Shown here: positions 1 to 62,972 of the stretch, in pieces | Position numbering within the stretch: the first letter of the stretch is position 1 | Layout: each line of letters starts with the position of its first letter | Position numbers and translations under genes: made by a program | Origin: Candidatus Aenigmatarchaeota archaeon | GTDB lineage: Archaea; Aenigmatarchaeota; Aenigmatarchaeia; CG10238-14; SpSt-28 | Assembly: GCA_038997305.1 (NCBI GenBank) | Contig: JAWAZZ010000003.1 | Location: forward strand, 1-62,972 | Direction: 5' to 3' | Length of the DNA: 62,972 nucleotides | The notes under the pieces: generated by a model | What the model was told of the DNA's origin: nothing | What the model saw: the letters and a program-made list of their open reading frames with translations, nothing else | Databases searched by the model: none

Positions 1-1650
1 GAAAAAACTTTTGTTGCTGATAGTGATAAAATAAATGTTTATGTTAAGTATAGAATTGGGAATGAAAGCTTTGAAGAAAGTAAAAGTTTTGAACTGAAGC
101 AAAGATTTTTAGATTTTAACTTAAGTTTTTCAAACAATAAGCTTTTAATTTTTGGTTTTTCTGAATGCTATAAGATTTTAAACTTAGAAATTTATAAAGA
201 TAGTTTGCTTTTGGAAAATAGAAGTTTTGAAGCTAATAATTCTTTTAGCTTGGAGTATGAAATAAATTCTAGCGGAAAATATGTTGTTTCTATTAATGGC
301 ATTTCCAAAGCTTTAGATATTAATTTAGAGCAAAATGTTTCTAAAAATGAAAGCTATTTGGTTTTGTATTTAAATAAGAATAATTTTACTTCTAACGAAA
401 CCATTCAGATTTTTGGCGAAGTTGTTTTTAATGGATTAAGAATTAATGATAGTATTAGCTTGAATGTTTTGTTTAATGATAGCTTAGTTTATAATTTTTC
501 TGTTAATGCTTTTAATGGAAGTTTTTCATATTCTTTCAGTTCTAACTTTTCTTCTGAAGGATTTTATGTTTTAAAAGCAATTTATAAAAATTTGGAAAAC
601 TTTACGACATTTTATTTTAAATCTTCTTCTTTTGAAAATATTATTAATAAAAGTTTTGAGAACATTACATCTAACCTTACCTCAGAAGAAATAACTTTTA
701 GCTTAAAAAGCTTGAAAAAACATTATAAAATTGGAGAGAAGGCTGTTTTTGAAATAGATTCTAAAGGTAAATTACCTAAAAAATTGTTTGCATATCTTAT
801 TGATCCAGAAGGAAAACAAATTAATGTAACAGATAAAATAGTTTATAGAGATGGAAAATATTTTGTTGAGTTAGATACTGGCAGAAGTTTTAGGCCTGGA
901 ATGTATAAATTAAAAGTTGTTGGTGTTGGAGATAAAGGTAAAGGAAAGGGAGCTTTTGGAGTTTTAGGAAGTGAAGAAATTAGTCAAGAAACTGAATTTG
1001 CTTTAGGTTTAGTGGTAGTTAATACTCCAAAATCAATTTATTTGCCTGGGGAAAATGTAACAATAATTGTTGGTGTTTTAGATATTTATGGAGGAAGAGT
1101 TACAGATGCAGATGTTAATCTTACTATAACAACACCATCTAAAAAGATTATCTCTGCCACTTATAATTATGCAACAAACTCTGGTGAAATAATTAATAAA
1201 GGTGATGGAACGTATGAATATTATTTTATACCTACTGAAATAGGTAGATATAATATTTCGGTATATGCGAGAAGTACTTCATCATTTGTGAATGCTACTT
1301 TTGAATCATTTTTTGAAGTAAGAAATTTTGTAGAATTTGATATAGAAAGGATTGGCCCAACAGTTTCTTATCTACATGGAGGAGAAATGTCAATTAGAAT
1401 AATCCCAAAAATAGATGCAGGAACACTAATAATTAGTGAATATTTACCAAAAGATTGGAATGTATCTACTGATAATGGAATTGTTTTGGAAAAAGAAGAT
1501 TCAAAAATAATAGTTTGGCATGTTAAATCTGAAAAGGATAAGCCAATTATACTTAACTATACTTTTGATCCACCAGACATTTCTCCTATGTTAGGTTTAT
1601 TAGGTCCTTTAGAAATAAAGTTTAAAGGTAATGAATTTAGAGAATTAAAA
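1..1650 (+). other. N-terminal (partial) run of Ig/MG/Big-like beta-sandwich modules of the giant protein
   Basis: Segments have the alternating beta-strand pattern of macroglobulin/Big-type domains. Examples are HYKIGEKAVFEIDSKG...GMYKLKVV and PKSIYLPGENVTIIVGVLDIYGGRVTDADVNLTITTP...GTYEYYFIPTEIGRYNISVYA. Called by eye only. Confidence 0.45.
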
Positions 1651-4600
1651 GAATGGAGTGTTGCTGTAGATACAGTATATTGGTTTTATGTTGAATGGTA
1701 TATAAGAGAGAGATATAGTGGAAAAGCCATAGATGAATTAACTCTATGTAGAGGGATGGATTATAACTTCACAATATTATTACTTGAATTAGCTTTTGAC
1801 ACAGATCTTTTAGATACAGCAACTTATAATGGAAAACTTCAAATTTTACCAGAAGGCGCAGCTTCTTATGTTGATTTACCAGCTTATGGTTGGGATTACT
1901 TTGATGGTTTAGGAAATGTTAGAGGAGTTCCTGGTAATGATATAGCCAATGCGTTGGGATGTGCTAATGGTGTCGATGATAACTGTTATTTTCATACGAG
2001 GGGGATAAGAATTTCCCCAACTGCCCAATTAGGAAGGTATAAATTAAAGTATACGATTTCTGGTTTGTCAGGATATTTTCAAGAAGGTACAAACATAATT
2101 AATGTTAGAGTAATAGATTGTAAAGATGTTAATTTAATTAGAAGAATAAAAGTCTATGGACCTTCTGGAAAATGGGGCTATGTAATAAGAGGTCATTTAG
2201 CAACTATTGCAGTTCCTTTAGCCAATTATAATGCCACAACAGCTATTTCAGGCAATGTATCAGTAAAAATTCTTGACGATAAAGGCAATGAGTTGAATTG
2301 GTTCTTCTGGGATAATAAAACCAAGAATTTTGTAATTCCACCTTCACCAAATGCACCCTATTCATATTCTGAAACTATTTTAACGTTTAGATTTGAAGTT
2401 CCAGACAATGCTATAGACATACCATACGCTGCAGAAGTTGAAATTAGAACAAACAGTACTATTAATTCGTATATAAGTTACTATGAACCTTTTGAGTTAC
2501 AATTATCAGATGATAATAGTAAATTTCCTGTGATAATATTTACTTCTCCACCCAGAGCTGGAACAGCGGATTCAGCAGCATCAGAAATTTATAGGTTTGC
2601 TGTTTGTAATTATGGAGATTATAATATTACAGGTGCAACAATAAACGTTTATCCTGTTGTTAAAGGTACGACTTCGCCAAGCGTTATAGAATCTATCAAT
2701 TTACCTTCTCCAACAACAATAACAGCTGAAACAATTACATGGACAAATGTAAATATCTCGACTTCAAACTGTTCTATCGCAGCTCTTAGAGTTGTTGGTC
2801 CTGAGGATGCCGGAATAGAAGGAGCTTATGTAATTGAAGTAATTTACTATGACCAAAATATTGGAAGCACTATATCTTTATCTAAGTATGATTCAACTTC
2901 CATAGCAGGAGGAAGTGCAACCAGTGATACTTCTGGGTCTCCAAATTTTAGATTTAATATAACTTATTTGCCATCTAGCGCTTCTATAGCAGTAAACTAT
3001 ATGCTACACGATACAGGAGATAGTGTTGGAAATGTTTATAGACTCTTGTTACAAATACCTCCAGGATTTAATTTAACTTATCTCAGTAGAGCTCCAGATA
3101 TCGGATATCCTATTGGTTCTATATACGAGGGTTATATTATTAGTTGGACTACTACAATCTCAACTACCTCTGGCGATACTGTTACAACAATTCCTGTTTC
3201 AGATATGAGATTTACTACTGGAATTATAGGTGATTTTACTCCTGGTGGTAAAGTCTTTTATCAACATTTAGTAGGTCATGGTGGTGCTAGATTAGCTAAA
3301 TGGTATACTTATCAAGAAACGCCTTTAATTCTCTTAGGTCCATGGCTTAAAACTGTAAGATATTATAACACAACTCCTATCGATGACCAAATAGGTTTTC
3401 CAACATTTTTTGCATGTGGTAATTTTACAACAAAATTACAAGTTTTCAATAAAGGTAATGTACCTGCTTATAACTTTAACATAACAGAAATAAAAGAAAA
3501 TATTATTAAAACACATCCAGGAGATTTGCAGTTTTATGGTTTTGTTCCTAATCCGAGCTATTATATTCAATCTCAATTAATAAATTGGGATAGTACTATT
3601 AGCTTTTTAGCTACAGGAAAAGATAATGCAAAAAACTTTACTTATTCTATTTTTGTTCCTTATCAAACTAATGGAACATTTAAGTTTTATGCAAGACCGA
3701 CAAATAGAACTTTAACTTTTTACGATGAAGATTATATAATTTCTGTAGCTTGTGGCGCAAGTTTAAGTGTAAGTGATTTAACAACTAAAAAAGGAGAAAT
3801 AACAAATCCAACAATATATGCTGGAGATATATTTAACATATCAGCAACAATTTATAACGATGGTCCTGGAAATGCAAGTAATGTTATAGTTGAAATAAAT
3901 TATACTAATACAACTCCAATAAAAGGTTTAGAAAACTTAGTAATTAGAAATATAACTTATCATATAAGCAATATAACATATCTAGGAACTATAGGTCCAA
4001 AACAATCAAAAATTGCACACATAGATTATACTTATATTGTTAATACTAGCAATGTAGGTCCAGGAACTATAAGATTCTGTATAATTGCAAACGCGACAGA
4101 AAATTCAACAAAAGTTTATAATTGTAAAGATGTAACATTAAACGCACCACCAGCATTAATTGAATTAGAAAATCCAATAATAATTTCTGAAGAAACCAAA
4201 ACTTCTAGCGGCTCTTGGGGTTTTGACTTTATATTTAATATAAGTGTTAGGGTTAGAAACTCGGATAATAATGTAAATGTTTGTGCATATTTTAGCAAAA
4301 CTGGAAGCGAACCATGGAAATTAATTGGTTGTAATGTTTATCCTGCACCAGGTACAAACATTGGAAATTGGATGAACTTTTCATTTAGATTTGATCCAAG
4401 TTGCGAAGATATCGGAAATCCAGTATTTGTTAAATTCAATGCAACAAATAATGCAGGAACTACTAATTCTACTCAAAACATTCCGTTTACAATAACTAAA
4501 GATAGAATAATATTCGAAAACATAATTGGCAATTCAACAGAAACAAGAAGAGGAAAAATACCAACATTATTGGCTTTAAGAGTTAGAGATGCTAACGGAA

Positions 4601-7600
4601 CTTTAATACCTAACTTACCAATAACATTTTACGTAACTTTAGATGGAAATGTTTACGATCAAGGTTATACAGTTTATACTAATTCTTCTGGATATGCAAA
4701 CTATAATTTCTTAGCATCATGTTCTCCAAAATATCAAGTTGGATATCAAAAATGGAAAGCAGTTTTAACAAACAATCAATGCTATGCAGATAATTCAACT
4801 GAAAATTATTATAACTTATCTGTTTTAGTTACTGGAGATATCTTATTGACATTAGTTAGACCAGATGGCTCTTCTAATTATACTCAAGAAGATACTATAA
4901 CATTCTTAGGTTATACTAACGATGATTGTGGAGATGCATTAACAGCAAATGTTAAATTCTATGCAAATCAAAGTTTAACAAGCTTTGAATGTTCAAACGT
5001 AATTCAAGTAGGTAGTAATGCATATACTTGTGATTGGCATACAGATATTACAACTCCTATGGGTTGGTATAATGTAACAATGGTTGCTTCTAGAGATTAT
5101 CACTATACAAACATAACAGCTAATGCAAAATATCCAGGATTATTCTATTTAAAACCAATCTATAAATTAGAAAATCCACAAGCATATCCTTTGCAAGAAG
5201 GTTGGGGTTATAAAAATTGGAATTTCACTGTTATTGCATCTAGTGGAGATAGTGTAAATGCATATGATGTTAATATTTATTTAGGAGATCTTTGGCCACC
5301 AGCAAAGCCTTGTGATAATTGTGTGAATGCAACTCCAAAAACATGTTTTAATTGCTATAAGCAAGTTGTTACCTTTTTAAGAAACTTCACAGCAAACGAA
5401 ATAGGAACTTGGTACTATAGATTTTCCTTAGGTCCAACTAGTACTACCCAAGTTACTTATGTCATTGTTGAAAAAGATGATGTTAACATTTCATATGTTT
5501 CTGGAAATAACTCTGTTGTTATTAAAGATACTCAACCTGCATTACTTTCGGTAAGAGTTTATGATTTAGATGCTCAAACATATAATTTAAATCCACCTGC
5601 ATTAGTAACTTTCAAAATATATGATAGCAGGTATCCAAATGGATATAAAATCATTGGAAGCAATTATACTAATTCTTCTGGATATGCAAACTTTTTGCTA
5701 AACATTACAGATTGTAGTTGGCTTGAAGGAACTCAAAAATGGAGTGCTGAAATAGATGATAGCGATAATGCATACAAAAAAGCTTATACTCCAGAAAATT
5801 ATACTATTACTCTTTATCTTCCAGGATGTCAACCACAAGTAGATATTTATTCTATCGATTTGCCAAAAGAAGCATTCCAATACAGAAACTTTACCATAAT
5901 AACTTATGTAACTTCTTGGGTTAGTGCAGCTAATGATGTTTACATTAACATAAGCTTACCAAATGGTTGGCTAGTAGACCAACAAACAAAATATTTAGGA
6001 ACTGTTAATGTTGGAGAGTTTAGAGAAGTTTATTGGAATATTTATCCAACAAGCTATGGAGAAGGATATGTTACTTTTTATGTAAATTCTAGCAACGCAG
6101 GAAGTAAAGTTAAAAGTAGTGATAAAGTTATAGTTTATAAGTTTGGCAATTCTCAACAAAACTCATTATTAACTCTTAATCCAAAAGATTCAAAGATATT
6201 GAATTTTGATTGCGAAGCAGGAATTTATAGATTAGCAAACCTTACTATTAACATTTCTAACGGAAATTCAATAATAAAAATTGAAAGCTTTAATGGATCT
6301 AACTGGATTATTGTTAGCAATAATCTATTTGTTAATACAAACAAATATTTCATTCCTATATTAACAAAGCAAATTTCTTCAGATTCTAATGGCAAATGTA
6401 AAATAAGAATTACAAATATCGGAAACTATTCAATAACTATTAATGAAGCATATCTTACTAGCTATTATAACGAGAGTTTGAGAATAGAAGGAATAAAAGT
6501 TTTAGTAAACAATGTTGAAGTTGAAAGTTTAGATAGTAGCGAAAGATATTTTAATGTTTCTGTGAGAATCGGAAATTCTTTAGATTACGATAAACAAGTT
6601 AATTTAACTTTAAAAATATTAAAGGATTCTACAGAAATTTATTCTAATAATAAAAGCTTTTTAATAAGTGCTAATTCTTTTGCATACATTAACTTTACAA
6701 ACATATCAACAAATTCTTGGAATGAAGGAATTTATAAAATAGTTGCGATATTACAATCTAGCGATTATAGCGAAACTCTTACAAGAGAAATTGTTTTTGA
6801 TAGCATTAAGATAGATGTCGATTATTCAAAATATCAATGTAATTCAACAACAGAAAAAATTAAAGTAACAATATATCAGCCATTAGAGGATATAATATTT
6901 TATAATGTTTCGTTGATTGTTCCATCTGGTTGGAATTACTTACCAAATAATGTAGCAATAACTTCTAAAGGTAAAGGTTATTATGTTGCAGAGTTTAACT
7001 TAACAGCATTTTCTGATATAGAGCAAAACTATCAAATAACTATAAAAGTTGACTATAACTATTCTACAGGAAAAACAAAAACTCAAAATATTATTTTAAC
7101 TGTTTCTCCAAACATTCCAATATTAGAAGTAATCAGGGAAATTCCATCTTTAGTATCTTCTTCTATAGTTTTTAAGCCAAGAATAACAATTCATAATAAA
7201 GGTTGTGGAGTTGCGAATAATGTAATAGTTAAGGAATATTTATCTGCAGGCTGGATTGGAGCTAATCCAAGTATTGCAAAGAATGAATATTCCGAAGATC
7301 CAGAAATCTCAAATAAAGACGTTGATCTAATTTATTCAGAAACAGATTTAATAAATAACATATTAACATGGAAACTTTCTGAAATTAAACCAAATCAATA
7401 TGCTGTATTAACTTATCAAATAAAGGCACCAGCAACATTAAATACTGAAGGAAACTTTTTGTATAACGTTTCTTGGAATGATAAATATTTTGTTCAAGAA
7501 AAAAATCCAACAAAAGTTTATACATATGCATATTCTCAAGAATCTCATTTAGAATTTGACTTAGAATCTTTACAAGATCCGAACTATCCTTGGTCAGAAG

Positions 7601-10600
7601 TTAGAAGTTTACAAGTTAATGTCCCATACAATTTAACATTAAAAGTTACAAATATAGGGGATATTCCAACATACTCAGATTGGATTGTTAAGCTATATAT
7701 TCCAAACGATTGCGATGTTATAAATGTTGAAAACGGAATATGGAATGTAAGTGAAAGAAAAATAGTTTGGAATTTGCAAAACATTGCAACTTATCAAACT
7801 GCATATCTAAACTTTACATTAAAATGTTATAAAGAAAAACAATTCGTATTAATTGCAGAAGGAATTAGAGATACTAGAACTCAAATAACTTTTGAAAATT
7901 CTACATCAATATATTGCGAATCTTCTTCAAAACCTGCTTATTGTTATTATAAATCTAACTTCATGTTAACTAAACCAAATAATGCAAGATATGAAAAGCT
8001 TAGCAATTTAACTCTAAAGATTTATAATGTATTTAGTGCAAATAATTTAACTGTTGGAAATTCATACGTTAAAGTTTTTGACGATTCATCTAATGAATAC
8101 ATAATTTGGCAAGACTTCTCATTCAATAATAAAGAATCAAACATAACTCAACAATTCTTAATTCCTGAAGAAATTCAAAACAATTTTGTTAATAGTTTAA
8201 AGACTTTTGAAATTAGTTCATACACAGATGCAACAAAAAACACATACACAAAAATATCAATACTTAATATTTCATACACATGGAATTTAGGAAGATTATT
8301 TAACGAAAGTCAGAATCTATTTATTAAATCTAAAGTTTATACGTATGCGCCACTATTAGCTAATGCAACTCTTTACATTAATGGAAGTAATAAAACAGTT
8401 GGTGGTTGGGGTGAAAAGTTTGAATTTAGTGTAAAAGTAAGAGATAGATTTGGAAGAGATGTTATTGTTAGACTTTATCATAGAAAAGTTGGAGATGTAT
8501 GGCAATTAGTAGGAGAACAAACCTGCTATTCTTGTTATAATTGGAAAGAATTTAACTTTACATACGATTACGATTATACTGATATTTCTAATTGGGAATT
8601 TAAGTTTGTTGGAATTAATTCAGATGGAACTAGCGAATTATATGGATATGTTTATACAGTTGAAAAAGATGATCTACAACTAACTCCAATATTGCCACAA
8701 TGGAATTCAAGCGTTTATAGAGCATATGGTTATAACTTTACGGTTTATGCTTTTGATATAGATAATCAAACGATTCCATATGTTTTAGAAGATAATAAGC
8801 CTTTCATAGCTTTAAGTCAATATGGAAATAATCAAACATACAAAATATACACAATTTCACCTGCGATAAATTCTTCTGGCTATATAATTTTGTATGTAAG
8901 TAATGCAGAGTTTTGTAATCCTTCAAACAATTTCTATTTAGGACAAAACTATTGGTATGCTGGAATTACTGCATCTAGCTATTATAAAGATACAAATACC
9001 AGAATTCCGCCATATAATGCATTACCATATGTTTTAATAGGAAGTTTGTACAATTCAATAATTTATCCTATAAATGTTAATTTTAGCTTTGAATTAGATA
9101 CAATAACATTAAGAGGTATTGTTAAAGATGATTGTGGAAATGTAAGAGCTGATGATGATATGTATGTTTACTTTAATTTAACTAATGGAAACTTCAATTA
9201 TCAATGCATTGCTACAAGAGTTGGCAATGAATTTCAATGTACTTTCAATCCAAGAGCATTGAATGCACCATTAGGTTGGTATAATATTACAATGTATTCT
9301 TCAAAACCATTGCATACAGAAGGAATTTCTATTGCAAGAAATGCATTCTTCTTAGCAATAATCCCAGATATAATAAATATATCGATTAAACCATTTGGAG
9401 GTCCTTGGGGATTAAGTCCATTTAACTTTTCTGCATACATTATAGATGAAGATAAAAACTTAGTAAACATTACTCATTATCTAAGAAAGTTGCCAGAAAA
9501 CTATCAAACAGCTTATTTAGATAGTTGTATAAATTGTAATTATTACTTAACTTCATTCTTAAGAAACTTTACTTGCGATTATTTAACAATAGATGTAGGT
9601 AATTGGACTTATAAAATAGAAGTAAAAGATGAAGCAGGCTTTTCAAATCAAAGTCAAGAAATAACTTTCGAAATACAGAAAGAACCTATAACAATAAACT
9701 TGCTAGAAGGTAACAATACTTTATTCAATAGAACAAATGTTCCGAATTCTAAACCTTATAATTTATCTGTTTATATTTTAGACACAATATTAAACAAAAA
9801 TGTTACGATAATACCAATTGTTAATTTAAGATTAGAAGGTCCTACAAACAGTTTAACATCAATGCAAATTGATGAAGCAAATAGTAAGTATTACTATGAA
9901 TTTTATCCAGATTGCTCATATAATGTTGGAGAATATAAATGGTATGTATATGTAACTAATGATCAATGTTATGCAAATGCAAGAAGCCAAAACTTTACTT
10001 TAAAAGTTTTTGGACAATTATATGTAAATATTATTTCTCCAACAGATTGGCAAATGGTATCAGAAGGTCAGCAAGTAAGTATTAGAGCAACTGTTTCAGA
10101 TGATTGTAATGTAGCTCAAAGCGATGCAAATGTTTATTTCATTTTAAGAAATGAAAGAACTTTGCAAGAATTTAGATGTCCAGAAAGCGGATATGCAACA
10201 TTCGATGGAACTTCATATGTTTGTAACTTTAATACTATTAGCAAACCAGGAGGTAATTATACTATAATTGCATATGCTTCTAAGAATTATTATTGGAATT
10301 CCTCTTCAATAAAACAAAATGCATTCTTCTTAGTAACTCCTGTAAGAATCTTAAATGTTTACATGAATTATGAGCAAGATGGAGGTTGGGGAGAAATCCA
10401 TAGCTTTACAGCAACAATAGATCATTATGCAGATGTTATTGTTTGTTTGTTAGAAAAACCTTTGGATGCAACTAACTATCAAATAACAGAATGTAAATAT
10501 TTAAGCAATCCTTCTGGAGGTAAAAATATTACGTTTAGTAAAAGATATACATGCAGCGATTATGTAAGAAGCCAATTCTGGAATTTTAAGATTAATGCAA

Positions 10601-13600
10601 GTGAACCAGGAATTCCTTCATCTTATAGCGAAAGTGCAGAATATTCTCATTTGCTACAGAAAAATGATTTGCAACTAACAATTTTCTACAATGATACAGA
10701 AGCAAAGAGATATGGAAACTCTAGAGCAAGATTAATAATATATGCATATGATTTAGATCAGAAACAAGCAGCATATGTTTCTACTTATTCGTCGCCATTA
10801 ATTAAATTCAGAGTTTATAATGGAAGTTATTTTGTCGATGTTGGTTCAAATAGTACAAATTCTTCTGGATATTCAACATTCTTCTTTAAGCCAGATTGTA
10901 GCTTTAACGTTGGACCAAAAGAATGGTATGCATACACAGAAGCAGATGCGTGTTATAAAAATGTAATATCTAACAGAGATAACATTACTATTGTCGGATT
11001 ATTAAATCCAAGATTAGTTTATCCAATAAACGAACAATTTATTAGATATGCAGAGTTATACATTAATCTTTCTTCTATAGTTAATGATGAGTGTAATTTA
11101 GTTAGCTTTAATAATGCAAACGTAACTTTCAAAGCTAAGAGTGTTGCTTTTGGTAGTGAATATATATGTAGCGAAGTTAATTATGCAAACGGATATTATA
11201 ATTGCACATTAAATGCAACTTCAATAGAAGAAGGATGGTATGATGTAAATGTTAGTGCTTCAAACGTTAAATATTACGACGATTACTATTACATTCAAAA
11301 TAATTCTTTCAAAATAATTCATCAGTTAGTTCCTCCAGTATTAAGTGGAGAGTATGCTTATGCAGAAAAAGATGGAGGTTTTGGAGAAAGATGGTACTTT
11401 AGAGTAAATGTTAGTGATTTAAATGGAGATGATGTTAATGTTTATCTTTGGGTTTCAAAAGATGGAATTAATTGGCAATTAGTTAATCAAACGATTTGTT
11501 ATAATTGTGGAAAAGAAAGAACAATAGAACTTTCTTATAAAGGTTTTGATTGCTCTTGGATAGGAACTGCATACTTTAAGTTTAATGCAAGCGATGCATA
11601 TAATTCAACAGATAGACCAGCATTTACATTTAATTTAGCGAAAGATGATGTAAGAATAGAATATTATAGTGGAAACGAAAGTTATTTAATAAGAGGAATT
11701 GGAGGAATATTACAAGCAAGGATTTTTGACATAGATAAAGGAGACTATGTAGATTCTCAAGTTGCTTTATATGTAACTAACGATAAAGTTAATTATCAGC
11801 TTGTTGCTATAAATAATTCTCAAAACTCAATCGCAACTCTATTCTTTAATCCAGATTGTAATTTCGCTACAGGACAACAATACTGGAAAATTGGAAGTTA
11901 TAATGATGCTTGTTATAAAGATGCAAATTCTAGCGAATTCGTTCTATATGTAGTTGGACACATAGATGCAAACATAACATATCCTAATGGAAATAAATTC
12001 TTAAGAGGTTCAAACATAACTTTAAACATTTCAGTTTTTGACGAATGTTCACAAAACGTTAAACTAGAAAATGCAAAAATAAACATAACAATGAGAAGTA
12101 ATAGAGATGGAAGCATAAGATATTGTTATGATGTTATAGAATTGGGTAATGGAGAATATAGTTGCACATTTAATTCTTCAGGATTTACTCCAAACTATTA
12201 TAATATAACGTTAAACATTTCAAGATCGTATTACTTAGATAAAACAAAGAGCTTTGCAAACGTATTTTGGATAGAAACAAATCCAATATTATTCAATCTA
12301 AGAACAATTCCATCTGTTCTAGGTTGGGGAGAAACTTTAACTGTAAAGTTTAATTTTACTGATGAAGATTTAGACACTCATACTGTTAGAGTATACTTAA
12401 TAAAGACTGATTATAGCAGAATAAGAACTAGAGATGTTACAGGAGTTACAGGAATTAATACAGAATATTCTGCTACTTTTGCATTTTCACAACAAGACAT
12501 AGGAAGTTGGTATGTAATAGCTAATGTTAGCGATGATTTCGGAAAAGCAGAAGTTAGTACTAATATAACTATAGAAAAAGATGATACGAGAATAGATTAT
12601 GTTTCTGGTAATGGAACAGTTGTTAATAGAATTTCAAATAGTACTACATTAGTTTTAAGAGCAATAGATGTTGATAATCCCTCAAATGTTATAGTAAATC
12701 AATTAGCAAAGTTCTGGGTTACAAGAGATTCAAGCGATTATATAGAAATAGGTAGTGTATATACTCAAAGCGATGGAACATTATCTATAACATTTGATCC
12801 AGATTGTAGATTTAGTGTAGGAATTAAGAAGTGGAAAGGAGGTTTACTAGAAAACCTATATTGGAAAGCTTCCAATTCTAGTGATTATTATCTAACTATA
12901 GTTTCGAATCTTACTGGAAATATATTACAGCCAAACGGAAATGTTATACTAAGAGGTACTGATGGTATAACTATAAGAGCTACAGTTAGCGATGATTGTG
13001 GATATGTAAGCGATGCTAATGTAGAGTTTATAGTAGGTACTACAAATATTAATGTTACTTGTGATAATGTAATAAAAGATGGTTTAGGAAATTATACATG
13101 TTATTTAAGTCCTGATATACTACTAGCTTTACCGTTTGGTTGGCAAAATGTAACAATGATTGCAAAAAGAGAATTCTATGAAAATGAATTTGTATTAACA
13201 AAACAAAATGCTTTCTATTTAGCAGATAAACCAAGATTGGAGGAACTTAATTTATATTCTACTAATTATAGATGGGGCTCGACATTTACATTCTCTGCTA
13301 AATTATATGATTTAGACGAAGACAATAAAACTGTATATCTATGGATAAGTAAAGATAAAATCAATTGGAAATTAATAAACTATACAACAATCATAGGAAG
13401 AACAAGTCCTCAAGGAGATTTAATTACTTTTGTATATATACCAACATGTAATGATGTTGGAAGTTGGTACTTTAAGTTTAATGTTACCGATACTAGTGGC
13501 TATTCTGATGAAAAAGAAGGATGGCAATTTGATATACTAAAAAGACCTGCAACTATAATAGCGGTAAGTGGATTAAATGAGATTATACCTAGAGAAGGTT

Positions 13601-16600
13601 ATACAACTAGAACTCTTTCTATAAGAGCTATTGATGCACTTAATTCGAATAATATTAGCAACGCTAAAGTAACTTTCGTTTTAATAAACAAAACTAATCA
13701 AGAAACATATTATACAACATATACAAATGTTAATGGTTTAGCTTTCTATGCTTTCGATCCAGATTGTTCTTTTAATGCAAGCCAAAACTATTGGTATGTA
13801 AAATTAGAGGATAATCAGTGTTACGAAGATTCAGTTTCTCCTCTATTCACTTATTATATCTATGGAAAACTTTATAATAACTTACTCTATCCACCTTTTG
13901 GTTCTGTATTTCCAAGTAGAACTCAGTTCAATATATCTTCTATAATTACTTCGGATTGTGCCGATGAAGGAAATATCTCTGGAGCAAATCTAGAAATAAA
14001 AGTAATAGGTCAAGAAGAATATTCATGTAGCAATATCTACGAATATAATGGTGTTTACAATTGTACTTTCGATACATCTAACAAAAAAGCAGGAACCTAC
14101 AATATAGTCTTAAATAGCACTAAACAATATTATTTTGGAGATTATACAACTTATTCTAATTGGTTTTCAATTGTTAATTCAATACCAACTTATTCAAACT
14201 TAAATGTTACTCCATCAAAAGCTCCTTGGACGTCAGTTTTTAACTTTAGTGTATATGTATCAGATCCAGATGGAGATACTGTAAGATGTGCGCTAGAAAT
14301 AAATAAGGGTGGTAGTTTTGTTGAAGTTGCCGTAACACAAATTCAAGGCTCCGGATTATGTAGTTTCTTAATAAGTAATTTTGACTGTCTCGATATAGGA
14401 ACCAAAGAGTTTAGATTTTCGTTATATGATTACTATAACAATGTTGTTTACACAGAGACAAAAACATTCGAAATAACTAAAAGTTATGTATCTATAAATC
14501 TTGTGGCCGGTAATGGAACTAATGTAAGAAGAAATATAGATAGTACTGTATTTAGAGTAAATGTTAAAGATCTTGTTAGAAACTCGTTAGTTGGGTTAAA
14601 TAATTTACCAGAAGCCAAAATTAAGTTCAACATAACTAATGATGGATACAACTTTGTTACTCTAGATGAAGTAATAACTATTTCAGGATATGCGGAAACA
14701 ACTTTCTATCCAGATTGTTCTTATAGTGCTACAACTCAATACTGGAAAGCTTATGTTAGCGAAGATGATAGTTGTTACTATTATAATGAAACTACCCCTA
14801 ACTTTACAGTAAATGTTATTGGAAGTTTATTGCCAACAGTTATACAACCAACTAATCTAGCTAAGTATAGAAGAGGAGAAAACGTAACAATAAGAGTTAA
14901 TGTAACTGATGAGTGTACGAACCTTGTTGATGTAGATTATATAAACATAACTCCGATAAGCAAAAATACTTTACAAATATTTTCATGTGATGTGCAAAGA
15001 GAATCTTTAGGATATTATAACTGTAGCTTTAACACATCTAACGTTCCTGCAGGTTCGTATGATATTAGAGTTAATGCAACAAAACAATATCATGTTAGTA
15101 GTGTTTATACAGAAAGTGATACATTCTTTATAGAAACCAATCCACAACTATTCAATCCAAATGTTGATATTTATCAAGATGGTTGGGGTAAAACTAGAAC
15201 ATTTAGAGTAGATGCTTATGATGAAGATAGAGATGCGCTATATGTTTGTGCATACTATAGACCTGTAAACACAACAGAATGGAAGTTAATAGCTTGTAGA
15301 ACTAAACCGAGTGGAATTGCTTTGGCTACGCTTTCATTTACAAAATCCTTTAGTTGTGATGATCTATTTGGTAACGACACATACTTATACGAATTCTTTT
15401 TCAATGTTACAGATGATGATGGAAATACTGCAAATAGTGAAATAAGAAATTTTGTTTTAGAAAAAGATGATATTTCTATTTCTATAGCAGAAGGAAGCAA
15501 TGCAATTTATAATAGAAGCGATATATACAAAATACCTTTAACAATATACATAAGAGATTTAGATGCTAATTCACATGCAAACAGACAAGTTAACGCAACA
15601 TTATATGTAACTACAATTCCTGGTTCGACAAGCTATGTTATTGATAATACGTATTTAAATAGATTTCCAACATTAGGAAATATTACTTTCTACTTCCCAA
15701 ACCTACCTAAATGTACATATGAAGTTGGTCCACAAAAATGGTATGTAAGTGTTAACTCCAGTTGCTATAAACCTGCAAACTCTCCAATAGGTCAAGTATA
15801 TGTAACTACAAATCCGCTTAACGTTAGTCTATTAAGACCAAAAGGCGAAATATATCCTCAGCTAAGCAATATACCTACAGTTATTAATGTCAGAGATGAT
15901 TGCAAATTTGTTAGCGGAGCTACTTTAAGTGTAGAAGCGATAGATATAGAATCTAACAAATATTCTTGTAGTTCAATAGTTGATTATAATAATGGAACAT
16001 ACAGCTGCTATTTCTCTGGTTTAACTACGCTAGGAAATTATACAATAGCAATAAAGGCAGATAAAAACTACTATCCACAATCTCCAGAATATTACTTTCC
16101 AAATTCATTCTTTATAGTTTCTAAACCTACTGTATATAGCCATCAAGCTTATGCATCCAAAACATATTCCTCTACAGGAGGTTGGGGAGATACTTGGTTC
16201 TTCGAAATAGAAACATACGATGAAGATCAAAACTTCTATAATTTTGAAGTTCTTAATGTTAGTCTCTACATAGATTTTGGAAATGGTTACAAGTACTATG
16301 GTTCTCAAATTTGTAGTGCTCCAGATTGTTCTAGTCTAAAGAAGTTTACCTTTACAACAACTTTTGATTGTTCGAAAATAGGAAATGCTAATTATAAATT
16401 CGTTTTGACTGATGTGTTTAATAATACTGTAGAGGTTACAGGAACTATAACTATTAGACAAGATAGTATACAAATAACTCCAATAATATATCCTTCTTCT
16501 GTTGAAAGGGAAGGAAGTACTTCATATTTGTTCAGAAGTATTGTAGAGGATTTAGATAGGGGAAATCTTGTCGATAATATGAATGCGACTATAATGATAA

Positions 16601-19600
16601 CAAGAAACTATAATAACTTTGATTATATAGTTCCATTAAAATCGATAAATGGATATTTGGATTACTATTTAGATCCAGATTGCAGCTTTTTAGCTGGCAC
16701 TCAATATTTCAAGTTAGTTTCTAATGACACTTGTTATGAATATTTTGAAACTTCGCCAATAAATTTCGATGTAATAGGAAGCTTAAAGAACTATATTGTA
16801 TATCCATCACAAAATTCAAATATATTGATAGAATTTGGAAAAATACAAAACATTACTATAAACGTAAAGGATGAATGCGGAGTAAATCAGGAAAATGTAA
16901 ATATAATTACAGAAGCAATATGGCCAAATAGCTTTATTGAAAATATACCCACTTATGAAATTGGAAATGGTTACTATAACGCAACATGGAATTTAACATA
17001 TAAGATTGGTGGATATTATTCCTTTAGGATTACTTCTTCCAAACAATTCTATTTATCTAACACATCTTTGTTTAGCAATTGGTATTATCTTAACAACACT
17101 CCTCCAGAAATTTTAGATATATATGTAACTCCATCATCAGGTCCTTGGGGAGGAGTATATAGCTTTATAGCAAATATTTCTGATTTACAAAGAGATAATG
17201 TAGTATGCAAATTATATGTCTATACTGGAAAAGGATATTGGATATACAAAGGTCAACAAATAATACCAAATGGTAACGGAATATGCAATATTAATGTTAA
17301 CGATTTCGATTGCTTAGATATTAATACTTCTTTTCCAATAAGATTTAAGTTTGAACTAAATGATGGAACAAATATAATAAATACCAGCGAAATTTATGCC
17401 CCAAGCTTAACAAAGAATTATGCTACAGTTTACTTAGTTACTGGAAACAACAGCTTTGTAAATAGGGCTTACTCTAACTCTACTTTATTATCTTTAAGAA
17501 TATACGATTCAGTAAGAAACGTTTTTGTTACTCAAGGAGTTAATGGATTTGTAAGAGTAACAAAAGATGGAAGTAATTATGGAGAGTTCATATATAATCA
17601 AACAAATTCTAGCGGATATCTAAACATATATTTTGACCCTAGCGGAGATTATGAAGTTGGATTGCAAAAATGGTATGGAGGAGTAATTAACGATAATTGT
17701 TATTTTGATACAAACAGCTCAGAATATTACTTAACTGTTCTTGGAGAAATAAATGTTAACACATTCGAAATAGATAAACAAAACTATCCATATTATCTTA
17801 AGCCAATCGAAAATGTTACAATAGTTTTAACTTTAGTTGACGATAGATATTCTTATGTAAGTGGAGCTAACGTAAGTATAAAACTGATAAACGAAAATGG
17901 AAATGCATATGATTGTAAAGTAATAGAAATTGGTTCTGGAACATATAGATGTACTATAAACACTTCCTTACTTTCTGCCAGATGGTACAATGTTTCTATT
18001 TACGCAACCAAAGATTATCATATTCCATTAGCAGCTAATTATTCTAATGTTTTCTTTGTAGAAACTAAACCAAAAGTTTATAATGTTAGTGTAATAAGCG
18101 AACAAAATTCCTCTATTGGTGGTTGGGGAGAAAATTGGAGATTTATAGTTAATTTTGAAGATGAAGATTTGGATACAAATGAAATTCATTTATTAATAAA
18201 ACCAGAAAACTCTCAAACTTGGTATGACGTTAATTATACAACAATTTCCGGAAAGAACTATAGTATTATAGAATTAGCTTATAAAGATCCTGGATTATTA
18301 CAAAGTTATTTAGGAAAATGGCAAGCACAATTCTATTCTCAAGATTCTAGAGGATATATAGAGTATAGCGAAATAGTCAATTTCACTGTAGAAAAAGATG
18401 ATGTTAGAATAGAGTTAGCATTAGGTAATAATTCAACTGTTTGGAGAAATTCTACACAAGCAGTAACACTAAAAGTAAGAATATACGATTTAGACCAAAA
18501 AACATACATATCTTCACCTACAGCAAAAGTTTACTTCTTTGTAACAAAGGATGGAAATACTTTTGATAGTGGAAAAATTTCATATACAGATGATTCTGGA
18601 TATGCACTAATAGATTTCGATCCAGATTGTAACTATAAGACTGGAAGACAAATATGGGTAGCAAGAATTATTGATGATAACTACTATAAACCTGCAAACT
18701 CCTCCAACTTTACTGTAAACATTTATTCTACATTAATACCAAATATAAGCTATCCAGATGGGCATGCGTTCTTAGTTGGAGAATTAATACCTATAAACAT
18801 AACTTTGACAGACGAATGTGAATTTGTGAATAATGCAAGCATGAGTATAACAATAAGGTTTTTAGCCACTACATATACTTGCTCTCCAGTTAATAATATC
18901 GATAATGGAATTTATAATTGCATTTGGGATTCTAGCGGAAAAGCATATGGTTCATATTCAATAACAGCAACTGCCTCTAAAGCATATTATGCATCTAACT
19001 CGACAACAAAATCTCCTGCATTCTATTTAGCATCTCAACCACAACTAGCTAATCCTAGCATAGATAAATATTTCGGAGGTTGGGGAGAAACATATAAATT
19101 CAGAGTTGAATTAACAGATTTGGATAGAAATTTGAATAATGTAAGCTTATGGAAGAGTTATGATAATCAAACATGGATATATGTAGCTAGCAAATCTGTT
19201 ACACCTACATACACAAACTATCCAGTAACTTTTGATGTATCTTTTGATTGTAACGATTATCTAAATGGTCCAAAGGTTTACTTTAAATTCACATCTAGAG
19301 ATCAGTTTGGATATTATGCAGAAAGCTCGATAGTTAACGTAACTTTTGAACAAAATGACGTTTCAATATCCATTCTAACATATAATTCGAGCGTAAGAAG
19401 ATTTGGAAACAATTACTCATACTTCTTATTGCAAGTTTATGATGCTGATAGAAAAGTTTATCCAAATAGCACACAAGTTAGTTTATTCGTTACTGAGAAT
19501 GGAAACTTATATTCTGTAACTTTAACTAATACAACTTTCATAGGAAATGTTAGCTTCTACTACGATCCAACATGTAATTCATTGGTAGGAACTCAGAAAT

Positions 19601-22600
19601 GGTATGCAAGAATTACAGATGTTTGTTATAAAAACATTAATACAACAGAGAGACCTTTAACTGTAATAGGTCAGATATATGTTAATATACTATCTCCAAC
19701 ATTAAATCAAAAACTTTATAGGAACTTTACATACTACTTTAATTCTAGCACAAAAGATGAATGTAATATAATAGTAAATGATGCAAACGTTAGTTGGTAT
19801 TTTGGAAATAGTAGAATTGGTAATCAATATAACATAACTTATACAATTCCAAACAATTACAAATTAGGTCTAGAAAATGTGAAAGCAAACGCGACAAGAA
19901 CGTATTACGATATGAATGAGAACATTACTCAAATTTATGTTTATGGATTTGCAGACTTAAGAGAAATTTATCCAATAAACTTTAGTGAAATACTAGCAGG
20001 AATGCCTACTGAAATTGCTTGTAGAGTTGTTGATAGAAACCTAAATGTTCCAATAGAAGGATATACTGTATATTTCTACAAAAACAACACTTTATTAGGA
20101 AGTGCACTAACCAATTCTAGTGGATATGCAAGCATAATATGGAGTACTAGCTCAGAATTAGCTGGATATTATGAAATTAAATGCAATATTAGTAGCGATA
20201 ATATTAAATATTACGATCCATACATCAATGAAATTTCGTCTATAATAAGAATGAGAAGACCATTAATAATAAATGAAATTTCTGTTAATCCTCAAGAGAT
20301 TTATAGAAATGACACCTTTACACCAAATACAGCAACAATAAGAGTTAGAGTGTATGATTCAATAGTTTCTGCAACAAGTAATGCAATAGTTCACTTCTAT
20401 AATGAAACTCATTATATTGGAAATTGTACTCCAGATAATCTTGGATATTGTTCTATAACATATAACATACCTGATAACTTAGATGTAGGTCCAAAACCAA
20501 TATACATAAACGCAACACCAACTATTATAGGAAGAGAGAATTCAGCTACTAATATTACGTATGTAATAGCAAAGGGTAAATTATACATAAGGATTGAGCA
20601 ACCAATTAATGGAAGTATATTTGCAAAATCCTCTAGTGTAAACGTAAGAGTTTTTGCTACGAGCGAAAATAGAGAAGATATACCAAACAAATATCCAACT
20701 TCTAAAGTCGAAATTACAAATTCTAGCAGCATTTTAGGTTATGCAAATCCAAGCGGAGAGGCAAACATTTATTCTGGAACTATAACATTATTAGATCAAA
20801 AGCCAGGATGGCTTAACTTAACTGCAAGACTATCCATAAATTATTACGATAAAGCTGAGGATAGTATTTTAATATTAGTTACTGGTTTGGCTGGAGTAGA
20901 GTTCGTTACTCCAAAGGATAATCAAGAAATTACATATCCAACTATAATATATCCAACATGTTTAGTTAAAGATTTAGATAGTAATAGTGGAATTGAAAAT
21001 TATCCTGTAGAGTTCTATTATAGAACTGAAAATTCAGATTGGTATTTTGTATCTACTCAGATAACTAATTCTAGTGGATATGCAAATATAACATTTATTC
21101 CACCAACAAAAGGAATCTTCTATTTCAGATGTGTAATTTATAACAATCAAACATTAGTTTACTCTGCAATAAATAATGAAAGCATTGTAAAAGTAATTTT
21201 CAAAGACTTAACTCCACCAACAATATTACAAACATCTATAAATCCAACATATGATATAGAAGCTAACAAAGATTATGTAAACATTACTGCATTAGTAGTA
21301 GATAATATAGGAATTAGCGAAGTTTGGACTAACATAACATTGCCAAATGGAAGTAGTGTAAGAGTTAATATGAACTTGATTTCTGGAAATTTAACATATG
21401 GTTATTATTCAGCAACTTACATTCCTCCAATAGGTGGAGAATATAATGTAACTATATTTGCAAAAGATTTGCCACCAGAAGCAAATGTTAATTCAAGCTT
21501 TGCAGGAAGTTTCTTTGTATTTGGAAAAACTTATTTAGATTTAACAGTTAAGCCAACAGAAGTAGTAGCAAGTGGAATCACAATTTACGAAGGTTATCCG
21601 TTTAACATAAATATAACTATTAATAATCTTGGACCAACAACAGCATATGAATTAAATGTTTCTATATATGATGATTCTAGTAATAGAATTGAATATTCAA
21701 CAAACTCTATTTCACTCGATAAATTACTAAGATATGTAAATGTTACAAACTTAATATTATCAAGAATTAAGGAAGCAACGCCTGCTCAAGCAATTAACAT
21801 ATTCATAAACTTAACATGGAGAAATCCAGATAATACTTACAATTCTACTTTAGCTAGAATATTTGTCTTAGTTGCAGAAAATCCGAAATTAGAGGTTAAG
21901 CCATCATATTATGAAAGTGTTGTAGAGCACGATAGCATTAAAAATATAGGTAGCTTAAATATAACTAATATTGGAAATGTCCCTGTAAGTGAAATAAAAC
22001 TATCGTTAGATTTGAATACTCCATTCTTCATGCGCTGCATAAATTGTACGATAACATTAAATCCATCATACCAAGGTTTCTTAGCAATGGGTCAAAGCTT
22101 TAATTCATCAATTACTGTAAAAATACCTGCTGGCCAAGATCCAGGAAGTTATTGGACTAGAGTGTTAATTTCTTCAAAAGAGGCAGCAACTATATATTCG
22201 ATATTAAACGTTAGCGTTCCAATAAATAATAGTTGGATAATAAATAAGGAAATTAGCGGAATAATACTTGCTCCAATAGGAACTAGAAAAGATATAGATA
22301 AAGTAGAATTTACTAACATAGGAAACGTAAACGTTAGTATTTCAATATTTGTAAGCGGTAATGGAGCAGAACTAATAAGAGTTGAAAACTTTAGTTCGTT
22401 CTCTTTTGTTCTTCCAAAACAAAAATCAAGAAATATTACATTTAGTTACGATATTCCAATAGACAAGCCAGAAGGCTTATATGATGTTAGAGTTGTAATG
22501 AGAAGTTTAGATGGTTCTCCAAACTTAAGAGAGTTTACCTTTATGCTTAATGTTACAGATATTCCTCCAATAATAGAAAACGTTACATTTAGCAAGACAG

Positions 22601-25600
22601 ATTTTGAAGTTAATGAAACTATAAACATTAGTGCAAAGGTTTATGATAACATAGCATTAGATAAAGTTTGGATTAATATTAGTTATCCAGATAATACCTC
22701 TGAAATAAAACTTATGAATTATTATAATGGTTTGTTCGTTGCAAACTTATCTTCTTCAAAAGAAGGTAATATATCTGTAAGTATTTGTGCAAACGATACA
22801 AAAGGATTAACCAATTGCTTAGAATATAAAGTAAGGGCATATTCGAAAACATTATTAGATATTATTTCAGAAATTATAACTTTCGAAAATGTTACCTTAG
22901 AAAATTCACAAACTAAGAATGTAAAAGTTAATTTAACTAACTTAGGTTTTGCAAGAGCAAGAAATATAACGATTGTCGATTCCCTAAACGATAGCTTTAT
23001 TATATCTTCAATAAACATTTCTCAATTATTAGCTCAGCAAACTTTAGCATTACAACTCAACATAACAGCACTTAATGGTACTTTCGCAAATAATTATACG
23101 ACAAATGTAACAATATATTGGAGAAATTTAGATGGTAGTATAGCTAACAAAACTTCTGAAATAAAAATAGTTATACTACCAATTCATTCTTTGAAAATAT
23201 TAAACAGAACAGAAATAATAAGAAACGGAGAAGTAAAAGATGTAAATATAACAATAATTGCAAACGGTAACTTAAATGAAACTAACATAACATTTACATG
23301 TATTGAAAATTGTGAAACATTTGGAATTAATATTACAAAATTCATAGACAAAATTGCATTAGGAGAGACTAAAGATATCAATGTTACTGTTAAAGTTCCT
23401 ACAGATTTGCCTACTGGAGAATATTTAGTTAAATTTGTCGCATTTAACGAATTTATATATTCAGAAGGATTTTTGAAAATATTAGTTCCTGTTAACATAT
23501 CTTGGGAGCAAACTCCGAACTATTTAGAATATGAAGTTGTACAAAATGATTACCTAGAAAGCAAAATAACATTAACTAACAAAGGAAATATTAGACTGTT
23601 GCTAAACCTATCTTCAGAAATAATTAATGGAACTAGATTCGCATTTTTCGATAACTTTGAAAATTCATCAAACATAACGTTAAAGATTGGAGAAAGCAAA
23701 GACATTAAAATATTGATTAAAGCACCTGTAGTATATAATTACTCTATTTTTGAAAACAGAATTGTTTCTAAAAACTATACAGCAGAATCTGGATTACAAA
23801 CAAAAGAAACAAGAATAATATTGAAGATTCATCCGTTCTTCGTAAAAATACTAGAACCTACTGAAAATAATCCATTAAAGAATGTAATAAGCGGAGATAC
23901 CATCTATGCAAAAGTCAATGTAAGCTATGGAAACGATATATTAAGCTCTAATGTAAGCTTTAGAGTTTATCTTGCTAACGAAACCTTTAAATATGAAATT
24001 GAAAACTTTATTGCGCAATTCTTACCAACTGAAAGATATTGGTTAATAACGTTTATTGCTCCAAACCTAACAGAATCGATTGCATACGATTTAATAATAA
24101 ATACAACTTACTTAACCAAGAATATTTCTAAGCTAGCAATAGAACCGAAAGCAATAATTTATAAAGATAATATTCCACCAAGCATTGAAGTATTCATTCC
24201 ACCAAAAGTTAGAGTTAATACGACTACAACAATATTAGTGAACGTTACTGATTTGGGAGGAGTAGAAAATGCTAGCACAATAATAGTTAAACCAGATGGA
24301 AACTTAAGCTATTATAATTTAACATTTGTAAGAAGAATAGGTAGTACATACATATATAAATTAGATTTTAACGAAACCCAACAATTAGGAACTTACGTGA
24401 TTAATGTAATTGCTTACGATAAAAGCGGAAATAAAGCAGAAAAAAGTTCAAAATTCGATGTTAGACCATTAATTTACTTTAGTGGAATTTCTTATGACTT
24501 AGAGAAAGTTGAATTTACCCCACTAAATGTTACTTTTGAACTATATCCATCACAAAGCTTACAATTAGCTTATGCAATAGTGCCAGATGAAGATGGATAT
24601 TATAACGAAACTATTGAAAGTATGTACTACGATATAGTTTATAAATTCTTTAACGAAAGCTTGACAATATATAATGTTGGTTTGTTTGAAGATATTTTCA
24701 ATCCTATAGTATTGGGAATTCCAAGAAGCATTATATTACCAAAAGAAGCTATAAAAGGTTACTATATAGAATCTATATTTAAAGCATCCTCAACGCTAGC
24801 TTTTGATATAAGTAATGTAGATACAAAAACGTATAATATTAACTTACTAGGAATATATCATTGTGCAAATTGGACAAGATATATTGGTTGCAATTCAACT
24901 TGGATAAGATTAAATAGCATAGTAAGTGCTTCAAGTCTAAAGGTTTATGCTATTAATTTATCAGAAATTAGAGGTGCATATATATTAGCTCAGTATGTTT
25001 GTGGAAATAATGTTTGTGAAGATAGATTTGGAGAAAGTAATGCAGTCTGTCCAATAGATTGTCCAATAGCACCTTCTGCTGGAGCACCAGCTGCACCAGG
25101 AATACCTGCAGCACCTCCAATAGGTGGTGCGCCTATTGGTGTTCCAGGTGGAATAGGTGCAGGCGGAGGTGCGCCTACAATAACTTTACCACCATATGAA
25201 GTCTTTACCAAAGAAATTTCTGTAACATTAAAACCAAAAGAACATACAATAGTAAGCATTGATATAGGAAATAATAGAAATAGAGATATTAAAGTTAGAT
25301 TTAAAGCAGAAGGTTTGATTTGGGAGTTTGTACAGTTAGAAGCTAATGAAATAGACATAAAAGCAAGTCAAAGAGGAACAGTAAAAATGAAAGTATTTGC
25401 ACCAGAAGGTAAAATGCCCGGAATATATACTGGAGATTTAGTAGTATACATAGAAAATGAAACATATAGAATCCCCGTAACAATTAAAATAGAATTACCT
25501 CCAGAGCCGTTGCTAGACGTAATAATAAATGTACTAAAGAAAACCATAGAACCAAATGAAACATTAAGAGTCTTTGTAAGAGTTGTTAACATGGGTCAGA

Positions 25601-27048
25601 CAGAAAAAGTTGAAGATATTGTATTAACATATGTAATAAAAGATTTAGAAACAGGAAAACTATACAATGTTTATAAAGAAACTGTTGCTGTGGAAACAGT
25701 ATTATCATTTACGAGAGAAATTAAATTACCAGAAGGAATTCTACCTGATAGAAAGTATTTAATAGAAGTTAATGCAAGCTATTGGTATGGAAGAAAGTAT
25801 GCATATGCAGCAGATACATTTGAAGTAATTTCGTTACCATTACCAGTTAAAATATTTAGGTCTATACTCTTAAATCCAATAACATATTTAGTTGCTTTCG
25901 GAATTGCTCCTTCTGCATGGCTGGCTCAAAAAGCATGGACAGCATACAAACTCAAAAAATTGAAAGAGAAAAGATATGCGTTACCAATAGATTTTGATAA
26001 ATTACCAAAACCTGGACCTTATAGTATAGAAGTTGGAAAAATTGCAGAAACTGATGTAAAAGCATATTTCGATACCAGACAACTAATAATGCATACAATA
26101 GCTGCTGGAGGTACGGGTAGCGGAAAGACAGTAAGTGCTATGGTTGTAGCAGAAGAATTATTAAAGAGAAATATACCAGTAATAGTTTTTGATCCAACAG
26201 CACAATGGACTGGATTTATTAAACCAAACAAAGATCCTACAATGCTTCCGTTGTATTCTAAATTCGGATTAAAACCAGAAGATGCTAGAGGATTTAAAAC
26301 AAATATTATTGTAGTTGAAGATCCAGATATGCCATTAGACTTAAAGAAATATATGAATCCTGGAGAAATTACAGTATTTGTTCTTAACAAATTAAAACCA
26401 GAAGAATTAGATAAATTCATAAGAAGAAGTATTGATGCTGTATTTGAAATGAGACCACCAGAATCTAAAGAACTTAAATTATTGTTAGTTTACGATGAAA
26501 TACATAGAACATTACCAAAATATGGAGGTAAGGGTGGATATATAGCATTAGAAAGAGGTGCTAGAGAATTCAGAAAGTGGGGTATTGGATTATTCTTAAT
26601 ATCACAAGTACTTTTAGACTTTAAGGGAGCTATTAGAGCTAATATAGCTACTGAAATTCAATTAAGAACTAAGTATGAAGGTGATATTAATAGAGTTAAA
26701 CAGAAATATGGTAGCGAATACGCAGCCAAAGTTACTAAACTTACAGTAGGTACTGGAATTGTTCAAAACCCAGAATATAATAATGGTAAACCATGGATTG
26801 TATCATTTAGACCTCTATTACACTCTACATTTGCTTTATCAAAAGAAGAATTAGAAACATACATGAAATTAAGGAAAAAACTAGAAGAATTTGAAAAAGA
26901 AGTAGAGGCATTAAAAGCTAAAGGAGTAGACACCTTCGATATTGAAAATGAAATAAAGTTAGCATGGGATAGGTTAAAACAAGGTATGTTCAGAATGGTT
27001 GAAACATACATAGAAAGTATTGAAACAAACTTGAAACGATATAAATAA
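1..27048 (+). CDS. Giant modular cell-surface protein, 5'-truncated by the window edge (at least 9,015 codons here), ending in a TM helix plus a cytoplasmic HerA/FtsK-type (DUF87-like) P-loop ATPase domain
   Basis: Frame +1 is open from nt 1 (EKTFVADSDKINVYVKY...), so the TTG at 205 in the ORF track is only the first start-like codon, not a credible start. There is no stop until TAA 27046-27048, although stops are frequent in the other frames of this AT-rich DNA. The translation is a chain of beta-sandwich-type modules dense in N-x-S/T sequons, followed by a P/A/G linker, a hydrophobic helix and a Walker A/B domain. Confidence 0.9.
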   Translation, partial: EKTFVADSDKINVYVKYRIGNESFEESKSFELKQRFLDFNLSFSNNKLLIFGFSECYKILNLEIYKDSLLLENRSFEANNSFSLEYEINSSGKYVVSINGISKALDINLEQNVSKNESYLVLYLNKNNFTSNETIQIFGEVVFNGLRINDSISLNVLFNDSLVYNFSVNAFNGSFSYSFSSNFSSEGFYVLKAIYKNLENFTTFYFKSSSFENIINKSFENITSNLTSEEITFSLKSLKKHYKIGEKAVFEIDSKGKLPKKLFAYLIDPEGKQINVTDKIVYRDGKYFVELDTGRSFRPGMYKLKVVGVGDKGKGKGAFGVLGSEEISQETEFALGLVVVNTPKSIYLPGENVTIIVGVLDIYGGRVTDADVNLTITTPSKKIISATYNYATNSGEIINKGDGTYEYYFIPTEIGRYNISVYARSTSSFVNATFESFFEVRNFVEFDIERIGPTVSYLHGGEMSIRIIPKIDAGTLIISEYLPKDWNVSTDNGIVLEKEDSKIIVWHVKSEKDKPIILNYTFDPPDISPMLGLLGPLEIKFKGNEFRELKEWSVAVDTVYWFYVEWYIRERYSGKAIDELTLCRGMDYNFTILLLELAFDTDLLDTATYNGKLQILPEGAASYVDLPAYGWDYFDGLGNVRGVPGNDIANALGCANGVDDNCYFHTRGIRISPTAQLGRYKLKYTISGLSGYFQEGTNIINVRVIDCKDVNLIRRIKVYGPSGKWGYVIRGHLATIAVPLANYNATTAISGNVSVKILDDKGNELNWFFWDNKTKNFVIPPSPNAPYSYSETILTFRFEVPDNAIDIPYAAEVEIRTNSTINSYISYYEPFELQLSDDNSKFPVIIFTSPPRAGTADSAASEIYRFAVCNYGDYNITGATINVYPVVKGTTSPSVIESINLPSPTTITAETITWTNVNISTSNCSIAALRVVGPEDAGIEGAYVIEVIYYDQNIGSTISLSKYDSTSIAGGSATSDTSGSPNFRFNITYLPSSASIAVNYMLHDTGDSVGNVYRLLLQIPPGFNLTYLSRAPDIGYPIGSIYEGYIISWTTTISTTSGDTVTTIPVSDMRFTTGIIGDFTPGGKVFYQHLVGHGGARLAKWYTYQETPLILLGPWLKTVRYYNTTPIDDQIGFPTFFACGNFTTKLQVFNKGNVPAYNFNITEIKENIIKTHPGDLQFYGFVPNPSYYIQSQLINWDSTISFLATGKDNAKNFTYSIFVPYQTNGTFKFYARPTNRTLTFYDEDYIISVACGASLSVSDLTTKKGEITNPTIYAGDIFNISATIYNDGPGNASNVIVEINYTNTTPIKGLENLVIRNITYHISNITYLGTIGPKQSKIAHIDYTYIVNTSNVGPGTIRFCIIANATENSTKVYNCKDVTLNAPPALIELENPIIISEETKTSSGSWGFDFIFNISVRVRNSDNNVNVCAYFSKTGSEPWKLIGCNVYPAPGTNIGNWMNFSFRFDPSCEDIGNPVFVKFNATNNAGTTNSTQNIPFTITKDRIIFENIIGNSTETRRGKIPTLLALRVRDANGTLIPNLPITFYVTLDGNVYDQGYTVYTNSSGYANYNFLASCSPKYQVGYQKWKAVLTNNQCYADNSTENYYNLSVLVTGDILLTLVRPDGSSNYTQEDTITFLGYTNDDCGDALTANVKFYANQSLTSFECSNVIQVGSNAYTCDWHTDITTPMGWYNVTMVASRDYHYTNITANAKYPGLFYLKPIYKLENPQAYPLQEGWGYKNWNFTVIASSGDSVNAYDVNIYLGDLWPPAKPCDNCVNATPKTCFNCYKQVVTFLRNFTANEIGTWYYRFSLGPTSTTQVTYVIVEKDDVNISYVSGNNSVVIKDTQPALLSVRVYDLDAQTYNLNPPALVTFKIYDSRYPNGYKIIGSNYTNSSGYANFLLNITDCSWLEGTQKWSAEIDDSDNAYKKAYTPENYTITLYLPGCQPQVDIYSIDLPKEAFQYRNFTIITYVTSWVSAANDVYINISLPNGWLVDQQTKYLGTVNVGEFREVYWNIYPTSYGEGYVTFYVNSSNAGSKVKSSDKVIVYKFGNSQQNSLLTLNPKDSKILNFDCEAGIYRLANLTINISNGNSIIKIESFNGSNWIIVSNNLFVNTNKYFIPILTKQISSDSNGKCKIRITNIGNYSITINEAYLTSYYNESLRIEGIKVLVNNVEVESLDSSERYFNVSVRIGNSLDYDKQVNLTLKILKDSTEIYSNNKSFLISANSFAYINFTNISTNSWNEGIYKIVAILQSSDYSETLTREIVFDSIKIDVDYSKYQCNSTTEKIKVTIYQPLEDIIFYNVSLIVPSGWNYLPNNVAITSKGKGYYVAEFNLTAFSDIEQNYQITIKVDYNYSTGKTKTQNIILTVSPNIPILEVIREIPSLVSSSIVFKPRITIHNKGCGVANNVIVKEYLSAGWIGANPSIAKNEYSEDPEISNKDVDLIYSETDLINNILTWKLSEIKPNQYAVLTYQIKAPATLNTEGNFLYNVSWNDKYFVQEKNPTKVYTYAYSQESHLEFDLESLQDPNYPWSEVRSLQVNVPYNLTLKVTNIGDIPTYSDWIVKLYIPNDCDVINVENGIWNVSERKIVWNLQNIATYQTAYLNFTLKCYKEKQFVLIAEGIRDTRTQITFENSTSIYCESSSKPAYCYYKSNFMLTKPNNARYEKLSNLTLKIYNVFSANNLTVGNSYVKVFDDSSNEYIIWQDFSFNNKESNITQQFLIPEEIQNNFVNSLKTFEISSYTDATKNTYTKISILNISYTWNLGRLFNESQNLFIKSKVYTYAPLLANATLYINGSNKTVGGWGEKFEFSVKVRDRFGRDVIVRLYHRKVGDVWQLVGEQTCYSCYNWKEFNFTYDYDYTDISNWEFKFVGINSDGTSELYGYVYTVEKDDLQLTPILPQWNSSVYRAYGYNFTVYAFDIDNQTIPYVLEDNKPFIALSQYGNNQTYKIYTISPAINSSGYIILYVSNAEFCNPSNNFYLGQNYWYAGITASSYYKDTNTRIPPYNALPYVLIGSLYNSIIYPINVNFSFELDTITLRGIVKDDCGNVRADDDMYVYFNLTNGNFNYQCIATRVGNEFQCTFNPRALNAPLGWYNITMYSSKPLHTEGISIARNAFFLAIIPDIINISIKPFGGPWGLSPFNFSAYIIDEDKNLVNITHYLRKLPENYQTAYLDSCINCNYYLTSFLRNFTCDYLTIDVGNWTYKIEVKDEAGFSNQSQEITFEIQKEPITINLLEGNNTLFNRTNVPNSKPYNLSVYILDTILNKNVTIIPIVNLRLEGPTNSLTSMQIDEANSKYYYEFYPDCSYNVGEYKWYVYVTNDQCYANARSQNFTLKVFGQLYVNIISPTDWQMVSEGQQVSIRATVSDDCNVAQSDANVYFILRNERTLQEFRCPESGYATFDGTSYVCNFNTISKPGGNYTIIAYASKNYYWNSSSIKQNAFFLVTPVRILNVYMNYEQDGGWGEIHSFTATIDHYADVIVCLLEKPLDATNYQITECKYLSNPSGGKNITFSKRYTCSDYVRSQFWNFKINASEPGIPSSYSESAEYSHLLQKNDLQLTIFYNDTEAKRYGNSRARLIIYAYDLDQKQAAYVSTYSSPLIKFRVYNGSYFVDVGSNSTNSSGYSTFFFKPDCSFNVGPKEWYAYTEADACYKNVISNRDNITIVGLLNPRLVYPINEQFIRYAELYINLSSIVNDECNLVSFNNANVTFKAKSVAFGSEYICSEVNYANGYYNCTLNATSIEEGWYDVNVSASNVKYYDDYYYIQNNSFKIIHQLVPPVLSGEYAYAEKDGGFGERWYFRVNVSDLNGDDVNVYLWVSKDGINWQLVNQTICYNCGKERTIELSYKGFDCSWIGTAYFKFNASDAYNSTDRPAFTFNLAKDDVRIEYYSGNESYLIRGIGGILQARIFDIDKGDYVDSQVALYVTNDKVNYQLVAINNSQNSIATLFFNPDCNFATGQQYWKIGSYNDACYKDANSSEFVLYVVGHIDANITYPNGNKFLRGSNITLNISVFDECSQNVKLENAKINITMRSNRDGSIRYCYDVIELGNGEYSCTFNSSGFTPNYYNITLNISRSYYLDKTKSFANVFWIETNPILFNLRTIPSVLGWGETLTVKFNFTDEDLDTHTVRVYLIKTDYSRIRTRDVTGVTGINTEYSATFAFSQQDIGSWYVIANVSDDFGKAEVSTNITIEKDDTRIDYVSGNGTVVNRISNSTTLVLRAIDVDNPSNVIVNQLAKFWVTRDSSDYIEIGSVYTQSDGTLSITFDPDCRFSVGIKKWKGGLLENLYWKASNSSDYYLTIVSNLTGNILQPNGNVILRGTDGITIRATVSDDCGYVSDANVEFIVGTTNINVTCDNVIKDGLGNYTCYLSPDILLALPFGWQNVTMIAKREFYENEFVLTKQNAFYLADKPRLEELNLYSTNYRWGSTFTFSAKLYDLDEDNKTVYLWISKDKINWKLINYTTIIGRTSPQGDLITFVYIPTCNDVGSWYFKFNVTDTSGYSDEKEGWQFDILKRPATIIAVSGLNEIIPREGYTTRTLSIRAIDALNSNNISNAKVTFVLINKTNQETYYTTYTNVNGLAFYAFDPDCSFNASQNYWYVKLEDNQCYEDSVSPLFTYYIYGKLYNNLLYPPFGSVFPSRTQFNISSIITSDCADEGNISGANLEIKVIGQEEYSCSNIYEYNGVYNCTFDTSNKKAGTYNIVLNSTKQYYFGDYTTYSNWFSIVNSIPTYSNLNVTPSKAPWTSVFNFSVYVSDPDGDTVRCALEINKGGSFVEVAVTQIQGSGLCSFLISNFDCLDIGTKEFRFSLYDYYNNVVYTETKTFEITKSYVSINLVAGNGTNVRRNIDSTVFRVNVKDLVRNSLVGLNNLPEAKIKFNITNDGYNFVTLDEVITISGYAETTFYPDCSYSATTQYWKAYVSEDDSCYYYNETTPNFTVNVIGSLLPTVIQPTNLAKYRRGENVTIRVNVTDECTNLVDVDYINITPISKNTLQIFSCDVQRESLGYYNCSFNTSNVPAGSYDIRVNATKQYHVSSVYTESDTFFIETNPQLFNPNVDIYQDGWGKTRTFRVDAYDEDRDALYVCAYYRPVNTTEWKLIACRTKPSGIALATLSFTKSFSCDDLFGNDTYLYEFFFNVTDDDGNTANSEIRNFVLEKDDISISIAEGSNAIYNRSDIYKIPLTIYIRDLDANSHANRQVNATLYVTTIPGSTSYVIDNTYLNRFPTLGNITFYFPNLPKCTYEVGPQKWYVSVNSSCYKPANSPIGQVYVTTNPLNVSLLRPKGEIYPQLSNIPTVINVRDDCKFVSGATLSVEAIDIESNKYSCSSIVDYNNGTYSCYFSGLTTLGNYTIAIKADKNYYPQSPEYYFPNSFFIVSKPTVYSHQAYASKTYSSTGGWGDTWFFEIETYDEDQNFYNFEVLNVSLYIDFGNGYKYYGSQICSAPDCSSLKKFTFTTTFDCSKIGNANYKFVLTDVFNNTVEVTGTITIRQDSIQITPIIYPSSVEREGSTSYLFRSIVEDLDRGNLVDNMNATIMITRNYNNFDYIVPLKSINGYLDYYLDPDCSFLAGTQYFKLVSNDTCYEYFETSPINFDVIGSLKNYIVYPSQNSNILIEFGKIQNITINVKDECGVNQENVNIITEAIWPNSFIENIPTYEIGNGYYNATWNLTYKIGGYYSFRITSSKQFYLSNTSLFSNWYYLNNTPPEILDIYVTPSSGPWGGVYSFIANISDLQRDNVVCKLYVYTGKGYWIYKGQQIIPNGNGICNINVNDFDCLDINTSFPIRFKFELNDGTNIINTSEIYAPSLTKNYATVYLVTGNNSFVNRAYSNSTLLSLRIYDSVRNVFVTQGVNGFVRVTKDGSNYGEFIYNQTNSSGYLNIYFDPSGDYEVGLQKWYGGVINDNCYFDTNSSEYYLTVLGEINVNTFEIDKQNYPYYLKPIENVTIVLTLVDDRYSYVSGANVSIKLINENGNAYDCKVIEIGSGTYRCTINTSLLSARWYNVSIYATKDYHIPLAANYSNVFFVETKPKVYNVSVISEQNSSIGGWGENWRFIVNFEDEDLDTNEIHLLIKPENSQTWYDVNYTTISGKNYSIIELAYKDPGLLQSYLGKWQAQFYSQDSRGYIEYSEIVNFTVEKDDVRIELALGNNSTVWRNSTQAVTLKVRIYDLDQKTYISSPTAKVYFFVTKDGNTFDSGKISYTDDSGYALIDFDPDCNYKTGRQIWVARIIDDNYYKPANSSNFTVNIYSTLIPNISYPDGHAFLVGELIPINITLTDECEFVNNASMSITIRFLATTYTCSPVNNIDNGIYNCIWDSSGKAYGSYSITATASKAYYASNSTTKSPAFYLASQPQLANPSIDKYFGGWGETYKFRVELTDLDRNLNNVSLWKSYDNQTWIYVASKSVTPTYTNYPVTFDVSFDCNDYLNGPKVYFKFTSRDQFGYYAESSIVNVTFEQNDVSISILTYNSSVRRFGNNYSYFLLQVYDADRKVYPNSTQVSLFVTENGNLYSVTLTNTTFIGNVSFYYDPTCNSLVGTQKWYARITDVCYKNINTTERPLTVIGQIYVNILSPTLNQKLYRNFTYYFNSSTKDECNIIVNDANVSWYFGNSRIGNQYNITYTIPNNYKLGLENVKANATRTYYDMNENITQIYVYGFADLREIYPINFSEILAGMPTEIACRVVDRNLNVPIEGYTVYFYKNNTLLGSALTNSSGYASIIWSTSSELAGYYEIKCNISSDNIKYYDPYINEISSIIRMRRPLIINEISVNPQEIYRNDTFTPNTATIRVRVYDSIVSATSNAIVHFYNETHYIGNCTPDNLGYCSITYNIPDNLDVGPKPIYINATPTIIGRENSATNITYVIAKGKLYIRIEQPINGSIFAKSSSVNVRVFATSENREDIPNKYPTSKVEITNSSSILGYANPSGEANIYSGTITLLDQKPGWLNLTARLSINYYDKAEDSILILVTGLAGVEFVTPKDNQEITYPTIIYPTCLVKDLDSNSGIENYPVEFYYRTENSDWYFVSTQITNSSGYANITFIPPTKGIFYFRCVIYNNQTLVYSAINNESIVKVIFKDLTPPTILQTSINPTYDIEANKDYVNITALVVDNIGISEVWTNITLPNGSSVRVNMNLISGNLTYGYYSATYIPPIGGEYNVTIFAKDLPPEANVNSSFAGSFFVFGKTYLDLTVKPTEVVASGITIYEGYPFNINITINNLGPTTAYELNVSIYDDSSNRIEYSTNSISLDKLLRYVNVTNLILSRIKEATPAQAINIFINLTWRNPDNTYNSTLARIFVLVAENPKLEVKPSYYESVVEHDSIKNIGSLNITNIGNVPVSEIKLSLDLNTPFFMRCINCTITLNPSYQGFLAMGQSFNSSITVKIPAGQDPGSYWTRVLISSKEAATIYSILNVSVPINNSWIINKEISGIILAPIGTRKDIDKVEFTNIGNVNVSISIFVSGNGAELIRVENFSSFSFVLPKQKSRNITFSYDIPIDKPEGLYDVRVVMRSLDGSPNLREFTFMLNVTDIPPIIENVTFSKTDFEVNETINISAKVYDNIALDKVWINISYPDNTSEIKLMNYYNGLFVANLSSSKEGNISVSICANDTKGLTNCLEYKVRAYSKTLLDIISEIITFENVTLENSQTKNVKVNLTNLGFARARNITIVDSLNDSFIISSINISQLLAQQTLALQLNITALNGTFANNYTTNVTIYWRNLDGSIANKTSEIKIVILPIHSLKILNRTEIIRNGEVKDVNITIIANGNLNETNITFTCIENCETFGINITKFIDKIALGETKDINVTVKVPTDLPTGEYLVKFVAFNEFIYSEGFLKILVPVNISWEQTPNYLEYEVVQNDYLESKITLTNKGNIRLLLNLSSEIINGTRFAFFDNFENSSNITLKIGESKDIKILIKAPVVYNYSIFENRIVSKNYTAESGLQTKETRIILKIHPFFVKILEPTENNPLKNVISGDTIYAKVNVSYGNDILSSNVSFRVYLANETFKYEIENFIAQFLPTERYWLITFIAPNLTESIAYDLIINTTYLTKNISKLAIEPKAIIYKDNIPPSIEVFIPPKVRVNTTTTILVNVTDLGGVENASTIIVKPDGNLSYYNLTFVRRIGSTYIYKLDFNETQQLGTYVINVIAYDKSGNKAEKSSKFDVRPLIYFSGISYDLEKVEFTPLNVTFELYPSQSLQLAYAIVPDEDGYYNETIESMYYDIVYKFFNESLTIYNVGLFEDIFNPIVLGIPRSIILPKEAIKGYYIESIFKASSTLAFDISNVDTKTYNINLLGIYHCANWTRYIGCNSTWIRLNSIVSASSLKVYAINLSEIRGAYILAQYVCGNNVCEDRFGESNAVCPIDCPIAPSAGAPAAPGIPAAPPIGGAPIGVPGGIGAGGGAPTITLPPYEVFTKEISVTLKPKEHTIVSIDIGNNRNRDIKVRFKAEGLIWEFVQLEANEIDIKASQRGTVKMKVFAPEGKMPGIYTGDLVVYIENETYRIPVTIKIELPPEPLLDVIINVLKKTIEPNETLRVFVRVVNMGQTEKVEDIVLTYVIKDLETGKLYNVYKETVAVETVLSFTREIKLPEGILPDRKYLIEVNASYWYGRKYAYAADTFEVISLPLPVKIFRSILLNPITYLVAFGIAPSAWLAQKAWTAYKLKKLKEKRYALPIDFDKLPKPGPYSIEVGKIAETDVKAYFDTRQLIMHTIAAGGTGSGKTVSAMVVAEELLKRNIPVIVFDPTAQWTGFIKPNKDPTMLPLYSKFGLKPEDARGFKTNIIVVEDPDMPLDLKKYMNPGEITVFVLNKLKPEELDKFIRRSIDAVFEMRPPESKELKLLLVYDEIHRTLPKYGGKGGYIALERGAREFRKWGIGLFLISQVLLDFKGAIRANIATEIQLRTKYEGDINRVKQKYGSEYAAKVTKLTVGTGIVQNPEYNNGKPWIVSFRPLLHSTFALSKEELETYMKLRKKLEEFEKEVEALKAKGVDTFDIENEIKLAWDRLKQGMFRMVETYIESIETNLKRYK
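1650..4150 (+). other. Non-repetitive, G/T/P/Y/W-richer region of the giant protein (candidate distal 'head'), ending in DUF11/CARDB-like modules
   Basis: The sequence WFYVEWYIRERYSGKAIDELTLCRGMDY...GCANGVDDNCYFHTRG...GHGGARLAKWYTYQETPLILLGPWLK has no counterpart elsewhere in the window. It has visibly fewer K/E/N residues and locally higher GC than the repeat arrays. Confidence 0.4.
4150..5830 (+). repeat. Two outlying copies of the super-repeat (copy 1 has modules A-B-C, copy 2 has A-B only)
   Basis: The G-W-G anchor tryptophans lie at nt 4216 (SGSWGFDF) and 5203 (QEGWGYKNW), 987 nt apart. Each is followed by the (E)KD(D/R) module and a TNSSGYAN motif; the identical 24-nt string actaattcttctggatatgcaaac occurs at ~4678 and ~5668. 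Confidence 0.7.
8341..19975 (+). repeat. 12 tandem copies of a ~315-333-aa three-module super-repeat (A: GGWGE/acidic D-x-D module; B: EKDD...TNSSGYA...DPDC module; C: DDCG...Y-x-C...Y-x-C module)
   Basis: Anchor W codons lie at 8407, 9406, 10387, 11380 (F replaces W), 12325, 13273, 14227, 15184, 16183, 17146, 18124 and 19081, giving spacings of 945-999 nt. Motifs recur in register: GGWGE.., EKDDV.I.Y..GN, TNSSGY..F.PDC.F..G.Q.W, CY, V.G.L...I..P, DDC/DEC, Y.C...G.Y.C.F, G.Y.I...A.K.YY. Copies are strongly diverged at the nucleotide level. Confidence 0.85.
19975..21200 (+). other. Several Big_1/carboxypeptidase-regulatory-like beta-sandwich modules
   Basis: Examples are IACRVVDRNLNVPIEGYTVYFYKNNTLLGSALTNSSGYASIIWSTSSELAGYYEIKC and CLVKDLDSNSGIENYPVEFYYRTENSDWYFVSTQITNSSGYANITFIPPTKGIFYFRC. 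Pattern recognition only. Confidence 0.5.
21200..24990 (+). other. Three higher-order units, each an Ig-like 'PP-x-I' module followed by CARDB/NEW3-like modules; the last unit ends in a double-Cys module
   Basis: The Ig-like modules start at ~21208 (LTPPTILQTSINP...), ~22558 (DIPPIIENVTFSK...) and ~24166 (DNIPPSIEVFIPP...). Between them are CARDB-type segments such as YEGYPFNINITINNLGPTTAYELNVSIYD, GSLNITNIGNVPVSEIKL, PAGQDPGSYWTRVLISS, PIDKPEGLYDVRVVMRS and PTDLPTGEYLVKFVAFN. Confidence 0.55.
25000..25194 (+). other. Cys motif (CGNNVCEDRFGESNAVCPIDCP) followed by a P/A/G-rich low-complexity linker
   Basis: Read directly: C codons at 25000, 25015, 25048 and 25060, then PIAPSAGAPAAPGIPAAPPIGGAPIGVPGGIGAGGGAPTITLPP (25063-25194). 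This is the most GC-rich stretch of the gene. Confidence 0.85.
25861..25926 (+). other. Predicted single transmembrane helix of the giant protein
   Basis: SILLNPITYLVAFGIAPSAWLA is followed by the basic stretch QKAWTAYKLKKLKEKRY (positive-inside). It is the only hydrophobic stretch between the last CARDB-like modules and the ATPase domain, and is only moderately hydrophobic. Confidence 0.6.
25975..27045 (+). other. HerA/FtsK-superfamily (DUF87-like) P-loop ATPase domain plus a C-terminal coiled-coil tail
   Basis: Walker A is AAGGTGSGKT (26101-26130), preceded by H and followed by VIVFDPTAQW. Walker B is LLLVYDEIH (26479-26505). EFRKWGIGLFLISQVLLDF...ATEIQLRTKYEGD matches the HerA-type 'EGRK.G..l.lisQrP....i.lr..n..D' pattern. 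The tail SKEELETYMKLRKKLEEFEKEVEALKAKG is heptad-like. Confidence 0.8.
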
Positions 27049-27050
27049 TT

Positions 27051-28265
27051 ATGGAAGAGGATTTATTAAAACAAAAACAAGAAATTGAGAATTTTCTGAA
27101 AGAAATAGAGAATAGTTATAAAAAAGGAGAAATTAGCGAAGAAGCTTATAAAGAAATTGTAGAACAAAATAAAAAGAAGTTAGAAGAAATAGAAAGTAAA
27201 CTGAAAAGCAACAAAGAAGTTTCTGAAAAGAAAAAGAAGAGTAGAATAGAAGAAATATTAGAAAAGGTTTTTAAAGTAGAAAAAGAATTCTCTGAAAAAG
27301 AAGTCGGAAAGATTAAAGAAGATCTATCAAAAATAAATATTGAATTGGAAAAAACAAAAACATTAATAGAATCTCTAAAAGAAATGAAAGCTGCCAGCGA
27401 TGAAAAAATTGCAAGAGTTATAGAAAATATTGGGGAGTTAAGAAGTATGATTGTTGGAAGAGAAAGCAAAGTTAGAGAATTAGAAGCAGATGTTGAAAAA
27501 ATGAAAGACATTTTGAAAGAAATAAGTCCCGAAAAATATTTAAAAGAGCTGAATAAATTAAATAAAGAGATTGAATTGTTTAGAGTAAAAGTAGAAAAAG
27601 TTGAATATCTAGCTAATGAAAGTGCAAAGGCTGTAAAAGAATTACAGACGCAATTAAAATTAATAGGTAGTATTGAAAATTTAGCAAAGTTAAACAAAGA
27701 CTTGCAAAGCAAGTTAAAAGAAATTCAGCTAATTTCTCAAAAAATTGAAAACACAGCAAACAAAATTGATTCAATTTTCATTGAAATAAATCAAAAAATG
27801 AGAGATTTAGAAATTATTAAAGATAAAGTTGATGCTCTCTTTCAAAATTTTAATGAAATAAGTAGAAATTTAAGCGATTTATCTAATAGAATTGAAAACT
27901 TAGCTAGTAAAGATGAATTGAATAGTTTAAGAGATTATGTTGGTAATTTAGAAAAACAAATTGTGGAATTAGAGAAAAAGAAAGAAGAAAAGATTGAAGA
28001 GGAAACTAAAAGCATTGAAGAGGAAATAGAGGGTGTAAAAATGCTTTTAGAAGCTTTAGAAGATATGAAGAAAGAAGGTAAAATTAGCGAAGAAGAATAT
28101 GCTTCCCTTAAAAAAATTCATTTAGAAAGATTAAAAGCTTTGGAAGAAAAGAAAGGTAATATAGTCAAAGAACAAAAAGAAGAAAGAATAAATAAAAAAC
28201 TAAAAGAATTGTATGAGAAAGGAGTTATAAGTAAAGAATTGTATGAGAAATTAACTAAGAAATGA
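27051..28265 (+). CDS. Coiled-coil protein (404 aa) with SHOCT-like G-x-IS-x-E-x-Y motifs at both ends
   Basis: The ATG lies 2 nt after the giant-gene stop. The protein is K/E/L/I heptad-rich throughout, with no TM and no P-loop. Motifs are KKGEISEEAYKEI (N-terminal), KEGKISEEEYASLKK and EKGVISKELYEKL (C-terminal). Its stop overlaps the next ATG (ATGA at 28262-28265). Confidence 0.8.
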   Translation: MEEDLLKQKQEIENFLKEIENSYKKGEISEEAYKEIVEQNKKKLEEIESKLKSNKEVSEKKKKSRIEEILEKVFKVEKEFSEKEVGKIKEDLSKINIELEKTKTLIESLKEMKAASDEKIARVIENIGELRSMIVGRESKVRELEADVEKMKDILKEISPEKYLKELNKLNKEIELFRVKVEKVEYLANESAKAVKELQTQLKLIGSIENLAKLNKDLQSKLKEIQLISQKIENTANKIDSIFIEINQKMRDLEIIKDKVDALFQNFNEISRNLSDLSNRIENLASKDELNSLRDYVGNLEKQIVELEKKKEEKIEEETKSIEEEIEGVKMLLEALEDMKKEGKISEEEYASLKKIHLERLKALEEKKGNIVKEQKEERINKKLKELYEKGVISKELYEKLTKK

Positions 28266-31200
28266 ACTTTAAAATATTGAGCCTAGTTTTTGTTTTTGGT
28301 ATATTTTTAGCATTAATATTTTTTAATCTAAAAAATTTTACTGGATTTTTTGTTTATAGATATGTAGAAGACAAATGGTGGAACTCTTCTTACCATTTTA
28401 GAATTAAAATTGAAATAGATAGCAGCGATTATAATAGAACAAATTGGCCAGTAGAAATTTTTCTGAATTTAACTCAAAAACTACAAGAAGTAAATATTAG
28501 CGGAAAAATAGATTTAAACTCACTAAGATTAATAGAATATGATTTTAACGGTAATCCTTTAAGAATAGTTCCTTTTCAATTCGACGTAAATGAAAACTTT
28601 GATGCATATAATAATGCTGTAGGTGAATTAGTATTTATTCTTAATGGAACAAATAATGCAAAAAGAAAATTTTATTTATATTTTGATATCGAAGAAAACG
28701 GAAAAAAAGAAAGTATTAACTTCTTAACAAATCTTTCATATTCAATAAATGGAAATTTTATCTACATTAATACCTCTGGTTTCGCTTTTACATTATATAA
28801 TTCTTCGAATAAATTTGGTTTTATAAACATTCAAAGATTAACAGATGGTTTATATGTTTTTTATCCTTCAGATGAACCTTTTGAATATACTATAACATAT
28901 AATCAATCGTCAATTTTTTACTACATTCCTTATGAAATACAAATAATCGAAGGACCTATAAGATTAGGAGTAAAAGTTAAGATGAGAGAGTTTGATGGAA
29001 TTAGATTTACCGGTATTAACTATACAAAAATATATTATTTCTATAATTACGCCGGACCAGGAAGTATAGACTCGATTTCTTCCAATCTACTAAAAATTAA
29101 ACAAAAATTTGAAGGTAATGCAATAAGATTTTCAAACTTTTCTTTTGGATTTAATGTTACAAATCTTTATGGAGATCCTGCAGAAACGATAGGTTTTGAA
29201 GTCAATACACAAAATCCATATTCTTATGCATATGCCTTTAGAGGTTCTTTTAGTGTTCAAATAATTAACCTAAATTATTCAAATATAGAATTTTTCGCAA
29301 ATAGTGATTTAAATAGTAATGTTGGAATATACTTTAACGAGAATAATATTAACAACGCTGAACAAACTTCATCTATTTTTGTAGGTATATTATCTACACC
29401 AGAAGAGCAAAAATATCCTCTCTATATTTTAAACAGCTTTACAAATCCTATAAACATTACAATCTTTAACACAGAAAATAGAGAAGTGTTAGTAGGAGTA
29501 AAAACAGATTTTCCAGTTTATAATAGAGGTGAAAAAGTTTTTATAACTGCATTTAATATATCAGATCCATACGATTTAATTTCCAATGTTACTGCAATAA
29601 TAGATAGAGGAACTTTAGATGCTAGTGATGATATGTTAGTTATTTTGTATGATGATGGATTGCATAACGATAATCTATCGAAAGATAAGATTTTTGCAAA
29701 CAGTTTTTCGATAAACGCTACTGATAACATCGGTAAATGGAAAATAACTATCTACGTATACGATAAGTATGGTACATTGCTAATAACTAATCAAACAGAG
29801 TTCAATGTTACAAATATTCTTAACGTCGAAACAAACATTATTAATAAGCATGGATATGTTAATAGAATTATTAACGCAACACTTACAGTAAAAAACTTTA
29901 GAAATGACACATATATTACGAATGCCTCTATTATTTGTTACGATGATGGGATTGCAAAACAAACAAATGTAACTAATTTTAATAACGGAAGTTATTTGAT
30001 TTCAATTCAAGCATCTTCTTTGGCTGGATATCATATTTTAAATTGTAGTGCTACTTATTTTAATAATACAGGATTTGACGAAGATATTTATGATTCTACA
30101 GATGTAGTTACCTATTTAGATTTAAACATTACTCCAAACTATTATTTTGCTAAAAATATAACTTTTTATAATAATGAAAGTTTTACCTTTATAGTAAATG
30201 TTTCTAACTTACATATTGGTTATGCCTATGATGTAAACATAACTTTTGAAAAGCCAATAGAAATAGAAATAATACCAAATAAAGAATATTGCAATACTAT
30301 ATATATAGATGGTTTTTGCACAAAACAATTTACTGCAACAATAAAAAACGCTAGTCTGCCTAAAATTTATAATGTTAAAGTAAATGTTAGTTGGAGAAAT
30401 TATGATGGAACTCTAAATTCCACTAGCAAAAATCTAACTATTGAAGTAAAGAGTAATAAGATATTAGATATTCAACCAAATAGCATTTTTAGTATAAATC
30501 CTCCAGGCAAAAATACTTTTGTTGGTAAAATAGTTTTAAATTCAAGCGGAAATGATTATGTTTATAACATTTCGTTTTATTCAAATTTGACGGATTTTAA
30601 TTTCATATTTTATCCAAATATTTCTCAAATAGATCCTGGAAAAGTAATTGAAGTAAATGTTAATGTTAGCATTCCTTTAGGTTATCCTGCTGGAACTTAT
30701 TATGGAATAATAAATGTTAGTAGTGAGATTGGATATAAAGAAATTCCAATAACATTAAAGGTTTCTGGAACTTATACAACTTTAGAAGTTTTTCCAAACT
30801 ATTATTTTGCTAAAAATATAACCTTTTATAATAATGAAAGTTTTGAAGTTTTGATAAATGCAACTAATATTGGAAGTGTCGAAGCTTTCTTCTCTTTTAT
30901 TCAGATTCATTTACCAAGCAATTTTGTAGCAAATCAAACATTTAAAGATTGTGGAAATTTAACAGCAAAAAATTCTTGTATATTATCTGCTAAGATAACT
31001 ATTAAAAATGCTACTTTGCCTGGAGTTTATAGAATATTTTATTCTTTTAACTGGACTGACATTGGTATAGGTAATAATAGCATTGTTAATGAAACAATTG
31101 TTGAAATAAAAAGTAATAAAATATTAAGCATTGAGCCAAATAATATAAGTGCTATAGTAGAGCACAATAAAACATTTTTTGTTGGTAAAATAGTTTTAAA

Positions 31201-33997
31201 TTCAAGCGGAAATGATTATGTTTATAACATTTCGTTTTATTCAAATTTGACGGATTTTAATTTCATATTTTATCCAAATATTTCTCAAATAGATCCTGGA
31301 AAAGTAATTGAAGTAAATGTTAATGTTAGCATTCCTTTAGGTTATCCTGCTGGAACTTATTATGGAATAATAAATGTTAGTAGTGAGATTGGATATAAAG
31401 AAATATTCTTAAATTTAACAGTAATAGAAGATAGGAGATGGAATATTGATAAAGATTATTGTGAAGCAACTTTCTATCCACCAAGTGGAATTGTATGTAA
31501 TGTAAGTATTTTTAATTTGGGTAATATGCCAATAAGCTTTAACATTACTCCAAACCAAACTAACTATACTTGGATAAATATTAATAATTTTGTATTGAAT
31601 GCACAAAATTCTACTAACATAACTATTTATTACGATGTAACATATGCTCCACTAATCTTTATATACGCATTCTATAATGTTTCTGCACTAGAAGATAATG
31701 CAATTCCAAGATATAGAATTATCAATGTAACGTTAAAGCCTTTTGTCGGAGCTATCGGAAACTTATCAATAATACCAAATATAACTCATCAATCTTCAAA
31801 CATAACTTTTAATGTTAGTGTTTTTGATAGAAGCGGGATAGGAATGGATTACGTAATAGCTAGAATCAAAAAACCAGATAATATAGAAGAGATTATTAAT
31901 TTTACAAAAATATATGAAGCTAATAGAACTTCTATTTGGATTGCAAACTTTACCAATACTACACTAAGCGGAATCTATTTTGTTACTCTAGAAATGAAAG
32001 ATAAAGCAAACATAACAACATATACATATGGAAATTTTAGCATTTATAAACTGCTTTTTGCAAATGTATTTACAAATAAACCAGAATATAAAAGAGAAGA
32101 AACCGCTTCTATATATTTTACTTTAAACGATTTTGCCAATCTTGGAGTAGATAATGCAAGTGTAACAATAGAAGTTTTAACACCGAACAACTTCAAAATC
32201 TATAAAAATTCTTTTATAACGGAAAACGGTAAGATACCTATAATAACAATAAATTTGCCAAGCGATGCAGAAATAGGTAAATACGTTATAAATGCTTTTG
32301 TAGAATATTTTGATCCAATAAAGAATGGTTATACTTATACTAATGCAACAAAAGAATTTTATGTAAAAGAGAAGTTAGAAATTTCTCTTTTTGCTGATTT
32401 GGAAACTAGTATAGTATGGTATCCAGAAAATGTTATGAAATTTGCGATAACGTTTTATGATAGTTATGGAAACCTCTTTGATCCAGATTTTGCAACTTTG
32501 AATGTTTATGATCCTGCTGAAAATCTATACTTTTCTAAAAATATAAGCGATTTTAGAAGAGAGTCTCAAGGATTTTATACATTTAAATATGCGATGCCGC
32601 CAAATACACCTACAGGAGCTTATTTGGCTGTTCTAAACTTTTCGAAGAGCAATGTTTCTTCCATAAAAACAAAGATGTTTAGAGTTAGTGCTGGTGGTCC
32701 TTTCGATATAAAAGTAAATTTACTGAAAAAGGAAGTTGCAAGAGGCGAGTTATTGCCTTTCGAAATTACAATAATAAACATGGGAGAAACTAGTATGGAT
32801 GTTTTTATTGAATATTTTATTAGTGATGCTCAAGGAAATACTTACTATTATTCTAGTGAGTGGATTTATTCTCCAGCAGGAACAAATAAAACAATATTAA
32901 GAGAAGCATACATATTTTCCAATCAACCGTTGGGACTGCACTATTTAAATGTTATAATGACATACGATACTATTAAACCTCCGTTAGGAGCTAATGAAAC
33001 GTTTTATGTTATAGAAGCTAAACCTCAACCAATACCTTCTCCAGCAGCTCCTCCAGCAGCGCCACCAGTTACTCCAGTTGAGAAACCAGCTGAAATTATT
33101 AAAAACTATTCGATAGAATTTTTGTACATTCCTAGTGAAATAAGAGTTGTTGCTGGAGAAGAAAAAGCTTTTCTAATCGTTATTAAGAATGTTGGAAATC
33201 GACCATTAACAAACATAGAAGTTAAGTTACTTGGAATTGATGAAAGCTGGTACAGAATAAAAAATAGCAGCATTAAAGTTTTTAATCCAAACGATACCTT
33301 AATATTTGAAATTTATCTTACAATACCGTCTAAAGTAAAACCTCAAGAAATTTCTACAGCATTTTATTTTAAATCTTTTGAATTAATAACTTCTAGAGAT
33401 ATTAAACTAAAAATATTTCAATCTTTGGAAGACTTGTTATTAGACGAACTGAAAGAATTAAAAGATAAACTTTTAGATTTAAAAAGTAAAACAATAGACG
33501 CAAAACTCGCTAACAAAAATGTTACAGAAGTTGAAAAAATAATATCACAAGCTGAAGAACTAGCAAAACAAATAGAAGATTTGATAAAACAAAAACAATA
33601 TGATGATGCAACAAAAAGGCTGTATGAACTAAGATCTCTAATAGATAAAGGATTTTATCTTTTACAAACCGCAACTCCGATCATTAGATTCGAATGGGAA
33701 AAAATACTAATAATAATAGCTGTTATAGTTCTTATTTCAATAGCAGCTTTTATTATAACTATGTATATAATATCTATAAGAAGGGTTAGAAAATCTTTAT
33801 CTAAAGTTATAGAGGCTTCATTAAAAGAAATTTCGAAAATAAAAGAAGCTAAACAACCAGAAGAAAGAAAGCCAGAAATAGATACAGAAAGATATAAAAA
33901 GATGTTAGAAGTTTTAGAAAGGGAGTATAGAGAGGGAATAATTTCGAAAGAAACGTATGAAGAATTAAAGAAAAGGATTGAAGAAAAACTGAAATAA
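28262..33997 (+). CDS. Second large surface protein (1,911 aa): N-terminal signal anchor, DUF2341-like start, CARDB/NEW3-like arrays, P/A linker, helical stalk, C-terminal TM and short SHOCT-like cytoplasmic tail
   Basis: The N-terminus is MNFKILSLVFVFGIFLALIFF. KWWNSSYHFRIKIEIDSSDYNRTNWPVEIFL resembles the DUF2341 start. Many CARDB-type segments follow. The P/A linker KPQPIPSPAAPPAAPPVTPVEKPAE is at 33020-33094. The TM ILIIIAVIVLISIAAFIITMYIISI (33704-33777) is followed by RRVRK, and the tail is EYREGIISKETYEELKKRIEEKLK. Confidence 0.85.
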   Translation: MNFKILSLVFVFGIFLALIFFNLKNFTGFFVYRYVEDKWWNSSYHFRIKIEIDSSDYNRTNWPVEIFLNLTQKLQEVNISGKIDLNSLRLIEYDFNGNPLRIVPFQFDVNENFDAYNNAVGELVFILNGTNNAKRKFYLYFDIEENGKKESINFLTNLSYSINGNFIYINTSGFAFTLYNSSNKFGFINIQRLTDGLYVFYPSDEPFEYTITYNQSSIFYYIPYEIQIIEGPIRLGVKVKMREFDGIRFTGINYTKIYYFYNYAGPGSIDSISSNLLKIKQKFEGNAIRFSNFSFGFNVTNLYGDPAETIGFEVNTQNPYSYAYAFRGSFSVQIINLNYSNIEFFANSDLNSNVGIYFNENNINNAEQTSSIFVGILSTPEEQKYPLYILNSFTNPINITIFNTENREVLVGVKTDFPVYNRGEKVFITAFNISDPYDLISNVTAIIDRGTLDASDDMLVILYDDGLHNDNLSKDKIFANSFSINATDNIGKWKITIYVYDKYGTLLITNQTEFNVTNILNVETNIINKHGYVNRIINATLTVKNFRNDTYITNASIICYDDGIAKQTNVTNFNNGSYLISIQASSLAGYHILNCSATYFNNTGFDEDIYDSTDVVTYLDLNITPNYYFAKNITFYNNESFTFIVNVSNLHIGYAYDVNITFEKPIEIEIIPNKEYCNTIYIDGFCTKQFTATIKNASLPKIYNVKVNVSWRNYDGTLNSTSKNLTIEVKSNKILDIQPNSIFSINPPGKNTFVGKIVLNSSGNDYVYNISFYSNLTDFNFIFYPNISQIDPGKVIEVNVNVSIPLGYPAGTYYGIINVSSEIGYKEIPITLKVSGTYTTLEVFPNYYFAKNITFYNNESFEVLINATNIGSVEAFFSFIQIHLPSNFVANQTFKDCGNLTAKNSCILSAKITIKNATLPGVYRIFYSFNWTDIGIGNNSIVNETIVEIKSNKILSIEPNNISAIVEHNKTFFVGKIVLNSSGNDYVYNISFYSNLTDFNFIFYPNISQIDPGKVIEVNVNVSIPLGYPAGTYYGIINVSSEIGYKEIFLNLTVIEDRRWNIDKDYCEATFYPPSGIVCNVSIFNLGNMPISFNITPNQTNYTWININNFVLNAQNSTNITIYYDVTYAPLIFIYAFYNVSALEDNAIPRYRIINVTLKPFVGAIGNLSIIPNITHQSSNITFNVSVFDRSGIGMDYVIARIKKPDNIEEIINFTKIYEANRTSIWIANFTNTTLSGIYFVTLEMKDKANITTYTYGNFSIYKLLFANVFTNKPEYKREETASIYFTLNDFANLGVDNASVTIEVLTPNNFKIYKNSFITENGKIPIITINLPSDAEIGKYVINAFVEYFDPIKNGYTYTNATKEFYVKEKLEISLFADLETSIVWYPENVMKFAITFYDSYGNLFDPDFATLNVYDPAENLYFSKNISDFRRESQGFYTFKYAMPPNTPTGAYLAVLNFSKSNVSSIKTKMFRVSAGGPFDIKVNLLKKEVARGELLPFEITIINMGETSMDVFIEYFISDAQGNTYYYSSEWIYSPAGTNKTILREAYIFSNQPLGLHYLNVIMTYDTIKPPLGANETFYVIEAKPQPIPSPAAPPAAPPVTPVEKPAEIIKNYSIEFLYIPSEIRVVAGEEKAFLIVIKNVGNRPLTNIEVKLLGIDESWYRIKNSSIKVFNPNDTLIFEIYLTIPSKVKPQEISTAFYFKSFELITSRDIKLKIFQSLEDLLLDELKELKDKLLDLKSKTIDAKLANKNVTEVEKIISQAEELAKQIEDLIKQKQYDDATKRLYELRSLIDKGFYLLQTATPIIRFEWEKILIIIAVIVLISIAAFIITMYIISIRRVRKSLSKVIEASLKEISKIKEAKQPEERKPEIDTERYKKMLEVLEREYREGIISKETYEELKKRIEEKLK
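30517..30744 (+). repeat. 228-bp perfect direct repeat, copy 1
   Basis: A base-by-base reading shows identity to 31177-31404. It encodes ...VGKIVLNSSGNDYVYNISFYSNLTDFNFIFYPNISQIDPGKVIEVNVNVSIPLGYPAGTYYGIINVSSEIGYKEI. Confidence 0.9.
31177..31404 (+). repeat. 228-bp perfect direct repeat, copy 2
   Basis: Identical to 30517-30744. Identity breaks at 30516/31176 and at 30745/31405. Confidence 0.9.
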
Positions 33998-34029
33998 TCC
34001 CTTTATTTTAATGTTTAATATTAATATTT

Positions 34030-34797
34030 ATGGCAGAAGTAATTGCTATTTTATCTGGGAAAGGTGGTGTCGGTAAAACTACTATCGCAATTAATATCGC
34101 AAACGTTTTGTCGACATATTTTCGAAGAAAAGTGCTAATTGTCGACACTAATTTTACTACTTCTCATTTAGGTTTAAGCCTCGGAATTTTTTACCCTCAA
34201 GGAAACTTAAATAAAGTTTTAAGAGACGAAATGGAAATTGAAGAAGCCATTCACAACTATTCTTTGGGACTAGATTTATTGCCTCTCTCTTTATCGGTAA
34301 GAGATTTAGAAGGTATAGACATAACAAAATTCCCTAGAGTTTTAGAAAAAGTAAATTACAGATACGATTATATAATCTTAGATGCTGCTCCGGGTTTAGG
34401 TAGAGAAGCTATAATTTCCATAAAAAACGCAGATAAAGTTTTGTACGTAGCTTTACCTATTATTCAAAGTATTGTAGATATTGTAAGAACTCAAGAAGTT
34501 GTCAGAGAATTTGAGAAAAAAGAAATTGGCGTAATATTGAATATGGTAAGAAATAAACCTTACGAAGTTAAGGATGAAGAAGTTGAAAGTTTAACAAACT
34601 TAAAAGTTATTGGGAGAATTCCATACGATGAAAGGTTTTTAATAGCAAACGCACACAAATTGCCTTATTCTGTTATGTTTACAAGCGGCAAAGTTTACAC
34701 CGAGTTTTTAAAAATATGTAGCATTATTGCAAATCAAAAATTAGAGATTAGAAAAGGTATTTTAAGTAAGTTTCTTGAGTTTTTATTAAGAAAATAA
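34030..34797 (+). CDS. MinD/ParA-family (deviant Walker A) ATPase, paralogue 1
   Basis: ILSGKGGVGKTTIAINIA is a deviant Walker A (KGGxGKT). YDYIILDAAPGLG is a Walker B-like segment. VIGRIPYDERFLIANAHKLPY is typical of the MinD/CpaE C-terminal part. Confidence 0.85.
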   Translation: MAEVIAILSGKGGVGKTTIAINIANVLSTYFRRKVLIVDTNFTTSHLGLSLGIFYPQGNLNKVLRDEMEIEEAIHNYSLGLDLLPLSLSVRDLEGIDITKFPRVLEKVNYRYDYIILDAAPGLGREAIISIKNADKVLYVALPIIQSIVDIVRTQEVVREFEKKEIGVILNMVRNKPYEVKDEEVESLTNLKVIGRIPYDERFLIANAHKLPYSVMFTSGKVYTEFLKICSIIANQKLEIRKGILSKFLEFLLRK

Positions 34798-34874
34798 AGA
34801 AATTGTATTAGTATAAAACTCTATTGTACCCAGCTACAAAGCTATATATTATTAAGCTTTCAAATATATTTATT

Positions 34875-35093
34875 ATGGAGGTTTATATTATAGGTTTAAC
34901 ATTAATATTAGTCATAGTTTTTGGAATATTTTTACTCTTAAAGAGAAGAGAAGAAAGAAATTTTTTGGAAGCTCTGGAAGAAATTGAGAGAAGCCTAATA
35001 TCTATGCAAAATAGCATTAGAAGTGCTCTTATGGTTTTGAAAGAAGATGAAAAAGTAAAGAGAAAGAAACATGCCAGAAAAAGGAGCGTTTGA
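34875..35093 (+). CDS. Small single-pass membrane protein (72 aa) with a charged C-terminal tail
   Basis: I prefer the ATG at 34875 (MEVYIIGLTLILVIVFGIFLLLKRREE...) to the TTG at 34824 in the ORF track. The 3' end overlaps the next gene by 23 nt. Confidence 0.55.
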   Translation: MEVYIIGLTLILVIVFGIFLLLKRREERNFLEALEEIERSLISMQNSIRSALMVLKEDEKVKRKKHARKRSV

Positions 35094-37233
35094 AGAATTA
35101 TTAATAGAAGTTGCAACAAAACTGGCTGAAATAGAGAAAAAAGTTAAAAGTAGTAATACTGAAGAAATTAAAAAGATTGAAGAAAATTTGCAAAATCAAA
35201 TAAATGAATTAGCAAAAACTCTTAATGAAATTGCTAACGAAGTAAAGAAGAAAAGGAGAGAAAAAGATCAAACACTTGAAATATTTAAAGCGGCTTTTGA
35301 AGAGAAATTAAAACTTTTTGAAGAAAAATTGAAAACTCTAGATAGAATAGATGCGATAGAAGCGGAGTTAAGAAAAATTAGAGAAGAAAAGGAGAAAAAA
35401 GATGATTTTTTTGGTGATTTAATTGGTGCATATGAAAAAGAAAAACAAATAAAATTGAGTGACAAAGTTGATGAAATAGATAAAAGATTGCAAACAATAG
35501 AAGAAACTTTAAAATTAATAAAAGAAGAAATACCAAAGTTAAAAGAGTTAGAAAATGTTAAAAAATCTTTAATAGAGTATGAGAGAAGAATTTCCTATTT
35601 AGAAAATTTTTTGAAGCCGGATAAAATTTTAAAGTTCGAACAAATAGAGAACTTTTTTAATAAAGAGTTGCCAAAAAGATTGGATAAAGAATTTCAAATA
35701 AGAGCTGAAATACTTTCTAAACAAATAAAAAATCTAGAAAGCGAGATAAATAAACTAAAAAGTAGCTTTTTGAGCAAGAGCGGTGAAATAGGATTTTTTG
35801 CAAAAGAAATAAAAAAGATTCCAGATTTAGAAAAAAATTTAGAAAATAGTAAAAAATACATAGAGAGTTTGGAAAGAAAATTAAATGAATTATTAATTGA
35901 AATTAACGAAATAAAAAATGAAAATAAAATCTCTAAAACAAAGATTGATGAAATAAGAAAAGAATTAGAAAATAATCTATCTTCGATAAAAGAGCTAGAT
36001 TCGACATTAAATCATCTGAGAAATTTTTCTAGCGAAATAAGAAAAATTGAAGAGAATATTTCTTCCTTAGAAGAAAAAATAAGAAAGAATGAAATAAATG
36101 TCTTTCAGATTAGCAAAACTGTTGAAGATATAAAAAATTATTATAAAAATAGTTTTCAAGGATTGTTCAATAGTTTCTCTCTTTTAAATCAAAGAGTTGC
36201 GAAATTAGAATCTTTAGACTTAACAAAAATAGAAAAAAATATTGAAAGTCTACAATATCTTAAAAATTCGATTAAACTTCTTGAGGAAAAATCAAAAGTA
36301 TATGAAAACTATTTTGGAGACCTTAATCATAAGCTTATCGAAATAAGTCTAATTAATGAAAAAATTAAAAAATTGAATGAAAAAGTAATCGACTTTGAAA
36401 AAAGTTTAGAGAATTTTACAGAAAATCTAGAAAAAATAAAAAGATTTTACAATAAAAACGAGACAGAATTCACTAATTTATATGAGGAATTAAGAAGATT
36501 AGAAAACAGAATTATTAACTTAAAAAATGAATTAGAAAGAATTGAAGAGATAAAAAGAAGAATTGTTACTTTAGAAGAGAGGTTTAACAATATAAAAGAT
36601 TTTGTAGATAATTTGGAAAAGGTATTTAAAGAAACTAGAAATTTGTTAAGAATTGTTGAAGAAATTAAAGAACATTATAATTCTCAAAAAGCTGAAACAG
36701 AAAAACTGAAAGAAATTACTCTAAATCTTGATATAGAATTGAAAAGATTGAAAGAAAAGAATTTTGAAGACAAAATCAATAGAATCCTAGAATATCTACT
36801 AAATATGGATAAGAGCCTAGAAAAAGTTATCAAAACAATTAATTCTATTAGAAACGTTTATTCGTTTGATAATAAGGATTTGATAGAAAGTACAAATAAC
36901 TTTTCTACTTTAGAAAAAATTTTACACGAAATTAACAAACAAAAACAAGAAATAGAGAAATTAAAATATGTAATTGAAGATGTTCTAAAAATCAAAGAAA
37001 AAATTTCGAACTTAGAAAATTTAAGACAAGGCATGCAAATTTCTATAAATAGATTAGAAGAATTTTTAGAAAATTCTGAAAAAATTTTGAAAATTGTTGA
37101 AAAGTTAAAAAGTGAACATAAAGAGGAAATGGAAAAAGTTAATAAGTTAGAAGAGGAAATAACTTTACTCGAAAATGAAATAAAAAATTTAAAAGAAAAA
37201 TATTTTGAGATATTAACACTCTTGAAAGAATGA
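35071..37233 (+). CDS. Long coiled-coil protein (720 aa), no TM, no NTPase motifs
   Basis: K/E/I/L/N heptad-rich composition runs end to end. The stop overlaps the next ATG (ATGA at 37230-37233). Confidence 0.8.
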   Translation: MPEKGAFEELLIEVATKLAEIEKKVKSSNTEEIKKIEENLQNQINELAKTLNEIANEVKKKRREKDQTLEIFKAAFEEKLKLFEEKLKTLDRIDAIEAELRKIREEKEKKDDFFGDLIGAYEKEKQIKLSDKVDEIDKRLQTIEETLKLIKEEIPKLKELENVKKSLIEYERRISYLENFLKPDKILKFEQIENFFNKELPKRLDKEFQIRAEILSKQIKNLESEINKLKSSFLSKSGEIGFFAKEIKKIPDLEKNLENSKKYIESLERKLNELLIEINEIKNENKISKTKIDEIRKELENNLSSIKELDSTLNHLRNFSSEIRKIEENISSLEEKIRKNEINVFQISKTVEDIKNYYKNSFQGLFNSFSLLNQRVAKLESLDLTKIEKNIESLQYLKNSIKLLEEKSKVYENYFGDLNHKLIEISLINEKIKKLNEKVIDFEKSLENFTENLEKIKRFYNKNETEFTNLYEELRRLENRIINLKNELERIEEIKRRIVTLEERFNNIKDFVDNLEKVFKETRNLLRIVEEIKEHYNSQKAETEKLKEITLNLDIELKRLKEKNFEDKINRILEYLLNMDKSLEKVIKTINSIRNVYSFDNKDLIESTNNFSTLEKILHEINKQKQEIEKLKYVIEDVLKIKEKISNLENLRQGMQISINRLEEFLENSEKILKIVEKLKSEHKEEMEKVNKLEEEITLLENEIKNLKEKYFEILTLLKE

Positions 37234-38150
37234 GCGAAGTTTTAAAACTTCTAAAAGAGAGAAAAGAAAAAATAAAAAAGCTTTTGAAAGAAGTTGAAGA
37301 TCTAAAGAAGAAAGTCGAAAATATTAAAAGATTAGAGAGAGATGATTATAAATATAAAAAACTTGTTGAAAACCTAAAAAATCAAATCGAAGATTATCTA
37401 TCAGAATTGAAAAGTAAAATTCTAAAAGAAGTATTAAATGAAGTTGATAGAAAAATGAACGAAACTCAGAAACTTCAAAAACAACTCTTTCTAGAAATTT
37501 CTCGTCTAAATTATGAATTAGAAAAATTGAAATATCAAAATTCTGAAGAAATAAAAGAGTTTGAAAACGAAGTAGAGAAAAAAATAAAAAAAATAGAGGA
37601 AAATAATACAAAAGTTAACACAGAATTAGAAAATATAGAGAAGACTATTTATTCTAATTTGAAAACTGTAGAAGAAAATTTGAAAAAATTAGAAGAAGTC
37701 TACAATCAAATAAGATTCGAAACAGAAAAGAGAATTTTGAAATCTATAGAAGAAAAAATTAATAGTTGGATGAAAGAGTTAGAAAAAAAGTCTGAAGAAT
37801 TATTAACAGATAACAGAAAAAAATTATCCAACATTTTAGAACAAGAAGTTCATATATTAAAGAAAAGAGTTAATGATACTATAGAAAAAGAATTAAAAAA
37901 TGTTTATAGAGAATTCGAAAAAGAATTATCAGAAGTTAAACAATTAAAGAGTATATTAAATTCTATTGTTGCTGAAAACGAAAAAATTAAATTAAGAATA
38001 TCAGAGAATGAAGATTATATTAAAAAATTAGAAAATCAAATCAAAAGATTAGAGGAAAGAATGATAGAAGTTAAAAGAGATGTTGAAAGGTTTGTAAACA
38101 AATCTATTGAAGAAGTTGAAGATTTTGTAAAAAGAGTTGTTAAGAGATAA
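37230..38150 (+). CDS. Coiled-coil protein (306 aa)
   Basis: Same composition as its neighbour and translationally coupled to the upstream gene by an ATGA overlap. Confidence 0.8.
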   Translation: MSEVLKLLKERKEKIKKLLKEVEDLKKKVENIKRLERDDYKYKKLVENLKNQIEDYLSELKSKILKEVLNEVDRKMNETQKLQKQLFLEISRLNYELEKLKYQNSEEIKEFENEVEKKIKKIEENNTKVNTELENIEKTIYSNLKTVEENLKKLEEVYNQIRFETEKRILKSIEEKINSWMKELEKKSEELLTDNRKKLSNILEQEVHILKKRVNDTIEKELKNVYREFEKELSEVKQLKSILNSIVAENEKIKLRISENEDYIKKLENQIKRLEERMIEVKRDVERFVNKSIEEVEDFVKRVVKR

Positions 38151-38280
38151 AATGAAGGTATTTAAAAATATAAAAGCAAAAATTAACAAAAACACTTTAT
38201 GTAATATTACCTTGGTACAATTTTTGAAGGTAAGTTGCACTTTTTTTGCACGCAATCAAAATCATACGGTTCTTCTCGAT

Positions 38281-38292
38281 GGGAAGGGGGGG
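38281..38292 (+). promoter_or_regulatory. Strong Shine-Dalgarno-like G-run (GGGAAGGGGGGG) 5 nt upstream of ATG 38298
   Basis: This is the only purine/G-rich ribosome-binding-like element I saw in front of any gene in the window. It lies inside a 147-nt intergenic gap. Confidence 0.5.
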
Positions 38293-38297
38293 TAAAC

Positions 38298-38906
38298 ATG
38301 AAAGAGCTATTAAACTCCCAAATATTTTGGTTTATATGGTTGAATTGTGCTGGAAAAGAGGTATCACTGTTTGAAATACAAAAAAGATGGAAAATAACCT
38401 CTAACTTTCTGTATCATAAACATAAGAAGCTTAAAAAAAGCTATGTAGAATTAATGCTAGAAGGAAATTTTATAGAAAAAATCGAAAATAAAATAAAAGC
38501 CAAATTCGAATGGGTTGAAGGTTATATTAAAGAATATTACAAGGGTACAATATTAGAAAGTTATAGCAATACTATTGCTAAATTTTGTATTAAATATAAT
38601 GAAGTGCTTTTTAATTTTGACAATCTGAAAATTCTTTTTGGCAATGAAGATAATTGGAAAACTTATGGGAAAGAAATTTTTAGATATGTGTTCTTTGCTC
38701 TACTATATAAAGATATTGTAAGGTTTTTAAAAGAGCATAGAGCAGAAAAATTGAAAATGCTTATCGATATTGTAGTTAATTCTACATCCAATGTAAACTT
38801 ATTAGAATATAGTGAAAGAGTTTCAGAAAAAATAATAGAATATGCTAACATAATATCTACAAAAACCGATATAGAAAAAATGTATCAACTGTTAAAAAGT
38901 AAATAA
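38298..38906 (+). CDS. Hypothetical cytoplasmic protein (202 aa), possibly DNA-binding (weak)
   Basis: I prefer the ATG at 38298 behind the G-run to the TTG at 38235. The protein starts MKELLNSQIFWFIWLNCAGKEVSLFEIQKRWKITSNFLYHK. It has no TM and I recognised no family. Confidence 0.6.
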   Translation: MKELLNSQIFWFIWLNCAGKEVSLFEIQKRWKITSNFLYHKHKKLKKSYVELMLEGNFIEKIENKIKAKFEWVEGYIKEYYKGTILESYSNTIAKFCIKYNEVLFNFDNLKILFGNEDNWKTYGKEIFRYVFFALLYKDIVRFLKEHRAEKLKMLIDIVVNSTSNVNLLEYSERVSEKIIEYANIISTKTDIEKMYQLLKSK

Positions 38907-38908
38907 TT

Positions 38909-41647
38909 ATGGCAGAAAATTATTTAGAACAAATAGATACATTAAAAACTAAGGTCGAAATTTTGACAAAATTAATAACTAGATTAAGAGATGATATAAA
39001 GGAGGATGTTTCTAAAATTAAAGAAGAAATTAAAAATGATGTTATAAATATTGCTTCTGATAAATTAAAAGAGATTGATAAAGAGATTGAAGAAATGCTA
39101 AAAAAATTCGACTCTATTTATAAAGCAGATATAGAAAATCTAAAAAATAAATTACAAGAGTTAGAATTCTATTCAAAAACATCTCTTAACTTAAAAGTTG
39201 ATAAATATGTCGAAGAGATAGAAAAAATAAAAAATTCTATTGATGAAATTAAAAAAGAATATTTGAATATCTCGAAAACTCTTAATAAAGTTTTAGAAGA
39301 AAAAGAAATTATTAAAAGTAATTTTGAAAACCTAAATTTGTTGAAAGCAAAAACAGAAAATCTCTTACAAAGAGTTAATTCTTTTGAAAAATTTTTATCA
39401 GAAGTTTCACTACTAATTTCCGATATTAGAAGTTTAGAAAATGAGATAAAAATTTTAAAAAATGTTCAAAAAATAGAAAGCTCTAAATACAATGAAAACA
39501 TAGTAAAGATTTCGAACGAAATAGAAAAAATAAGAAAAGATTTTGAAGAAATAAGAAAAGTAATAAATTCTTTAGACTTTATTCAAAAAAATTTGGAAAG
39601 TATTACAGAAAAAAATTCTATAGAAATTGAAAAAGTAAAATCAGAAAGTTTTGAAAGGATTGAAAATTTGAAATCTTTAGTTAATACCTCTTTAGATGAA
39701 ATAAACAAGCGTTTGAAAAATGAAGAAGATGAAATAAAAAAATTAAAGGAATTACAAGATAAGTTAGATCAAAAGCTAAAGGAAGTTCTTATAATAACTT
39801 TGAAAGAAAATGAAAGTCTCAATAAAAATTTGGAAGAAAAATTAGGATCATTAAAGCAAAGTGTTAATAATGTCTATCAACTATTTAACGAATTAAAAGA
39901 TAAGATTTTCGAGTTAAACCAATTCAAGGACGAACAGTTAATTTTGTTTTCTAATTATTCGCAAAAAACTCAAAATTTAGAAGAAAAATACAAAAATTTA
40001 ATCGAAGAAATAACAAACATAAGAACATTACTTGAAGATATTAAAGATGATTTAAAACACTTTAAGGATGAGATTAATAACTCAATTTCTCAACAAGTGA
40101 ATTCTTTTACGGAAAAACAAAAAGAAGCTATTGAAAACTTATTCAAAAAAATTTCATATTTAGAAGAAAGTTTGAAAACTCTAAAAGATTTTCTCTTACA
40201 AGAAATTCAACATAACGTTACTAATATTAATAAAAACTTTGAAAACTTATTGGAGAATTATAAAAGCGAAACAAATAAAAGAATTTATGAGATTGAACAA
40301 AAAATATCTCAATTAAAAACAAGCTCGATAGAAGAATTAGGAAAGGCATTAGAAAACACAAACTCAAACCTTAACAAAATATCTCAAATTACAGAGGAAT
40401 TAAGAAATGAAATATTTAAGCTAAACCAATTCAAAGATGAAAGTTTAATATATTTTTCTAATTATGCACAAAAATTCCAAGAAATAGATTCTTTATCTCA
40501 AAATCTGAAAAATGAGATAACAAATCTTAGATCTTCTTTAGAAAAAATAGAGAATAATTTAAAAGAGTTTGATGAAAGATTTGAGAAAAAAAGAGAAGAA
40601 CAACAAAAACTTCAAAACTTAATAAATTATCTAGAAAGAGATATCGAAAATTTGAAAGTATTATTATCTAAAGAAATTGAAGATAAAATTCAAAACGTCA
40701 AAACAGAAATTAATGAAAAAATTGAAAATTTACAAGAAGGTTTTAAAAAAGAAGTTGAAACATTAAAAGAAAATGTTATAAATAAGCAAGAATTCCAAAA
40801 CATCAAATTGAAAATCGAAGATGAAGTTTCACAACTTATTTCTGAAAAAACTTCAAACACAGAAAACAAAATCAATAACTTAAATGAAATTCTTAAAAAT
40901 TTGAATTCAAGAATAAATGTCTTAACTAACGATATTGAAAAAGTAAAAGAATCTATAAATCAATTCAAAATAAACATAGAAGAAATTTCTAACAAAATTA
41001 AGGAAAATGAAAATATCACAAAAGATGAAATAAAGAAGAATATAGAGAAATTAATAAATGATGTAAAAAATGATGTCTTGGCAATAAAAAATGAAACTCA
41101 AAGTTTTGCAATAGAAAATATTTCCAAAATAGAAAATAAAATATCGAACTTAGAAGAAAGATTAAAAGATTTGGCTAACAGTTTTGTTGACAAAAGAGAA
41201 CTTGAAAACCTCAAAGTTCAAATAAATGAAAAGTTATTAGATGTGCCAGTTTTATTTGAAAGATTTTCGAAGATAGAAAAATTGTTCGACGAGTTTAATT
41301 CCAGCATAAAGAATATTTCTTCAAAGCTAAACTATCTAAACGAAGAAATCGAAAAAATTAAATCGAGAGAAATTTTAATTAGAGAAAATAAAATTAAGAA
41401 AGAAGATTATGAGATAATAAGTTTGAAAGAGGAAATAAACAAAATTAAGACAAAACTAGAAGAAAAATTAGAAAACGCTTTATCGAAGTTAAAAGAAGAA
41501 ATAAATTCACTATCAAAGAGAATAGAGGAAATAGAATCAAAATACAAGGAAGAAAAATTGACCACAAAAGAAAATATTGAATTAAATGAATTGGAAAAAA
41601 TCATAAAAGAATTGGAAAATAAGGGAAGATTTATAGAAATAGAATAA
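38909..41647 (+). CDS. Very long coiled-coil protein (912 aa) with an internal ~170-aa duplication
   Basis: The ATG lies 2 nt after the previous stop and the protein is heptad-rich throughout. IFELNQFKDEQLILFSNYSQKTQNLEE (~39909) pairs with IFKLNQFKDESLIYFSNYAQKFQEIDS (~40414). Confidence 0.8.
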   Translation: MAENYLEQIDTLKTKVEILTKLITRLRDDIKEDVSKIKEEIKNDVINIASDKLKEIDKEIEEMLKKFDSIYKADIENLKNKLQELEFYSKTSLNLKVDKYVEEIEKIKNSIDEIKKEYLNISKTLNKVLEEKEIIKSNFENLNLLKAKTENLLQRVNSFEKFLSEVSLLISDIRSLENEIKILKNVQKIESSKYNENIVKISNEIEKIRKDFEEIRKVINSLDFIQKNLESITEKNSIEIEKVKSESFERIENLKSLVNTSLDEINKRLKNEEDEIKKLKELQDKLDQKLKEVLIITLKENESLNKNLEEKLGSLKQSVNNVYQLFNELKDKIFELNQFKDEQLILFSNYSQKTQNLEEKYKNLIEEITNIRTLLEDIKDDLKHFKDEINNSISQQVNSFTEKQKEAIENLFKKISYLEESLKTLKDFLLQEIQHNVTNINKNFENLLENYKSETNKRIYEIEQKISQLKTSSIEELGKALENTNSNLNKISQITEELRNEIFKLNQFKDESLIYFSNYAQKFQEIDSLSQNLKNEITNLRSSLEKIENNLKEFDERFEKKREEQQKLQNLINYLERDIENLKVLLSKEIEDKIQNVKTEINEKIENLQEGFKKEVETLKENVINKQEFQNIKLKIEDEVSQLISEKTSNTENKINNLNEILKNLNSRINVLTNDIEKVKESINQFKINIEEISNKIKENENITKDEIKKNIEKLINDVKNDVLAIKNETQSFAIENISKIENKISNLEERLKDLANSFVDKRELENLKVQINEKLLDVPVLFERFSKIEKLFDEFNSSIKNISSKLNYLNEEIEKIKSREILIRENKIKKEDYEIISLKEEINKIKTKLEEKLENALSKLKEEINSLSKRIEEIESKYKEEKLTTKENIELNELEKIIKELENKGRFIEIE

Positions 41648-41650
41648 AAT

Positions 41651-42037
41651 TTAAGTTGCTAAGAAATAATATTTCTTCTTCCCTTCTCTTACACTCTTTA
41701 CCTCTCCGCTTTCTTCCATTTCAACCAAATATTCGGAACATCTTGTTCTAGATAGATTCAAAAGATTTGCTAAATCCTGAGCAGTAAGTTTTCCATGTTT
41801 TTTTAGCAATATTTTTATTAACTCTTTTGTTTTTTTGGTTAATGGTGTTCCAACATCTTCTATCTTCATGTTTCTTTTGATTATTGAAATTTCAGCATTT
41901 ATTTCTTTTATTTTTTCTTCTAATTCTAACATTTTATCGTAAAGTTTTGTGAAAAAGTTATAAAGATTGTCGAGCTTTTGATTTATAATAGCAACTGCCA
42001 ATTCTTCGTTATCTTTTTTCTTCTTTAAAAATACCAT
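41651..42037 (-). CDS. Winged-helix (MarR/TrmB-like) transcription regulator with an N-terminal coiled coil
   Basis: The C-terminal half reads KELIKILLKKHGKLTAQDLANLLNLSRTRCSEYLVEMEESGEVKSVREGKKKYYFL, which has HTH plus wing features. The N-terminal ~60 aa are heptad-like. Confidence 0.65.
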   Translation of the reverse strand: MVFLKKKKDNEELAVAIINQKLDNLYNFFTKLYDKMLELEEKIKEINAEISIIKRNMKIEDVGTPLTKKTKELIKILLKKHGKLTAQDLANLLNLSRTRCSEYLVEMEESGEVKSVREGKKKYYFLAT

Positions 42038-42047
42038 AAAAATATTA

Positions 42048-42230
42048 TTATCCTATCTTTTTAAGCATTGGCACTCCGTTCTTAGCTTCTATAACCATAT
42101 AGCCAGGCGGTATTGCTTCTAAAGCATCTACAGGATCTTTACTAAAATAAAAAATTAGATTTCCCCCTCTACCTATTTTCATATGTAAATACCATATTTC
42201 ACCTTTCTTATTTTTATATTGAAAGGGCAT
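42048..42230 (-). CDS. Small conserved-looking protein (60 aa), function unknown
   Basis: The ORF sits 2 nt downstream of the 703-aa gene on the same strand. The sequence is MPFQYKNKKGEIWYLHMKIGRGGNLIFYFSKDPVDALEAIPPGYMVIEAKNGVPMLKKIG, which is non-low-complexity. Confidence 0.5.
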   Translation of the reverse strand: MPFQYKNKKGEIWYLHMKIGRGGNLIFYFSKDPVDALEAIPPGYMVIEAKNGVPMLKKIG

Positions 42231-42232
42231 AA

Positions 42233-44344
42233 TTATCTAAATTTTCTTTTTAAAAATGTTTTTCCATATAAACTTTCTCTTTTAGATTTTTTCGAATATA
42301 AAATAGAAAATAAAATAATCATAACAGAAATAATAACTGACCAAATTAGTTCATTACTTAAATTTAAGTTGATTTGAGGCAAAGCTAAAAATTGACCAGT
42401 TGGAATTGATGTTTGAGTTACATTTTGTTGCTCCTGAATTATATCATAGTATACTGGAATTTCAAATTCAAATGTTTTTCTATCTGTTTCTATTCTAAAC
42501 TTTAAAATTTCTGGATTAGAATTTCTAAGGAATCCCAATAGTTTTATTGTTTTTTCTTCATTAACAGAAATTTCATTGAAATAGTTTGGATCTACAATGG
42601 TTTTATCAGACGTTATTTTTATATTTTTAAGATTTACTTGGCCAACATTCTTTATAGTAAGAAAAGCATAACTTTGATTAGCAGAGACTCTGAGCGAATT
42701 AGGAATAATTATTAAATCGGCTTTAGGTATTACAGAAATTTGAATACTTTCGTTAAAGTTGTCGAAAAATTCGTTATTTGAATATATTTCTATCTTATAA
42801 TTTCCTTCGATATTTGGCGAGGAAATCACAAATTCATAAACAGAGTTTTTTGTCTTTGTTTTGTAACTTCTATCCAAAAACTTTAATACAATTTCGGATT
42901 CTTGATTCTTTGATTCTTCATCAAAGACTATGCCTCTTATTATTATATTTTCATTAAAATAGAATTCATTCTTATTTAAAGAATATTGAGTTTTTAATTG
43001 TTTTTTCTCTAAAATTCCAAAAAATGAGTTTGAAGGAATTTCAAAAGTTAAATAATTTGATACCATATTTCGCTCAGAATCTAATTTTTTATATTCTTTG
43101 CAAACTTTATCATTAAGAGAAAAATCTGTGCATTGTATAGCAATTATTCTTTGCTCATTGACTACACTTCTTTCGTTGTAATAAATTTTAGCAAGTGCTT
43201 TTTCAAACTCTAAATTTGTTTGAAAAGCATAGAAGCTTAAGATTTTAAGATTCTTCTCGTTAATGCTTATTGGATATATTCTTATAGAGTCTTCAAAATT
43301 TTCTAATTTGACATTTATCAAATTTATTTCTAAGTTTTGAATTCTAAGAGTTATGTTTTTTATTCCTGGTAAAAATAGAAAAGTTTGTTGACCTTTTAAC
43401 AAATATCTTTCATTATCGATTATCATTTCTATACTTAAGGGATTTGAATCTAGATCAAAAAAGTTTGTTGTTCCAATCTTTCCTATTTTGACATATGTAA
43501 AGTTTTTTATTTCATAGCCATTGTATTTTAAAACAAAAGTTATCCAACTTGAATCCTCTCCTAATTGTAAATCTATACATATTTTATCACCACATTCATA
43601 AAAGTTTGAAAGTTGATTTGACCCATAAATCGCAAATAACGAAACGTTTGAAAGATAAAGTTTTTCATCTTTATAAAATGCTTCTAATTGAATGGTAACG
43701 TTAGAATTAGGAAAATAAACTTTCTTATCATCGAAATATATCAAAAGTTTTAGAGGATGTAAAATAGATAATCTGAATGTCTTTTCAAATTCTCTCTCAC
43801 TTAGCTCATGTCTTAAAGAAATTTTAGCAATATTGTCAAAAATTTTATTGGCGAAAAATGTTAAATAGTAATAATTATTATCGCTTTCTAACTTAAAGTC
43901 TTGAGTGAAAGAAAATGAAAGAGAGAAGTTTGATATGTCTAAAATTCTATCATTCATTCTAATTAAAAGTTTTATTTTTGTAAATTCATTCAGATAATTA
44001 TCTTGAATTTCTAGAACTTCAAAATCCAATTTATTAGTAAAAATTTCTTTTTCTATTATTGTATTGTTTTCCTCGCAATTTACGATTATATTAAACTTTT
44101 GAGTTTTATAGTCAGATAAAGAAAGTTTAATTTCAGTTGAAGGATTTGTTATAAACTGCTTTGTTCCGTCTGACCTTTCTATAGTTATTAATTTTGGTGT
44201 ACAATTGTTTATCTTAATTATTATATCGTCTCCGTAAAAAATGAATTTAGAATTATAAGTGTTATAGTAATCTATTTCTTGAGATAATGCTAAATAGTAG
44301 AACGAAAGAAAAAATATCAAAAATATTAAATAATTCCTAACCAT
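42233..44344 (-). CDS. Surface protein (703 aa): N-terminal signal peptide, beta-sandwich/CARDB-like modules, C-terminal TM anchor
   Basis: The N-terminus is MVRNYLIFLIFFLSFYYLALSQE. A CARDB-like segment reads SYAFLTIKNVGQVNLKNIKITSD. The C-terminal anchor is LIWSVIISVMIILFSILYSKKSKRE. The start overlaps the MinD-like gene by 19 nt. Confidence 0.8.
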   Translation of the reverse strand: MVRNYLIFLIFFLSFYYLALSQEIDYYNTYNSKFIFYGDDIIIKINNCTPKLITIERSDGTKQFITNPSTEIKLSLSDYKTQKFNIIVNCEENNTIIEKEIFTNKLDFEVLEIQDNYLNEFTKIKLLIRMNDRILDISNFSLSFSFTQDFKLESDNNYYYLTFFANKIFDNIAKISLRHELSEREFEKTFRLSILHPLKLLIYFDDKKVYFPNSNVTIQLEAFYKDEKLYLSNVSLFAIYGSNQLSNFYECGDKICIDLQLGEDSSWITFVLKYNGYEIKNFTYVKIGKIGTTNFFDLDSNPLSIEMIIDNERYLLKGQQTFLFLPGIKNITLRIQNLEINLINVKLENFEDSIRIYPISINEKNLKILSFYAFQTNLEFEKALAKIYYNERSVVNEQRIIAIQCTDFSLNDKVCKEYKKLDSERNMVSNYLTFEIPSNSFFGILEKKQLKTQYSLNKNEFYFNENIIIRGIVFDEESKNQESEIVLKFLDRSYKTKTKNSVYEFVISSPNIEGNYKIEIYSNNEFFDNFNESIQISVIPKADLIIIPNSLRVSANQSYAFLTIKNVGQVNLKNIKITSDKTIVDPNYFNEISVNEEKTIKLLGFLRNSNPEILKFRIETDRKTFEFEIPVYYDIIQEQQNVTQTSIPTGQFLALPQINLNLSNELIWSVIISVMIILFSILYSKKSKRESLYGKTFLKRKFR

Positions 44345-45051
44345 TTTCTTAAAAACAGAAAAGATGGTTTTTTATATGGAATTCCTAGAAATCTCGAAAC
44401 AAAATTTTTTACTTCTAAAGAAAAATTCGAATAGGGATTATAAAAAACATAGGGGATTCCTCTATTTAAACTTTCAGTTATCTTTAGATCTTCCGGTAAA
44501 ACAGCCAAAACTGGTATACCAATTAAATCGTAAATTTCACTCGGAGGAATAGATTTTTTATTATATCTATTTATAATTAAACCAGAAATTTTTATATTTT
44601 CCTTTTCAAAGCTTTCTATATTTCTTAAAGTTGCATACACAGATGTTGTATCTGCCAAAGTTATTAAAAATATATCATCACATATTTTTGCTATTTCTAA
44701 ATTTTTTTCAGAAATTCCTGGCTCGGTATCTATAACTAAAAAATCAAAATCTTGAATATCATTCAGAATATTTATGTTTTTATAATTTATTATTGAGTTT
44801 CCCGCAGGAATTATTCTTAATCCAAAAGGTGTCAGATAAATGCTGTCTTTAATAGAAATTTCTCCGTTAAGTACTTTTGAAAGGTCTAAGTTAAAGTTTA
44901 ATAATCCTAAAGAAACTGCCAAAGAATTATTTAAATCTGTATCGATTAATAAAGGATTTTTATTAAACTCTAATAAACTGGCTGAAAAATTTATTGAAAA
45001 TGTTGTTTTTCCCACACCACCTTTAGCCGAAAAAATTCCAATTTTAGCCAT
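44326..45051 (-). CDS. MinD/ParA-family (deviant Walker A) ATPase, paralogue 2
   Basis: The motifs are IFSAKGGVGKTTFSINFS, FDFLVIDTEPGIS and LAVLPEDLKITESLNRGIPY. Confidence 0.85.
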   Translation of the reverse strand: MAKIGIFSAKGGVGKTTFSINFSASLLEFNKNPLLIDTDLNNSLAVSLGLLNFNLDLSKVLNGEISIKDSIYLTPFGLRIIPAGNSIINYKNINILNDIQDFDFLVIDTEPGISEKNLEIAKICDDIFLITLADTTSVYATLRNIESFEKENIKISGLIINRYNKKSIPPSEIYDLIGIPVLAVLPEDLKITESLNRGIPYVFYNPYSNFSLEVKNFVSRFLGIPYKKPSFLFLRKWLGII

Positions 45052-45067
45052 AAAAAATAAAAATAAA
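45052..45067 (-). terminator. Oligo-T tract (TTTATTTTTATTTTTT on the minus strand) downstream of the 319-aa secreted-protein gene
   Basis: Archaeal terminators are typically T-runs. This tract lies in the 32-nt gap between the stop at 45084 and the MinD ATG at 45051. The AT-rich background weakens the call. Confidence 0.3.
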
Positions 45068-45083
45068 GGATGTATTTATTCTA

Positions 45084-46043
45084 TTACTCAGAAGTTGCTA
45101 TAATATATAACTTACCTACTATCGATCCTGCAGGAACTCCATATGGAATTCTTACTTGAACTCTAAAATCTTTTGATTGAGCTGGTAACAAACATGGATT
45201 ACTAAGATCTCCCGGACATAGATAATTTTCTGGAGCGCCTGCTAATCTCGCAACATCTACTCCCCAATATGTGAAATATGCTTCACTTCCTGTGGTATTA
45301 ACTATAAACACTCCTTTTAGATAATATCTGTTTAATATAGAGCTTACATCAACATATCCATAATTTCCGTTACTAGTAAGAGTATAGCCTGTCAATGATG
45401 AAAAGTCAGTAGTTCCTGATATTGATTGGGTTCTTGGAACGCTTGCAAAATATACTGTACCATTTGTATAATTTAATGCACCTTTCTTAACTATAATAAA
45501 CCAATCCTCTCCTTCGTTTGAGGTTTCATTTACTGTTCTTAGAATATAGAATTGACATACATTCGGATCCCAATATTGAGGTTGTGGACAACCTGTTGGT
45601 GGAATTATATACATTGGTGGTGTTTTGTTAAACAATCTTTGCGTTACATAGGCAAAATTGCTTCCGGCAGTTGTGTTTGAAATTAAAATGAAATCTCCAC
45701 TTGTATGAAGTGCTGGATTATTATAACCCCAAGGATCTTGAGTTGGTAAATCTACTCTCGCTCTTAAGTTAAGTATTCTTACGCTTCCTAAATTAGTTAC
45801 CGTTATATAATAACTTTGTGTTGTTGGATCTTTATTTACAGAATTATCAGTTGCGCTTGCCAGTTTTCCCGGATATCCTTGATAGGAAAGTAATTTTGGT
45901 GTTACATCTACTATTGCCATTTGTTGTACTGATACAGTTACTGTTAGATTGTTTATTGCTTCTGCGCTAAGTACTATGTTGTTTAGACTTAAGAAACTTA
46001 TTACTAGAGAGATTACTAGTATCAGTGCTGCTTTGCTTTCCAT
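45084..46043 (-). CDS. Secreted protein (319 aa) with atypical G/T/P/Y/V-rich composition; candidate abundant structural subunit
   Basis: I prefer the ATG at 46043 (MESKAALILVISLVISFLSLNNIVLSAEA|INN..., Sec-type signal). The ORF-track start at 46094 would abut the divergent gene and leave no promoter. This gene has noticeably higher GC and fewer K/E residues than any neighbour. Confidence 0.75.
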   Translation of the reverse strand: MESKAALILVISLVISFLSLNNIVLSAEAINNLTVTVSVQQMAIVDVTPKLLSYQGYPGKLASATDNSVNKDPTTQSYYITVTNLGSVRILNLRARVDLPTQDPWGYNNPALHTSGDFILISNTTAGSNFAYVTQRLFNKTPPMYIIPPTGCPQPQYWDPNVCQFYILRTVNETSNEGEDWFIIVKKGALNYTNGTVYFASVPRTQSISGTTDFSSLTGYTLTSNGNYGYVDVSSILNRYYLKGVFIVNTTGSEAYFTYWGVDVARLAGAPENYLCPGDLSNPCLLPAQSKDFRVQVRIPYGVPAGSIVGKLYIIATSE

Positions 46044-46059
46044 AAATATAAACATACTC

Positions 46060-46077
46060 TTTAAATATATATATTTA
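46060..46077. promoter_or_regulatory. Near-palindromic TATA-like element (TTTAAATATATATATTTA) shared by divergent genes
   Basis: Its centre (~46068.5) lies ~25 nt from the minus-strand ATG (46043) and ~28 nt from the plus-strand ATG (46097). This is the classical archaeal TATA-to-start spacing if both mRNAs are leaderless. Confidence 0.45.
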
Positions 46078-46096
46078 TTGTTATTGCTTATCATTT

Positions 46097-46966
46097 ATGT
46101 GCAACATTGTTTATTTTAAACTATTTTTAATAATAATTTTAGTATTAGCAATTTCAAAATCACAAGTTGGTATCTCTATTGAACCAAACATAAGTTTAGA
46201 AAACGATTACAAAACCCATAAAATAAGAATCTATTCTTCGAATGACTCAATTGTTGAGATGAGTTATAGAAGTATGGATATTTTCGAAGTTTCCACGAGA
46301 TTTAAGGAATATCTACAAAATTATTCTGAACAAAAAGATTCTATAGTTATAGAGTTTGCAGAAAATCCTATAAGAGTTGTTGGCAATGAGAAAATAAGTT
46401 ATGTAGATTCATTTTTTGTTGTAAAAAAGATGAAAGATAGCGAACCTGGGTATAGAATTTTTTATATTACAGCAACAAAAGTAGCAGAAGCTCAAGCAGT
46501 TTCTCAATATTCCGTTTCTGTTGTACCTTCTATTGAAGTTCCTTTTATAGTTTTTGTTGATGGACTAGCAATAAGAAATGTTAAAATTAAAGATGTAGAT
46601 GTTTCTTATGAAAATAACGTTGCCGTATTAAATGTTATTGTCAAAAACGATGGCACAGTAACCACTTCTTTTTATACTTACCTAAATATTTCTAATCAAA
46701 CTCTTAAATCCTATAATATTTTAAAACCTAATGAAATAGGAATAATTAAGTTTCCTCTAAGTCTTTATGGAAAATTTAATGTAAGTATATTAGTAGATTA
46801 CTTTAGTGGAAAGGATTATTTAGAAAGGGAAGTAGAAATAAAAAAATTTGGAACTTTTGTTCTACCCAAAATAAACTTTGAAATTCCCTCACTAAATATT
46901 TTTCAGATATTAATAATAGTTCTTTCTATTATCGTAGCGATTATTATAATTAAAAGAAAAAAATAA
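46097..46966 (+). CDS. Envelope protein (289 aa): signal peptide, CARDB-like module, C-terminal TM + KRKK anchor
   Basis: The N-terminus is MCNIVYFKLFLIIILVLAISKSQ. A CARDB-like segment reads VAVLNVIVKNDGTVTTSFYTYLNIS. The C-terminus is IFQILIIVLSIIVAIIIIKRKK. Confidence 0.75.
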   Translation: MCNIVYFKLFLIIILVLAISKSQVGISIEPNISLENDYKTHKIRIYSSNDSIVEMSYRSMDIFEVSTRFKEYLQNYSEQKDSIVIEFAENPIRVVGNEKISYVDSFFVVKKMKDSEPGYRIFYITATKVAEAQAVSQYSVSVVPSIEVPFIVFVDGLAIRNVKIKDVDVSYENNVAVLNVIVKNDGTVTTSFYTYLNISNQTLKSYNILKPNEIGIIKFPLSLYGKFNVSILVDYFSGKDYLEREVEIKKFGTFVLPKINFEIPSLNIFQILIIVLSIIVAIIIIKRKK

Positions 46967-46968
46967 AT

Positions 46969-47484
46969 ATGGAAATAGAGTTAATATTTTTCATTTTTGG
47001 TATTTTGTTCCTTTTTCTAATACTAGCCTTATCTTTTATCTCTGAAATTAAATTTGAAAGCGAAAATAACACAGAAATTAAGGATCTCTTTGTTTTTAAA
47101 GTAGAAATTACAAAGATAAAGACTAACGTAAGTTATGTTGAAAAGACGAATTCTTCCTACATTCCTTTAGGTTTTGAATTTCATTCTGATGTTTTAAGCT
47201 TTGGAGAAATTCCTATAAACTCTCCGATAGAAAGAGTTAGAAGAGTTATAACTCTCAACAATTTAGATGAAAATGTTGCTAAAGTTAAAATATTTTGTAA
47301 AGGTAATATATGCAATTTCTTAAATATTAGCTCTAATAACTTCTTTTTATTAAGCAAAGAAAAGAAAGATGTAGAAATTTCTGCAGAAAATAAAAATGTG
47401 AAAGGAAATTTTGAAGGCTATATCTACATTAACGTTTTTAAACCTAAACATAAGTTTTTAGAAGTTTTTGTTTGGTTATTATGA
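46969..47484 (+). CDS. Small N-terminally anchored or secreted protein (171 aa)
   Basis: The ATG lies 2 nt after the previous stop. The N-terminus MEIELIFFIFGILFLFLILALSFIS is hydrophobic and could be a signal anchor or a pilin-like leader. Confidence 0.65.
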   Translation: MEIELIFFIFGILFLFLILALSFISEIKFESENNTEIKDLFVFKVEITKIKTNVSYVEKTNSSYIPLGFEFHSDVLSFGEIPINSPIERVRRVITLNNLDENVAKVKIFCKGNICNFLNISSNNFFLLSKEKKDVEISAENKNVKGNFEGYIYINVFKPKHKFLEVFVWLL

Positions 47485-48146
47485 AGAGATTTTTTTGTTT
47501 TCTCTTTATTTTTTTCTTTCTTGCGTTTTCACAAACTATAAAAATAGAGATACAAGAAACTTTAAAATATAGCATCACATTCCTAAATTTTACACAGAAT
47601 AAAAATTTTATTACTAGCGAATTGACTATTTACAATTTAGGCTCAATTCCATTAAATATAACTCTAAAATTAGAGGGTGAATGTTGCAAAGTTATTAGAA
47701 ATTTTAAGATAACTCCAAGCGAAGAAAAAAGTATTGAAATTGCATATTTTTCTTTTAAGAATGAAAGTTTGGAATTTTCAGTTATAGTTAATAATACTGA
47801 AATTTTAATGAAAAGATTTAATATAACTTTTAACGAAAGTTTGAAAAGGATCGAAATACCAATAGATTACATTTACGAAGACAAGAAATTAAAGATTTTA
47901 GGAAATCTAAATGATTTCTATTTTATAATTTTATCAAACAAAACTCCAACGATACAAAAGAAATTAAATAGAGGATATAACGAAATCGAAATAGAAAAAA
48001 CAGATGATTTTGTAGATGTCATCCTTTTCAATAAAACCTCTTATATTGAAAAAAGATTTTTAACTTCCAATCCAACTTTGTTTAGAAAAATAATTTTTGA
48101 AATAAAAAAATTCCTAATATACATTAAAGAAATGTCGATAATTTAG
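47481..48146 (+). CDS. Secreted protein (221 aa) with a CARDB-like module
   Basis: I prefer the ATG at 47481, which forms an ATGA overlap with the previous stop (47482-47484), to the TTG at 47472. The signal peptide is MKRFFCFLFIFFFLAFSQ. A CARDB-like segment reads SELTIYNLGSIPLNITLKLEG. Confidence 0.7.
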   Translation: MKRFFCFLFIFFFLAFSQTIKIEIQETLKYSITFLNFTQNKNFITSELTIYNLGSIPLNITLKLEGECCKVIRNFKITPSEEKSIEIAYFSFKNESLEFSVIVNNTEILMKRFNITFNESLKRIEIPIDYIYEDKKLKILGNLNDFYFIILSNKTPTIQKKLNRGYNEIEIEKTDDFVDVILFNKTSYIEKRFLTSNPTLFRKIIFEIKKFLIYIKEMSII

Positions 48147-48187
48147 AGCACATTAATCCATTATAAAGTTAATTAAAAAACATTTTT

Positions 48188-51100
48188 ATGAATAATTTGA
48201 GGTTTAATAAATTAATAAGATTAGTAAGAGCTTCGAATATCATATTACTTCTTTTATTCTTTTCGCTTGTTGTTTTTATCTTTTACGTACTAAACAAAAA
48301 CGTCACAAAAATTGGCTTTGCAATGATAACAGTTAATTATAGCAAAGAAAATTCAAAATACATTGAAACATTTCAAACTGATTATTTTTTTAATAAGGAA
48401 AAAAATAAAAAAATAAAGTATTCGATAGGTTTTGATAAAAATGAAAAAGGTTTAAAAATTAAATTAGAAGATCTAAACAAGGAAATAGCCATTAAACCCT
48501 TTTTTGAAGATGAATATGGAAATAGATTTTTTCCAGATATAGACGAAGAAGTTTTGCCGTTTTATAAAATAAATGAAAATTCTTACAAATTTTCTATAAA
48601 TGTTAAAAACGTTCCGAGTTCATTTAACTATCTGGGATTAATAATAAATACCTCACTACCAATAGAAACTAATGAAAAATCTATCTCAGTTTTTGGAAAT
48701 GATTTTGCTCTAGTTTTTGATTTTTCAGATATTAGGGATTTTGAATTCAATATTTCTGAAAATGAAATTAAAATTAACATAAGTAATTTAAGAGACGTTT
48801 TTATAGATCCTACAATAACATTCACAACAGAACAGGTAGAGTCTTTAGCTGTTTCTCCTCTAGATATAGATAAATTTGTCATAGCTTGGTGCGATGAGGT
48901 TAGCAAATCTATAAAATTCAAAATATATTCAACTACAGGTCAGGTTTTAGTTAATGATGTTGTTGTTGATACTAGTGCTGGCATAACAAATGCTTGTGAT
49001 TATTATTCTGTTTCTGTGGCTGCTTTAAATAATACTCATTTCGCTATTGCTTGGTTCGATGCTGCTGAACAAGATACAACTTTTGCTGTTTATGATTATC
49101 AAGGAATTTTGAGATTAGGTCCTATTGATGAAGATATTGCAGTTGGAACGAATAGTTGGGGTGTTTCAGTTTCAGCTTTTAACTCGACTCATATAGTTAT
49201 AGGTTATTATGACTATATAGACCAAGATGCAACATTCTCTACATGGAATTTAGTAACAAGAACAAGAGTTTATGGACCGTTTGATGTTGATACAGGTGTA
49301 GCTACAGATTCCTATAATGTTCATGTAGCAGCTTTAAACTCGACTCATTTTGTTTTCTTCTATTATGATGCAGGACTTACAGACGATGCGACTTTTGCTG
49401 TTTATACAATAACAGGAGCTAATGTTGTAACTGTTACCGATGAAGATACTAATGTAGGAAATTCTTATTCTTTATCTTTAACTGTTCTGAATTCGAGTTA
49501 TTTTGTTCTTGCATATTATGATGCCTCAGTCAGTAGTATAATTTTTTCTATTCGTAATAGCGCTGGTGCGTTAGTTGTTGGACCTATAACTGAAGCTACA
49601 AATGTAGGAACTAGTGGAGCCTTTGTTTCTGTTGCAGCATTAAATGATACTCATTTTGTTATTGCGTATTATGATAATGTTGCCAAACAACACAAGTTTT
49701 CTATATACAATTGGAATACAAGAGTTGTTGGACCTATAAGTATAAGTAGCAGTAACTTAAGATGGATAGCTGTTACTAGTAGATTAGCTGCTGTAAATAT
49801 AAGTATTTGTAATCAAAATTGGATTGTAGCATATGTGCTAAGCACTACTCAATCTAATTTTAGCACATATACTCCTTATGGCACTATTTGGGACGGATAT
49901 TGTTTTAGAGATACTAATCCGCCTAAATGGTTTAATCTTTCTCAATCATTAAACAATCCTGGCTTAGGTTCGATAATTAATCTATCCGCTTTCTGGGTTG
50001 ATGACTATAATCTAAGTTATGCTTGGTTAGCTACTAATGAAACTGGCTATTGGGAAAATAAAACTGGTTTCTATAATTCCCCTATAAACCTCTCCGGAAA
50101 TCTTTCGGCTTGGAGTAATTTTACATGGATAAATTATAGTATACCTCCAGGTACTAAAATTGCTTGGAGAATTTATGCTAACGATAGTTTCGGAAATGTA
50201 AACTTTACAGATTTAATGATTTTTGAAATTAAACCAAACTACATTTTTATAGAGTGGGATTATTTATCAGATATAAATTCGTTTAACTGCACATATACTT
50301 TTCCTTGCTATGTTAAGCAATATTCTCTTTTTAATGTTATTTCAAACGTATATTGTTATTCTAGCGGTATAGGTGGGAGCTGTTTTAATGTTACTGGATA
50401 CTTAAGAAATTATTCGCAAATAATTAACAATTATTCTTGTATCAATCTGAATGTTGGAAGCTCTTGCAAATTAACTTGGAGTATAAATGCTAGTGGAAAT
50501 TTAAACGATATTTGGTCTTTAGATGTTTTTGTAAATTCAACAAATAAATACATACCTTCTAATCAAACTCAATTAGCATACATTAAAATTGTTAGAGATG
50601 TTAAGAAATTAAACATTAATGTATTTAATGAATCCTATTCGTTAATTGTCACAAACTTTAAACTTTTTGACAAATTTGGAAATGAGTTAATATCTTCTAA
50701 TACCCCTTATAGTAGAAATTTAGAATATTTAGAAAACTACTCGATACAAATTTCTTCAAAAATCTATAACGATTATTTAATCTTTTACATACATCATATA
50801 AATATTTCAAATGATTTAAACCTAACAATTCAAATAGTTAAAAACTATAGTGGTTATCTACCAAAAAAAGTTAAAAATGTTTCAACAATAATTGCCTTTA
50901 ACGATACGAACATTTCCTATTCTTACTCAACTATATACATACCAAAAGAAGGTTTAAGTCCAAATAAAATTTTACATTGTACCAATTGGAATTTTGTTTT
51001 AGCTAATTGTAGCAGTTGGGAAATTTTAGATTTCAAAGATCTAAATGCACAAGAAAATTACACTCATGTATGGTTTAATGTAACTAAGTTTGAAGCGTAT

Positions 51101-51898
51101 GCTTTGGCTGTAGTACCATATTTGGAAGTTTATCTTTATTATCCCATAGTAAATGCAGTAAATTTTGTAGTTCAAAATTATACTTTTTGGATTAATGCAA
51201 GTCTTATATGCAGAGGAAGTGATTGTGAATTTGTAAATGCAACAGTTAGGTATAATGCTTCTTCTTTAAATCCTGATACACCAATTCCAACAAATTATAA
51301 TTCATATCCTTTCTTTATTCAGGAGTCTTTTCCATCTTCTACAAAATCTTGCGGATACTTATATAAAGATCAACAATGTAATGTAAGTTGGATAGTAAAT
51401 GCCACAGGAAATATAAACACAGATTGGAAAGTTGGAGTATTGTTTTATTCTTCTCTAGACATCTATAATCACACAGATAACGCTACTATAAGAATAACTG
51501 GTTGTATAGTGGATGTGAGAATAAGCTTTACAGAAATAAATTTTGGTAATGTCTTACCAAATACAAAAGGAAATCCATCTTTAGGAAATAATAATTTAGA
51601 ATATAACATTACTCTTGGTCCATTAAGCTGTACTTTAGACTTATATATTAAAGGAACTGATTTATATAATCCAACCTACAATTCTTATATATTAGTTTCT
51701 AACATAACATTCAGTAACTCTACTAACAATTATCTAAATTCTTATAGATTGTCAAATGTATTCCAACTATTAGCAAAATCTTTAGTGAAAAATTCTGTTT
51801 TGACAACCTTCTATTGGATAGATGTCCCTCCTATATATGCAGGAATTTATTTTGGTAATATAACTATAAAGGCTGTTCTAGAAAATGAATTACCATAA
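48188..51898 (+). CDS. Large surface protein (1,236 aa): N-terminal anchor, seven-repeat propeller-like region, Ig-like modules, double-Cys module
   Basis: The N-terminal TM is IILLLLFFSLVVFIFYVL. The repeats are described in the next feature. An Ig-like module reads DTNPPKWFNLSQS...AWRIYANDSFGNVNFT. The double-Cys segment is LHCTNWNFVLANCSSWEIL. Confidence 0.85.
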   Translation: MNNLRFNKLIRLVRASNIILLLLFFSLVVFIFYVLNKNVTKIGFAMITVNYSKENSKYIETFQTDYFFNKEKNKKIKYSIGFDKNEKGLKIKLEDLNKEIAIKPFFEDEYGNRFFPDIDEEVLPFYKINENSYKFSINVKNVPSSFNYLGLIINTSLPIETNEKSISVFGNDFALVFDFSDIRDFEFNISENEIKINISNLRDVFIDPTITFTTEQVESLAVSPLDIDKFVIAWCDEVSKSIKFKIYSTTGQVLVNDVVVDTSAGITNACDYYSVSVAALNNTHFAIAWFDAAEQDTTFAVYDYQGILRLGPIDEDIAVGTNSWGVSVSAFNSTHIVIGYYDYIDQDATFSTWNLVTRTRVYGPFDVDTGVATDSYNVHVAALNSTHFVFFYYDAGLTDDATFAVYTITGANVVTVTDEDTNVGNSYSLSLTVLNSSYFVLAYYDASVSSIIFSIRNSAGALVVGPITEATNVGTSGAFVSVAALNDTHFVIAYYDNVAKQHKFSIYNWNTRVVGPISISSSNLRWIAVTSRLAAVNISICNQNWIVAYVLSTTQSNFSTYTPYGTIWDGYCFRDTNPPKWFNLSQSLNNPGLGSIINLSAFWVDDYNLSYAWLATNETGYWENKTGFYNSPINLSGNLSAWSNFTWINYSIPPGTKIAWRIYANDSFGNVNFTDLMIFEIKPNYIFIEWDYLSDINSFNCTYTFPCYVKQYSLFNVISNVYCYSSGIGGSCFNVTGYLRNYSQIINNYSCINLNVGSSCKLTWSINASGNLNDIWSLDVFVNSTNKYIPSNQTQLAYIKIVRDVKKLNINVFNESYSLIVTNFKLFDKFGNELISSNTPYSRNLEYLENYSIQISSKIYNDYLIFYIHHINISNDLNLTIQIVKNYSGYLPKKVKNVSTIIAFNDTNISYSYSTIYIPKEGLSPNKILHCTNWNFVLANCSSWEILDFKDLNAQENYTHVWFNVTKFEAYALAVVPYLEVYLYYPIVNAVNFVVQNYTFWINASLICRGSDCEFVNATVRYNASSLNPDTPIPTNYNSYPFFIQESFPSSTKSCGYLYKDQQCNVSWIVNATGNINTDWKVGVLFYSSLDIYNHTDNATIRITGCIVDVRISFTEINFGNVLPNTKGNPSLGNNNLEYNITLGPLSCTLDLYIKGTDLYNPTYNSYILVSNITFSNSTNNYLNSYRLSNVFQLLAKSLVKNSVLTTFYWIDVPPIYAGIYFGNITIKAVLENELP
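48835..49893 (+). repeat. Seven ~50-56-aa repeats, beta-propeller-like
   Basis: The register motifs are KFVIAWCDEVSKSIKFKIY, HFAIAWFDAAEQDTTFAVY, HIVIGYYDYIDQDATFSTW, HFVFFYYDAGLTDDATFAVY, YFVLAYYDASVSSIIFSIR, HFVIAYYDNVAKQHKFSIY and NWIVAYVLSTTQSNFSTY. Each is preceded by [VS]S[VL](A/T)(A/V)LN(S/N/D)T and followed by ..G....GP. GC is locally higher. Confidence 0.7.
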
Positions 51899-52514
51899 TT
51901 TCAAAAAAACTATAATATTGAGTATAGTAACGATACTCTTCCTATTTCATGTAACATTTTCTGAAATAAGTTTTGGGGCTTATCAATATGAAAAATACAT
52001 TAACATAAAGGCAAATGAATTAAAAATAACTAAAATTCTAGTTTGGAGTTCCAACAATAAGGATTTTAAACTAACATTAGAAGTTGTAGAAAAACCAAAA
52101 AGTATGGAAATCTTTATAGATAAAAAAGAGGTTATAGTATCTAACAATCTTACAAACTACTTTGAAATAATAAGTTTGAATGGAAACGTTTATAAAGCAA
52201 TTCCTATTAACATATTTCTATACTCTTATGAAAATTTGAAAAACGAAAGAGTAACAATAAGGAGTATCGCTGAAGATTTAACTGAAAAAAATATAAAAAT
52301 TAAATTCGAAAAAGATTTTACATTCTTAATAAATTTTGAGAAAGTTGAAGAAAAAAAGGACACAAATGAAATTTTTAATAAAGAAAATACTACAGAAAAG
52401 TTTGATTGGAAAAGCATTATTCCATCTTTTAACTTCTGGGAAAGAATTTTGCCTATACTAATTTTAGCTATCAGTGTTTTAATATCTTTTATTATTATAA
52501 AAAGGAGATCATAA
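51885..52514 (+). CDS. Envelope protein (209 aa): signal peptide, beta-rich domain, C-terminal TM + KRRS anchor
   Basis: The N-terminus is KKTIILSIVTILFLFHVTFSE and the C-terminus is ILPILILAISVLISFIIIKRRS. It has the same layout as the 46097 gene and overlaps the upstream gene by 14 nt. Confidence 0.75.
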   Translation: MNYHNFKKTIILSIVTILFLFHVTFSEISFGAYQYEKYINIKANELKITKILVWSSNNKDFKLTLEVVEKPKSMEIFIDKKEVIVSNNLTNYFEIISLNGNVYKAIPINIFLYSYENLKNERVTIRSIAEDLTEKNIKIKFEKDFTFLINFEKVEEKKDTNEIFNKENTTEKFDWKSIIPSFNFWERILPILILAISVLISFIIIKRRS

Positions 52515-53720
52515 TCTTAATCTTCTAAGTTTTAGAGAGTAAATATCTCTGTATTTAAAATATTCTCTTAATTTTTTTGCCAAATAGTAGATTAAAAAGA
52601 TTAAAATTAATGCAAATAAGAAATAAAGTATATAATACCAAGGAGTTGAAGTATAAATTTTTTCAACTCTTACAGATAGTTTTTCTAAATTAAGTTTTGT
52701 AATTTCCAAAATTGTAAGAATAATATATGATCTCGTTGCATCTAATTCCCTAATAGAATCTTGATAAAATTTAAATCTATAAAGATTTTTAGCAGCCAAC
52801 AAATGATAAGATGCGTTTTCTAAATATTTTTTTGCTAATTCTACATCTTTTTCTATACTTTCTAGATATGCAATTTCTTTTGTTAACTCCTTAATAATGT
52901 TTTCATAGTAAGATATAAGATTTTCAATCTTTTTTTCTTCCTCCAATTTTTTGATAACAATCTTTATTTTTAAACACTTTTGAATTTCCTTAGAAATAAA
53001 ACAGAAATCTTGAAAAGATTCGTTATCCTCAATGTTTGAAGAAGCATTTAATCTAAAAAGAAAGATTGCTGTTTCATTGAAAAACAGTTTAGATATTTTC
53101 TTAGGATAAATTAACTCAAGTCTCAAAAAATCTGCAAAAGAATAGTTAAATGTCACCTCTGATAATGTATTTCCTTTATTTATAACTTTTATATAGAAAT
53201 CTATAACATCTCCACTAGAAACATTTAAAACTTCTGGATATATTATTTCAACATCATATTTTTCTGGAATAGTTGAAATGGGCGCTCCTATAGGACTTTC
53301 AAAAAAATATTTTTTTCTGACATGTATTTGTGCAATTTCTTCTCTCGTATAATTTTCGGTATAACATCTTATAGAAATGTTATGTGTTCCAGAAGGTAAA
53401 GAAATTGAGGCATAAACCTCTATGAATTGAGAAGGGTTCAAATTATAAGGAGTAGATAAAAATCTTTGAATAACTCTTCTATCATTATATGCTGTAATTT
53501 CTACATAAAAATCTTTTTTTGTGCTTCCACAATTTTCGCAATTAACATATATTTGAAAAGGAACTCCTTCATCAACTTCAGAGGGCAAATTATAGTTTAA
53601 ACATGAAATGTCTTTTTCAAGATTTTCCAAAGACAAAATAAAAAACGCTGTAAAAGAATAGATGAAAAAAATAATTATTAAAGCTATTAAAAGTATTACA
53701 TATTTTTTAACTGTTTCCAT
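52509..53720 (-). CDS. Bitopic membrane protein (403 aa): N-terminal TM, CARDB-like modules, helical/coiled-coil stalk, C-terminal TM
   Basis: The N-terminal TM is YVILLIALIIIFFIYSFTAFFILSL. CARDB-like segments read GVPFQIYVNCENCGSTKKDFYVEITAY and VIDFYIKVINKGNTLSEVTFNYS. The helical segment KIENLISYYENIIKELTKEIAYLESIEKDVELAKKYLENA precedes the TM WYYILYFLFALILIFLIYYLA. It is the last gene of the ATPase operon. Confidence 0.75.
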   Translation of the reverse strand: METVKKYVILLIALIIIFFIYSFTAFFILSLENLEKDISCLNYNLPSEVDEGVPFQIYVNCENCGSTKKDFYVEITAYNDRRVIQRFLSTPYNLNPSQFIEVYASISLPSGTHNISIRCYTENYTREEIAQIHVRKKYFFESPIGAPISTIPEKYDVEIIYPEVLNVSSGDVIDFYIKVINKGNTLSEVTFNYSFADFLRLELIYPKKISKLFFNETAIFLFRLNASSNIEDNESFQDFCFISKEIQKCLKIKIVIKKLEEEKKIENLISYYENIIKELTKEIAYLESIEKDVELAKKYLENASYHLLAAKNLYRFKFYQDSIRELDATRSYIILTILEITKLNLEKLSVRVEKIYTSTPWYYILYFLFALILIFLIYYLAKKLREYFKYRDIYSLKLRRLRL

Positions 53721-53741
53721 AAATTTCTTCTTTTCGCAAAA

Positions 53742-54683
53742 TTAAAATACCAAAAATCCCATAATTTGGGAAATGACAAATTGTAATGCAAAAAATAGCA
53801 AAATTGCGATAGTAAATATTAGAGGAAAATATTTTAAACCTACTTTCTCATTTCCCTCTTTTAATGCGCCCAACATCATACTAGAAAAGAGCGATGTAAT
53901 AAAAATCATTATTATTGCAAAGTTTCTCATAAAGTTTACATCGATGTTTATTCCTTTGAAAGATAGCGGAATGTTTATTGGCATTTTTGCTTCAAACTCT
54001 TTTGGAGCTATTGTTTGAATAGTTTGAACGAAATATGTTGTAATTCCAAATAACACAGGCATTCCGAAAGCTGCAGCAAAAAATATAAACATTACATATA
54101 AATTAACTATTGCACTTAACTCTTTTTTCAAAACATTTCTAGTTCTCAAATCCTCACTAATTTCAAAAAGCAAATCAGAAATTTTCGAACCTTTTTTAAT
54201 TCCTTCTTTTAAAATGTATAAAAATCTTTGTAAAACGTCTATCTTATATTTTTGAGAATATCTATCTAAAACTTCTTCTATCGGTTTTCCACTATAGACT
54301 TCTTTTCCAATTCTTCTAAATATTTTATCTACTAACCCAAATTCTTTTCTACAACTAGAAACTATTGCAGCTTCTAATGTCATTCCGCTTTTTAAATTCG
54401 AAGATAATAAACTAATGAATTCTGGTAAAATATATTCAACTTGTTTTTTAGAATTTTCATAGCTCAAATATAAAAGAAAAATAAAGAAAATAAAACCAAC
54501 AAGAAAACTTAGTATAAATATTAAGAGGTTTTTAAAAATAAAGAGGGTTAGAGAAGCAATTATTAAAGAAAAGTAGAGTTGAGTTGTTATAAAAGAGTTT
54601 TCATCTATTTTCAAATCTAAATAATCTAACTTTTCTTTTATCCATCTAACATAACTTTTTGGAAATATTTTTTCTACTTTCAT
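53742..54683 (-). CDS. Type IV filament platform protein, FlaJ/TadC-like (T2SSF-type), half-size
   Basis: The 313-aa polytopic protein has a cytoplasmic helical block (LPEFISLLSSNLKSGMTLEAAIVSS...YSGKPIEEVLDRYSQKYK) between TM segments. It overlaps the paralogous upstream gene by 4 nt and lies next to the secretion ATPase. Confidence 0.7.
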   Translation of the reverse strand: MKVEKIFPKSYVRWIKEKLDYLDLKIDENSFITTQLYFSLIIASLTLFIFKNLLIFILSFLVGFIFFIFLLYLSYENSKKQVEYILPEFISLLSSNLKSGMTLEAAIVSSCRKEFGLVDKIFRRIGKEVYSGKPIEEVLDRYSQKYKIDVLQRFLYILKEGIKKGSKISDLLFEISEDLRTRNVLKKELSAIVNLYVMFIFFAAAFGMPVLFGITTYFVQTIQTIAPKEFEAKMPINIPLSFKGINIDVNFMRNFAIIMIFITSLFSSMMLGALKEGNEKVGLKYFPLIFTIAILLFFALQFVISQIMGFLVF

Positions 54684-55555
54684 ACTGATGGTCTTTTAGA
54701 TTTTATTATTCCAACAAAGTTAAACTGAATAAATGCAATCAAAACCGCTAAAATATAAAAAAGTTCTTTTGGTAAGTTAACTATTCCTAAAAAACTGCTC
54801 AATATTAAAATAACAACTAAGCCCATAGTAGGAAAAATTATGCAAAACATCATAAAAGATAGTGCTATCGGATTTAAAGAAGATCCATATTCTTTTATTT
54901 CTGCTCTTTGCTCATTAACAATGTTTGTAACAATATCTTTCAAAACACCAGATATTTCTACTCCACTCCTCAAAGAATTTATTATTTGCCACATAGCTCT
55001 TCTAAATTTTTGAGAAGGAATCTTTAAAGTTAATTCCTCCAATGCTTGAATTTCTGAATATCCTGAAGAGATTTTTTTAACAACTTCTTTTAGCTCTTTG
55101 CTTAAAATTCCATAATCTTGAGAAGAAATAGATATTAGTGCATCGTACAAAGAGACTCCACCTCTCAATTCTATTAGCAAATGTCTTAAAACAAAAGGTA
55201 AATTTTTTTCAACATCTCTAACTTTTCTAGAAACTAATAATTTGGGATAAAGAATGAAGTAAATAAAAACAAAAGATGAAAATGTTAAGGAAAGTATAGC
55301 TGCGTAGAAAAGTATATTTGTCTTTGAAATTATTCCTATAAAGAATAATATAGAAAATAGTACTAAAAACCAATGAAAAGAAGAATAAATAGCTAAAGAT
55401 AACCATTCTCTTTCTTCATAAGGAATATCTGCTTGCTTTAAAGTTATTTCTAAAGGAATGAATTTTGATAATTTATCTGCTAATGTATAAATTATTGTTT
55501 TTTTAGAAATGTTTAAAATCTTTTCTGGTTTTAAAGGTAAAAAAGGAATTTTCAT
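54680..55555 (-). CDS. Type IV filament platform protein, FlaJ/TadB-like (T2SSF-type), half-size
   Basis: The 291-aa protein contains LPFVLRHLLIELRGGVSLYDALISISSQDYGILSKELKEVVKKISSGYSEIQALEEL, a typical T2SSF cytoplasmic domain, with flanking TM helices. It has 4-nt overlaps on both sides. Confidence 0.7.
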   Translation of the reverse strand: MKIPFLPLKPEKILNISKKTIIYTLADKLSKFIPLEITLKQADIPYEEREWLSLAIYSSFHWFLVLFSILFFIGIISKTNILFYAAILSLTFSSFVFIYFILYPKLLVSRKVRDVEKNLPFVLRHLLIELRGGVSLYDALISISSQDYGILSKELKEVVKKISSGYSEIQALEELTLKIPSQKFRRAMWQIINSLRSGVEISGVLKDIVTNIVNEQRAEIKEYGSSLNPIALSFMMFCIIFPTMGLVVILILSSFLGIVNLPKELFYILAVLIAFIQFNFVGIIKSKRPSV

Positions 55556-57027
55556 AATAAATCTTGTGGTTTTTTACCTTTATTTATCGCTTCTAAAACT
55601 TCTTCCTTATTTCTATAATATAAAGCAATTATTTTTCCGATATTTTCAATTCCGTTAAAGTTGTTATTTATTAACCAGCTAAGTATTTTTTTCTTTTCTT
55701 CTAAATCATCTAACTGCTCTTTTTTACTCATTCCAGTAAACAATTCTAGCTCAGAAGAAATTCTTAAACTTTCATTAGAAGGAATTACTTTATCTAATTT
55801 TACTTCCCATCTAAACAAATCATTAACTTTTTGAGGTAAATATGTAACTATTTCGCTTATTTGGAATAATCTTCTTATTCCTCTTCTTCTTTCTCTAAAC
55901 ATAACAGCAAATAAATGTAAACTTTCCATTAATGTTTCTGGAACATTGATTGGTGGATGAGTTAATCTTCGGTATGCTTGCTCTGCTGTTTCTGCGTGTA
56001 AAGTTGCATATACACTATGACCAGTATGCATAGCTTCGAAAAGTACTTCTGCTTCTTCCGCTCTTCTTATTTCTCCAACAACAATTCTATCTGGTCTCAT
56101 TCTTAAGCTATTTACTAATAAATCTAGCATAGAAACTTCTCCTTTACCCTCTGCGCTAGCTGCTCTTGTAACTAGTGGAACCCAATGATGAAAAGATGCA
56201 AGTTGAATTTCTCTGGTATCTTCAATGCTAACAATTCTTTGGTTCGGAGGAATAAATTCTAGAATAACATTAAGTAGAGACGTTTTTCCGCTTCCAGTAC
56301 CGCCTGCGATTATTATGTTTAATTCATATTGAACAGCTTGCCATAAAAATGCTGCCGCTTCTAAAGATAAGGTATTAGAATTAATAAAATCGATTATTGT
56401 CCAGGGATTTCTTCTAAACTTTCTAATTGTTATCGTATTTCCAAAAGCACTTATAGGGAATAGTGTTGCGTTAACTCTGTCACCAGTTAATAAATATGCA
56501 TCCATTAAAGGATTTAGAACGTTTATTTGTCTTCCAACTCTTCTTCCAATAATACTTGCAATATTATAAATTTCTTGTTCATTCTTCAACAAAATATTCG
56601 TTTTTAACCAACCAAATTTTTTATGATAAACCCATATGGGTTCTTTTGAGCTATTTATCGCAATTTCTTCTAAATTAGGATCTTCAATCAAAAATTCTAT
56701 TATTCCAGTACCTAACATTTCGATAACAATCAAATTTGCTAAAAAGTTTGCGTCTTCCTCTTTTATCTTTATTATTTTTCTTATTTCGTTCTTTGCTTTT
56801 TCAAAAAATTCCTTCTTTAATTTTTCATAATCCTCTTTGCTAATGTTTTCTTTTATAGGAACTTCAGCAATTAACTTTTCCTTTATCTCTTCTTTTAAAA
56901 TTTCTGTTCCTTTTTCTAATTTTGGAATTTTTATATTATAATAACTTACAAAATCTCCTCTATCTATTATTTCTACTTCTGCGCTTACAAATTCTAAATT
57001 TATTTTATATTTATCTAGTATTTTCAT
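55552..57027 (-). CDS. Type II/IV secretion-family ATPase (FlaI/ArlI/TadA/CpaF-like, T2SSE)
   Basis: The motifs are RVNATLFPISAFGNTITIRKF, Walker A IIAGGTGSGKTSLLN, RIVSIEDTREI, the Asp/His boxes RPDRIVVGEIRRAEEAEVLFEAMHTGHSVYATLHA, and a FlaI-like N-terminal domain. Confidence 0.9.
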   Translation of the reverse strand: MKILDKYKINLEFVSAEVEIIDRGDFVSYYNIKIPKLEKGTEILKEEIKEKLIAEVPIKENISKEDYEKLKKEFFEKAKNEIRKIIKIKEEDANFLANLIVIEMLGTGIIEFLIEDPNLEEIAINSSKEPIWVYHKKFGWLKTNILLKNEQEIYNIASIIGRRVGRQINVLNPLMDAYLLTGDRVNATLFPISAFGNTITIRKFRRNPWTIIDFINSNTLSLEAAAFLWQAVQYELNIIIAGGTGSGKTSLLNVILEFIPPNQRIVSIEDTREIQLASFHHWVPLVTRAASAEGKGEVSMLDLLVNSLRMRPDRIVVGEIRRAEEAEVLFEAMHTGHSVYATLHAETAEQAYRRLTHPPINVPETLMESLHLFAVMFRERRRGIRRLFQISEIVTYLPQKVNDLFRWEVKLDKVIPSNESLRISSELELFTGMSKKEQLDDLEEKKKILSWLINNNFNGIENIGKIIALYYRNKEEVLEAINKGKKPQDLL

Positions 57028-57638
57028 CTTTTCTTCTTAACAATTACTTTTCCTAATGTGTATCCTAGTTCTACCAATCCATATTTTTCTAAAATTTTCA
57101 AATATTTTTCTAAAAAGCTTTCATCTTCTTTCAATTCTTTTGCTAACGAACTTAAATCTATGCTTTCTTTGCTTTCCAAAATTCTCAGTATTTTATCTAA
57201 TGTAGTTGTGATTGTTTCTTCTTTTGCAATCTCTTTATTCTCTTTCTCAAAATGAGATGCTAATAGCTTTATTATATCGCTTTTGCTAACAATTCCAATA
57301 ACTTTTTTATTTTCATCTACTATAGGTATTCTAGATATATCATGCTTTATCATAAGTTTTAGTAAAGTTTTTAGAGTTGTTGTTGGTTTTGCAACTATTA
57401 ATCTCTTTCTTCTCTTAATTACATCTTTTGCTTTTATTTCTTTAAATTTTTCTTCTCCAAACCTTTCCAAAAGTTTTATAATATCTGTTTGAGATATTAT
57501 GCCGACAATTTTTCCACTTTCATCCAATACTGGCAAGCCAGAAATGTTATGAGAAGTAAGTTTTTTAGAAATTTCGTATAGACTTTCATCTAAATTGGCA
57601 AATATTATTTGGGTAGACATTATGTCCTTTGCTTTCAT
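57024..57638 (-). CDS. CBS-pair protein with a C-terminal winged-helix-like domain
   Basis: Two CBS motifs are present (IMSTQIIFANLDESLYEISKKLTSHNISGLPVLDESGKIVGIISQTDIIKLL and a second IPIVDENKKVIGIVSKSDIIKLL). The C-terminus reads LDKILRILESKESIDLSSLAKELKEDESFLEKYLKILEKYGLVE. It overlaps the ATPase gene by 4 nt. Confidence 0.8.
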   Translation of the reverse strand: MKAKDIMSTQIIFANLDESLYEISKKLTSHNISGLPVLDESGKIVGIISQTDIIKLLERFGEEKFKEIKAKDVIKRRKRLIVAKPTTTLKTLLKLMIKHDISRIPIVDENKKVIGIVSKSDIIKLLASHFEKENKEIAKEETITTTLDKILRILESKESIDLSSLAKELKEDESFLEKYLKILEKYGLVELGYTLGKVIVKKKR

Positions 57639-57666
57639 AAAATAGATAATAGCAAATTACATTATT

Positions 57667-58053
57667 ATGAAAGTTCAAAGCGCATTAGAATACTTTATAG
57701 TATCTTCTTTTATTTTATCTGTAATATTAATTGGGTTTTCTTTAGCCTTTAGAGAAAGTTTTTCTAGTGTTTCTCAAGCAAACATTAGACAAATAGATCT
57801 AAATGTTCAAAAAATTATATTTTATTCACAATCTGTATACTCTCAAGGGTATCCAGCAAAATACACAATACTTTTAAACTTTCCGATAGAAACAAAAATA
57901 TATAATATTTCGAATTCGCTAGTAATCGAATATTCTAAGAATAAGTTTGTTTATCCTTTAGATTTTAAAATCTTTGTTAATGAAAGTTTTTTTGGGTTGC
58001 AAAAAATAGAAATATTGGCTGAAAACGATTATGTTAAGATTAGAAAGGTTTAA
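57667..58053 (+). CDS. Small pilin-like protein 1 (128 aa), class III signal peptide
   Basis: MKV|QSALEYFIVSSFILSVILIGFSLAF has a short basic leader, Q then E at +5 and Y at +6, and then a ~20-aa hydrophobic helix. This fits the DUF361/Flp-like pattern. Confidence 0.75.
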   Translation: MKVQSALEYFIVSSFILSVILIGFSLAFRESFSSVSQANIRQIDLNVQKIIFYSQSVYSQGYPAKYTILLNFPIETKIYNISNSLVIEYSKNKFVYPLDFKIFVNESFFGLQKIEILAENDYVKIRKV

Positions 58054-58414
58054 ATTACAGGTTGCAATAGAATACTATTTAGGTATAAGTTTTTTGTTAT
58101 TGATATTTCTAGCATTAGCTTATGCTTATATAGAAACCCAAAGGAGTTTAGAAAAGTTTTTAGATTATTATATTCAGCAATCTAATTGTTATTATATTTC
58201 TTCTCTGTTAAACTCTTTATTTCCACTAACTATAAAAAACATCTCTTATACTAAAGAATTCTTCATTCAAACTAAGTATGAAATAACTGTTAAAAATTAT
58301 ATAGTTAATGTTGGGAATGTTTCTTGCTTAAGCAAAATAGAAAGTGTTAACGGAACTATAAAAAATGGAAAAAATTTAATAATAGTTGAAAATGGATATG
58401 TTAAGATTATTTAA
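58031..58414 (+). CDS. Small pilin-like protein 2 (127 aa), class III signal peptide
   Basis: The N-terminus is MLRLERFKL|QVAIEYYLGISFLLLIFLALAYAY. The gene overlaps gene 1 by 23 nt. Its C-terminus ENGYVKII is paralogous to the gene 1 C-terminus ENDYVKIRKV. Confidence 0.75.
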   Translation: MLRLERFKLQVAIEYYLGISFLLLIFLALAYAYIETQRSLEKFLDYYIQQSNCYYISSLLNSLFPLTIKNISYTKEFFIQTKYEITVKNYIVNVGNVSCLSKIESVNGTIKNGKNLIIVENGYVKII

Positions 58415-58871
58415 ACTTCAAATATCCATAAATGAATTTTTCTTGGCAATTTCTATATTCTTAATAATCGTGTTTTTGCTCTATATATTTCAATTAAACA
58501 AATTTAGCGAACTCTATAACTTTTACGAAGATTTATTATTACAACAAGACCTAGAAAACTTAGAGGTTTTTTTAGATATTGAAGGTAAGCCAAAAAATTG
58601 GAATTACTCTTATTACGAAATTCTTGGCTTAAAAAGTGAAGAAAAAATAGATTATTCAAAAGTTTTGAGTACAAAAAACATTAGTTATTTAAAAATAAAA
58701 GAAAATCTTTTCATATCAAATGAATTTTGCATAGATTTAGATATTGATAAAATTGGTAATTGTAACTTTAACAATTCTAAAAAAGTTTTTGTAAGAAGAG
58801 TTATATATCCTATAGAGTTTGAAAATGAAAGTGTAATATTAAAGGAGATTAAGTTAATAGTTTGGAAATAA
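58398..58871 (+). CDS. Small pilin-like protein 3 (157 aa), class III signal peptide
   Basis: I prefer the ATG at 58398 (MLRLFKL|QISINEFFLAISIFLIIVFLLY), by analogy with gene 2, to the TTG at 58386. The gene overlaps gene 2 by 17 nt. Confidence 0.7.
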   Translation: MLRLFKLQISINEFFLAISIFLIIVFLLYIFQLNKFSELYNFYEDLLLQQDLENLEVFLDIEGKPKNWNYSYYEILGLKSEEKIDYSKVLSTKNISYLKIKENLFISNEFCIDLDIDKIGNCNFNNSKKVFVRRVIYPIEFENESVILKEIKLIVWK

Positions 58872-58873
58872 TT

Positions 58874-60835
58874 ATGAAATTAATATCTTTTTCATTAGAT
58901 ATTGTTTTATCTTTAATAATTTTTTCTTTTGCTCTTATTATCTTTAACTATTACCTTTTTTCTGGAAATGTAGGATTCAAAAACATAGAAATCTATCAAT
59001 CTCAACCTCAGACAAAAAATTATGCAAGCGAAATTCTTAACTCTCTAATAAATACAAAACTAAAAGAAGTTTTGTACCTAAATTTTTCTTTTAATGTTGA
59101 TGAAAATGATTTAGAAAAGTCTTTAGCAGAAATTATTTCTTCTCTTTATGTTTCTGGAATTTATTCAAACAATCAAACCCTAAAAAATTATGCAAAAGAA
59201 ATTGCAGAAAAGTTTTTAAACGAAATTTCGAAAAACTATTGCATAGAGCTAAGAATAGTAAATGAAAGCATTTATAAAAATTGTAACAATTATTCTTCTA
59301 TAGTTCAGAGCGATTCTGCATTTATTTCGGGATTAGAATATGGCAAACCAATAAAAGGTTATATTGCAAGGGCTTGGTTAACCCAATACAGAAAAAACAC
59401 CACAAAAATTATTGATTTTATTATTAGCGGTTCTGGTTGGAAAGTTATAGCTAATAATGGGGGAGATTTTGAATATTATAAAAACTTTTACATAGATCCA
59501 GATATAAAAATCTATAACGCAACTTTGTTTTTTTCGATGCATGTTGGAAACATAAGAACAGAAACTGCGTTATTTAAAAGAGTTAGCATAAATAATTGCG
59601 AATTAAGAAATTCTGTTTTGAATAACATAATTTATAGCCAATGCGAAGGGACTTCTACAGAAACTAATTGTGCTATTTTTTCTATCATTGATGTGACAAA
59701 TTGTATAAAAAATGGAAATAATGAAATTGTAATAGTTGCTGGCGCGCCTCAAAGCTATCATGCACACATTCATCCAGGTTTTAAACTTTCTCTTTTTATA
59801 AATGTTCCTGAAAGCTTAAAAGAAGGGAGTAAAGAATTTAAACAAAGAATTTATTTTGATAGAATAGTTGGAAGAACTGGAGCTTGGCTAATAATGCCAT
59901 TTTTTATTCCAGAGAATGCAATATTCTACAATGCAAGCTTATATCTTAAAGTTTTAAATGTCGAAGATTCGTATATAAAAAATGTTAATACTAGCGATAT
60001 AATAATATTTCTTAATTCAAAAAATCCTATATACAAAGATGGAAACGATAGTATAGATGTTTGGTATCCGCAAACTCCATATTATTGCAATAATATCGAT
60101 TATAGAAATTATTATTGTAACAGATATTTTGCAAGTTCGAAGAATATAAACATCACTATGAACATTACTCAATACTTAATTAAAGGAACGAATACTCTAT
60201 CGATTTACATAAACTCTTTTGGAGATTTTCATTGGGGCAAAGATTTTGCAGAAATTTCTAACGAAAGTTACATAGATATTTACTATATTCTTAACGAATC
60301 AAACTTAAAATATGGAGAAATCGAAATATCTAAAGAAATAATTTTTGGTGGAAAGCCAGAAAATCCAAAAACTTATTATTATAACAGAAGTGAAGAAAAA
60401 ATTTCTTCCGCTTTTATTCATTTAGTTCAAGGATTTAGCTCTATGATTAATGCATCTATTAATAACATTTCTTTTTATCTTTCACCATCTCCAAGAGCTG
60501 TTCCATCTCATTTCTATTTGTATCCAAATTTAATAAAATTTGGAAATAATACTATAAGGTTAACCGATATTCAGCCTAGCGGAAGTATAAGTCCTTCTAA
60601 TTACATCTTGCCATGGACTTCTTTAGAAATAAACTATATAGTTAAAGGTTTAGTAGGATATGGTAATGTTTTTGAAAATCAAAGTTTAGCAATAGAGGAC
60701 GCTATAAAAAGATTGAAAAATCAAATAGGAAATATCGAAATTTCTAATGTTCAAATAGATACTGAAGATGTCTATGGAATAAGATGGTTATTTGGACCAG
60801 AAATCTTAAAAATAATAGTATGGCCAAAGGATTAA
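58874..60835 (+). CDS. Large pilin-like/minor-pilin or tip protein (653 aa) with an N-terminal hydrophobic helix
   Basis: I prefer the ATG at 58874, 2 nt after the previous stop, to the TTG at 58862. The N-terminus is MKLISFSLDIVLSLIIFSFALIIFNYY and the remainder is Cys- and Asn-rich and extracellular-looking. Confidence 0.65.
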   Translation: MKLISFSLDIVLSLIIFSFALIIFNYYLFSGNVGFKNIEIYQSQPQTKNYASEILNSLINTKLKEVLYLNFSFNVDENDLEKSLAEIISSLYVSGIYSNNQTLKNYAKEIAEKFLNEISKNYCIELRIVNESIYKNCNNYSSIVQSDSAFISGLEYGKPIKGYIARAWLTQYRKNTTKIIDFIISGSGWKVIANNGGDFEYYKNFYIDPDIKIYNATLFFSMHVGNIRTETALFKRVSINNCELRNSVLNNIIYSQCEGTSTETNCAIFSIIDVTNCIKNGNNEIVIVAGAPQSYHAHIHPGFKLSLFINVPESLKEGSKEFKQRIYFDRIVGRTGAWLIMPFFIPENAIFYNASLYLKVLNVEDSYIKNVNTSDIIIFLNSKNPIYKDGNDSIDVWYPQTPYYCNNIDYRNYYCNRYFASSKNINITMNITQYLIKGTNTLSIYINSFGDFHWGKDFAEISNESYIDIYYILNESNLKYGEIEISKEIIFGGKPENPKTYYYNRSEEKISSAFIHLVQGFSSMINASINNISFYLSPSPRAVPSHFYLYPNLIKFGNNTIRLTDIQPSGSISPSNYILPWTSLEINYIVKGLVGYGNVFENQSLAIEDAIKRLKNQIGNIEISNVQIDTEDVYGIRWLFGPEILKIIVWPKD

Positions 60836-62016
60836 CATTTTCACTAATAACGTTTTTATTTGTGGGAATTTTATTTTTAATCTTATTTTACTTTTTTTCT
60901 ATAGAGGAGATTTCTTTGAAAAGAATTTATAGTAAAGAGGAAATAGATATTATTTTAAAAACGTTAAATTTTGTTAAAAGTGACTTAGCAAACTTTTTAG
61001 AAATCTCCATACCAAGAATTATTAATGCTATAATAAGTTATGAAATAGAAAATGGAGTTTTTATTAACGATATAAAAGAAACTATAAAAAACTATTTGTT
61101 CTATTCAAAATTCTTAAACTCTAGTTATTTGCTTCAAAACTCTAGCTTAATAGATTATAATCTGAGAATTAAAAACTTTTTATCGAAATACAATATTTTT
61201 GTAGAAATTACTCCAATAGATTTTGGAATTTATCATTATGATGCATTCAAAATCTTTGTTAATTTAAGTTTGCAGATAAAAATTATATATAAAAATAATT
61301 TTTTGAGCACTATAGAAACTATTCAAAGGAATATTTCTATTTTGAATTTCGAAGATCCATTTTATGTAATTAATTCTAGAGGAATTGCATCAAACAGAAT
61401 TTCAACAAGAAATTTTGAGTATTTTGTTTCTAAGGATTTAATAGGTAATGGCAGCGGAATAGTTTTGGCAAAAACAATAATACTTTTCGATAGAGATTCT
61501 ATTATAAACCTTCAAAATAAAGGAAGCTACATTTTAGTTACTAAAAACGATTCACAAATTTCTAATGTAATAAATCAGTTTGCTGGAATTATTTTAGAAA
61601 AAAATACTTCCATAATTACAATTCCTCATGTAATTGGAAACATTTCAAAAATAAAGAATGAAAGTTATTATGTTTTAAAGAATGGGAATGCTTATAATGT
61701 TGATAATATTTATTTTTCTTTGAAAAATCAGCTTTGTTTCAGAAGTAATGAAGGTGCAAGCTTTTTAGATAGATTAGAAGGTAGAAACTTTTTAAGCAAT
61801 AAATTTAAGCTAGCAGAAAATGTTGGATTAGAATGTTTTGTAGATAAAGATTATTTAGAGCTTAGTGGTGCGGATGTTTATATGAATAAAACTAATATCG
61901 ATTATCTCTATTTCTCTAGTTTAAGTATAACATCTTATAAAGTTTCTGGTTTTAGAAATTTCTATATAGATGCTAATCATACTTCAAAATATCAGCTAGA
62001 AGAGTTAATAGAATAA
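60820..62016 (+). CDS. Large pilin-like protein (398 aa) with a canonical archaeal class III signal peptide
   Basis: I prefer the ATG at 60820 (MAKG|LTFSLITFLFVGILFLILFYFF, a K-G cleavage motif) to the ATG at 60784. The gene overlaps the upstream gene by 16 nt. Confidence 0.7.
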   Translation: MAKGLTFSLITFLFVGILFLILFYFFSIEEISLKRIYSKEEIDIILKTLNFVKSDLANFLEISIPRIINAIISYEIENGVFINDIKETIKNYLFYSKFLNSSYLLQNSSLIDYNLRIKNFLSKYNIFVEITPIDFGIYHYDAFKIFVNLSLQIKIIYKNNFLSTIETIQRNISILNFEDPFYVINSRGIASNRISTRNFEYFVSKDLIGNGSGIVLAKTIILFDRDSIINLQNKGSYILVTKNDSQISNVINQFAGIILEKNTSIITIPHVIGNISKIKNESYYVLKNGNAYNVDNIYFSLKNQLCFRSNEGASFLDRLEGRNFLSNKFKLAENVGLECFVDKDYLELSGADVYMNKTNIDYLYFSSLSITSYKVSGFRNFYIDANHTSKYQLEELIE

Positions 62017-62018
62017 TT

Positions 62019-62756
62019 ATGAACGAAAAAGATTTGATAATAGCTATTATTCTAACTATCTTAACTATTTCTTTAGCTTATTTTTTGGCTAAAGATATTG
62101 AAAGAATAGAAAAAGAAAAAGTTGAAAAAATTAATCAAACTTTTGAAATTAATTCAAGTTTTGAAAATTTTGAAAATATAACTTATAAAAATGAAAGCAA
62201 AACAGAAACAACAAAAAATAATAGAACATCTTCATCGAATATTTCAAATATTAATATCCCAAGCGCTACAGAAAAAACATCTATAAATAAAGAAGAAGTA
62301 AAATCAATAAACTATACTAAGTTTGAAGAAGCATATGTTTATGATGTTTGCTATGCTAGCGAAATTCTTAGCATTGAAGGAAGAAATTTAATATGTTTGA
62401 ACGAAATTCCAAAAAAGATTTCTATTAAGTTTGATGAAAATAAAATATCTATTTCATATAACGATAAGCTTTATAGAGAAGATAGCTTAAATGAAGAAAT
62501 TCTTATAGCATATGCTTATGCAAAAGATTTTTATGGAGTCGAAGGAGAAATAAAAAGTGTTTTTACAAATTCTTCTTTTGCATACATTCCTTCTTATAGC
62601 TTTGGAGAAATTAACTATTATAATCAAACTATTGTTTATCTTTCTTTCCCTATTTTTGCTAAAACTAAAGATATTAAGAATGAAACTCTTTATATTTTTG
62701 TTGAGACTTCGCTAAAGAATTATTTAATTTCTTCTATAGAAATAAGTAGAGATTGA
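62019..62756 (+). CDS. N-terminally anchored protein (245 aa), last gene of the pilin operon
   Basis: The ATG lies 2 nt after the previous stop. The N-terminus MNEKDLIIAIILTILTISLAYFLA is followed by an S/T/N-rich spacer and then a globular part. Confidence 0.65.
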   Translation: MNEKDLIIAIILTILTISLAYFLAKDIERIEKEKVEKINQTFEINSSFENFENITYKNESKTETTKNNRTSSSNISNINIPSATEKTSINKEEVKSINYTKFEEAYVYDVCYASEILSIEGRNLICLNEIPKKISIKFDENKISISYNDKLYREDSLNEEILIAYAYAKDFYGVEGEIKSVFTNSSFAYIPSYSFGEINYYNQTIVYLSFPIFAKTKDIKNETLYIFVETSLKNYLISSIEISRD

Positions 62757-62776
62757 AATATTTCGATAAAATATTT

Positions 62777-62972
62777 ATGATAGAAATTATTAAGGCTAAA
62801 GATATTAAGAACGATAAGAAAGTTTTAGAATTGCTTACTCCTTATTTTAGAAGATGGTTTGAAAAAAAGTTTAATGGAAAATTAACTTTACCTCAAAAAT
62901 ATTCTATACCTTTAATAAAAGAGGGAGAAAATGTTTTAATAACTTCTCCAACAGGCAGCGGAAAAACTTTGG
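62777..62972 (+). CDS. lhr: Lhr-like superfamily-2 (DEAD/DEAH) helicase, N-terminal fragment that runs off the window
   Basis: LELLTPYFRRWFEKKFNGKLTLPQKYSIPLIKEGENVLITSPTGSGKTL shows the Q-motif region plus the Walker A PTGSGKT in the arrangement typical of Lhr-type helicase N-termini. Confidence 0.6.
   Translation, partial: MIEIIKAKDIKNDKKVLELLTPYFRRWFEKKFNGKLTLPQKYSIPLIKEGENVLITSPTGSGKTL

What the first reader, a model, noticed from the sequence alone, without database searches (positions are those of the whole stretch)
1..27048. A single intact gene larger than 27 kb (at least 9,015 codons), still open at the window edge
Frame +1 has no stop from nt 1 to 27045, even though TAA/TAG/TGA occur every few dozen nt in the other frames of this AT-rich DNA. 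The true start is therefore upstream of the window and the protein is larger than the 8,947 aa in the ORF track. If the organism has a small (DPANN-like) genome, this one gene would take a few percent of it, which implies strong selection. The translation is an ordered series of different beta-sandwich module families, not low-complexity filler.
Basis: seen in the sequence. Interest (0 to 1): 0.9.

Follow-up and report, generated by a model that had tools for sequence, protein, structure and literature searches.

The report
Giant SPEARE-type archaeal surface protein gene
The 27-kb open frame is one real gene for a roughly 1-megadalton cell-surface protein, anchored in the membrane by an ATP-driven motor domain; it belongs to the already described "SPEARE" giant proteins that tiny symbiotic (DPANN) archaea are thought to use on their hosts.

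Summary
Frame +1 has no stop over nt 1-27045 (9,015 codons), while the other five frames have 488-1,110 stops over the same DNA. Chance probability is about 1e-356.

The ORF is a real gene under purifying selection. dN/dS is about 0.18 against a 70%-identical collinear orthologue, and 0.13-0.16 over the N-terminal head. Repeat-driven misassembly is unlikely: internal repeats are only 21-33% identical as protein, with at most 29 nt identical as DNA. Three other assemblies match the 3' part exactly.

It has a transmembrane helix at aa 8618-8641, a cytoplasmic HerA-clade P-loop ATPase with Walker A at aa 8701, and a coiled-coil tail. [quoted passage not shown] The gene is therefore an Aenigmatarchaeota member of a known DPANN giant-protein family, whose published members reach 9,409 and 12,127 aa. 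Orthologue N-termini suggest only about 40-50 codons lie upstream of the window.

A survey of 80 genomes shows the family is widespread. Downstream lies a conserved module: a coiled-coil protein, a second beta-sandwich membrane protein and MinD.

Function is inferred, not shown: host adhesion plus an ATPase-coupled step.

Verdict: new member of a known kind; moderate interest.

The parts
1..27048 (+). Giant gene, 5'-truncated by the window edge: 9,015 codons plus stop. It encodes a SPEARE-family type I membrane protein.
   Evidence: No stop in frame +1. dN/dS about 0.18 against the L008 orthologue. [quoted passage not shown]
1..1017 (+). aa 1-339: variable N-terminal beta-sandwich domains. The signal peptide or anchor lies just upstream of the window.
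   Evidence: Only 30% identity to the closest orthologue, L006. Orthologue starts align about 40-50 residues before window residue 1.
1018..3720 (+). aa 340-1240: the most conserved part of the ectodomain ('head'), an array of Filamin/MG2/A2M_BRD-like beta-sandwiches.
   Evidence: 71-80% aa identity and dN/dS 0.13-0.16 against L006. Pfam Filamin, MG2 and A2M_BRD hits. The AF2 model is all-beta with mean pLDDT 65, and Foldseek top hits are TEP1/CD109/alpha-2-macroglobulin MG arrays at low TM-score.
4174..6120 (+). aa 1392-2040: two divergent copies of the ~320-aa three-domain super-repeat.
   Evidence: HMM built from the tandem units matches at E 1e-60 and 8e-30.
8356..19962 (+). aa 2786-6654: 12 tandem ~320-aa super-repeats, each about 3 beta-sandwich domains, with conserved GGWGE, FDPDC, CYK, DDC and YNCTF motifs.
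   Evidence: hmmsearch E 1e-98 to 1e-115 per unit; pairwise identity 21-33%, mean 26%. Big_7, Big_1 and MG2 hits.
19963..24999 (+). aa 6655-8333: further heterogeneous beta-sandwich domains (Big_1, NPCBM_assoc/CARDB-like, DUF4625, PITM).
   Evidence: Pfam. Collinear with orthologues L004 and L008.
25000..25194 (+). aa 8334-8398: Cys knot (CGNNVCEDRFGESNAVCPIDCP) followed by a Pro/Gly/Ala-rich linker. This is the start of the conserved ~720-aa 'base module'.
   Evidence: Read from the translation. The same module opens the stand-alone ~724-aa family members directly after their signal peptide.
25195..25836 (+). aa 8399-8612: two membrane-proximal beta-sandwich domains.
   Evidence: AF2 model pLDDT about 90. 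Foldseek finds WxLIP- and RbmA-like folds.
25852..25923 (+). aa 8618-8641: the single transmembrane helix, followed by a positively charged stretch (KLKKLKEKR).
   Evidence: It contains the most hydrophobic 19-mer of the whole protein, 8618-8636. AF2 places a helix at aa 8614-8656. It aligns with the TM of the homologues. N-glycosylation sequons number 332 in the first 8,500 residues and 2 in the last 515.
25969..26835 (+). aa ~8657-8945: cytoplasmic FtsK-HerA-superfamily (HerA-clade) P-loop ATPase. Walker A is AAGGTGSGKT, aa 8701-8710 (nt 26101-26130). Walker B is LLLVYDE, aa 8827-8833 (nt 26479-26499).
   Evidence: Pfam DUF87 at 38-40 bits against a cut-off of 23.2. Foldseek top hit is the HerA hexameric translocase 4d2i, E 6.7e-15. 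PDB phmmer finds HerA. The motifs are invariant in 48 homologues.
26842..27045 (+). aa 8948-9015: C-terminal helical (coiled-coil-like) tail.
   Evidence: Three long AF2 helices with pLDDT about 90 or higher. Conserved in the SPEARE tail alignment.
27051..28265 (+). 404-aa cytoplasmic coiled-coil protein, a conserved partner immediately downstream of the giant gene.
   Evidence: Orthologues sit in the same position in L004 (486 aa), L005 (527 aa) and L008 (65% identity). No TM segment, and only SMC/Rad50 coiled-coil hits.
28262..33997 (+). 1,911-aa second type I membrane protein (MG2, NPCBM_assoc; TM at aa 1815-1833; coiled-coil tail). It is paralogous to the giant's distal-to-base region and has no ATPase.
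   Evidence: Pfam. TM prediction. Orthologues in L004 and L008, 67% identity in L008.
34030..34797 (+). Archaeal MinD-type ATPase, conserved in the same neighbourhood in relatives.
   Evidence: NCBIfam minD_arch E 2.7e-47. 81% identical in L008, and present in L004 and L005.

Best explanation
Nt 1-27048 is one real protein-coding gene, cut about 40-50 codons after its start by the window edge. It comes from an Aenigmatarchaeota-like DPANN archaeon and encodes a member of the SPEARE family of giant membrane-anchored surface proteins.

Shown here:
- The polypeptide is at least 9,015 aa (at least 1.02 MDa). About 8,600 residues are extracellular beta-sandwich (Ig/MG/Filamin/CARDB-like) domains, roughly 85 in all.
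- These include 14 copies of an ancient ~320-aa three-domain, Cys-containing super-repeat, and they are dense in N-glycosylation sequons.
- A conserved ~720-aa base module follows: Cys knot, Pro/Gly linker, two beta-sandwiches, one TM helix, a cytoplasmic HerA-clade P-loop ATPase with intact Walker A/B, and a coiled-coil tail.

Inferred:
- The ectodomain forms a stalk that could span a few hundred nm (about 85 domains at roughly 4 nm each). Its conserved distal head (aa 340-1240) binds a partner or host cell surface.
- The ATPase oligomerises at the membrane like its HerA/VirB4/CedD relatives. It couples ATP hydrolysis to a step at the contact site: translocation of DNA or protein across the symbiont membrane, or assembly and tensioning of the stalk.
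- The conserved downstream coiled-coil protein, the second beta-sandwich membrane protein with a coiled-coil tail, and MinD would scaffold and position the complex from the cytoplasmic side.
For: - Coding status: open frame and codon periodicity. Purifying selection in every block tested, dN/dS 0.07-0.25 against L008 and 0.13-0.16 over the head against L006.
- Assembly: three independent assemblies are identical over the 3' 10 kb, and one calls a 7,106-codon open gene there. Repeats are 21-33% identical as protein and at most 29 nt identical as DNA.
- Ectodomain: Pfam beta-sandwich families occur along the whole length.
- Topology: the only strong hydrophobic segment is at 8618-8636, followed by positive charges. 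There are 332 sequons in the first 8,500 residues and 2 in the last 515.
- ATPase: DUF87 scores above threshold. The AF2 model has pLDDT 90, and its Foldseek top hits are HerA 4d2i (E 6.7e-15), HerA-NurA, SIR2-HerA and the TcpA coupling protein.
- Family link: 43% identity, E 1e-106, to the cytoplasmic tail of the type SPEARE protein, taken from SI Fig. S18 of PMC6642349.
- Family breadth: 370 50%-identity clusters at E<1e-30, with the ATPase near the C-terminus of proteins up to 7,665 aa. Genome scan: 572 loci. In nearly all of the best 80 whose locus holds about 10 kb of upstream flank, the ORF is open across that flank, giving at least 3,900 aa.
- Operon: the partner genes are conserved.
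- Published data on relatives: the SPEARE protein of Ca. Nha. antarcticus was detected by mass spectrometry in gel fractions above 315 kDa (PMC6642349). Cultured nanohaloarchaea carry 8,880- and 9,409-aa versions with the same order of signal peptide, ~75 Ig domains, TM, ATPase and coiled coil (PMC10266531).
Against: - No functional data exist for this protein or any Aenigmatarchaeota homologue. Adhesion and the role of the ATPase are inferred from domain types and from relatives.
- No host is known.
- The 5' end is not in the window, so the signal peptide is inferred from orthologues only.
- Sequence between nt 1 and 5726 rests on the window's own assembly, supported only by 36-62% identical orthologues of aa ~110-2190.
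- One relative (L004) has the 3' 4 kb broken into five ORFs with the ATPase encoded separately. Proteomics in Ca. Nha. antarcticus found the TM and cytoplasmic parts only below 315 kDa. The mature products may therefore be more than one chain.
- The laminin-G, protease and toxin-like domains reported for the type SPEARE protein are not detected here.
- Taxonomy rests on best hits; the window has no rRNA or tRNA.
Confidence: 0.85

Rival explanations
1. One gene but two (or more) mature products. The polypeptide would be cleaved near the Cys-knot/Pro-Gly linker (aa ~8334-8398) into a giant released or non-covalently held ectodomain fibre and a ~700-aa membrane base module carrying the ATPase. 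The two parts would function as partners rather than as one chain.
For: The last ~720 aa equal, end to end, a stand-alone family of ~724-aa proteins with their own signal peptide; a 717-aa SPEARE is also listed in PMC6642349. In relative L004 the ATPase part is a separate 400-aa gene behind a giant ORF of at least 8,615 aa. In Ca. Nha. antarcticus, ectodomain peptides were found above 315 kDa, but TM and cytoplasmic peptides only below 315 kDa (PMC6642349).
Against: Among the best 80 genome loci, nearly all that hold about 10 kb of upstream flank show an uninterrupted fusion, so the fused reading frame is under selection. The authors of PMC6642349 note that bead beating could explain the size split. 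The L004 breaks may be frameshift errors or decay. No protease site was identified here.
Confidence: 0.3
2. A structural envelope or glycocalyx protein rather than a host adhesin. The glycosylated beta-sandwich stalks would form a protective or spacing coat around the cell (halomucin- or S-layer-like), and the ATPase would serve only in its own export or assembly.
For: High sequon density (3.9 per 100 aa) and purely beta-sandwich content with no recognisable lectin, protease or toxin domain. No host information. A second, ATPase-less paralogue lies next door.
Against: The distal head is the most conserved ectodomain part (dN/dS 0.13-0.16), as expected for a specific binding surface. The family is concentrated in host-dependent DPANN lineages. 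A cytoplasmic HerA-clade ATPase is not a known feature of S-layer or mucin-like proteins.
Confidence: 0.15
3. The cytoplasmic domain is a type III restriction-enzyme-like nuclease that degrades imported DNA. This is the original SPEARE annotation.
For: Proposed in PMC6642349 from a helicase-domain match. A weak Pfam DEAD hit appears here (17.5 and 16.1 bits against a cut-off of 26).
Against: No nuclease or ResIII family reaches threshold in this protein. Sequence and fold searches give HerA-clade ATPases. PMC10266531 re-analysed SPEARE and likewise found no endonuclease domain.
Confidence: 0.03
4. Assembly artefact or decaying pseudogene. The long frame would result from repeat-driven collapse or chimeric joining, or would no longer be expressed.
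For: The gene contains 14 related ~1-kb units. Both this window and relative L004 end inside the gene. Nt 1-5726 are not covered by an independent identical assembly.
Against: The units are only 21-33% identical as protein, and the longest exact DNA repeat is 29 nt. Independent assemblies agree. Orthologues are collinear over 3,950 codons at 39-70% identity without stops. dN/dS is about 0.18. A stop-free run of 9,015 codons cannot persist without selection.
Confidence: 0.02

Closest known systems
SPEARE proteins / 'giant membrane-anchored extracellular proteins' of Nanohaloarchaeota: NAR1_1133 (5,998 aa), AOV94740.1 (8,553 aa), BNXNv_0298 (8,880 aa), SVXNc_0300 (9,409 aa). Also a 12,127-aa homologue in the EX4484-52 MAG KA27.
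   Same: Same order of parts: very long extracytoplasmic Ig-like array, one TM helix near the C-terminus, a conserved cytoplasmic P-loop ATPase and a terminal coiled coil. The cytoplasmic tail is 43% identical (E 1e-106) to the type protein. The host lineage is DPANN, and the gene takes a few percent of the genome. Short ~720-aa forms exist in both.
   Different: The lineage is Aenigmatarchaeota, not halophilic. No laminin-G, WD40/PQQ propeller, protease-like or toxin-like region is detected. The ectodomain is built around a 14-copy three-domain Cys-containing super-repeat. The downstream gene is a coiled-coil protein, followed by a second beta-sandwich membrane protein and MinD, rather than the VirB4-family ATPase reported downstream in the cultured nanohaloarchaea SVXNc and BNXNv (PMC10266531). 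Orthologue N-termini carry a G-Q-S-Q pilin-like motif rather than the Sec signal peptide described for SVXNc_0300.
HerA hexameric DNA translocase (e.g. S. solfataricus HerA, PDB 4d2i) and other HerA-clade ATPases (SIR2-HerA, HerA-DUF4297)
   Same: Best structural and PDB sequence matches to the cytoplasmic domain. Pfam DUF87 scores above threshold. Walker A/B and the downstream conserved motifs are invariant.
   Different: The model shows no HAS-barrel N-domain, only two short strands between the TM helix and the P-loop. No NurA, SIR2 or other HerA partner is in the window. NCBIfam HerA models score 24-28 bits against cut-offs of 800-970. The domain is membrane-tethered and fused to an ectodomain.
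CedD/CedB (Crenarchaeal DNA-import system) and VirB4/VirD4-type T4SS ATPases
   Same: They are membrane-anchored FtsK-HerA-superfamily ATPases acting at cell-cell contacts. CedD is the best NCBIfam hit (E 1.8e-11). CedD has a TM region, an N-domain and a HerA/VirB4-like ATPase, and is needed for DNA import (10.1101/2024.09.27.615246). PMC10266531 calls the SPEARE ATPase VirB4/TraG-like.
   Different: CedD scores 43 bits against a cut-off of 600, and the match covers only the region around the P-loop. There is no VirB4 N-domain (PF03135) hit. T4SS-DNA_transf and TrwB hits are below threshold. No CedA/VirB6-like channel gene was recognised in the window.
Bacterial giant Ig-repeat adhesins (e.g. 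SiiE, RTX ice-binding adhesin, Bap/Ebh) and archaeal halomucin
   Same: Megadalton, repetitive beta-sandwich extracellular stalks with a distinct distal binding region. Ancient tandem duplication of domain units.
   Different: Those adhesins are exported by T1SS or Sec and are anchored in the outer membrane or cell wall, or released. None carries a C-terminal TM helix fused to a cytoplasmic HerA-clade ATPase (from general knowledge; not tested here).

Membership tests
SPEARE giant surface proteins (DPANN) | Cytoplasmic C-terminal domain homologous to that of the type protein (Ca. Nha. antarcticus NAR1_1133) | tested here: met
   BLASTP gives 43% identity over 359 columns, E 1e-106, against the sequence printed in SI Fig. 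S18 of PMC6642349.
SPEARE giant surface proteins (DPANN) | Thousands of residues of extracytoplasmic adhesion-type (Ig-like) domains N-terminal to the anchor | tested here: met
   Filamin, MG2, A2M_BRD, Big_1, Big_7, NPCBM_assoc, DUF11 and Invasin_D3 hits along aa 235-8300. Sequon density is 3.9 per 100 aa, against 0.4 per 100 aa in the last 515 residues.
SPEARE giant surface proteins (DPANN) | Single TM helix near the C-terminus with the C-terminal region in the cytoplasm | tested here: met
   The hydrophobicity maximum of the whole protein is at aa 8618-8636, followed by KLKKLKEKR. An AF2 helix spans 8614-8656. The segment aligns with the TM of homologues.
SPEARE giant surface proteins (DPANN) | P-loop ATPase motifs and terminal coiled coil (as re-annotated in PMC10266531) | tested here: met
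   Walker A GGTGSGKT and Walker B VYDE are invariant in 48 homologues. Three terminal helices span aa 8948-9014.
SPEARE giant surface proteins (DPANN) | N-terminal signal peptide | not testable with these tools
   The 5' end is outside the window. Exact-match searches for the first 50 nt found nothing. Seven orthologues start with a charged stretch, then G-Q-S-Q, then about 20 hydrophobic residues.
SPEARE giant surface proteins (DPANN) | At least one laminin-G domain, plus serine-protease-like and toxin-like regions (description in PMC6642349; disputed by PMC10266531) | tested here: not met
   No Laminin_G, peptidase or toxin family at E<=0.05 in ten 900-aa pieces. This feature describes the type protein; the later re-analysis does not treat it as defining.
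SPEARE giant surface proteins (DPANN) | Encoded by a DPANN archaeon | tested here: inconclusive
   The best relatives (89% identity over the base module; 70% over 3,953 aa) are Aenigmatarchaeota MAGs. The window has no rRNA or tRNA marker.
HerA (DNA end-resection helicase) orthologues | Scores above the curated HerA equivalog thresholds; HAS-barrel N-domain; NurA partner | tested here: not met
   NCBIfam HerA models score 24-28 bits against cut-offs of 800-970. The model shows no barrel between the TM helix and the P-loop. No NurA was found in any ORF of at least 150 aa scanned. The fold and the DUF87 domain are shared, so this is the same clade of the superfamily but not an orthologue.
VirB4/TraG (type IV secretion) ATPases | VirB4 N-domain (PF03135), or coupling-protein families above threshold; adjacent T4SS genes | tested here: not met
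   No PF03135 hit. T4SS-DNA_transf scores 15.6-16.8 bits (cut-off 20.1) and TrwB_AAD_bind 14.5-15.5 (cut-off 20.5). The next gene is a coiled-coil protein, not a VirB4 homologue.
CedD DNA-import ATPase | NCBIfam NF053655 above cut-off | tested here: not met
   43.4 bits against a cut-off of 600. The match is limited to query residues 49-136, which span the region around the P-loop.
Archaeal class III (type IV pilin-like) signal peptide on the giant protein | Prepilin-peptidase motif at the N-terminus | tested here: inconclusive
   Orthologues share K-S-E-x-G-Q-S-Q-L-L followed by a hydrophobic stretch, but no Pfam class III family hit appears even at E<=5. The window itself lacks the N-terminus.

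The most novel reading that the evidence does not exclude
The SPEARE base module may be the core of a conserved, so far undescribed multi-protein attachment organelle of DPANN archaea. In this reading:
- The membrane-tethered HerA-clade ATPase ring bundles several megadalton stalks.
- The ring is scaffolded from inside by the adjacent coiled-coil protein and by the coiled-coil tail of a second beta-sandwich membrane protein.
- It is positioned by a dedicated MinD.
- The pilin-like G-Q-S-Q N-terminus lets the distal end be processed or handled by the type-IV-filament machinery encoded 26 kb downstream. Both ends of the stalk would then be held by ATP-driven machines, giving an extendable or retractable tether or conduit to the host.
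Probability: 0.12. Interest if true: 0.75.

Novelty: new member of a known kind. Interest (0 to 1): 0.4.

Why it matters
DPANN archaea depend on physical contact with hosts, and the molecules that make that contact are largely unknown. SPEARE-type giants are the leading candidates, but they have been examined mainly in halophilic nanohaloarchaea.

This window adds one of the largest members (at least 9,015 aa, about 1 MDa; roughly 2.5-5% of a 0.55-1.1 Mb genome, judged from scaffold sizes of related MAGs) from a non-halophilic lineage. It comes with several uninterrupted orthologues.

Three further points follow from the work here:
- The architecture is the rule rather than the exception in Aenigmat-, Micr-, Nano-, Woese- and Parvarchaeota genomes: 572 loci, most with ORFs of at least 3,900 aa where enough upstream flank is held.
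- The cytoplasmic domain is a HerA-clade translocase-type ATPase.
- A conserved set of partner genes (coiled-coil protein, second membrane protein, MinD) gives concrete handles for experiments on how the complex is assembled and what it moves.

Tried and rejected
- Exact 50-nt searches with the window's first bases in genome contigs and metagenome contigs found nothing, so the contig could not be extended upstream.
- The look-up of encoding contigs on the neighbouring 404-aa gene gave three identical assemblies, but none reaches beyond window nt 5727.
- No tRNA or Rfam family is present in the window, so there is no direct taxonomic marker.
- The first N-terminal homologue search gave offsets of 94-151 residues. 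This estimate was superseded by three metagenome orthologues with complete N-termini, which give about 38-45.
- My first dN/dS run against L006 used the wrong frame and is void; one search is the corrected run.
- Pfam scans of the orthologue N-termini for a class III signal peptide family gave no hits, so the pilin-like reading stays a pattern resemblance.
- The AF2 model of the head (aa 430-1300) reached only pLDDT 65 with 9 sequences. Its Foldseek matches to TEP1/CD109/alpha-2-macroglobulin have TM-scores of about 0.2 and show no more than a string of MG-like beta-sandwiches; no thioester domain is implied.
- Restriction-endonuclease, serine-protease, toxin and laminin-G annotations from the original SPEARE paper were looked for and not found.
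- Papers on archaeal type IV pili and archaeal dark-matter islands, read for a HerA-like ATPase linked to MinD or pili, did not describe this module.
Full report
OBSERVATION

Frame +1 of the window has no stop codon from nt 1 to 27045 and ends with a stop at 27046-27048. Across the same 27,045 nt the other five frames contain 488-1,110 stops, and none has an open stretch longer than 468 nt. With the local base composition the stop probability is 0.087 per codon, so 9,015 stop-free codons have a chance probability of about 1e-356. G+C by codon position is 36/36/16%, a strong coding signature. The mechanical ORF list starts at a TTG at nt 205 (8,947 aa). The translation from nt 1 is continuous beta-rich protein without a start or signal peptide, so the gene is cut by the window edge.

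IS IT ONE REAL GENE?

Four lines of evidence say yes.

(i) Repeats. The protein contains a ~320-aa super-repeat, with 12 tandem units at aa 2786-6654 and two more at aa 1392-2040. The units share only 21-33% amino-acid identity, mean 26%. At the DNA level the longest exact repeat is 29 nt. Repeat-driven collapse or mis-joining is therefore implausible.

(ii) Independent assemblies. Three Logan assemblies from different sequencing runs are 100% identical to window 17051-29857, 21462-28686 and 26265-28686. One of them is a 24,131-nt contig with a 7,106-codon gene call that runs off its end; by coordinate arithmetic this contig corresponds to window 5727-29857.

(iii) Orthologues. The 549-kb Aenigmatarchaeota scaffold JAWBAK010000001.1 (L008) carries a collinear orthologue that is 70% identical over 3,953 residues and has no stop across the whole 10-kb flank. 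Four further Aenigmatarchaeota or unnamed-archaeon genome loci behave the same way at 39-44% identity. Three metagenome contigs and two MAG contigs hold orthologues of the N-terminal part.

(iv) Selection. Nei-Gojobori dN/dS against L008 is 0.175 overall and 0.065-0.25 in each 500-codon block of the last 3,941 codons. Against L006 it is 0.13-0.16 over aa 340-1240. dS is near saturation, so these figures are rough, but the direction is clear.

Nt 1-5726 is the least independently supported stretch. It is backed only by orthologues at 36-62% identity.

ANATOMY

Coordinates below are in aa, where aa n corresponds to nt 3n-2.

The visible part is 9,015 aa, 1.02 MDa, pI 5.0.

- aa 1-339 is a variable set of beta-sandwich domains, only 30% identical to the nearest orthologue.
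- aa 340-1240 is the best conserved part of the ectodomain (71-80% identity). It has Filamin, MG2 and A2M_BRD hits. An AlphaFold model of aa 430-1300 is all-beta but only moderately confident (pLDDT 65). Its matches to TEP1/CD109/alpha-2-macroglobulin have low TM-scores, so I read it only as a string of MG-like sandwiches.
- The super-repeat units have conserved GGWGE, FDPDC, CYK, DDC and YNCTF motifs, including conserved cysteines, and Big_7/Big_1/MG2 signatures.
- aa 2041-2785 and 6655-8333 carry other beta-sandwich families: NPCBM_assoc/CARDB-like, DUF11, Big_1, DUF4625.
- No laminin-G, peptidase, toxin or other enzymatic family appears in the ectodomain at E<=0.05.

The last ~720 residues form a distinct, highly conserved base module:

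- a Cys knot, CGNNVCEDRFGESNAVCPIDCP (aa 8334-8355);
- a Pro/Gly/Ala linker (to about aa 8398);
- two beta-sandwiches (aa 8399-8612);
- the single transmembrane helix (aa 8618-8641, containing the most hydrophobic segment of the entire protein), followed by KLKKLKEKR;
- a P-loop ATPase with Walker A AAGGTGSGKT (aa 8701-8710) and Walker B LLLVYDE (aa 8827-8833);
- three terminal helices (aa 8948-9014).

The AlphaFold model of aa 8396-9015 has mean pLDDT 90. Topology is supported by N-glycosylation sequons: 332 in the first 8,500 residues against 2 in the last 515. In the same window, cytoplasmic neighbours have 0.4-1.3 sequons per 100 aa and the neighbouring surface protein has 4.7.

The ATPase matches Pfam DUF87 (HerA central domain) above threshold. 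By sequence it matches HerA entries in the PDB. By fold it matches the S. solfataricus HerA hexameric translocase best (4d2i, E 6.7e-15), then HerA-NurA, SIR2-HerA and the TcpA coupling protein. The best curated NCBIfam hit is the membrane-anchored DNA-import ATPase CedD, but far below its cut-off (43 bits against 600).

WHAT FAMILY IS IT?

A search with the TM-plus-ATPase part found 388 proteins at E<=1e-3. The best were 72% identical and the named ones were mostly Aenigmarchaeota; complete stand-alone forms cluster near 550 and 724 aa. The ~724-aa forms have a signal peptide followed directly by the same Cys-rich motif, linker, two sandwiches, TM helix, ATPase and coiled coil.

An exhaustive search of 1.84 billion cluster representatives found 370 clusters at E<1e-30. 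In these the module sits at or near the C-terminus of proteins from about 350 to 7,665 aa. Of the 145 newly retrieved representatives among the best 150, 68 are at least 2,000 aa and 9 are at least 5,000 aa, and 76 look N-terminally complete.

A scan of GTDB species genomes found 572 loci. In nearly all of the best 80 whose locus holds about 10 kb of upstream flank, the reading frame is open across that flank, giving at least 3,900 aa. The MAGs involved are labelled Aenigmat-, Micr-, Nano-, Woese-, Parv-, Alti- and Nanohal-archaeota.

The literature shows this architecture is already described. Hamm et al. 2019 named the very long nanohaloarchaeal proteins "SPEARE". They noted that the cytoplasmic portion is the most conserved part and has relatives in Woese-, Aenigm- and Micrarchaeota, and they detected the protein by mass spectrometry (PMC6642349). 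Reva et al. 2023 re-annotated the cytoplasmic domain as a VirB4/TraG-like ATPase followed by a coiled coil. They described 8,880- and 9,409-aa versions with about 75 Ig-like domains in cultured nanohaloarchaea (PMC10266531). A 12,127-aa homologue with TM helices at both ends is reported from an EX4484-52 MAG (PMC8470020).

I took the C-terminal sequence of the type SPEARE protein from SI Fig. S18 of the 2019 paper and aligned it to the window protein. The result was 43% identity over 359 columns, E 1e-106, running from the membrane-proximal region to the last helix. Membership in the SPEARE family is therefore tested and met for the conserved tail, TM topology, ATPase motifs, coiled coil and giant Ig-like ectodomain. 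The laminin-G, protease and toxin-like regions described for the type protein are not present here. The 2023 re-analysis already disputes the protease and nuclease annotations.

The domain is not a HerA orthologue: there is no HAS barrel in the model, no NurA, and the equivalog models score far below threshold. Nor is it a demonstrable VirB4: there is no PF03135 hit and no adjacent VirB4 gene. "HerA-clade member of the FtsK-HerA superfamily" is the label the tests support.

THE MISSING 5' END

Seven orthologues with intact N-termini begin with a short charged stretch, a conserved G-Q-S-Q (or S-Q-S-T / G-Q-T-Q / G-Q-V-Q) motif and about 20 hydrophobic residues. Examples are MKSSVIGQSQMLIPVLVILTSALVLA in the closest one (L006) and MESKYRKSETGQSQLILSLFFLILAS in L090. 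Anchoring on the robust match at window aa ~114-145 gives offsets of 37-44 residues in L088, L089 and L090. The window therefore probably lacks only about 40-50 codons, and the full protein is about 9,060 aa.

The motif resembles archaeal class III (prepilin-type) signal peptides, but no Pfam family supports this, so I leave it open. In L006 and L007 the gene is preceded by a wHTH-TM-beta-domain protein.

NEIGHBOURHOOD

- Three nt after the giant's stop begins a 404-aa all-coiled-coil cytoplasmic protein. Its orthologues sit right after the ATPase gene in L004, L005 and L008.
- It is followed, with an ATGA overlap, by a 1,911-aa type I membrane protein (MG2/NPCBM_assoc, TM at aa 1815-1833, coiled-coil tail). 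This protein is paralogous to part of the giant's ectodomain and is conserved in L004 and L008.
- Next comes an archaeal MinD, 81% identical in L008.
- Further downstream are four long coiled-coil proteins, a second MinD, many small secreted or anchored proteins, and a type-IV-filament locus with one ATPase and two platform genes plus pilin-like genes.

In the papers I read, the conserved coiled-coil/MinD partnership is not described for SPEARE. The cultured nanohaloarchaea instead have a VirB4-family gene downstream.

HOW IT MOST LIKELY WORKS

Shown:
- a giant glycosylatable beta-sandwich ectodomain;
- a single-pass anchor;
- a cytoplasmic HerA-clade ATPase with all catalytic motifs conserved;
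- purifying selection along the length;
- a conserved distal head;
- conserved cytoplasmic partner genes.

Inferred:
- About 85 domains at roughly 4 nm each would give a stalk of a few hundred nm, comparable to the size of a DPANN cell. This estimate rests on general knowledge and is not measured.
- The conserved head is the binding end.
- The ATPase oligomerises like its relatives. It powers translocation of a substrate across the symbiont membrane at the contact site (DNA by analogy with CedB/CedD; effectors according to PMC10266531), or it powers assembly or tensioning of the stalk.
- The coiled-coil partners and MinD scaffold and position the complex.

I put the identity and architecture at about 0.85-0.9 and the specific mechanistic steps at no more than 0.5.

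RIVALS

The main rival is not exclusive of the above: the chain may be processed into an ectodomain fibre and a ~700-aa base module. Three things suggest this: the stand-alone ~724-aa forms; the relative L004, where the last 4 kb are split into five ORFs and the ATPase is a separate 400-aa gene; and the size-fraction split in the published proteomics. However, the fusion is uninterrupted in nearly all genomes surveyed.

The other readings are a purely structural coat protein (about 0.15), a restriction-nuclease tail (contradicted by the tests here) and an assembly artefact or pseudogene (about 0.02).

VERDICT

What is added here:
- the direct homology test against the type protein;
- the HerA-clade assignment by fold;
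- the super-repeat anatomy;
- the near-complete length estimate;
- the breadth of the family across DPANN genomes;
- a conserved partner-gene module and an N-terminal motif that deserve follow-up.

Interest is moderate (0.4).

Noticed in passing
window 27051-28265 (+): A 404-aa all-coiled-coil cytoplasmic protein starts 3 nt after the giant's stop. Orthologues occupy the same position after the SPEARE ATPase in L004, L005 and L008, so it is probably a dedicated partner.
   Followed up: partly
window 28262-33997 (+): A 1,911-aa type I membrane protein (MG2, NPCBM_assoc; TM at aa 1815-1833; short coiled-coil tail). It is paralogous to giant aa ~7085-8036 but lacks an ATPase. It has an ATGA overlap with the previous gene and is conserved in L004 and L008.
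   Followed up: partly
window 34030-34797 (+) and 44326-45051 (-): Two archaeal MinD/ParA-type ATPase genes. The first is conserved next to the SPEARE module in L004, L005 and L008 (81% identity in L008).
   Followed up: partly
window 35071-41647 (+): A run of four cytoplasmic proteins (720, 306, 223 and 912 aa); three of them (720, 306 and 912 aa) are long coiled-coil proteins. Their only family hits fall in coiled-coil regions of SMC/Rad50, apolipoprotein and similar families, with no ATPase heads. They may form a cytoskeletal scaffold.
   Followed up: no
window 53742-57638 (-) and 58386-62756 (+): A type-IV-filament locus with a T2SSE ATPase, two T2SSF/TadC platform genes and a CBS+HTH protein, facing four genes with N-terminal hydrophobic pilin-like segments. 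One has MAKG|LTFSL, and one gives a weak Arch_flagellin hit (E 0.025). It resembles the 'system 1/clade 1' archaeal TFF loci reported in DPANN.
   Followed up: partly
window 42233-44344 (-), 46097-46966 (+), 51885-52514 (+), 52509-53720 (-): Several proteins without family hits that have both an N-terminal signal-like segment and a C-terminal TM anchor. Together with 48188-51898 (1,236 aa, sequon-rich), they make the whole 63-kb window a cell-surface gene island.
   Followed up: no
L004 1-11203 (JGI Ga0527077_0545): A collinear relative in which a giant ORF of at least 8,615 aa (also cut by its contig end) is followed by five short ORFs in shifting frames, with the ATPase as a separate 400-aa gene. 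This could be a naturally split or decaying version, or frameshift errors.
   Followed up: partly
L006 2005-2811 and L007 9136-10008: In two orthologous loci the giant gene is preceded by a ~270-290-aa protein with an N-terminal winged HTH, a TM segment (in L007 also carrying a G-Q-A-Q motif) and an extracellular beta domain. It may be a membrane-bound regulator.
   Followed up: no
L006 2801-2880; L007 ~10140-10220; L088 9548-9650; L089 9224-9320; L090 9533-9630: Orthologue N-termini share K-S-E-x-G-Q-S-Q-L-L followed by about 20 hydrophobic residues, reminiscent of prepilin (class III) signal peptides. Some (L007, P0128) have an extra TM segment in front.
   Followed up: partly
window 1-62972: No tRNA gene and no Rfam family at gathering threshold in 63 kb of 27% G+C DNA.
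   Followed up: yes
L005 1-2281 (-): Near a short-form (724-aa) family member lies a DUF87-type ATPase gene interrupted by an intein with a LAGLIDADG domain.
   Followed up: no

Follow-up and report, generated by a model that had tools for sequence, protein, structure and literature searches.

A giant surface protein fused to a HerA-type ATPase heads a conserved archaeal gene cluster: a candidate host-contact machine of DPANN archaea

Introduction

What is built by a run of nine genes, the first of which encodes a surface protein of more than 9,015 aa that ends inside the cell in an ATPase, while the others encode a second surface protein, a MinD-type ATPase and a series of coiled-coil proteins? 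The question is raised by the beginning of a stretch of 62,972 nucleotides (the window) from a low-GC DPANN archaeon, whose DNA has a composition of 28% GC. The first-pass annotation proposed a localised contact site, anchored to a cytoskeleton and used by a surface-attached symbiont, and compared it with the terminal organelle of Mycoplasma. Gene content, topology signals, the ATPase fold and motifs, a motif shared between two of the proteins and the conserved synteny were computed directly here. On balance we favour, with modest confidence, a conserved, DPANN-specific and membrane-spanning surface machine that would be driven by ATP and most likely serve contact with a host. No published description of the cluster was found in the literature, and the machine is apparently undescribed.

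Gene content and organization

The re-derived ORF table places nine co-directional, tightly packed genes in bases 1-41647, all of them on the + strand, as are all the features given below. Every junction cited in support of an operon-like packing was recovered. The giant gene is separated from the 404-aa gene by a 2-nt gap (27048/27051), and the latter shares an ATGA overlap with the 1,911-aa gene (28262-28265); gaps of 32 nt (33997/34030) and 77 nt (34797/34875) set off the MinD gene from the 1,911-aa gene and from the 72-aa gene, respectively. The 72-aa and 720-aa genes overlap by 23 nt (35071-35093), the 720-aa and 306-aa genes by a further ATGA (37230-37233), and the 202-aa gene lies between a 147-nt gap after the 306-aa gene (38150/38298) and a 2-nt gap before the 912-aa gene (38906/38909). 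As had been claimed, Pfam detected no enzymatic domain across the cluster proteins other than those of the two ATPases. The nearest relative found is locus L007, from an Aenigmatarchaeota MAG, with an ATPase identity of 89%, and homology at the level of family membership was not reached for Mycoplasma organelle parts, type IV filaments, T7SS, Ced or defence systems.

The giant surface protein

The giant gene (1..27048) encodes a type-I surface protein, made up of an ectodomain, one transmembrane (TM) helix and a cytoplasmic HerA-type ATPase. The TTG at 205, previously taken as the start of the ORF, is not its start, given that the frame is open from base 1 of the window; as the translation upstream of this TTG also resembles further ectodomain, the gene is 5'-truncated by the window, and the N-terminus of the protein, with any export signal, falls outside it. 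A stop would be expected about every 12 codons in DNA of 28% GC (arithmetic from composition), and an open run of 9,015 codons is far beyond chance. Of 80 related loci, 72 have an ATPase ORF that stays open as far as the upstream flank reaches, i.e., across the entire 10-kb flank in 40 and to the contig end in 32.

Pfam recognises Big_1, Big_7, Filamin, MG2, NEW3 and DUF11 domains in the protein. Approximately 13 diverged super-repeats of Ig-like modules, each of ~320 aa, occupy 8293..20667, where the offsets of the self-BLAST matches are multiples of ~320 aa, and the same comparison places two extra copies at 3886-5955. Given that these internal copies are only 24-33% identical in pairs, the repeats are not an assembly collapse. 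N-X-S/T sequons reach 3.85 per 100 aa over the whole ectodomain, against 1.54 expected from composition, and fall to 0 on the cytoplasmic side. Next to the membrane is a module (25000..25878) with a Cys-rich motif, a linker rich in P, G and A (25000-25194) and a pair of CARDB/NEW3-like Ig domains, followed by the single TM helix (25879..25950), a hydrophobic stretch (ITYLVAFGIAPSAW...) that is also a helix in the AF2 model. The membrane-proximal module is common to short-form homologs of ~725 aa (consensus; BLAST with the C-terminal 999 aa, from residue ~378), and the giant and short forms retain the same cytoplasmic partners, which indicates that the membrane and cytoplasmic core is constant and the ectodomain variable.

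It is on these features that a general system of the cell envelope or cell shape has to be weighed, in which the glycoproteins would form an envelope or sheath, and the ATPase, MinD and the coiled coils would act in envelope assembly, division or a cortical cytoskeleton. Sequon-rich proteins with Ig repeats are similar to archaeal envelope proteins, MinD-family ATPases, like coiled-coil proteins, are well known as factors of cell division and shape, and the cluster is very widespread among DPANN genomes, as a housekeeping system might be; giant and short forms can also coexist in a single MAG (L031 and L083). We nevertheless regard this explanation as unlikely, given that an ectodomain highly variable in length and sequence over a constant cytoplasmic core fits interaction proteins better than envelope proteins that build a lattice, that a translocase ATPase is not known from any envelope protein, and that FtsZ, SepF and Cdv genes are absent from the cluster.

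The HerA/FtsK-type ATPase

The cytoplasmic region (25951..27045) is a P-loop ATPase of the HerA/FtsK type with a C-terminal helical bundle, in which the Walker A (26107-26130), Walker B (26479-26505) and REFRKWG (26563-26583) motifs are invariant across 16 homologs. It matches DUF87 in Pfam (1.7e-9) and, by profile, HerA in the PDB (4d2i, 5e-10), and the Foldseek search with its AF2 model (pLDDT 88.6) returned the Sulfolobus HerA hexamer at the top (3e-12), followed by TcpA and FtsK. The family is present in at least 575 loci of the GTDB species genomes, where it usually terminates a giant ORF. This identity as a ring translocase of the HerA/FtsK type had been missed in the first reading of the sequence, and with it the likely mechanism becomes less that of a passive anchor and more that of a motor.

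HerA, the archaeal HerA-NurA translocase of DNA end resection (PDB 4d2i), is the best match by both sequence profile and structure, with the same P-loop fold and motifs, and by analogy a HerA-like hexameric ring is expected here. The similarity is modest, however, with a TM-score of ~0.48 and 14-19% sequence identity; the N-terminal barrel of HerA corresponds to only a beta-hairpin before Walker A in the AF2 model, there is no NurA partner, and, unlike in HerA, a TM helix anchors the cluster ATPase to the membrane, and the domain forms one protein with an extracellular fibre of >8,600 aa. An ATPase directly under a TM segment is also found in CedD/CedB (Sulfolobus DNA import), VirD4/TcpA, FtsK/SpoIIIE and EssC/EccC of T7SS, none of which, to our knowledge, has a large extracellular domain. 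CedD is the top named model in NCBIfam (2.3e-11), but scores against these membrane-anchored families are far under their cut-offs (43 bits vs 600 for CedD, with ~87 residues covered). The partner genes of CedD/CedB, VirD4/TcpA, FtsK/SpoIIIE and T7SS are absent from the cluster, whose own partners, the 404-aa and 202-aa proteins, belong to unannotated families.

The adaptor and the second surface protein

The gene that follows the ATPase (27051..28265) encodes a 404-aa cytoplasmic coiled-coil protein, a putative adaptor with a conserved central core that bears an IGELRS motif; it has no TM segment and a heptad-compatible coverage of 78% (heuristic). The SHOCT-like motif occurs at 27069-27206 and 28017-28154, and part of it again at 28212-28262, with motif hits of 6e-7 and 8e-6; apart from weak SHOCT hits, no match to the family was obtained in Pfam or the PDB.

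The 1,911-aa second surface protein (28262..33997) combines an N-terminal signal anchor, an ectodomain with MG2 (1.2e-12) and NEW3 (1.3e-8) matches in Pfam, an extracellular coiled-coil stalk, a TM segment at residue 1807 (from ~nt 33680; anchor and TM by heuristic) and a cytoplasmic tail; its sequon density is 5.0 per 100 aa on the outer side, and the tail has none. It had been described as having the same membrane-proximal layout as the giant protein, which holds for the architecture (P/A-rich linker, CARDB/NEW3-like Ig domains, TM) but not for the sequence, in which detectable similarity is limited to a single Ig domain (E 8e-5).

One SHOCT-like motif of ~40 aa, assigned as such beneath the Pfam thresholds, ends both the tail of the second adhesin (33884-33994) and the two ends of the adaptor. 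It is present in the tail of all 45 full-length second-adhesin homologs (45/45), scoring 3.5e-15 in the window, and it is restricted to the two families, with matches in 77 proteins of the adaptor family and 72 of the adhesin family; the 7 remaining ones are for the most part short fragments of ORFs at the ends of contigs. Such sharing suggests a physical coupling of the second adhesin and the adaptor.

MinD and its partners

The 255-aa protein (34030..34797) bears out the claim of a MinD/ParA-type ATPase and is of the MinD/FleN type, matching TIGR01969 minD_arch at 2.7e-47, as well as AAA_31, CbiA and ParA in Pfam. Its C-terminus (about 34750-34794) forms an amphipathic membrane-targeting helix, and a helix of the ...F..FL+FF.. 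type terminates nearly all the cluster MinDs. Downstream, a 72-aa bitopic protein (34875..35093), the small membrane protein of the first-pass annotation, has one N-terminal TM (heuristic) and a charged coiled-coil cytoplasmic tail; a sequence homolog is found in L007 (1e-10), and 38 of 59 loci have a protein of the same architecture, mostly of 87-96 aa, right behind MinD, with a few unrelated multi-TM proteins among those counted.

The 202-aa gene (38298..38906) had been left undescribed, and was found to encode a conserved MinD partner, adjoining MinD in 45 of 61 distinct MinD loci. All the 211 members of its family are annotated as hypothetical, with no Pfam domain. The AF2 model (pLDDT 94.5) has an N-terminal winged-helix-like domain and an all-helical domain; Foldseek gave nothing significant in the PDB, the best hits being winged helices of the PadR, IclR and ArsR type (E 0.23 or worse), and no PDB match for the all-helical domain. 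The winged-helix-like domain could bind DNA, a point that counts against the surface machine favoured here.

Positioning ATPases offer a useful comparison. In the Myxococcus PomXYZ system, for example, coiled-coil proteins serve the ATPase as cargo or adaptors. The regulators met most often at archaeal surface-filament loci are FleN/MinD ATPases (PMC4858521), and the cluster shares with FleN/MinD/ParA systems, e.g., arCOG00589 at archaeal type IV pilus loci (PMC4858521), an ATPase with a deviant Walker A and a C-terminal amphipathic helix, whose gene lies beside those of coiled-coil proteins and a surface machine. On the other hand, the cluster MinD reaches 161 bits, under the curated minD_arch cut-off of 201.75 bits, its partner is of a new winged-helix-like family, and the cluster has no homologs of MinC/MinE or PomX/PomY.

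The motor and the winged-helix-like protein, taken together, are what an apparatus for DNA transfer would offer, either conjugation-like export or Ced-like import, with a HerA/FtsK motor, winged-helix and ParA/MinD proteins acting on the DNA, and adhesins that stabilise mating pairs. The closest named model of the cluster ATPase, CedD, is an ATPase that is VirD4-like, membrane-bound and required for DNA import (PMC11823120), the Foldseek matches include the conjugation coupling protein TcpA and FtsK, and PHROGs rates MinD as a ParA-like partition protein (4e-27). We find this improbable, given the low score and short span of the CedD match, the absence from the cluster of relaxase, VirB4, VirB2-like pilin and CedA-like genes, and the membrane-targeting helix of MinD; no relatives were found in viral contigs, and the cluster is chromosomal and vertically widespread, unlike patchy mobile elements.

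Long coiled-coil proteins and conserved synteny

Three further TM-less proteins, of 720 aa (35071..37233), 306 aa (37230..38150) and 912 aa (38909..41647), have heptad coverages of 0.90, 0.95 and 0.93, so that the description of four TM-less coiled-coil proteins, the adaptor included, stands by the same heuristic. The 720-aa protein has a homolog at the equivalent position in L007 (3e-121), and elsewhere its slot holds a long coiled-coil gene of undetectable sequence similarity; no specific homologs of the 306-aa protein were detected among the fetched loci, and the 912-aa protein scores at background level against the coiled-coil families of other loci. Pfam and PADLOC matches of the 720-aa and 912-aa proteins are compositional only. 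By sequence comparison, the three are conserved in position and architecture and not in detectable sequence.

In many Aenigmarchaeota loci the order is ATPase, adaptor, a surface protein of ~2,000 aa, 202-aa protein, MinD, a small membrane coiled-coil protein and two to three long coiled-coil proteins, and this full order is seen in many independent metagenomic loci. Synteny in relatives is thus conserved for the core: in 74/74 loci the gene that comes next downstream of the ATPase is an adaptor homolog, and, of 47 loci that extend for 9 kb or more downstream, second-adhesin homologs (~1,950-2,100 aa) are present in 31 and MinD in 21. It does not extend to the long coiled-coil genes, which lack detectable sequence homology between clades and for which 10 of 26 testable MinD loci have no counterpart close to MinD. 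In loci outside Aenigmarchaeota, nothing more of the cluster than the ATPase-adaptor pair was found within 10 kb.

The cluster might also be read as two unrelated neighbours, i.e., an adhesin unit (giant protein, adaptor and second adhesin) and a unit for chromosome segregation or the nucleoid (winged-helix protein, ParA/MinD and SMC-like coiled coils). The frequent pairing of the 202-aa protein with MinD agrees with this, as does the occurrence of the pair beside genes other than adhesins in L093, L113, L149, L152, L160 and L162, but the pair placed elsewhere again neighbours surface proteins; similarly, the PADLOC matches of the coiled-coil proteins to the SMC-like arms JetC and LmuB are compositional, without head domains, and unrelated coiled-coil families score alike. 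The adhesin-to-MinD order is repeated across many distant loci, and MinD, with its membrane-targeting helix, is followed by a membrane-anchored coiled-coil protein. We consider this division very improbable, and the cytoplasmic motif shared by the adhesin and the 404-aa protein, together with the MinD helix, argues for a complex associated with the membrane rather than the chromosome. Finally, an anti-virus defence system based on HerA, with a surface sensor, can scarcely be credited, given that the weak PADLOC HerA and mad8 matches to the ATPase (about 1e-11 to 1e-12) and the Foldseek matches to Sir2-HerA and DUF4297-HerA complexes are limited to the shared ATPase core, that Sir2, nuclease or other effector domains are absent, and that the cluster keeps its genes and their order across DPANN lineages, unlike patchy defence islands.

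A proposed host-contact machine

For the surface machine that we favour, attachment, localisation and translocation are the roles that we infer. Outside the cell, the giant protein would form a heavily N-glycosylated fibre of tandem Ig-like modules, longer than 8,600 aa, and inside, its C-terminus is a HerA/FtsK-type ATPase with intact catalytic motifs, six copies of which may assemble as a ring under the membrane and bundle six fibres, by analogy with every characterised member of the superfamily. Given the shared motif and the strict adjacency of the ATPase and adaptor genes, the adaptor probably ties the second adhesin to this ring. MinD, its winged-helix-like partner, the bitopic protein and two to three long coiled coils would place and scaffold the complex at one membrane site, by analogy with ParA/MinD positioning. 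Contact with a host cell is the likeliest use, in which ATP hydrolysis might, speculatively, power either the passage of a polymer through the symbiont membrane where the two cells meet or mechanical work on the fibres.

The localised contact site first proposed is thus retained in part: the synteny of the core and a DPANN source, from the presumably host-associated Aenigmarchaeota, fit a surface-attached symbiont, whereas homology with Mycoplasma and sequence conservation of the long coiled coils do not hold. The terminal organelle is an analogy only, sharing the logic of large adhesins and long cytoplasmic coiled-coil proteins at one site of a wall-less or reduced cell, with no homologous component and in a different domain of life; we know of no HerA-type ATPase fused to an adhesin in Mycoplasma, nor of a MinD in its organelle.

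A further system for comparison is the attachment organelle of DPANN archaea, imaged by cryo-ET in Nanobdella aerobiophila (PMC11104419) and YN1 (PMC11420986). This structure of several parts lies where symbiont and host meet, and shows repetitive densities outside the cell and a thin tube that reaches up to 360 nm; its molecular identity is stated as unknown, with no mention of genes like those of the cluster (PMC11104419, PMC11420986). By estimate, an Ig-like fibre of >8,600 aa would be of the same length scale. The machine is a candidate for how symbiotic DPANN cells hold, and perhaps draw material from, their hosts.

The gene run and its giant protein

Nine genes on the forward strand occupy nucleotides 1-41647 of the window, encoding in order a giant protein and proteins of 404, 1,911, 255, 72, 720, 306, 202, and 912 aa. 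The tight packing of this run described in the first-pass annotation was re-derived exactly from the ORF table, the successive junctions being a 2-nt gap, an ATGA overlap, gaps of 32 and 77 nt, a 23-nt overlap, a further ATGA overlap, and gaps of 147 and 2 nt. GC content is low throughout the window (about 22-32%), and RNA gene scans found neither tRNA genes nor Rfam families in it. At 26001-28000 and 34001-40000, GC and AT skew are strongly positive (up to about 0.3); this coincides with the coiled-coil genes, and is due to their purine-rich Glu/Lys codons rather than to a replication feature. Long ORFs on the minus strand inside these genes (e.g., 27146-27712) are low-complexity shadows.

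Although the ORF table gives the giant ORF as 205-27048, its frame contains no stop from base 1 onwards, and the 68 additional residues encoded by nucleotides 1-204 resemble further beta-rich ectodomain. Given this, the gene is cut at the 5' edge of the window and its product exceeds 9,015 aa; the TTG start at 205 merely reflects how the ORFs were listed, and the true N-terminus, with the signal peptide and distal domain, lies beyond the window. The Pfam matches in the first ~8,600 residues (Big_1, Big_7, Filamin, MG2, NEW3, and DUF11) are all structural beta-sandwich domains, and residues 2765-6889 consist of ~13 diverged copies of a ~320-aa super-repeat which, being only 24-33% identical, are not an artefact of assembly. 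N-X-S/T sequons reach 3.85 per 100 aa in the ectodomain, against 1.54 expected from composition, and disappear altogether past the single hydrophobic helix encoded at nt 25879-25950, which fits an N-out, C-in topology. In the related locus L001 (JGI contig Ga0527077_0545), the annotated giant product has 8,615 aa, and after it come several fragments and a distinct ATPase gene of 400 aa, probably because of frameshifts or assembly breaks in a homologous giant gene.

The ATPase domain

The cytoplasmic 390 residues of the giant protein constitute a HerA/FtsK-type ATPase. They carry the motifs of this superfamily, a Walker A (GGTGSGKT, nt 26107-26130) and a Walker B (LLLVYDEIH, nt 26479-26505), and both the residues G137, G140, G142, K143, D266, and E267 and a REFRKWG motif are invariant across 16 homologs. 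Pfam DUF87 matches the domain at 38.5 bits (cut-off 23.2 bits), and a profile search of the PDB with the 16 homologs retrieved Sulfolobus HerA (4d2i) at 5e-10. The AF2 model (pLDDT 88.6) has a RecA-like fold matching the solved HerA/FtsK members; its best Foldseek match is the HerA hexamer 4d2i (3e-12, TM ~0.48), followed by Sir2-HerA, HerA-NurA complexes, the conjugation coupling protein TcpA, and FtsK.

Membership of the named families was rejected in each case. The NCBIfam models of HerA proper score 24-28 bits against cut-offs of 800-970, no NurA gene was found in the cluster with Pfam or NCBIfam, and the AF2 model lacks the HAS barrel of HerA, presenting only a beta-hairpin before Walker A, with the TM helix and a long helix on its N-terminal side. 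The best NCBIfam model is CedD (NF053655), with 43.1 bits over ~87 residues against a cut-off of 600. Type VII secretion based on EssC/EccC was likewise rejected, given the lack of a PF01580 (FtsK_SpoIIIE) match in the window protein at E <= 0.01 and of any WXG100 protein; PF01580 does occur among the precomputed Pfam matches of a few homologs. The domain is therefore a member of the superfamily that belongs to no named family.

The adaptor and the second adhesin

The gene immediately downstream (27051-28265) encodes the 404-aa coiled-coil protein, here called the adaptor, whose family has no PDB or Pfam assignment. It is followed by the second adhesin (28262-33997), a 1,911-aa surface protein composed of a signal anchor, MG2 and NEW3 domains, an extracellular coiled-coil stalk, a TM helix at residue 1807, and a cytoplasmic tail of ~80 aa. 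Its N-terminal domain has no Pfam match even at E <= 1, and its sequons stand at 5.0 per 100 aa on the outside and are absent from the tail.

A motif of ~40 aa, LLEREYKEG(I/L)IS..AY..LK.RNEEKL..IE, closes all 45 full-length members of the second adhesin's family. An HMM derived from their tails also recognizes 77 adaptor-family proteins, which bear one to three copies at their N- and C-terminal ends, together with 72 adhesin-family ORFs and only seven other ORFs, mostly short fragments at contig ends. The window proteins bear the motif at residues 1875-1911 of the adhesin (3.5e-15) and at residues 7-52 (6e-7) and 323-368 (8e-6) of the adaptor, and no further ORF scores with this HMM. Pfam places a weak SHOCT match in the window adaptor (E 0.0013, 18.8 bits against a cut-off of 27), and weak SHOCT (1.9e-4) and SHOCT_2 (2.9e-4) matches in one family member each. 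Given that the motif is confined to two neighbouring families and is always cytoplasmic, it is the best evidence here for a physical link between the adaptor and the second adhesin.

MinD, its putative partner, and the coiled-coil proteins

The 255-aa protein is, judging from its sequence, a MinD/FleN-type ATPase, in line with the MinD/ParA-type assignment of the first-pass annotation. Its N-terminus bears a deviant Walker A (SGKGGVGKTT), and Pfam AAA_31, CbiA, and ParA all score over their cut-offs; TIGR01969 (minD_arch) is the top-scoring model, although its 161.1 bits (2.7e-47) fall under the curated cut-off of 201.75. The protein ends in a helix predicted from its sequence to be amphipathic, KGILSKFLEFLLRK, and helices of this type close nearly all of the MinDs of such clusters (mean hydrophobic moment 1.74 against 1.42 in internal control windows), which points to a membrane-targeting role for this helix and to the binding of membrane, not DNA. 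At archaeal surface-filament loci, the regulators encountered most often are FleN/MinD ATPases (PMC4858521). The 72-aa protein consists of a single TM and a charged helical tail.

The 202-aa protein (38298-38906, plus strand), which the first-pass annotation left undescribed, has no Pfam or NCBIfam match and belongs to a family of 211 members, all annotated as "hypothetical" and devoid of Pfam domains. Its AF2 model (pLDDT 94.5) comprises an N-terminal winged-helix-like unit and a helical domain. Foldseek returned nothing significant for this model in the PDB, the top match being PadR Rv1176c (E 0.23), with only local 72-column matches (rmsd 3.5 A) to BigR/ArsR.

The 404-, 720-, 306-, and 912-aa proteins were confirmed as coiled-coil proteins without TM helices, 78-95% of their sequence being heptad-compatible, and their Pfam and PADLOC matches are compositional. 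In the clade with the common gene order, the three coiled-coil genes that follow MinD form three distinct and well-conserved families, whose position-defined HMMs score 500-660 bits on their own members. Once the near-identical locus L007 is removed, the same HMMs give the 720-, 306-, and 912-aa proteins of the window 10-38 bits, which is the coiled-coil background, and sequence orthology of these three with the proteins of other loci was rejected. The conservation of the coiled-coil genes is therefore one of position and architecture, not demonstrable orthology.

Distribution and synteny

Database searches gave 519 homologs of the ATPase domain, the majority with an Aenigmarchaeota label, and a scan of one genome per GTDB species recovered at least 575 loci of the family. 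The best 80 of these are mostly from Aenigmatarchaeota, the other labels being Micrarchaeota, Nanoarchaeia, Woesearchaeota, Parvarchaeota, Altiarchaeota, Haiyanarchaeum, and Nanohalarchaeota; the closest relative among the loci found, L007, comes from a hot-spring Aenigmatarchaeota MAG and is 89% identical. Fusion of the ATPase to a giant ORF is the rule among the relatives, as the ATPase ORF stays open across the whole 10-kb upstream flank in 40 of the 80 loci and to the contig end in 32 more, starting inside the locus in only eight, two of which are forms of ~725 aa.

An adaptor homolog lies directly downstream of the ATPase in all 74 loci with enough sequence. In the 47 loci whose downstream sequence spans 9 kb or more, the 1,911-aa protein has a homolog in 31 and MinD is present in 21; 13 have neither, this last group including most of the loci not labelled Aenigmarchaeota. 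A metagenome scan for the 202-aa family yielded 75 loci, many of which have, in this order, the ATPase, the adaptor, a surface protein of ~2,000 aa, the 202-aa protein, MinD, and two or three long coiled-coil genes; the sole departure of the window from the common order is the location of its 202-aa gene between the second and third coiled-coil genes. Of 59 loci, 38 have an ORF just 3' of MinD that encodes an N-terminal TM and a coiled-coil tail (mostly 87-96 aa); a few of the 38 are unrelated multi-TM proteins. In the 26 distinct MinD loci that extend 5 kb or more downstream, one or more long coiled-coil genes occur nearby in 16 and two or more in 12. The syntenic unit proposed earlier thus holds for the ATPase-adaptor pair and, in many loci, for the full order, but for the coiled-coil genes it holds only by position and architecture. 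A further limit is that several loci have the 202-aa/MinD pair beside surface-protein genes other than the adhesins, namely homologs of the window's own downstream genes.

The short form, seen in L003, L004, L005, L077, and L083, is an ATPase protein of ~725 aa with a Cys motif, a P/G linker, two Ig domains, and a TM ahead of the ATPase; around it the adaptor and MinD are retained, together with a membrane protein of ~345 aa that is related to the second adhesin. Upstream of the short form in L003-L005 come small ORFs (about 50-310 aa) and, beyond these, a large surface protein, which in L003 has 1,871 aa and beta-helix repeats. One MAG can hold both the giant and the short form, as in the case of L031 and L083. 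Two giant-form loci, L074 and L086, are located on scaffolds 1 and 3 of a single Nanoarchaeia MAG, so a genome can carry paralogous copies. Five loci (L043, L050, L054, L063, and L073, three of them labelled Micrarchaeota/Micrarchaeia) have a much longer adaptor homolog of 945-1,337 aa, followed in four of the five by another large ORF (962-1,800 aa) that has no phmmer link to the 1,911-aa protein and may be its diverged counterpart.

Genomic surroundings and comparison with known systems

A second block of surface genes, at 41651-53720, encodes an ArsR-like HTH protein (128 aa), a 60-aa protein, a 703-aa membrane-anchored surface protein, a second MinD/FleN ATPase (241 aa), and secreted or membrane proteins of 336, 289, 171, 224, 1,236, 209, and 403 aa. 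Homologs of these genes recur beside the 202-aa family in the loci L093, L149, L152, L160, and L162, and the whole window is therefore a cell-surface island.

The type IV filament locus of the window is separate, at 53742-62756. Its minus strand carries two T2SSF/TadC-like platform genes, a FlaI-like ATPase (NCBIfam archaellum FlaI, 6.8e-85, under cut-off), and a CBS-pair/ArsR-HTH protein; after them come six plus-strand genes encoding products with a short, hydrophobic, pilin-like N-terminus. Given that 1-41647 contains no GspE/FlaI-type ATPase, TadC/FlaJ platform, or class III signal-peptide pilin, a pilus or archaellum was rejected for the cluster. The same applies to a virus or mobile element, as there are no IMG/VR relatives and the PHROGs matches are weak. 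The likeness to the Mycoplasma terminal organelle drawn by the first-pass annotation does not extend to its proteins, since Pfam finds none of its adhesin or HMW, P65, or P200-type families among the nine, and the coiled-coil matches are compositional.

No description of a giant-adhesin/HerA fusion or of the cluster was found in the literature searched, the coverage of which is incomplete, and a prior description is possible. A survey of DPANN protein families reports Aenigmarchaeota-specific modules without annotation (PMC8204110), and the molecular identity of DPANN attachment organelles is stated to be unknown in the cryo-ET literature (PMC11104419). Given the failed membership tests and the lack of a paper, we rate the system as outside the known kinds.

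A candidate surface machine

Read most economically, the cluster would encode a conserved, membrane-spanning surface machine made of four kinds of part. These would be a ring ATPase fused to a very long glycoprotein fibre, an adaptor tying this ring to the second adhesin, a membrane-binding MinD with the 202-aa protein as its partner, and a membrane-anchored coiled-coil scaffold. That a ring forms, that the adaptor binds, that the complex is positioned, and that it acts on any substrate we infer from what is known of the families; the ATPase fold suggests that the machine either translocates a polymer or does mechanical work.

Such a machine would most likely serve contact with the host, given the organism and the variable ectodomain; the principal alternative is an envelope or division system. 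A DNA-transfer apparatus, which would also draw on a translocase of this superfamily, is a further alternative. CedD, the best NCBIfam model, is a membrane-bound, VirD4-like ATPase required for DNA import in Sulfolobus (PMC11823120); assignment of the window ATPase to the CedD/VirD4-like import or coupling ATPases was rejected because the score is far below the cut-off and Pfam and NCBIfam place no Ced or T4SS components in the cluster. Two unrelated neighbouring units fit the data poorly, given the membrane-targeting helix predicted for MinD. A defence system fits poorly as well and was rejected, PADLOC giving only partial HerA matches and coiled-coil noise, with HerA-based anti-phage systems (Sir2-HerA, DUF4297-HerA, and mad8) matched partially at 45 bits at most and no Sir2 or nuclease effector.

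A more ambitious joint reading, which we regard as unlikely, would make the cluster the genetic basis of a DPANN host-attachment organelle acting as an ATP-driven importer of host macromolecules. In this scheme, the symbiont membrane would contain a hexameric motor ring of the HerA type, bearing six glycoprotein fibres that extend for several hundred nanometres to reach or penetrate the host; the ring would be coupled through a network of SHOCT-like motifs to the second adhesin. MinD would position the ring on the coiled-coil scaffold, and ATP would power the pulling of host DNA or RNA, as a nucleotide source, or of proteins into the symbiont. If true, the cluster would define a new class of machine for import between cells.

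DPANN archaea account for a large part of archaeal diversity, and attachment to other cells is considered to be their way of life. For their contact structures, the surface machine proposed here is a concrete and widely conserved candidate parts list, with at least 575 loci in species-representative genomes and an unusual centrepiece, in which a surface fibre of more than 9,000 residues ends on its inner side in a predicted ring-translocase ATPase. Two of its proposed contacts are open to testing, that of the adaptor with the second adhesin through the shared motif, and that of MinD with its putative partner. Should the host-contact reading be true, the manner in which ultra-small symbionts hold and exploit their hosts would become directly testable, and the fusion would be a new architecture among FtsK/HerA translocases; should the cluster instead be an envelope or division system, it would still be a conserved, unannotated module of DPANN cell biology.

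What the first reader, a model, noticed from the sequence alone, without database searches (positions are those of the whole stretch)
25861..27048. The giant extracellular protein is covalently fused, through one TM helix, to a cytoplasmic HerA/FtsK-type pumping ATPase
After ~8,500 residues of extracellular-type modules the ORF continues through one hydrophobic helix (SILLNPITYLVAFGIAPSAWLA plus KLKKLKEKR) into a domain with HerA-type motifs. These are Walker A AAGGTGSGKT, VIVFDPTAQW, Walker B LLLVYDEIH and EFRKWGIGLFLISQ...IQLRTKYEGD, the signature order of HerA/DUF87-family ATPases. A coiled-coil tail follows. HerA/FtsK/VirB4-class ATPases are hexameric translocases, as in archaeal CedB DNA import, conjugation and FtsK. 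An adhesin-sized ectodomain hard-wired to such a motor suggests a hexameric surface fibre bundle coupled to DNA, protein or other substrate translocation, or ATP-driven assembly or retraction of the fibre. I do not recognise this architecture as a described system; that is my inference, made without a database search.
Basis: partly seen in the sequence, partly recalled or inferred. Interest (0 to 1): 0.92.

Follow-up and report, generated by a model that had tools for sequence, protein, structure and literature searches.

The report
Giant archaeal surface protein with ATPase tail
A tiny symbiotic (DPANN) archaeon encodes a surface fibre protein of more than 9,000 residues that crosses the membrane once and ends in a HerA-type motor ATPase inside the cell; the fusion is real and conserved in many species, but the design is already published as the "SPEARE" giant proteins, and its function is still untested.

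Summary
One open frame runs from window base 1 to the stop at 27046-27048. It encodes at least 8,550 residues of glycosylation-site-rich beta-sandwich modules, one hydrophobic helix (25852-25926), a K/R-rich stretch, a HerA-clade P-loop ATPase and a helical tail.

The fusion is not an assembly error. Two other assemblies are 100% identical across the junction. In about 70 of 80 related species genomes the frame upstream of the ATPase stays open to the locus or contig edge.

The claim that the design is undescribed is wrong. This is the "SPEARE" type of giant protein:
- Hamm 2019 noted relatives in Aenigmarchaeota.
- Reva 2023 described Ig-like repeats, then a TM helix, then a VirB4/TraG-like ATPase, then a coiled coil.
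- The window's ATPase is 47% identical to a protein in Hamm's own SPEARE list.

The ATPase fits HerA best (Pfam DUF87 above threshold; top fold match HerA 4d2i). It lacks HerA's N-terminal barrel and a NurA partner.

Possibly new: a conserved operon of a coiled-coil protein, a second surface protein of about 1,900 aa and a MinD-like ATPase. Function remains inferred.

Verdict: new member of a known kind, moderate interest.
The parts
1..25851 (+). Ectodomain-coding part of the giant gene. It is open at the window's 5' edge; the first in-frame start codon is at 205.
   Evidence: There is no in-frame stop from base 1. Weak Ig-like, MG2, NPCBM_assoc, Big and Filamin Pfam hits. 330 N-x-S/T sequons against 132 +/- 10 in shuffles.
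4000..19833 (+). At least 14 tandem copies of a super-repeat of about 323 aa, 21-32% identical to the reference copy.
   Evidence: Self-BLAST offsets are multiples of about 323 aa; alignment A3. The AF2 model (pLDDT 88) is all-beta, read as about three beta-sandwich domains. Foldseek hits are RbmA, complement MG domains and mastigoneme.
25537..25827 (+). Membrane-proximal beta-sandwich domain just before the TM helix.
   Evidence: Weak Pfam PF19271 hit. The motifs G.Y...Y...F.V are conserved in the homologue alignment A1.
25852..25926 (+). Single transmembrane (stop-transfer) helix, IFRSILLNPITYLVAFGIAPSAWLA.
   Evidence: Most hydrophobic 19-mer of the ORF. AF2 predicts a helix. The homologous segment has a median KD of 2.0 in 64 loci.
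25927..25974 (+). Positively charged juxtamembrane stretch, QKAWTAYKLKKLKEKR (cytoplasmic side).
   Evidence: 6 K/R in the 15 residues after the helix against 2 before it. Family medians are 5 against 1.
25975..26835 (+). HerA-clade P-loop ATPase core: Walker A at 26101-26130, Walker B at 26479-26505, the REFRKWG...SQ motif at 26566-26607.
   Evidence: Pfam DUF87 above its cut-off. PDB HerA sequence hits. Foldseek top match is HerA 4d2i at 7e-14. Walker A G/K and Walker B D-E are invariant in 30 homologues.
26836..27048 (+). C-terminal helical, coiled-coil-like tail and stop codon.
   Evidence: AF2 helices at residues 336-402 of the 403-residue model. The tail aligns to the end of nanohaloarchaeal relatives.
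27051..28265 (+). Conserved cytoplasmic coiled-coil partner (404 aa). It starts 2 nt after the giant gene's stop and carries three G-x-I-S-x-x-x-Y-x-x-L (SHOCT-like) motifs.
   Evidence: A homologue lies directly downstream in 78 of 82 related loci. No known family matches. Motifs.
28262..33997 (+). Second large surface protein (1,911 aa): N-terminal signal-like segment, MG2/NPCBM_assoc modules, a C-terminal TM helix and a short cytoplasmic tail with the same motif.
   Evidence: Its start overlaps the preceding stop. TM segments; Pfam hits. A homologue lies downstream in 52 loci. The tail motif is visible in all 34 complete homologous tails.
34030..34797 (+). Archaeal MinD-like ATPase.
   Evidence: NCBIfam minD_arch at E 2.7e-47, 161 bits, below the 201.75 cut-off. 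Present downstream in 29 loci, a count limited by the 10-kb flank.
38235..38906 (+). Small protein of 223 aa that sits next to MinD in relatives.
   Evidence: Found next to MinD in 11 loci. No Pfam hit.

Best explanation
Identity. This is the C-terminal end of a SPEARE-type giant surface protein of a DPANN archaeon. The closest genome is an Aenigmatarchaeota MAG.

Shown here:
- One ORF encodes an ectodomain of more than 8,550 residues. It is built of sequon-rich tandem beta-sandwich modules and is probably N-glycosylated.
- The ectodomain is followed by one stop-transfer TM helix, a positively charged cytoplasmic stretch, a HerA-clade ATPase core of about 290 residues with intact Walker A and B motifs, and a helical tail.
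- Complete relatives begin with a signal-peptide-like segment, so the topology is N-out and C-in.
- The fused design is the norm in a large archaeal family, mostly DPANN. Ectodomain length varies from about 130 to more than 8,500 residues, while the TM helix and ATPase stay constant.
- The gene heads a conserved operon with a coiled-coil protein, a second single-pass surface protein of about 1,900 aa and, often, a MinD-like ATPase.

Inferred mechanism:
- Like its HerA, FtsK, CedB/CedD and coupling-protein relatives, the ATPase forms a ring under the membrane. This would bundle several fibres (six if hexameric) at a site placed by the coiled-coil and MinD partners.
- ATP hydrolysis then moves a polymer at the contact with the host cell.

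My estimates:
- The protein is a fibre/adhesin with an active ring ATPase: about 0.8.
- The ATPase translocates a substrate at all: about 0.5.
- The substrate is nucleic acid rather than protein: about 0.3 against 0.15.
For: ORF continuity and motifs.

Independent assemblies are identical across the junction.

The frame upstream of the ATPase is open to the locus or contig limit in about 70 of 80 species loci. A relative with frameshifts (L001) is still collinear across all pieces.

ATPase class:
- Pfam DUF87 at 39.7 bits, above the 23.2 cut-off.
- PDB HerA sequence hits at 1e-6 to 1e-4.
- AF2 model pLDDT 91.5; Foldseek HerA 4d2i at 7e-14, FtsK 2ius and TcpA at 7e-10.
- Walker A G/K, Walker B D-E and the R-E-F-R-K-W-G...S-Q motif are invariant in 30 homologues.

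Topology:
- Sequon density 3.9 per 100 aa in the ectodomain against 0 in the cytoplasmic part.
- Family medians are 5.3 against 0, with 5 K/R after the helix and 1 before it.
- N-terminal hydrophobic segments occur in 73 of the 112 representative relatives that start with Met, including proteins of up to 7,665 aa.

Family size:
- At least 575 species genomes.
- 369 representative clusters at E<=1e-30; of the 136 newly listed representatives, 68 are >=2,000 aa.

Link to SPEARE:
- 47% identity over 367 aa, E 3e-121, to AQV86_02330 of nanohaloarchaeon SG9, which is in Hamm's Table S3.
- 45% and 51% identity to other nanohaloarchaeal proteins.
- Published descriptions read.

Operon conservation.
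Against: - No experiment or multimer model supports ring formation or any substrate.
- One TM helix per subunit is a poor channel on its own. No polytopic VirB6/CedA-like partner was found in the conserved neighbourhood.
- The N-terminal HAS-barrel of true HerA is absent, and no NurA-like gene is nearby.
- The TM segment of this particular protein is only marginally hydrophobic (KD 1.58).
- I could not compare directly with the type SPEARE protein NAR1_1133 or with SVXNc_0300.
- Hamm's proteomics found the ecto and cytoplasmic parts in different size fractions. The mature protein may therefore be cleaved, which would weaken the idea of a hard-wired motor.
Confidence: 0.7

Rival explanations
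1. Type IV secretion-like 'straw' (Reva et al. 2023). The cytoplasmic domain is a VirB4/TraG-type secretion ATPase that pushes protein effectors out through, or along, the giant fibre into the host cell.
For: The same superfamily gives weak T4SS-DNA_transf and TrwB_AAD_bind Pfam hits. Foldseek matches the coupling protein TcpA at 7e-10. The published proposal was read.
Against: HerA matches are stronger than VirB4 or coupling-protein matches by Pfam, NCBIfam, PDB sequence and fold. T4SS Pfam scores fall below their cut-offs. No VirB4 N-terminal domain and no VirB2/VirB6-like genes appeared in the Pfam scans of window ORFs. The second ATPase that Reva cited as support is absent from this window and from all 82 related loci. 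Tandem beta-sandwich fibres have no lumen.
Confidence: 0.15
2. Non-translocating anchor or force module. The ATPase ring serves to oligomerise, tension, remodel or signal through the fibres, and to dock them to a cytoplasmic coiled-coil and MinD scaffold. No polymer passes through it.
For: The partners conserved with the gene are coiled-coil, single-pass and MinD-like proteins, not channel proteins. A SHOCT-like motif is shared by the coiled-coil protein and the tail of the 1,911-aa protein. There is one TM helix per subunit. The ATPase ends in a conserved helical tail suited to protein contacts.
Against: The closest structurally characterised relatives found here (HerA, FtsK, coupling protein TcpA) are DNA translocases or couple to DNA transfer. 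The catalytic and SQ motifs are strictly conserved, as in translocases.
Confidence: 0.3
3. Assembly or annotation artefact. The giant adhesin and a small TM-ATPase are separate genes joined by a missed stop or frameshift.
For: Small stand-alone versions exist, with a signal peptide, a 130-270 aa ectodomain, a TM helix and the ATPase. One relative, L001, is split by frame changes, and its ATPase was called as a 400-aa gene.
Against: Two other assemblies are 100% identical across the junction. The frame is open through the junction in about 70 of 80 species. L001 is collinear, and its open frame still extends about 65 residues upstream of the TM helix. Representatives of up to 7,665 aa carry the ATPase at the C-terminus.
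Confidence: 0.02
4. Restriction/nuclease reading of SPEARE (Hamm et al. 2019). The cytoplasmic domain is a type III restriction-like enzyme that degrades imported host DNA.
For: Some homologues carry weak precomputed ResIII (PF04851) helicase-type hits. The published proposal was read.
Against: No nuclease domain was detected. The whole cytoplasmic part is accounted for by the HerA-like core and the helical tail. Reva et al. reached the same conclusion.
Confidence: 0.03
5. HerA-based anti-virus defence system.
For: Weak PADLOC HerA and mad8 hits at 1e-12 to 1e-11. NCBIfam anti-phage HerA hits at about 2e-4.
Against: Scores are far below the family cut-offs. No SIR2, DUF4297 or nuclease partner is present. 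The domain is fused to a giant ectodomain, and the conserved partners are surface and scaffold proteins.
Confidence: 0.02

Closest known systems
SPEARE / giant membrane-anchored surface proteins of Nanohaloarchaeota (NAR1_1133; SG9 proteins; SVXNc_0300, 9,409 aa; BNXNv_0298, 8,880 aa). Sources: Hamm 2019 PMC6642349, Reva 2023 PMC10266531. Also reported in DPANN lineage EX4484-52 at 12,127 aa (PMC8470020).
   Same: The layout is the same: a giant ectodomain of Ig-like modules (the published proteins and complete relatives start with a Sec signal; the window's own N-terminus is missing), one TM helix near the C-terminus, a conserved cytoplasmic P-loop ATPase and a coiled-coil tip. NPCBM_assoc-type modules are present in both. 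The ATPase is 45-51% identical to nanohaloarchaeal members, including one in Hamm's SPEARE list.
   Different: The host lineage is Aenigmatarchaeota-like with about 28% GC. No laminin-G, protease or WD40 domain was detected in the part present in the window. The downstream gene is a coiled-coil protein, not a second ATPase paralogue. A conserved surface protein of about 1,900 aa and a MinD-like gene follow.
HerA (archaeal and bacterial HerA-NurA; defence-system HerA)
   Same: Best sequence and fold match. Shares the Walker A and B motifs and the ...GRK.G.GL...SQ motif. HerA is a ring-forming DNA translocase.
   Different: There is no HAS-barrel N-domain: only about 60 residues lie between the TM helix and the P-loop. 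No NurA, SIR2 or DUF4297 partner is present. The domain is membrane-anchored and fused to an ectodomain. NCBIfam HerA scores are 20-27 bits against cut-offs of 800-970.
CedB/CedD of the crenarchaeal Ced DNA-import system (PMC11868833)
   Same: These are HerA-clade ATPases tethered to the membrane by an N-terminal TM segment, acting in DNA uptake between contacting cells. CedD is the best NCBIfam hit (E 3e-11, over the region around the P-loop).
   Different: The score is 42.6 bits against a cut-off of 600. There is no VirB4-like N-terminal domain, no giant ectodomain in Ced proteins, and no CedA/A1/A2-like genes were seen nearby.
FtsK/SpoIIIE, type IV coupling proteins (TrwB/VirD4/TcpA) and type VII EssC/EccC
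   Same: N-terminal membrane anchor followed by a cytoplasmic ring ATPase of the same superfamily. Foldseek E 7e-10 to FtsK and TcpA.
   Different: Pfam scores are below the cut-offs. Those proteins have several TM helices and only small extracellular parts. No gamma domain and no T4SS or T7SS partners are present.

Membership tests
HerA-FtsK superfamily / Pfam DUF87 (PF01935) | Profile match above the curated cut-off | tested here: met
   39.7 bits against a 23.2 cut-off, E 7.4e-10. The match covers only profile positions 1-66 of 220.
HerA-FtsK superfamily / Pfam DUF87 (PF01935) | Intact Walker A (GxxGxGK[ST]) and Walker B (hhhhDE), conserved across relatives | tested here: met
   GGTGSGKT and LLLVYDE are present. 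G91, G94, G96, K97, D220 and E221 are invariant in 30 homologues.
HerA-FtsK superfamily / Pfam DUF87 (PF01935) | RecA-like fold closest to HerA or FtsK structures | tested here: met
   AF2 pLDDT 91.5. Foldseek: HerA 4d2i at 7e-14, FtsK 2ius at 7e-10.
HerA-FtsK superfamily / Pfam DUF87 (PF01935) | Hexameric ring with a trans-acting arginine finger | not testable with these tools
   Only monomer prediction was available. R243 and R246 in the REFRKWG motif are invariant, but their role is inferred.
Canonical HerA (HerA-NurA) | N-terminal HAS-barrel domain | tested here: not met
   Only about 60 residues lie between the TM helix and the P-loop. AF2 shows two short strands there.
Canonical HerA (HerA-NurA) | Adjacent NurA nuclease (with Mre11/Rad50) genes | tested here: not met
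   Pfam scans of window ORFs of >=150 aa found none. NCBIfam HerA equivalog scores are 23-27 bits against cut-offs of 800-970.
SPEARE-type giant proteins (Hamm 2019; Reva 2023) | Very long extracytoplasmic region of adhesion-type (Ig-like) modules | tested here: met
   Ectodomain of more than 8,550 aa. Ig-like, MG2 and NPCBM_assoc hits. The super-repeat is modelled as beta-sandwiches. Sequon excess.
SPEARE-type giant proteins (Hamm 2019; Reva 2023) | One TM helix near the C-terminus with the C-terminal region in the cytoplasm | tested here: met
   This rests on hydropathy, charge bias and sequon distribution; no dedicated topology predictor was available.
SPEARE-type giant proteins (Hamm 2019; Reva 2023) | Cytoplasmic P-loop domain homologous to that of published SPEARE proteins | tested here: met
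   47% identity over 367 aa, E 3e-121, to AQV86_02330 (SG9), listed in Hamm's Table S3. 45% to the Ca. Nanohalococcus occultus 623-aa protein. NAR1_1133 and SVXNc_0300 themselves could not be fetched.
SPEARE-type giant proteins (Hamm 2019; Reva 2023) | C-terminal coiled-coil tip | tested here: met
   AF2 helices at residues 336-402. The tail aligns to the end of nanohaloarchaeal relatives.
SPEARE-type giant proteins (Hamm 2019; Reva 2023) | At least one laminin-G domain; serine-protease region (Hamm's definition, disputed by Reva) | tested here: inconclusive
   No such Pfam hit at E<=1e-3 in the 8,947 aa present. The N-terminus lies outside the window.
VirB4 / type IV secretion | VirB4 N-terminal domain, T4SS profile matches above cut-off, and VirB2/VirB6-type neighbours | tested here: not met
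   T4SS-DNA_transf 17.4 bits (cut-off 20.1) and TrwB_AAD_bind 16.1 bits (cut-off 20.5). No CagE_TrbE_VirB hit. No such neighbours. No VirB4 structure in the top 50 fold hits.
Ced system (CedB/CedD) | Equivalog-level match to CedB or CedD | tested here: not met
   CedD 42.6 bits against 600; CedB 15 bits against 700.
FtsK/SpoIIIE | PF01580 match above the cut-off | tested here: not met
   16.9 bits against 24.

The most novel reading that the evidence does not exclude
The giant TM-HerA protein, the coiled-coil partner, the second surface protein of about 1,900 aa and the MinD-like ATPase may together form a widespread DPANN-specific cell-to-cell apparatus, distinct from T4SS and Ced. In this reading a HerA-clade ring, covalently tied to several fibres that would be hundreds of nanometres long if extended, moves host DNA or another polymer across the symbiont membrane at a contact site positioned by MinD. 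The operon and the shared SHOCT-like docking motif were not mentioned in the SPEARE papers I read or found.
Probability: 0.15. Interest if true: 0.8.

Novelty: new member of a known kind. Interest (0 to 1): 0.4.

Why it matters
DPANN archaea are tiny symbionts, and those cultivated so far must take lipids, nucleotides and other building blocks from a host cell. How material crosses between the two cells is an open question.

A surface fibre hard-wired to a motor ATPase is one of the few candidate machines, and it takes up several percent of these small genomes. This window adds nothing new in kind. The survey behind it does show three things:
- The design is shared by hundreds of archaeal species, mostly DPANN, not only by nanohaloarchaea.
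- The motor is HerA-like rather than VirB4-like.
- It travels with a fixed set of partner genes.

These points give concrete targets for experiments in the cultivated nanohaloarchaeal systems.

Tried and rejected
- The word-index protein searches never returned the giants themselves; the longest hit was about 1,090 aa. The length distribution had to come from the genome-contig scan and the HMMER representative search.
- L031, labelled Nanohalarchaeota, was used to reach true SPEARE proteins, but its nearest relatives are Aenigmarchaeota. The link was made instead through P0142, which led to P0170 and P0167.
- Two cluster look-ups to match the accessions in Hamm's Table S3 found none.
- Whole-protein self-BLAST showed no repeats because the off-diagonal HSPs were culled. 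Chunked BLAST revealed them.
Profile searches of that family against Pfam and the PDB gave only generic coiled-coil noise.
- The bacterial promoter and terminator scan was uninformative for an archaeon.
- My first regular expression for the SHOCT-like motif found nothing. A simpler one matched only 14 of 64 partner homologues, so conservation of the motif rests mainly on the alignment consensus and the listed tails.
- The defence-system reading was rejected.
- There are no tRNA genes in the window.

Full report
**What is there.** The window has about 28% GC. One reading frame is open from base 1 to the stop at 27046-27048. The ORF listing reports it from the first start codon at 205 (8,947 aa), but there is no in-frame stop upstream. 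The gene is therefore cut by the window edge, and the protein is longer than 9,000 residues.

- hydrophobic segment at 25852-25926
- K/R-rich stretch at 25927-25974
- Walker A at 26101-26130
- Walker B at 26479-26505
- the REFRKWG...SQ motif at 26566-26607
- a helical tail from about 26836

**Is the fusion real?** Yes, on four lines of evidence.
- Contigs assembled from other sequencing runs (SRR34265293, SRR17794511) are 100% identical to the window over 17051-29857 and 21462-28686, which span the junction.
- A scan of one genome per species found at least 575 genomes with a relative of the ATPase domain. In the best 80 loci (55-89% identity), the frame upstream of the ATPase is open to the 10-kb locus limit or the contig end in about 70.
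- One relative, L001, has about six frame changes, yet it is collinear with the window protein through all the pieces.
- An exhaustive HMMER search of 1.84 billion representative proteins gave 369 clusters at E<=1e-30. Of the 136 newly listed representatives, 116 are >=1,000 aa, 68 are >=2,000 aa and 18 are >=4,000 aa (maximum 7,665 aa). The ATPase usually sits at the extreme C-terminus.

Small complete versions also exist, with a signal peptide, a 130-270 aa ectodomain, a TM helix and the ATPase. The constant unit is the TM helix plus ATPase; the ectodomain is the variable part.

**Topology.**
- The hydrophobic segment is marginal in this protein (KD 1.58), but it is the top-scoring 19-mer of the whole ORF. 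AF2 models it as a helix.
- In 64 relatives the homologous segment has a median KD of 2.0. It is followed by a median of 5 K/R in 20 residues, against 1 before it.
- The ectodomain carries 330 N-x-S/T sequons against 132 +/- 10 in shuffles. The cytoplasmic part carries none. Family medians are 5.3 against 0 per 100 aa.
- Of the 112 representative relatives that start with Met, 73 have a signal-peptide-like hydrophobic N-terminus, including proteins of up to 7,665 aa.

Together these support a type I layout: the fibre outside, the ATPase inside. No dedicated topology predictor was available.

**Ectodomain.** Pfam gives only weak Ig-like hits: Filamin, Big_1, Big_7, DUF11, MG2, NPCBM_assoc and Invasin_D3. 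Residues ~1,270-6,540 are at least 14 tandem copies of a unit of about 323 aa, 21-32% identical to the reference copy. The AF2 model of one unit (pLDDT 88) is all-beta, which I read as about three beta-sandwich domains. Its Foldseek matches are RbmA, complement MG domains and mastigoneme arrays.

**The ATPase.**
- Pfam DUF87 ("HerA central domain") scores above its cut-off. HerA_C, FtsK_SpoIIIE, T4SS-DNA_transf and TrwB_AAD_bind score below theirs.
- NCBIfam gives partial, far sub-threshold matches to CedD, HerA and TraD.
- PDB sequence hits are all HerA.
- The AF2 model of the TM helix plus ATPase has pLDDT 91.5. Its best fold matches are Sulfolobus HerA 4d2i (7e-14), HerA-NurA and SIR2-HerA. 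FtsK and the coupling protein TcpA follow at 7e-10. No VirB4 structure is in the top 50.
- The catalytic residues are invariant in 30 homologues.

The domain is a minimal HerA. It has no HAS-barrel and no NurA neighbour. The label "VirB4/TraG-like" used in the literature refers to the same superfamily but fits less well.

**Already described.** A literature search found this exact architecture.
- Hamm et al. 2019 (PMC6642349) named nanohaloarchaeal "SPEARE" proteins of up to 8,553 aa. Most of their length is outside the cell, with a TM helix near the C-terminus and a conserved cytoplasmic region. They reported similar sequences in Woesearchaeota, Aenigmarchaeota, Micrarchaeota and Altiarchaeales.
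- Reva et al. 2023 (PMC10266531) re-analysed proteins of 9,409 and 8,880 aa. They described a Sec signal, about 75 Ig-like domains, a TM helix, a VirB4/TraG-like ATPase and a coiled-coil tip, and proposed a secretion "straw".
- A 12,127-aa example was reported in another DPANN lineage.

I tested the link directly. The window's ATPase is 47% identical over 367 residues (E 3e-121), including the tail, to AQV86_02330 of nanohaloarchaeon SG9. That protein is listed in Hamm's Table S3. It is 45% identical, over 401 aligned residues that start at the TM segment, to the 623-aa Ca. Nanohalococcus occultus protein, and 51% identical to a partial nanohaloarchaeal giant. The type proteins NAR1_1133 and SVXNc_0300 could not be fetched.

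**What may be new.** The gene heads a conserved operon.
- A 404-aa coiled-coil protein starts 2 nt after its stop. A homologue lies directly downstream in 78 of 82 loci.
- A 1,911-aa protein follows, overlapping by 4 nt. It has a signal-like N-terminus, MG2/NPCBM_assoc modules, a C-terminal TM helix and a tail of about 70 aa. It is present downstream in 52 loci.
- An archaeal MinD-like ATPase is present in 29 loci (a count limited by the 10-kb flank), and a 223-aa protein in 11.
- The coiled-coil protein matches no known family.
- It carries three G-x-I-S-x-x-x-Y-x-x-L (SHOCT-like) motifs. The same motif sits in the cytoplasmic tail of the 1,911-aa protein and is visible in all 34 complete homologous tails.
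- Unlike in nanohaloarchaea, no second ATPase paralogue lies downstream here or in any of the 82 loci.

None of the ten papers that mention SPEARE proteins was seen to describe this operon. I read four of them only at the places where the term occurs and one section of a fifth in full; the other five I saw only as titles and abstracts.

**Mechanism.** Identity, topology and ATPase class are shown. The rest is inferred. By analogy with HerA, FtsK, CedB/CedD and coupling proteins, the domain probably forms a ring under the membrane. This would cluster several fibres and use ATP.

My estimates:
- About even odds that it translocates a polymer, with nucleic acid somewhat more likely than protein.
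- About 0.3 that it is instead an oligomerising or force-generating anchor tied to the coiled-coil and MinD scaffold.

Three points weigh against a self-sufficient channel: there is one TM helix per subunit, no polytopic partner was found, and Hamm's proteomics hints that the ecto and cytoplasmic parts may be separated after synthesis. The restriction-enzyme reading and a defence-system reading are not supported.

**Verdict.** The finding is a new member of a known, little-studied kind. Interest is moderate (0.4), because the function is unknown and because the family's breadth and its partner genes give testable leads.

Noticed in passing
window 1-204: The giant gene's frame has no stop from the first base of the window. 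The gene is truncated by the window edge, and its N-terminus (signal peptide and any head domains) is missing.
   Followed up: partly
window 4000-19833: At least 14 tandem copies of a super-repeat of about 323 aa (all-beta, read as about three beta-sandwiches each) make up the middle of the ectodomain. Copies are only 21-32% identical to the reference copy, so the repeats are old.
   Followed up: yes
window 27051-28265 and 33670-33997: The 404-aa coiled-coil protein has three G-x-I-S-x-x-x-Y-x-x-L (SHOCT-like) motifs. The cytoplasmic tail of the 1,911-aa surface protein has one, and the tail motif is visible in all 34 complete homologous tails. This may be a docking or oligomerisation motif linking the two partners.
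   Followed up: partly
window 35071-41647: A run of K/E-rich coiled-coil genes (720, 306 and 912 aa) in a region of 22-23% GC with strong purine skew. Only the first has a homologue, and only in the closest relative, L003.
   Followed up: partly
window 34030-34797 (+) and 44326-45051 (-): Two MinD/ParA-type ATPases lie in one window. The first belongs to the conserved operon. The second sits between genes for proteins with N-terminal TM segments.
   Followed up: partly
window 46097-62756: A type IV filament (pilus or archaellum-like) locus. It has a T2SSE ATPase (55552-57027, -), two T2SSF platform proteins (53742-55555, -), a CBS+HTH regulator (57024-57638, -) and about ten ORFs with N-terminal hydrophobic segments that could be pilins. 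The whole window is devoted to cell-surface machinery.
   Followed up: partly
L001 6000-10000 (JGI 3300050342 contig Ga0527077_0545): A relative whose ATPase is 71% identical has about six frame changes in the last 5 kb of its giant gene, while remaining collinear. It is either a decaying pseudogene or carries indel errors from long-read assembly.
   Followed up: partly
L031 (JAFCBV010000041.1, labelled Candidatus Nanohalarchaeota): Its ATPase is closest to Aenigmarchaeota proteins (65-67% identity) and only 49% identical to a true nanohaloarchaeal protein. The bin label may be wrong, or the gene may have been transferred.
   Followed up: no
P0167 / P0170 (nanohaloarchaeal proteins of 623-625 aa): The 'second VirB4/TraG ATPase' downstream of nanohaloarchaeal giants appears to be a mini version of the same design. 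P0167 aligns with the window protein over 401 residues starting at the TM segment, after an N-terminal part of about 230 aa.
   Followed up: partly
tool behaviour: The word-index protein search never listed family members longer than about 1,090 aa, although giants of up to 7,665 aa are in the representative library. Searches for giant proteins with that tool under-report them.
   Followed up: no
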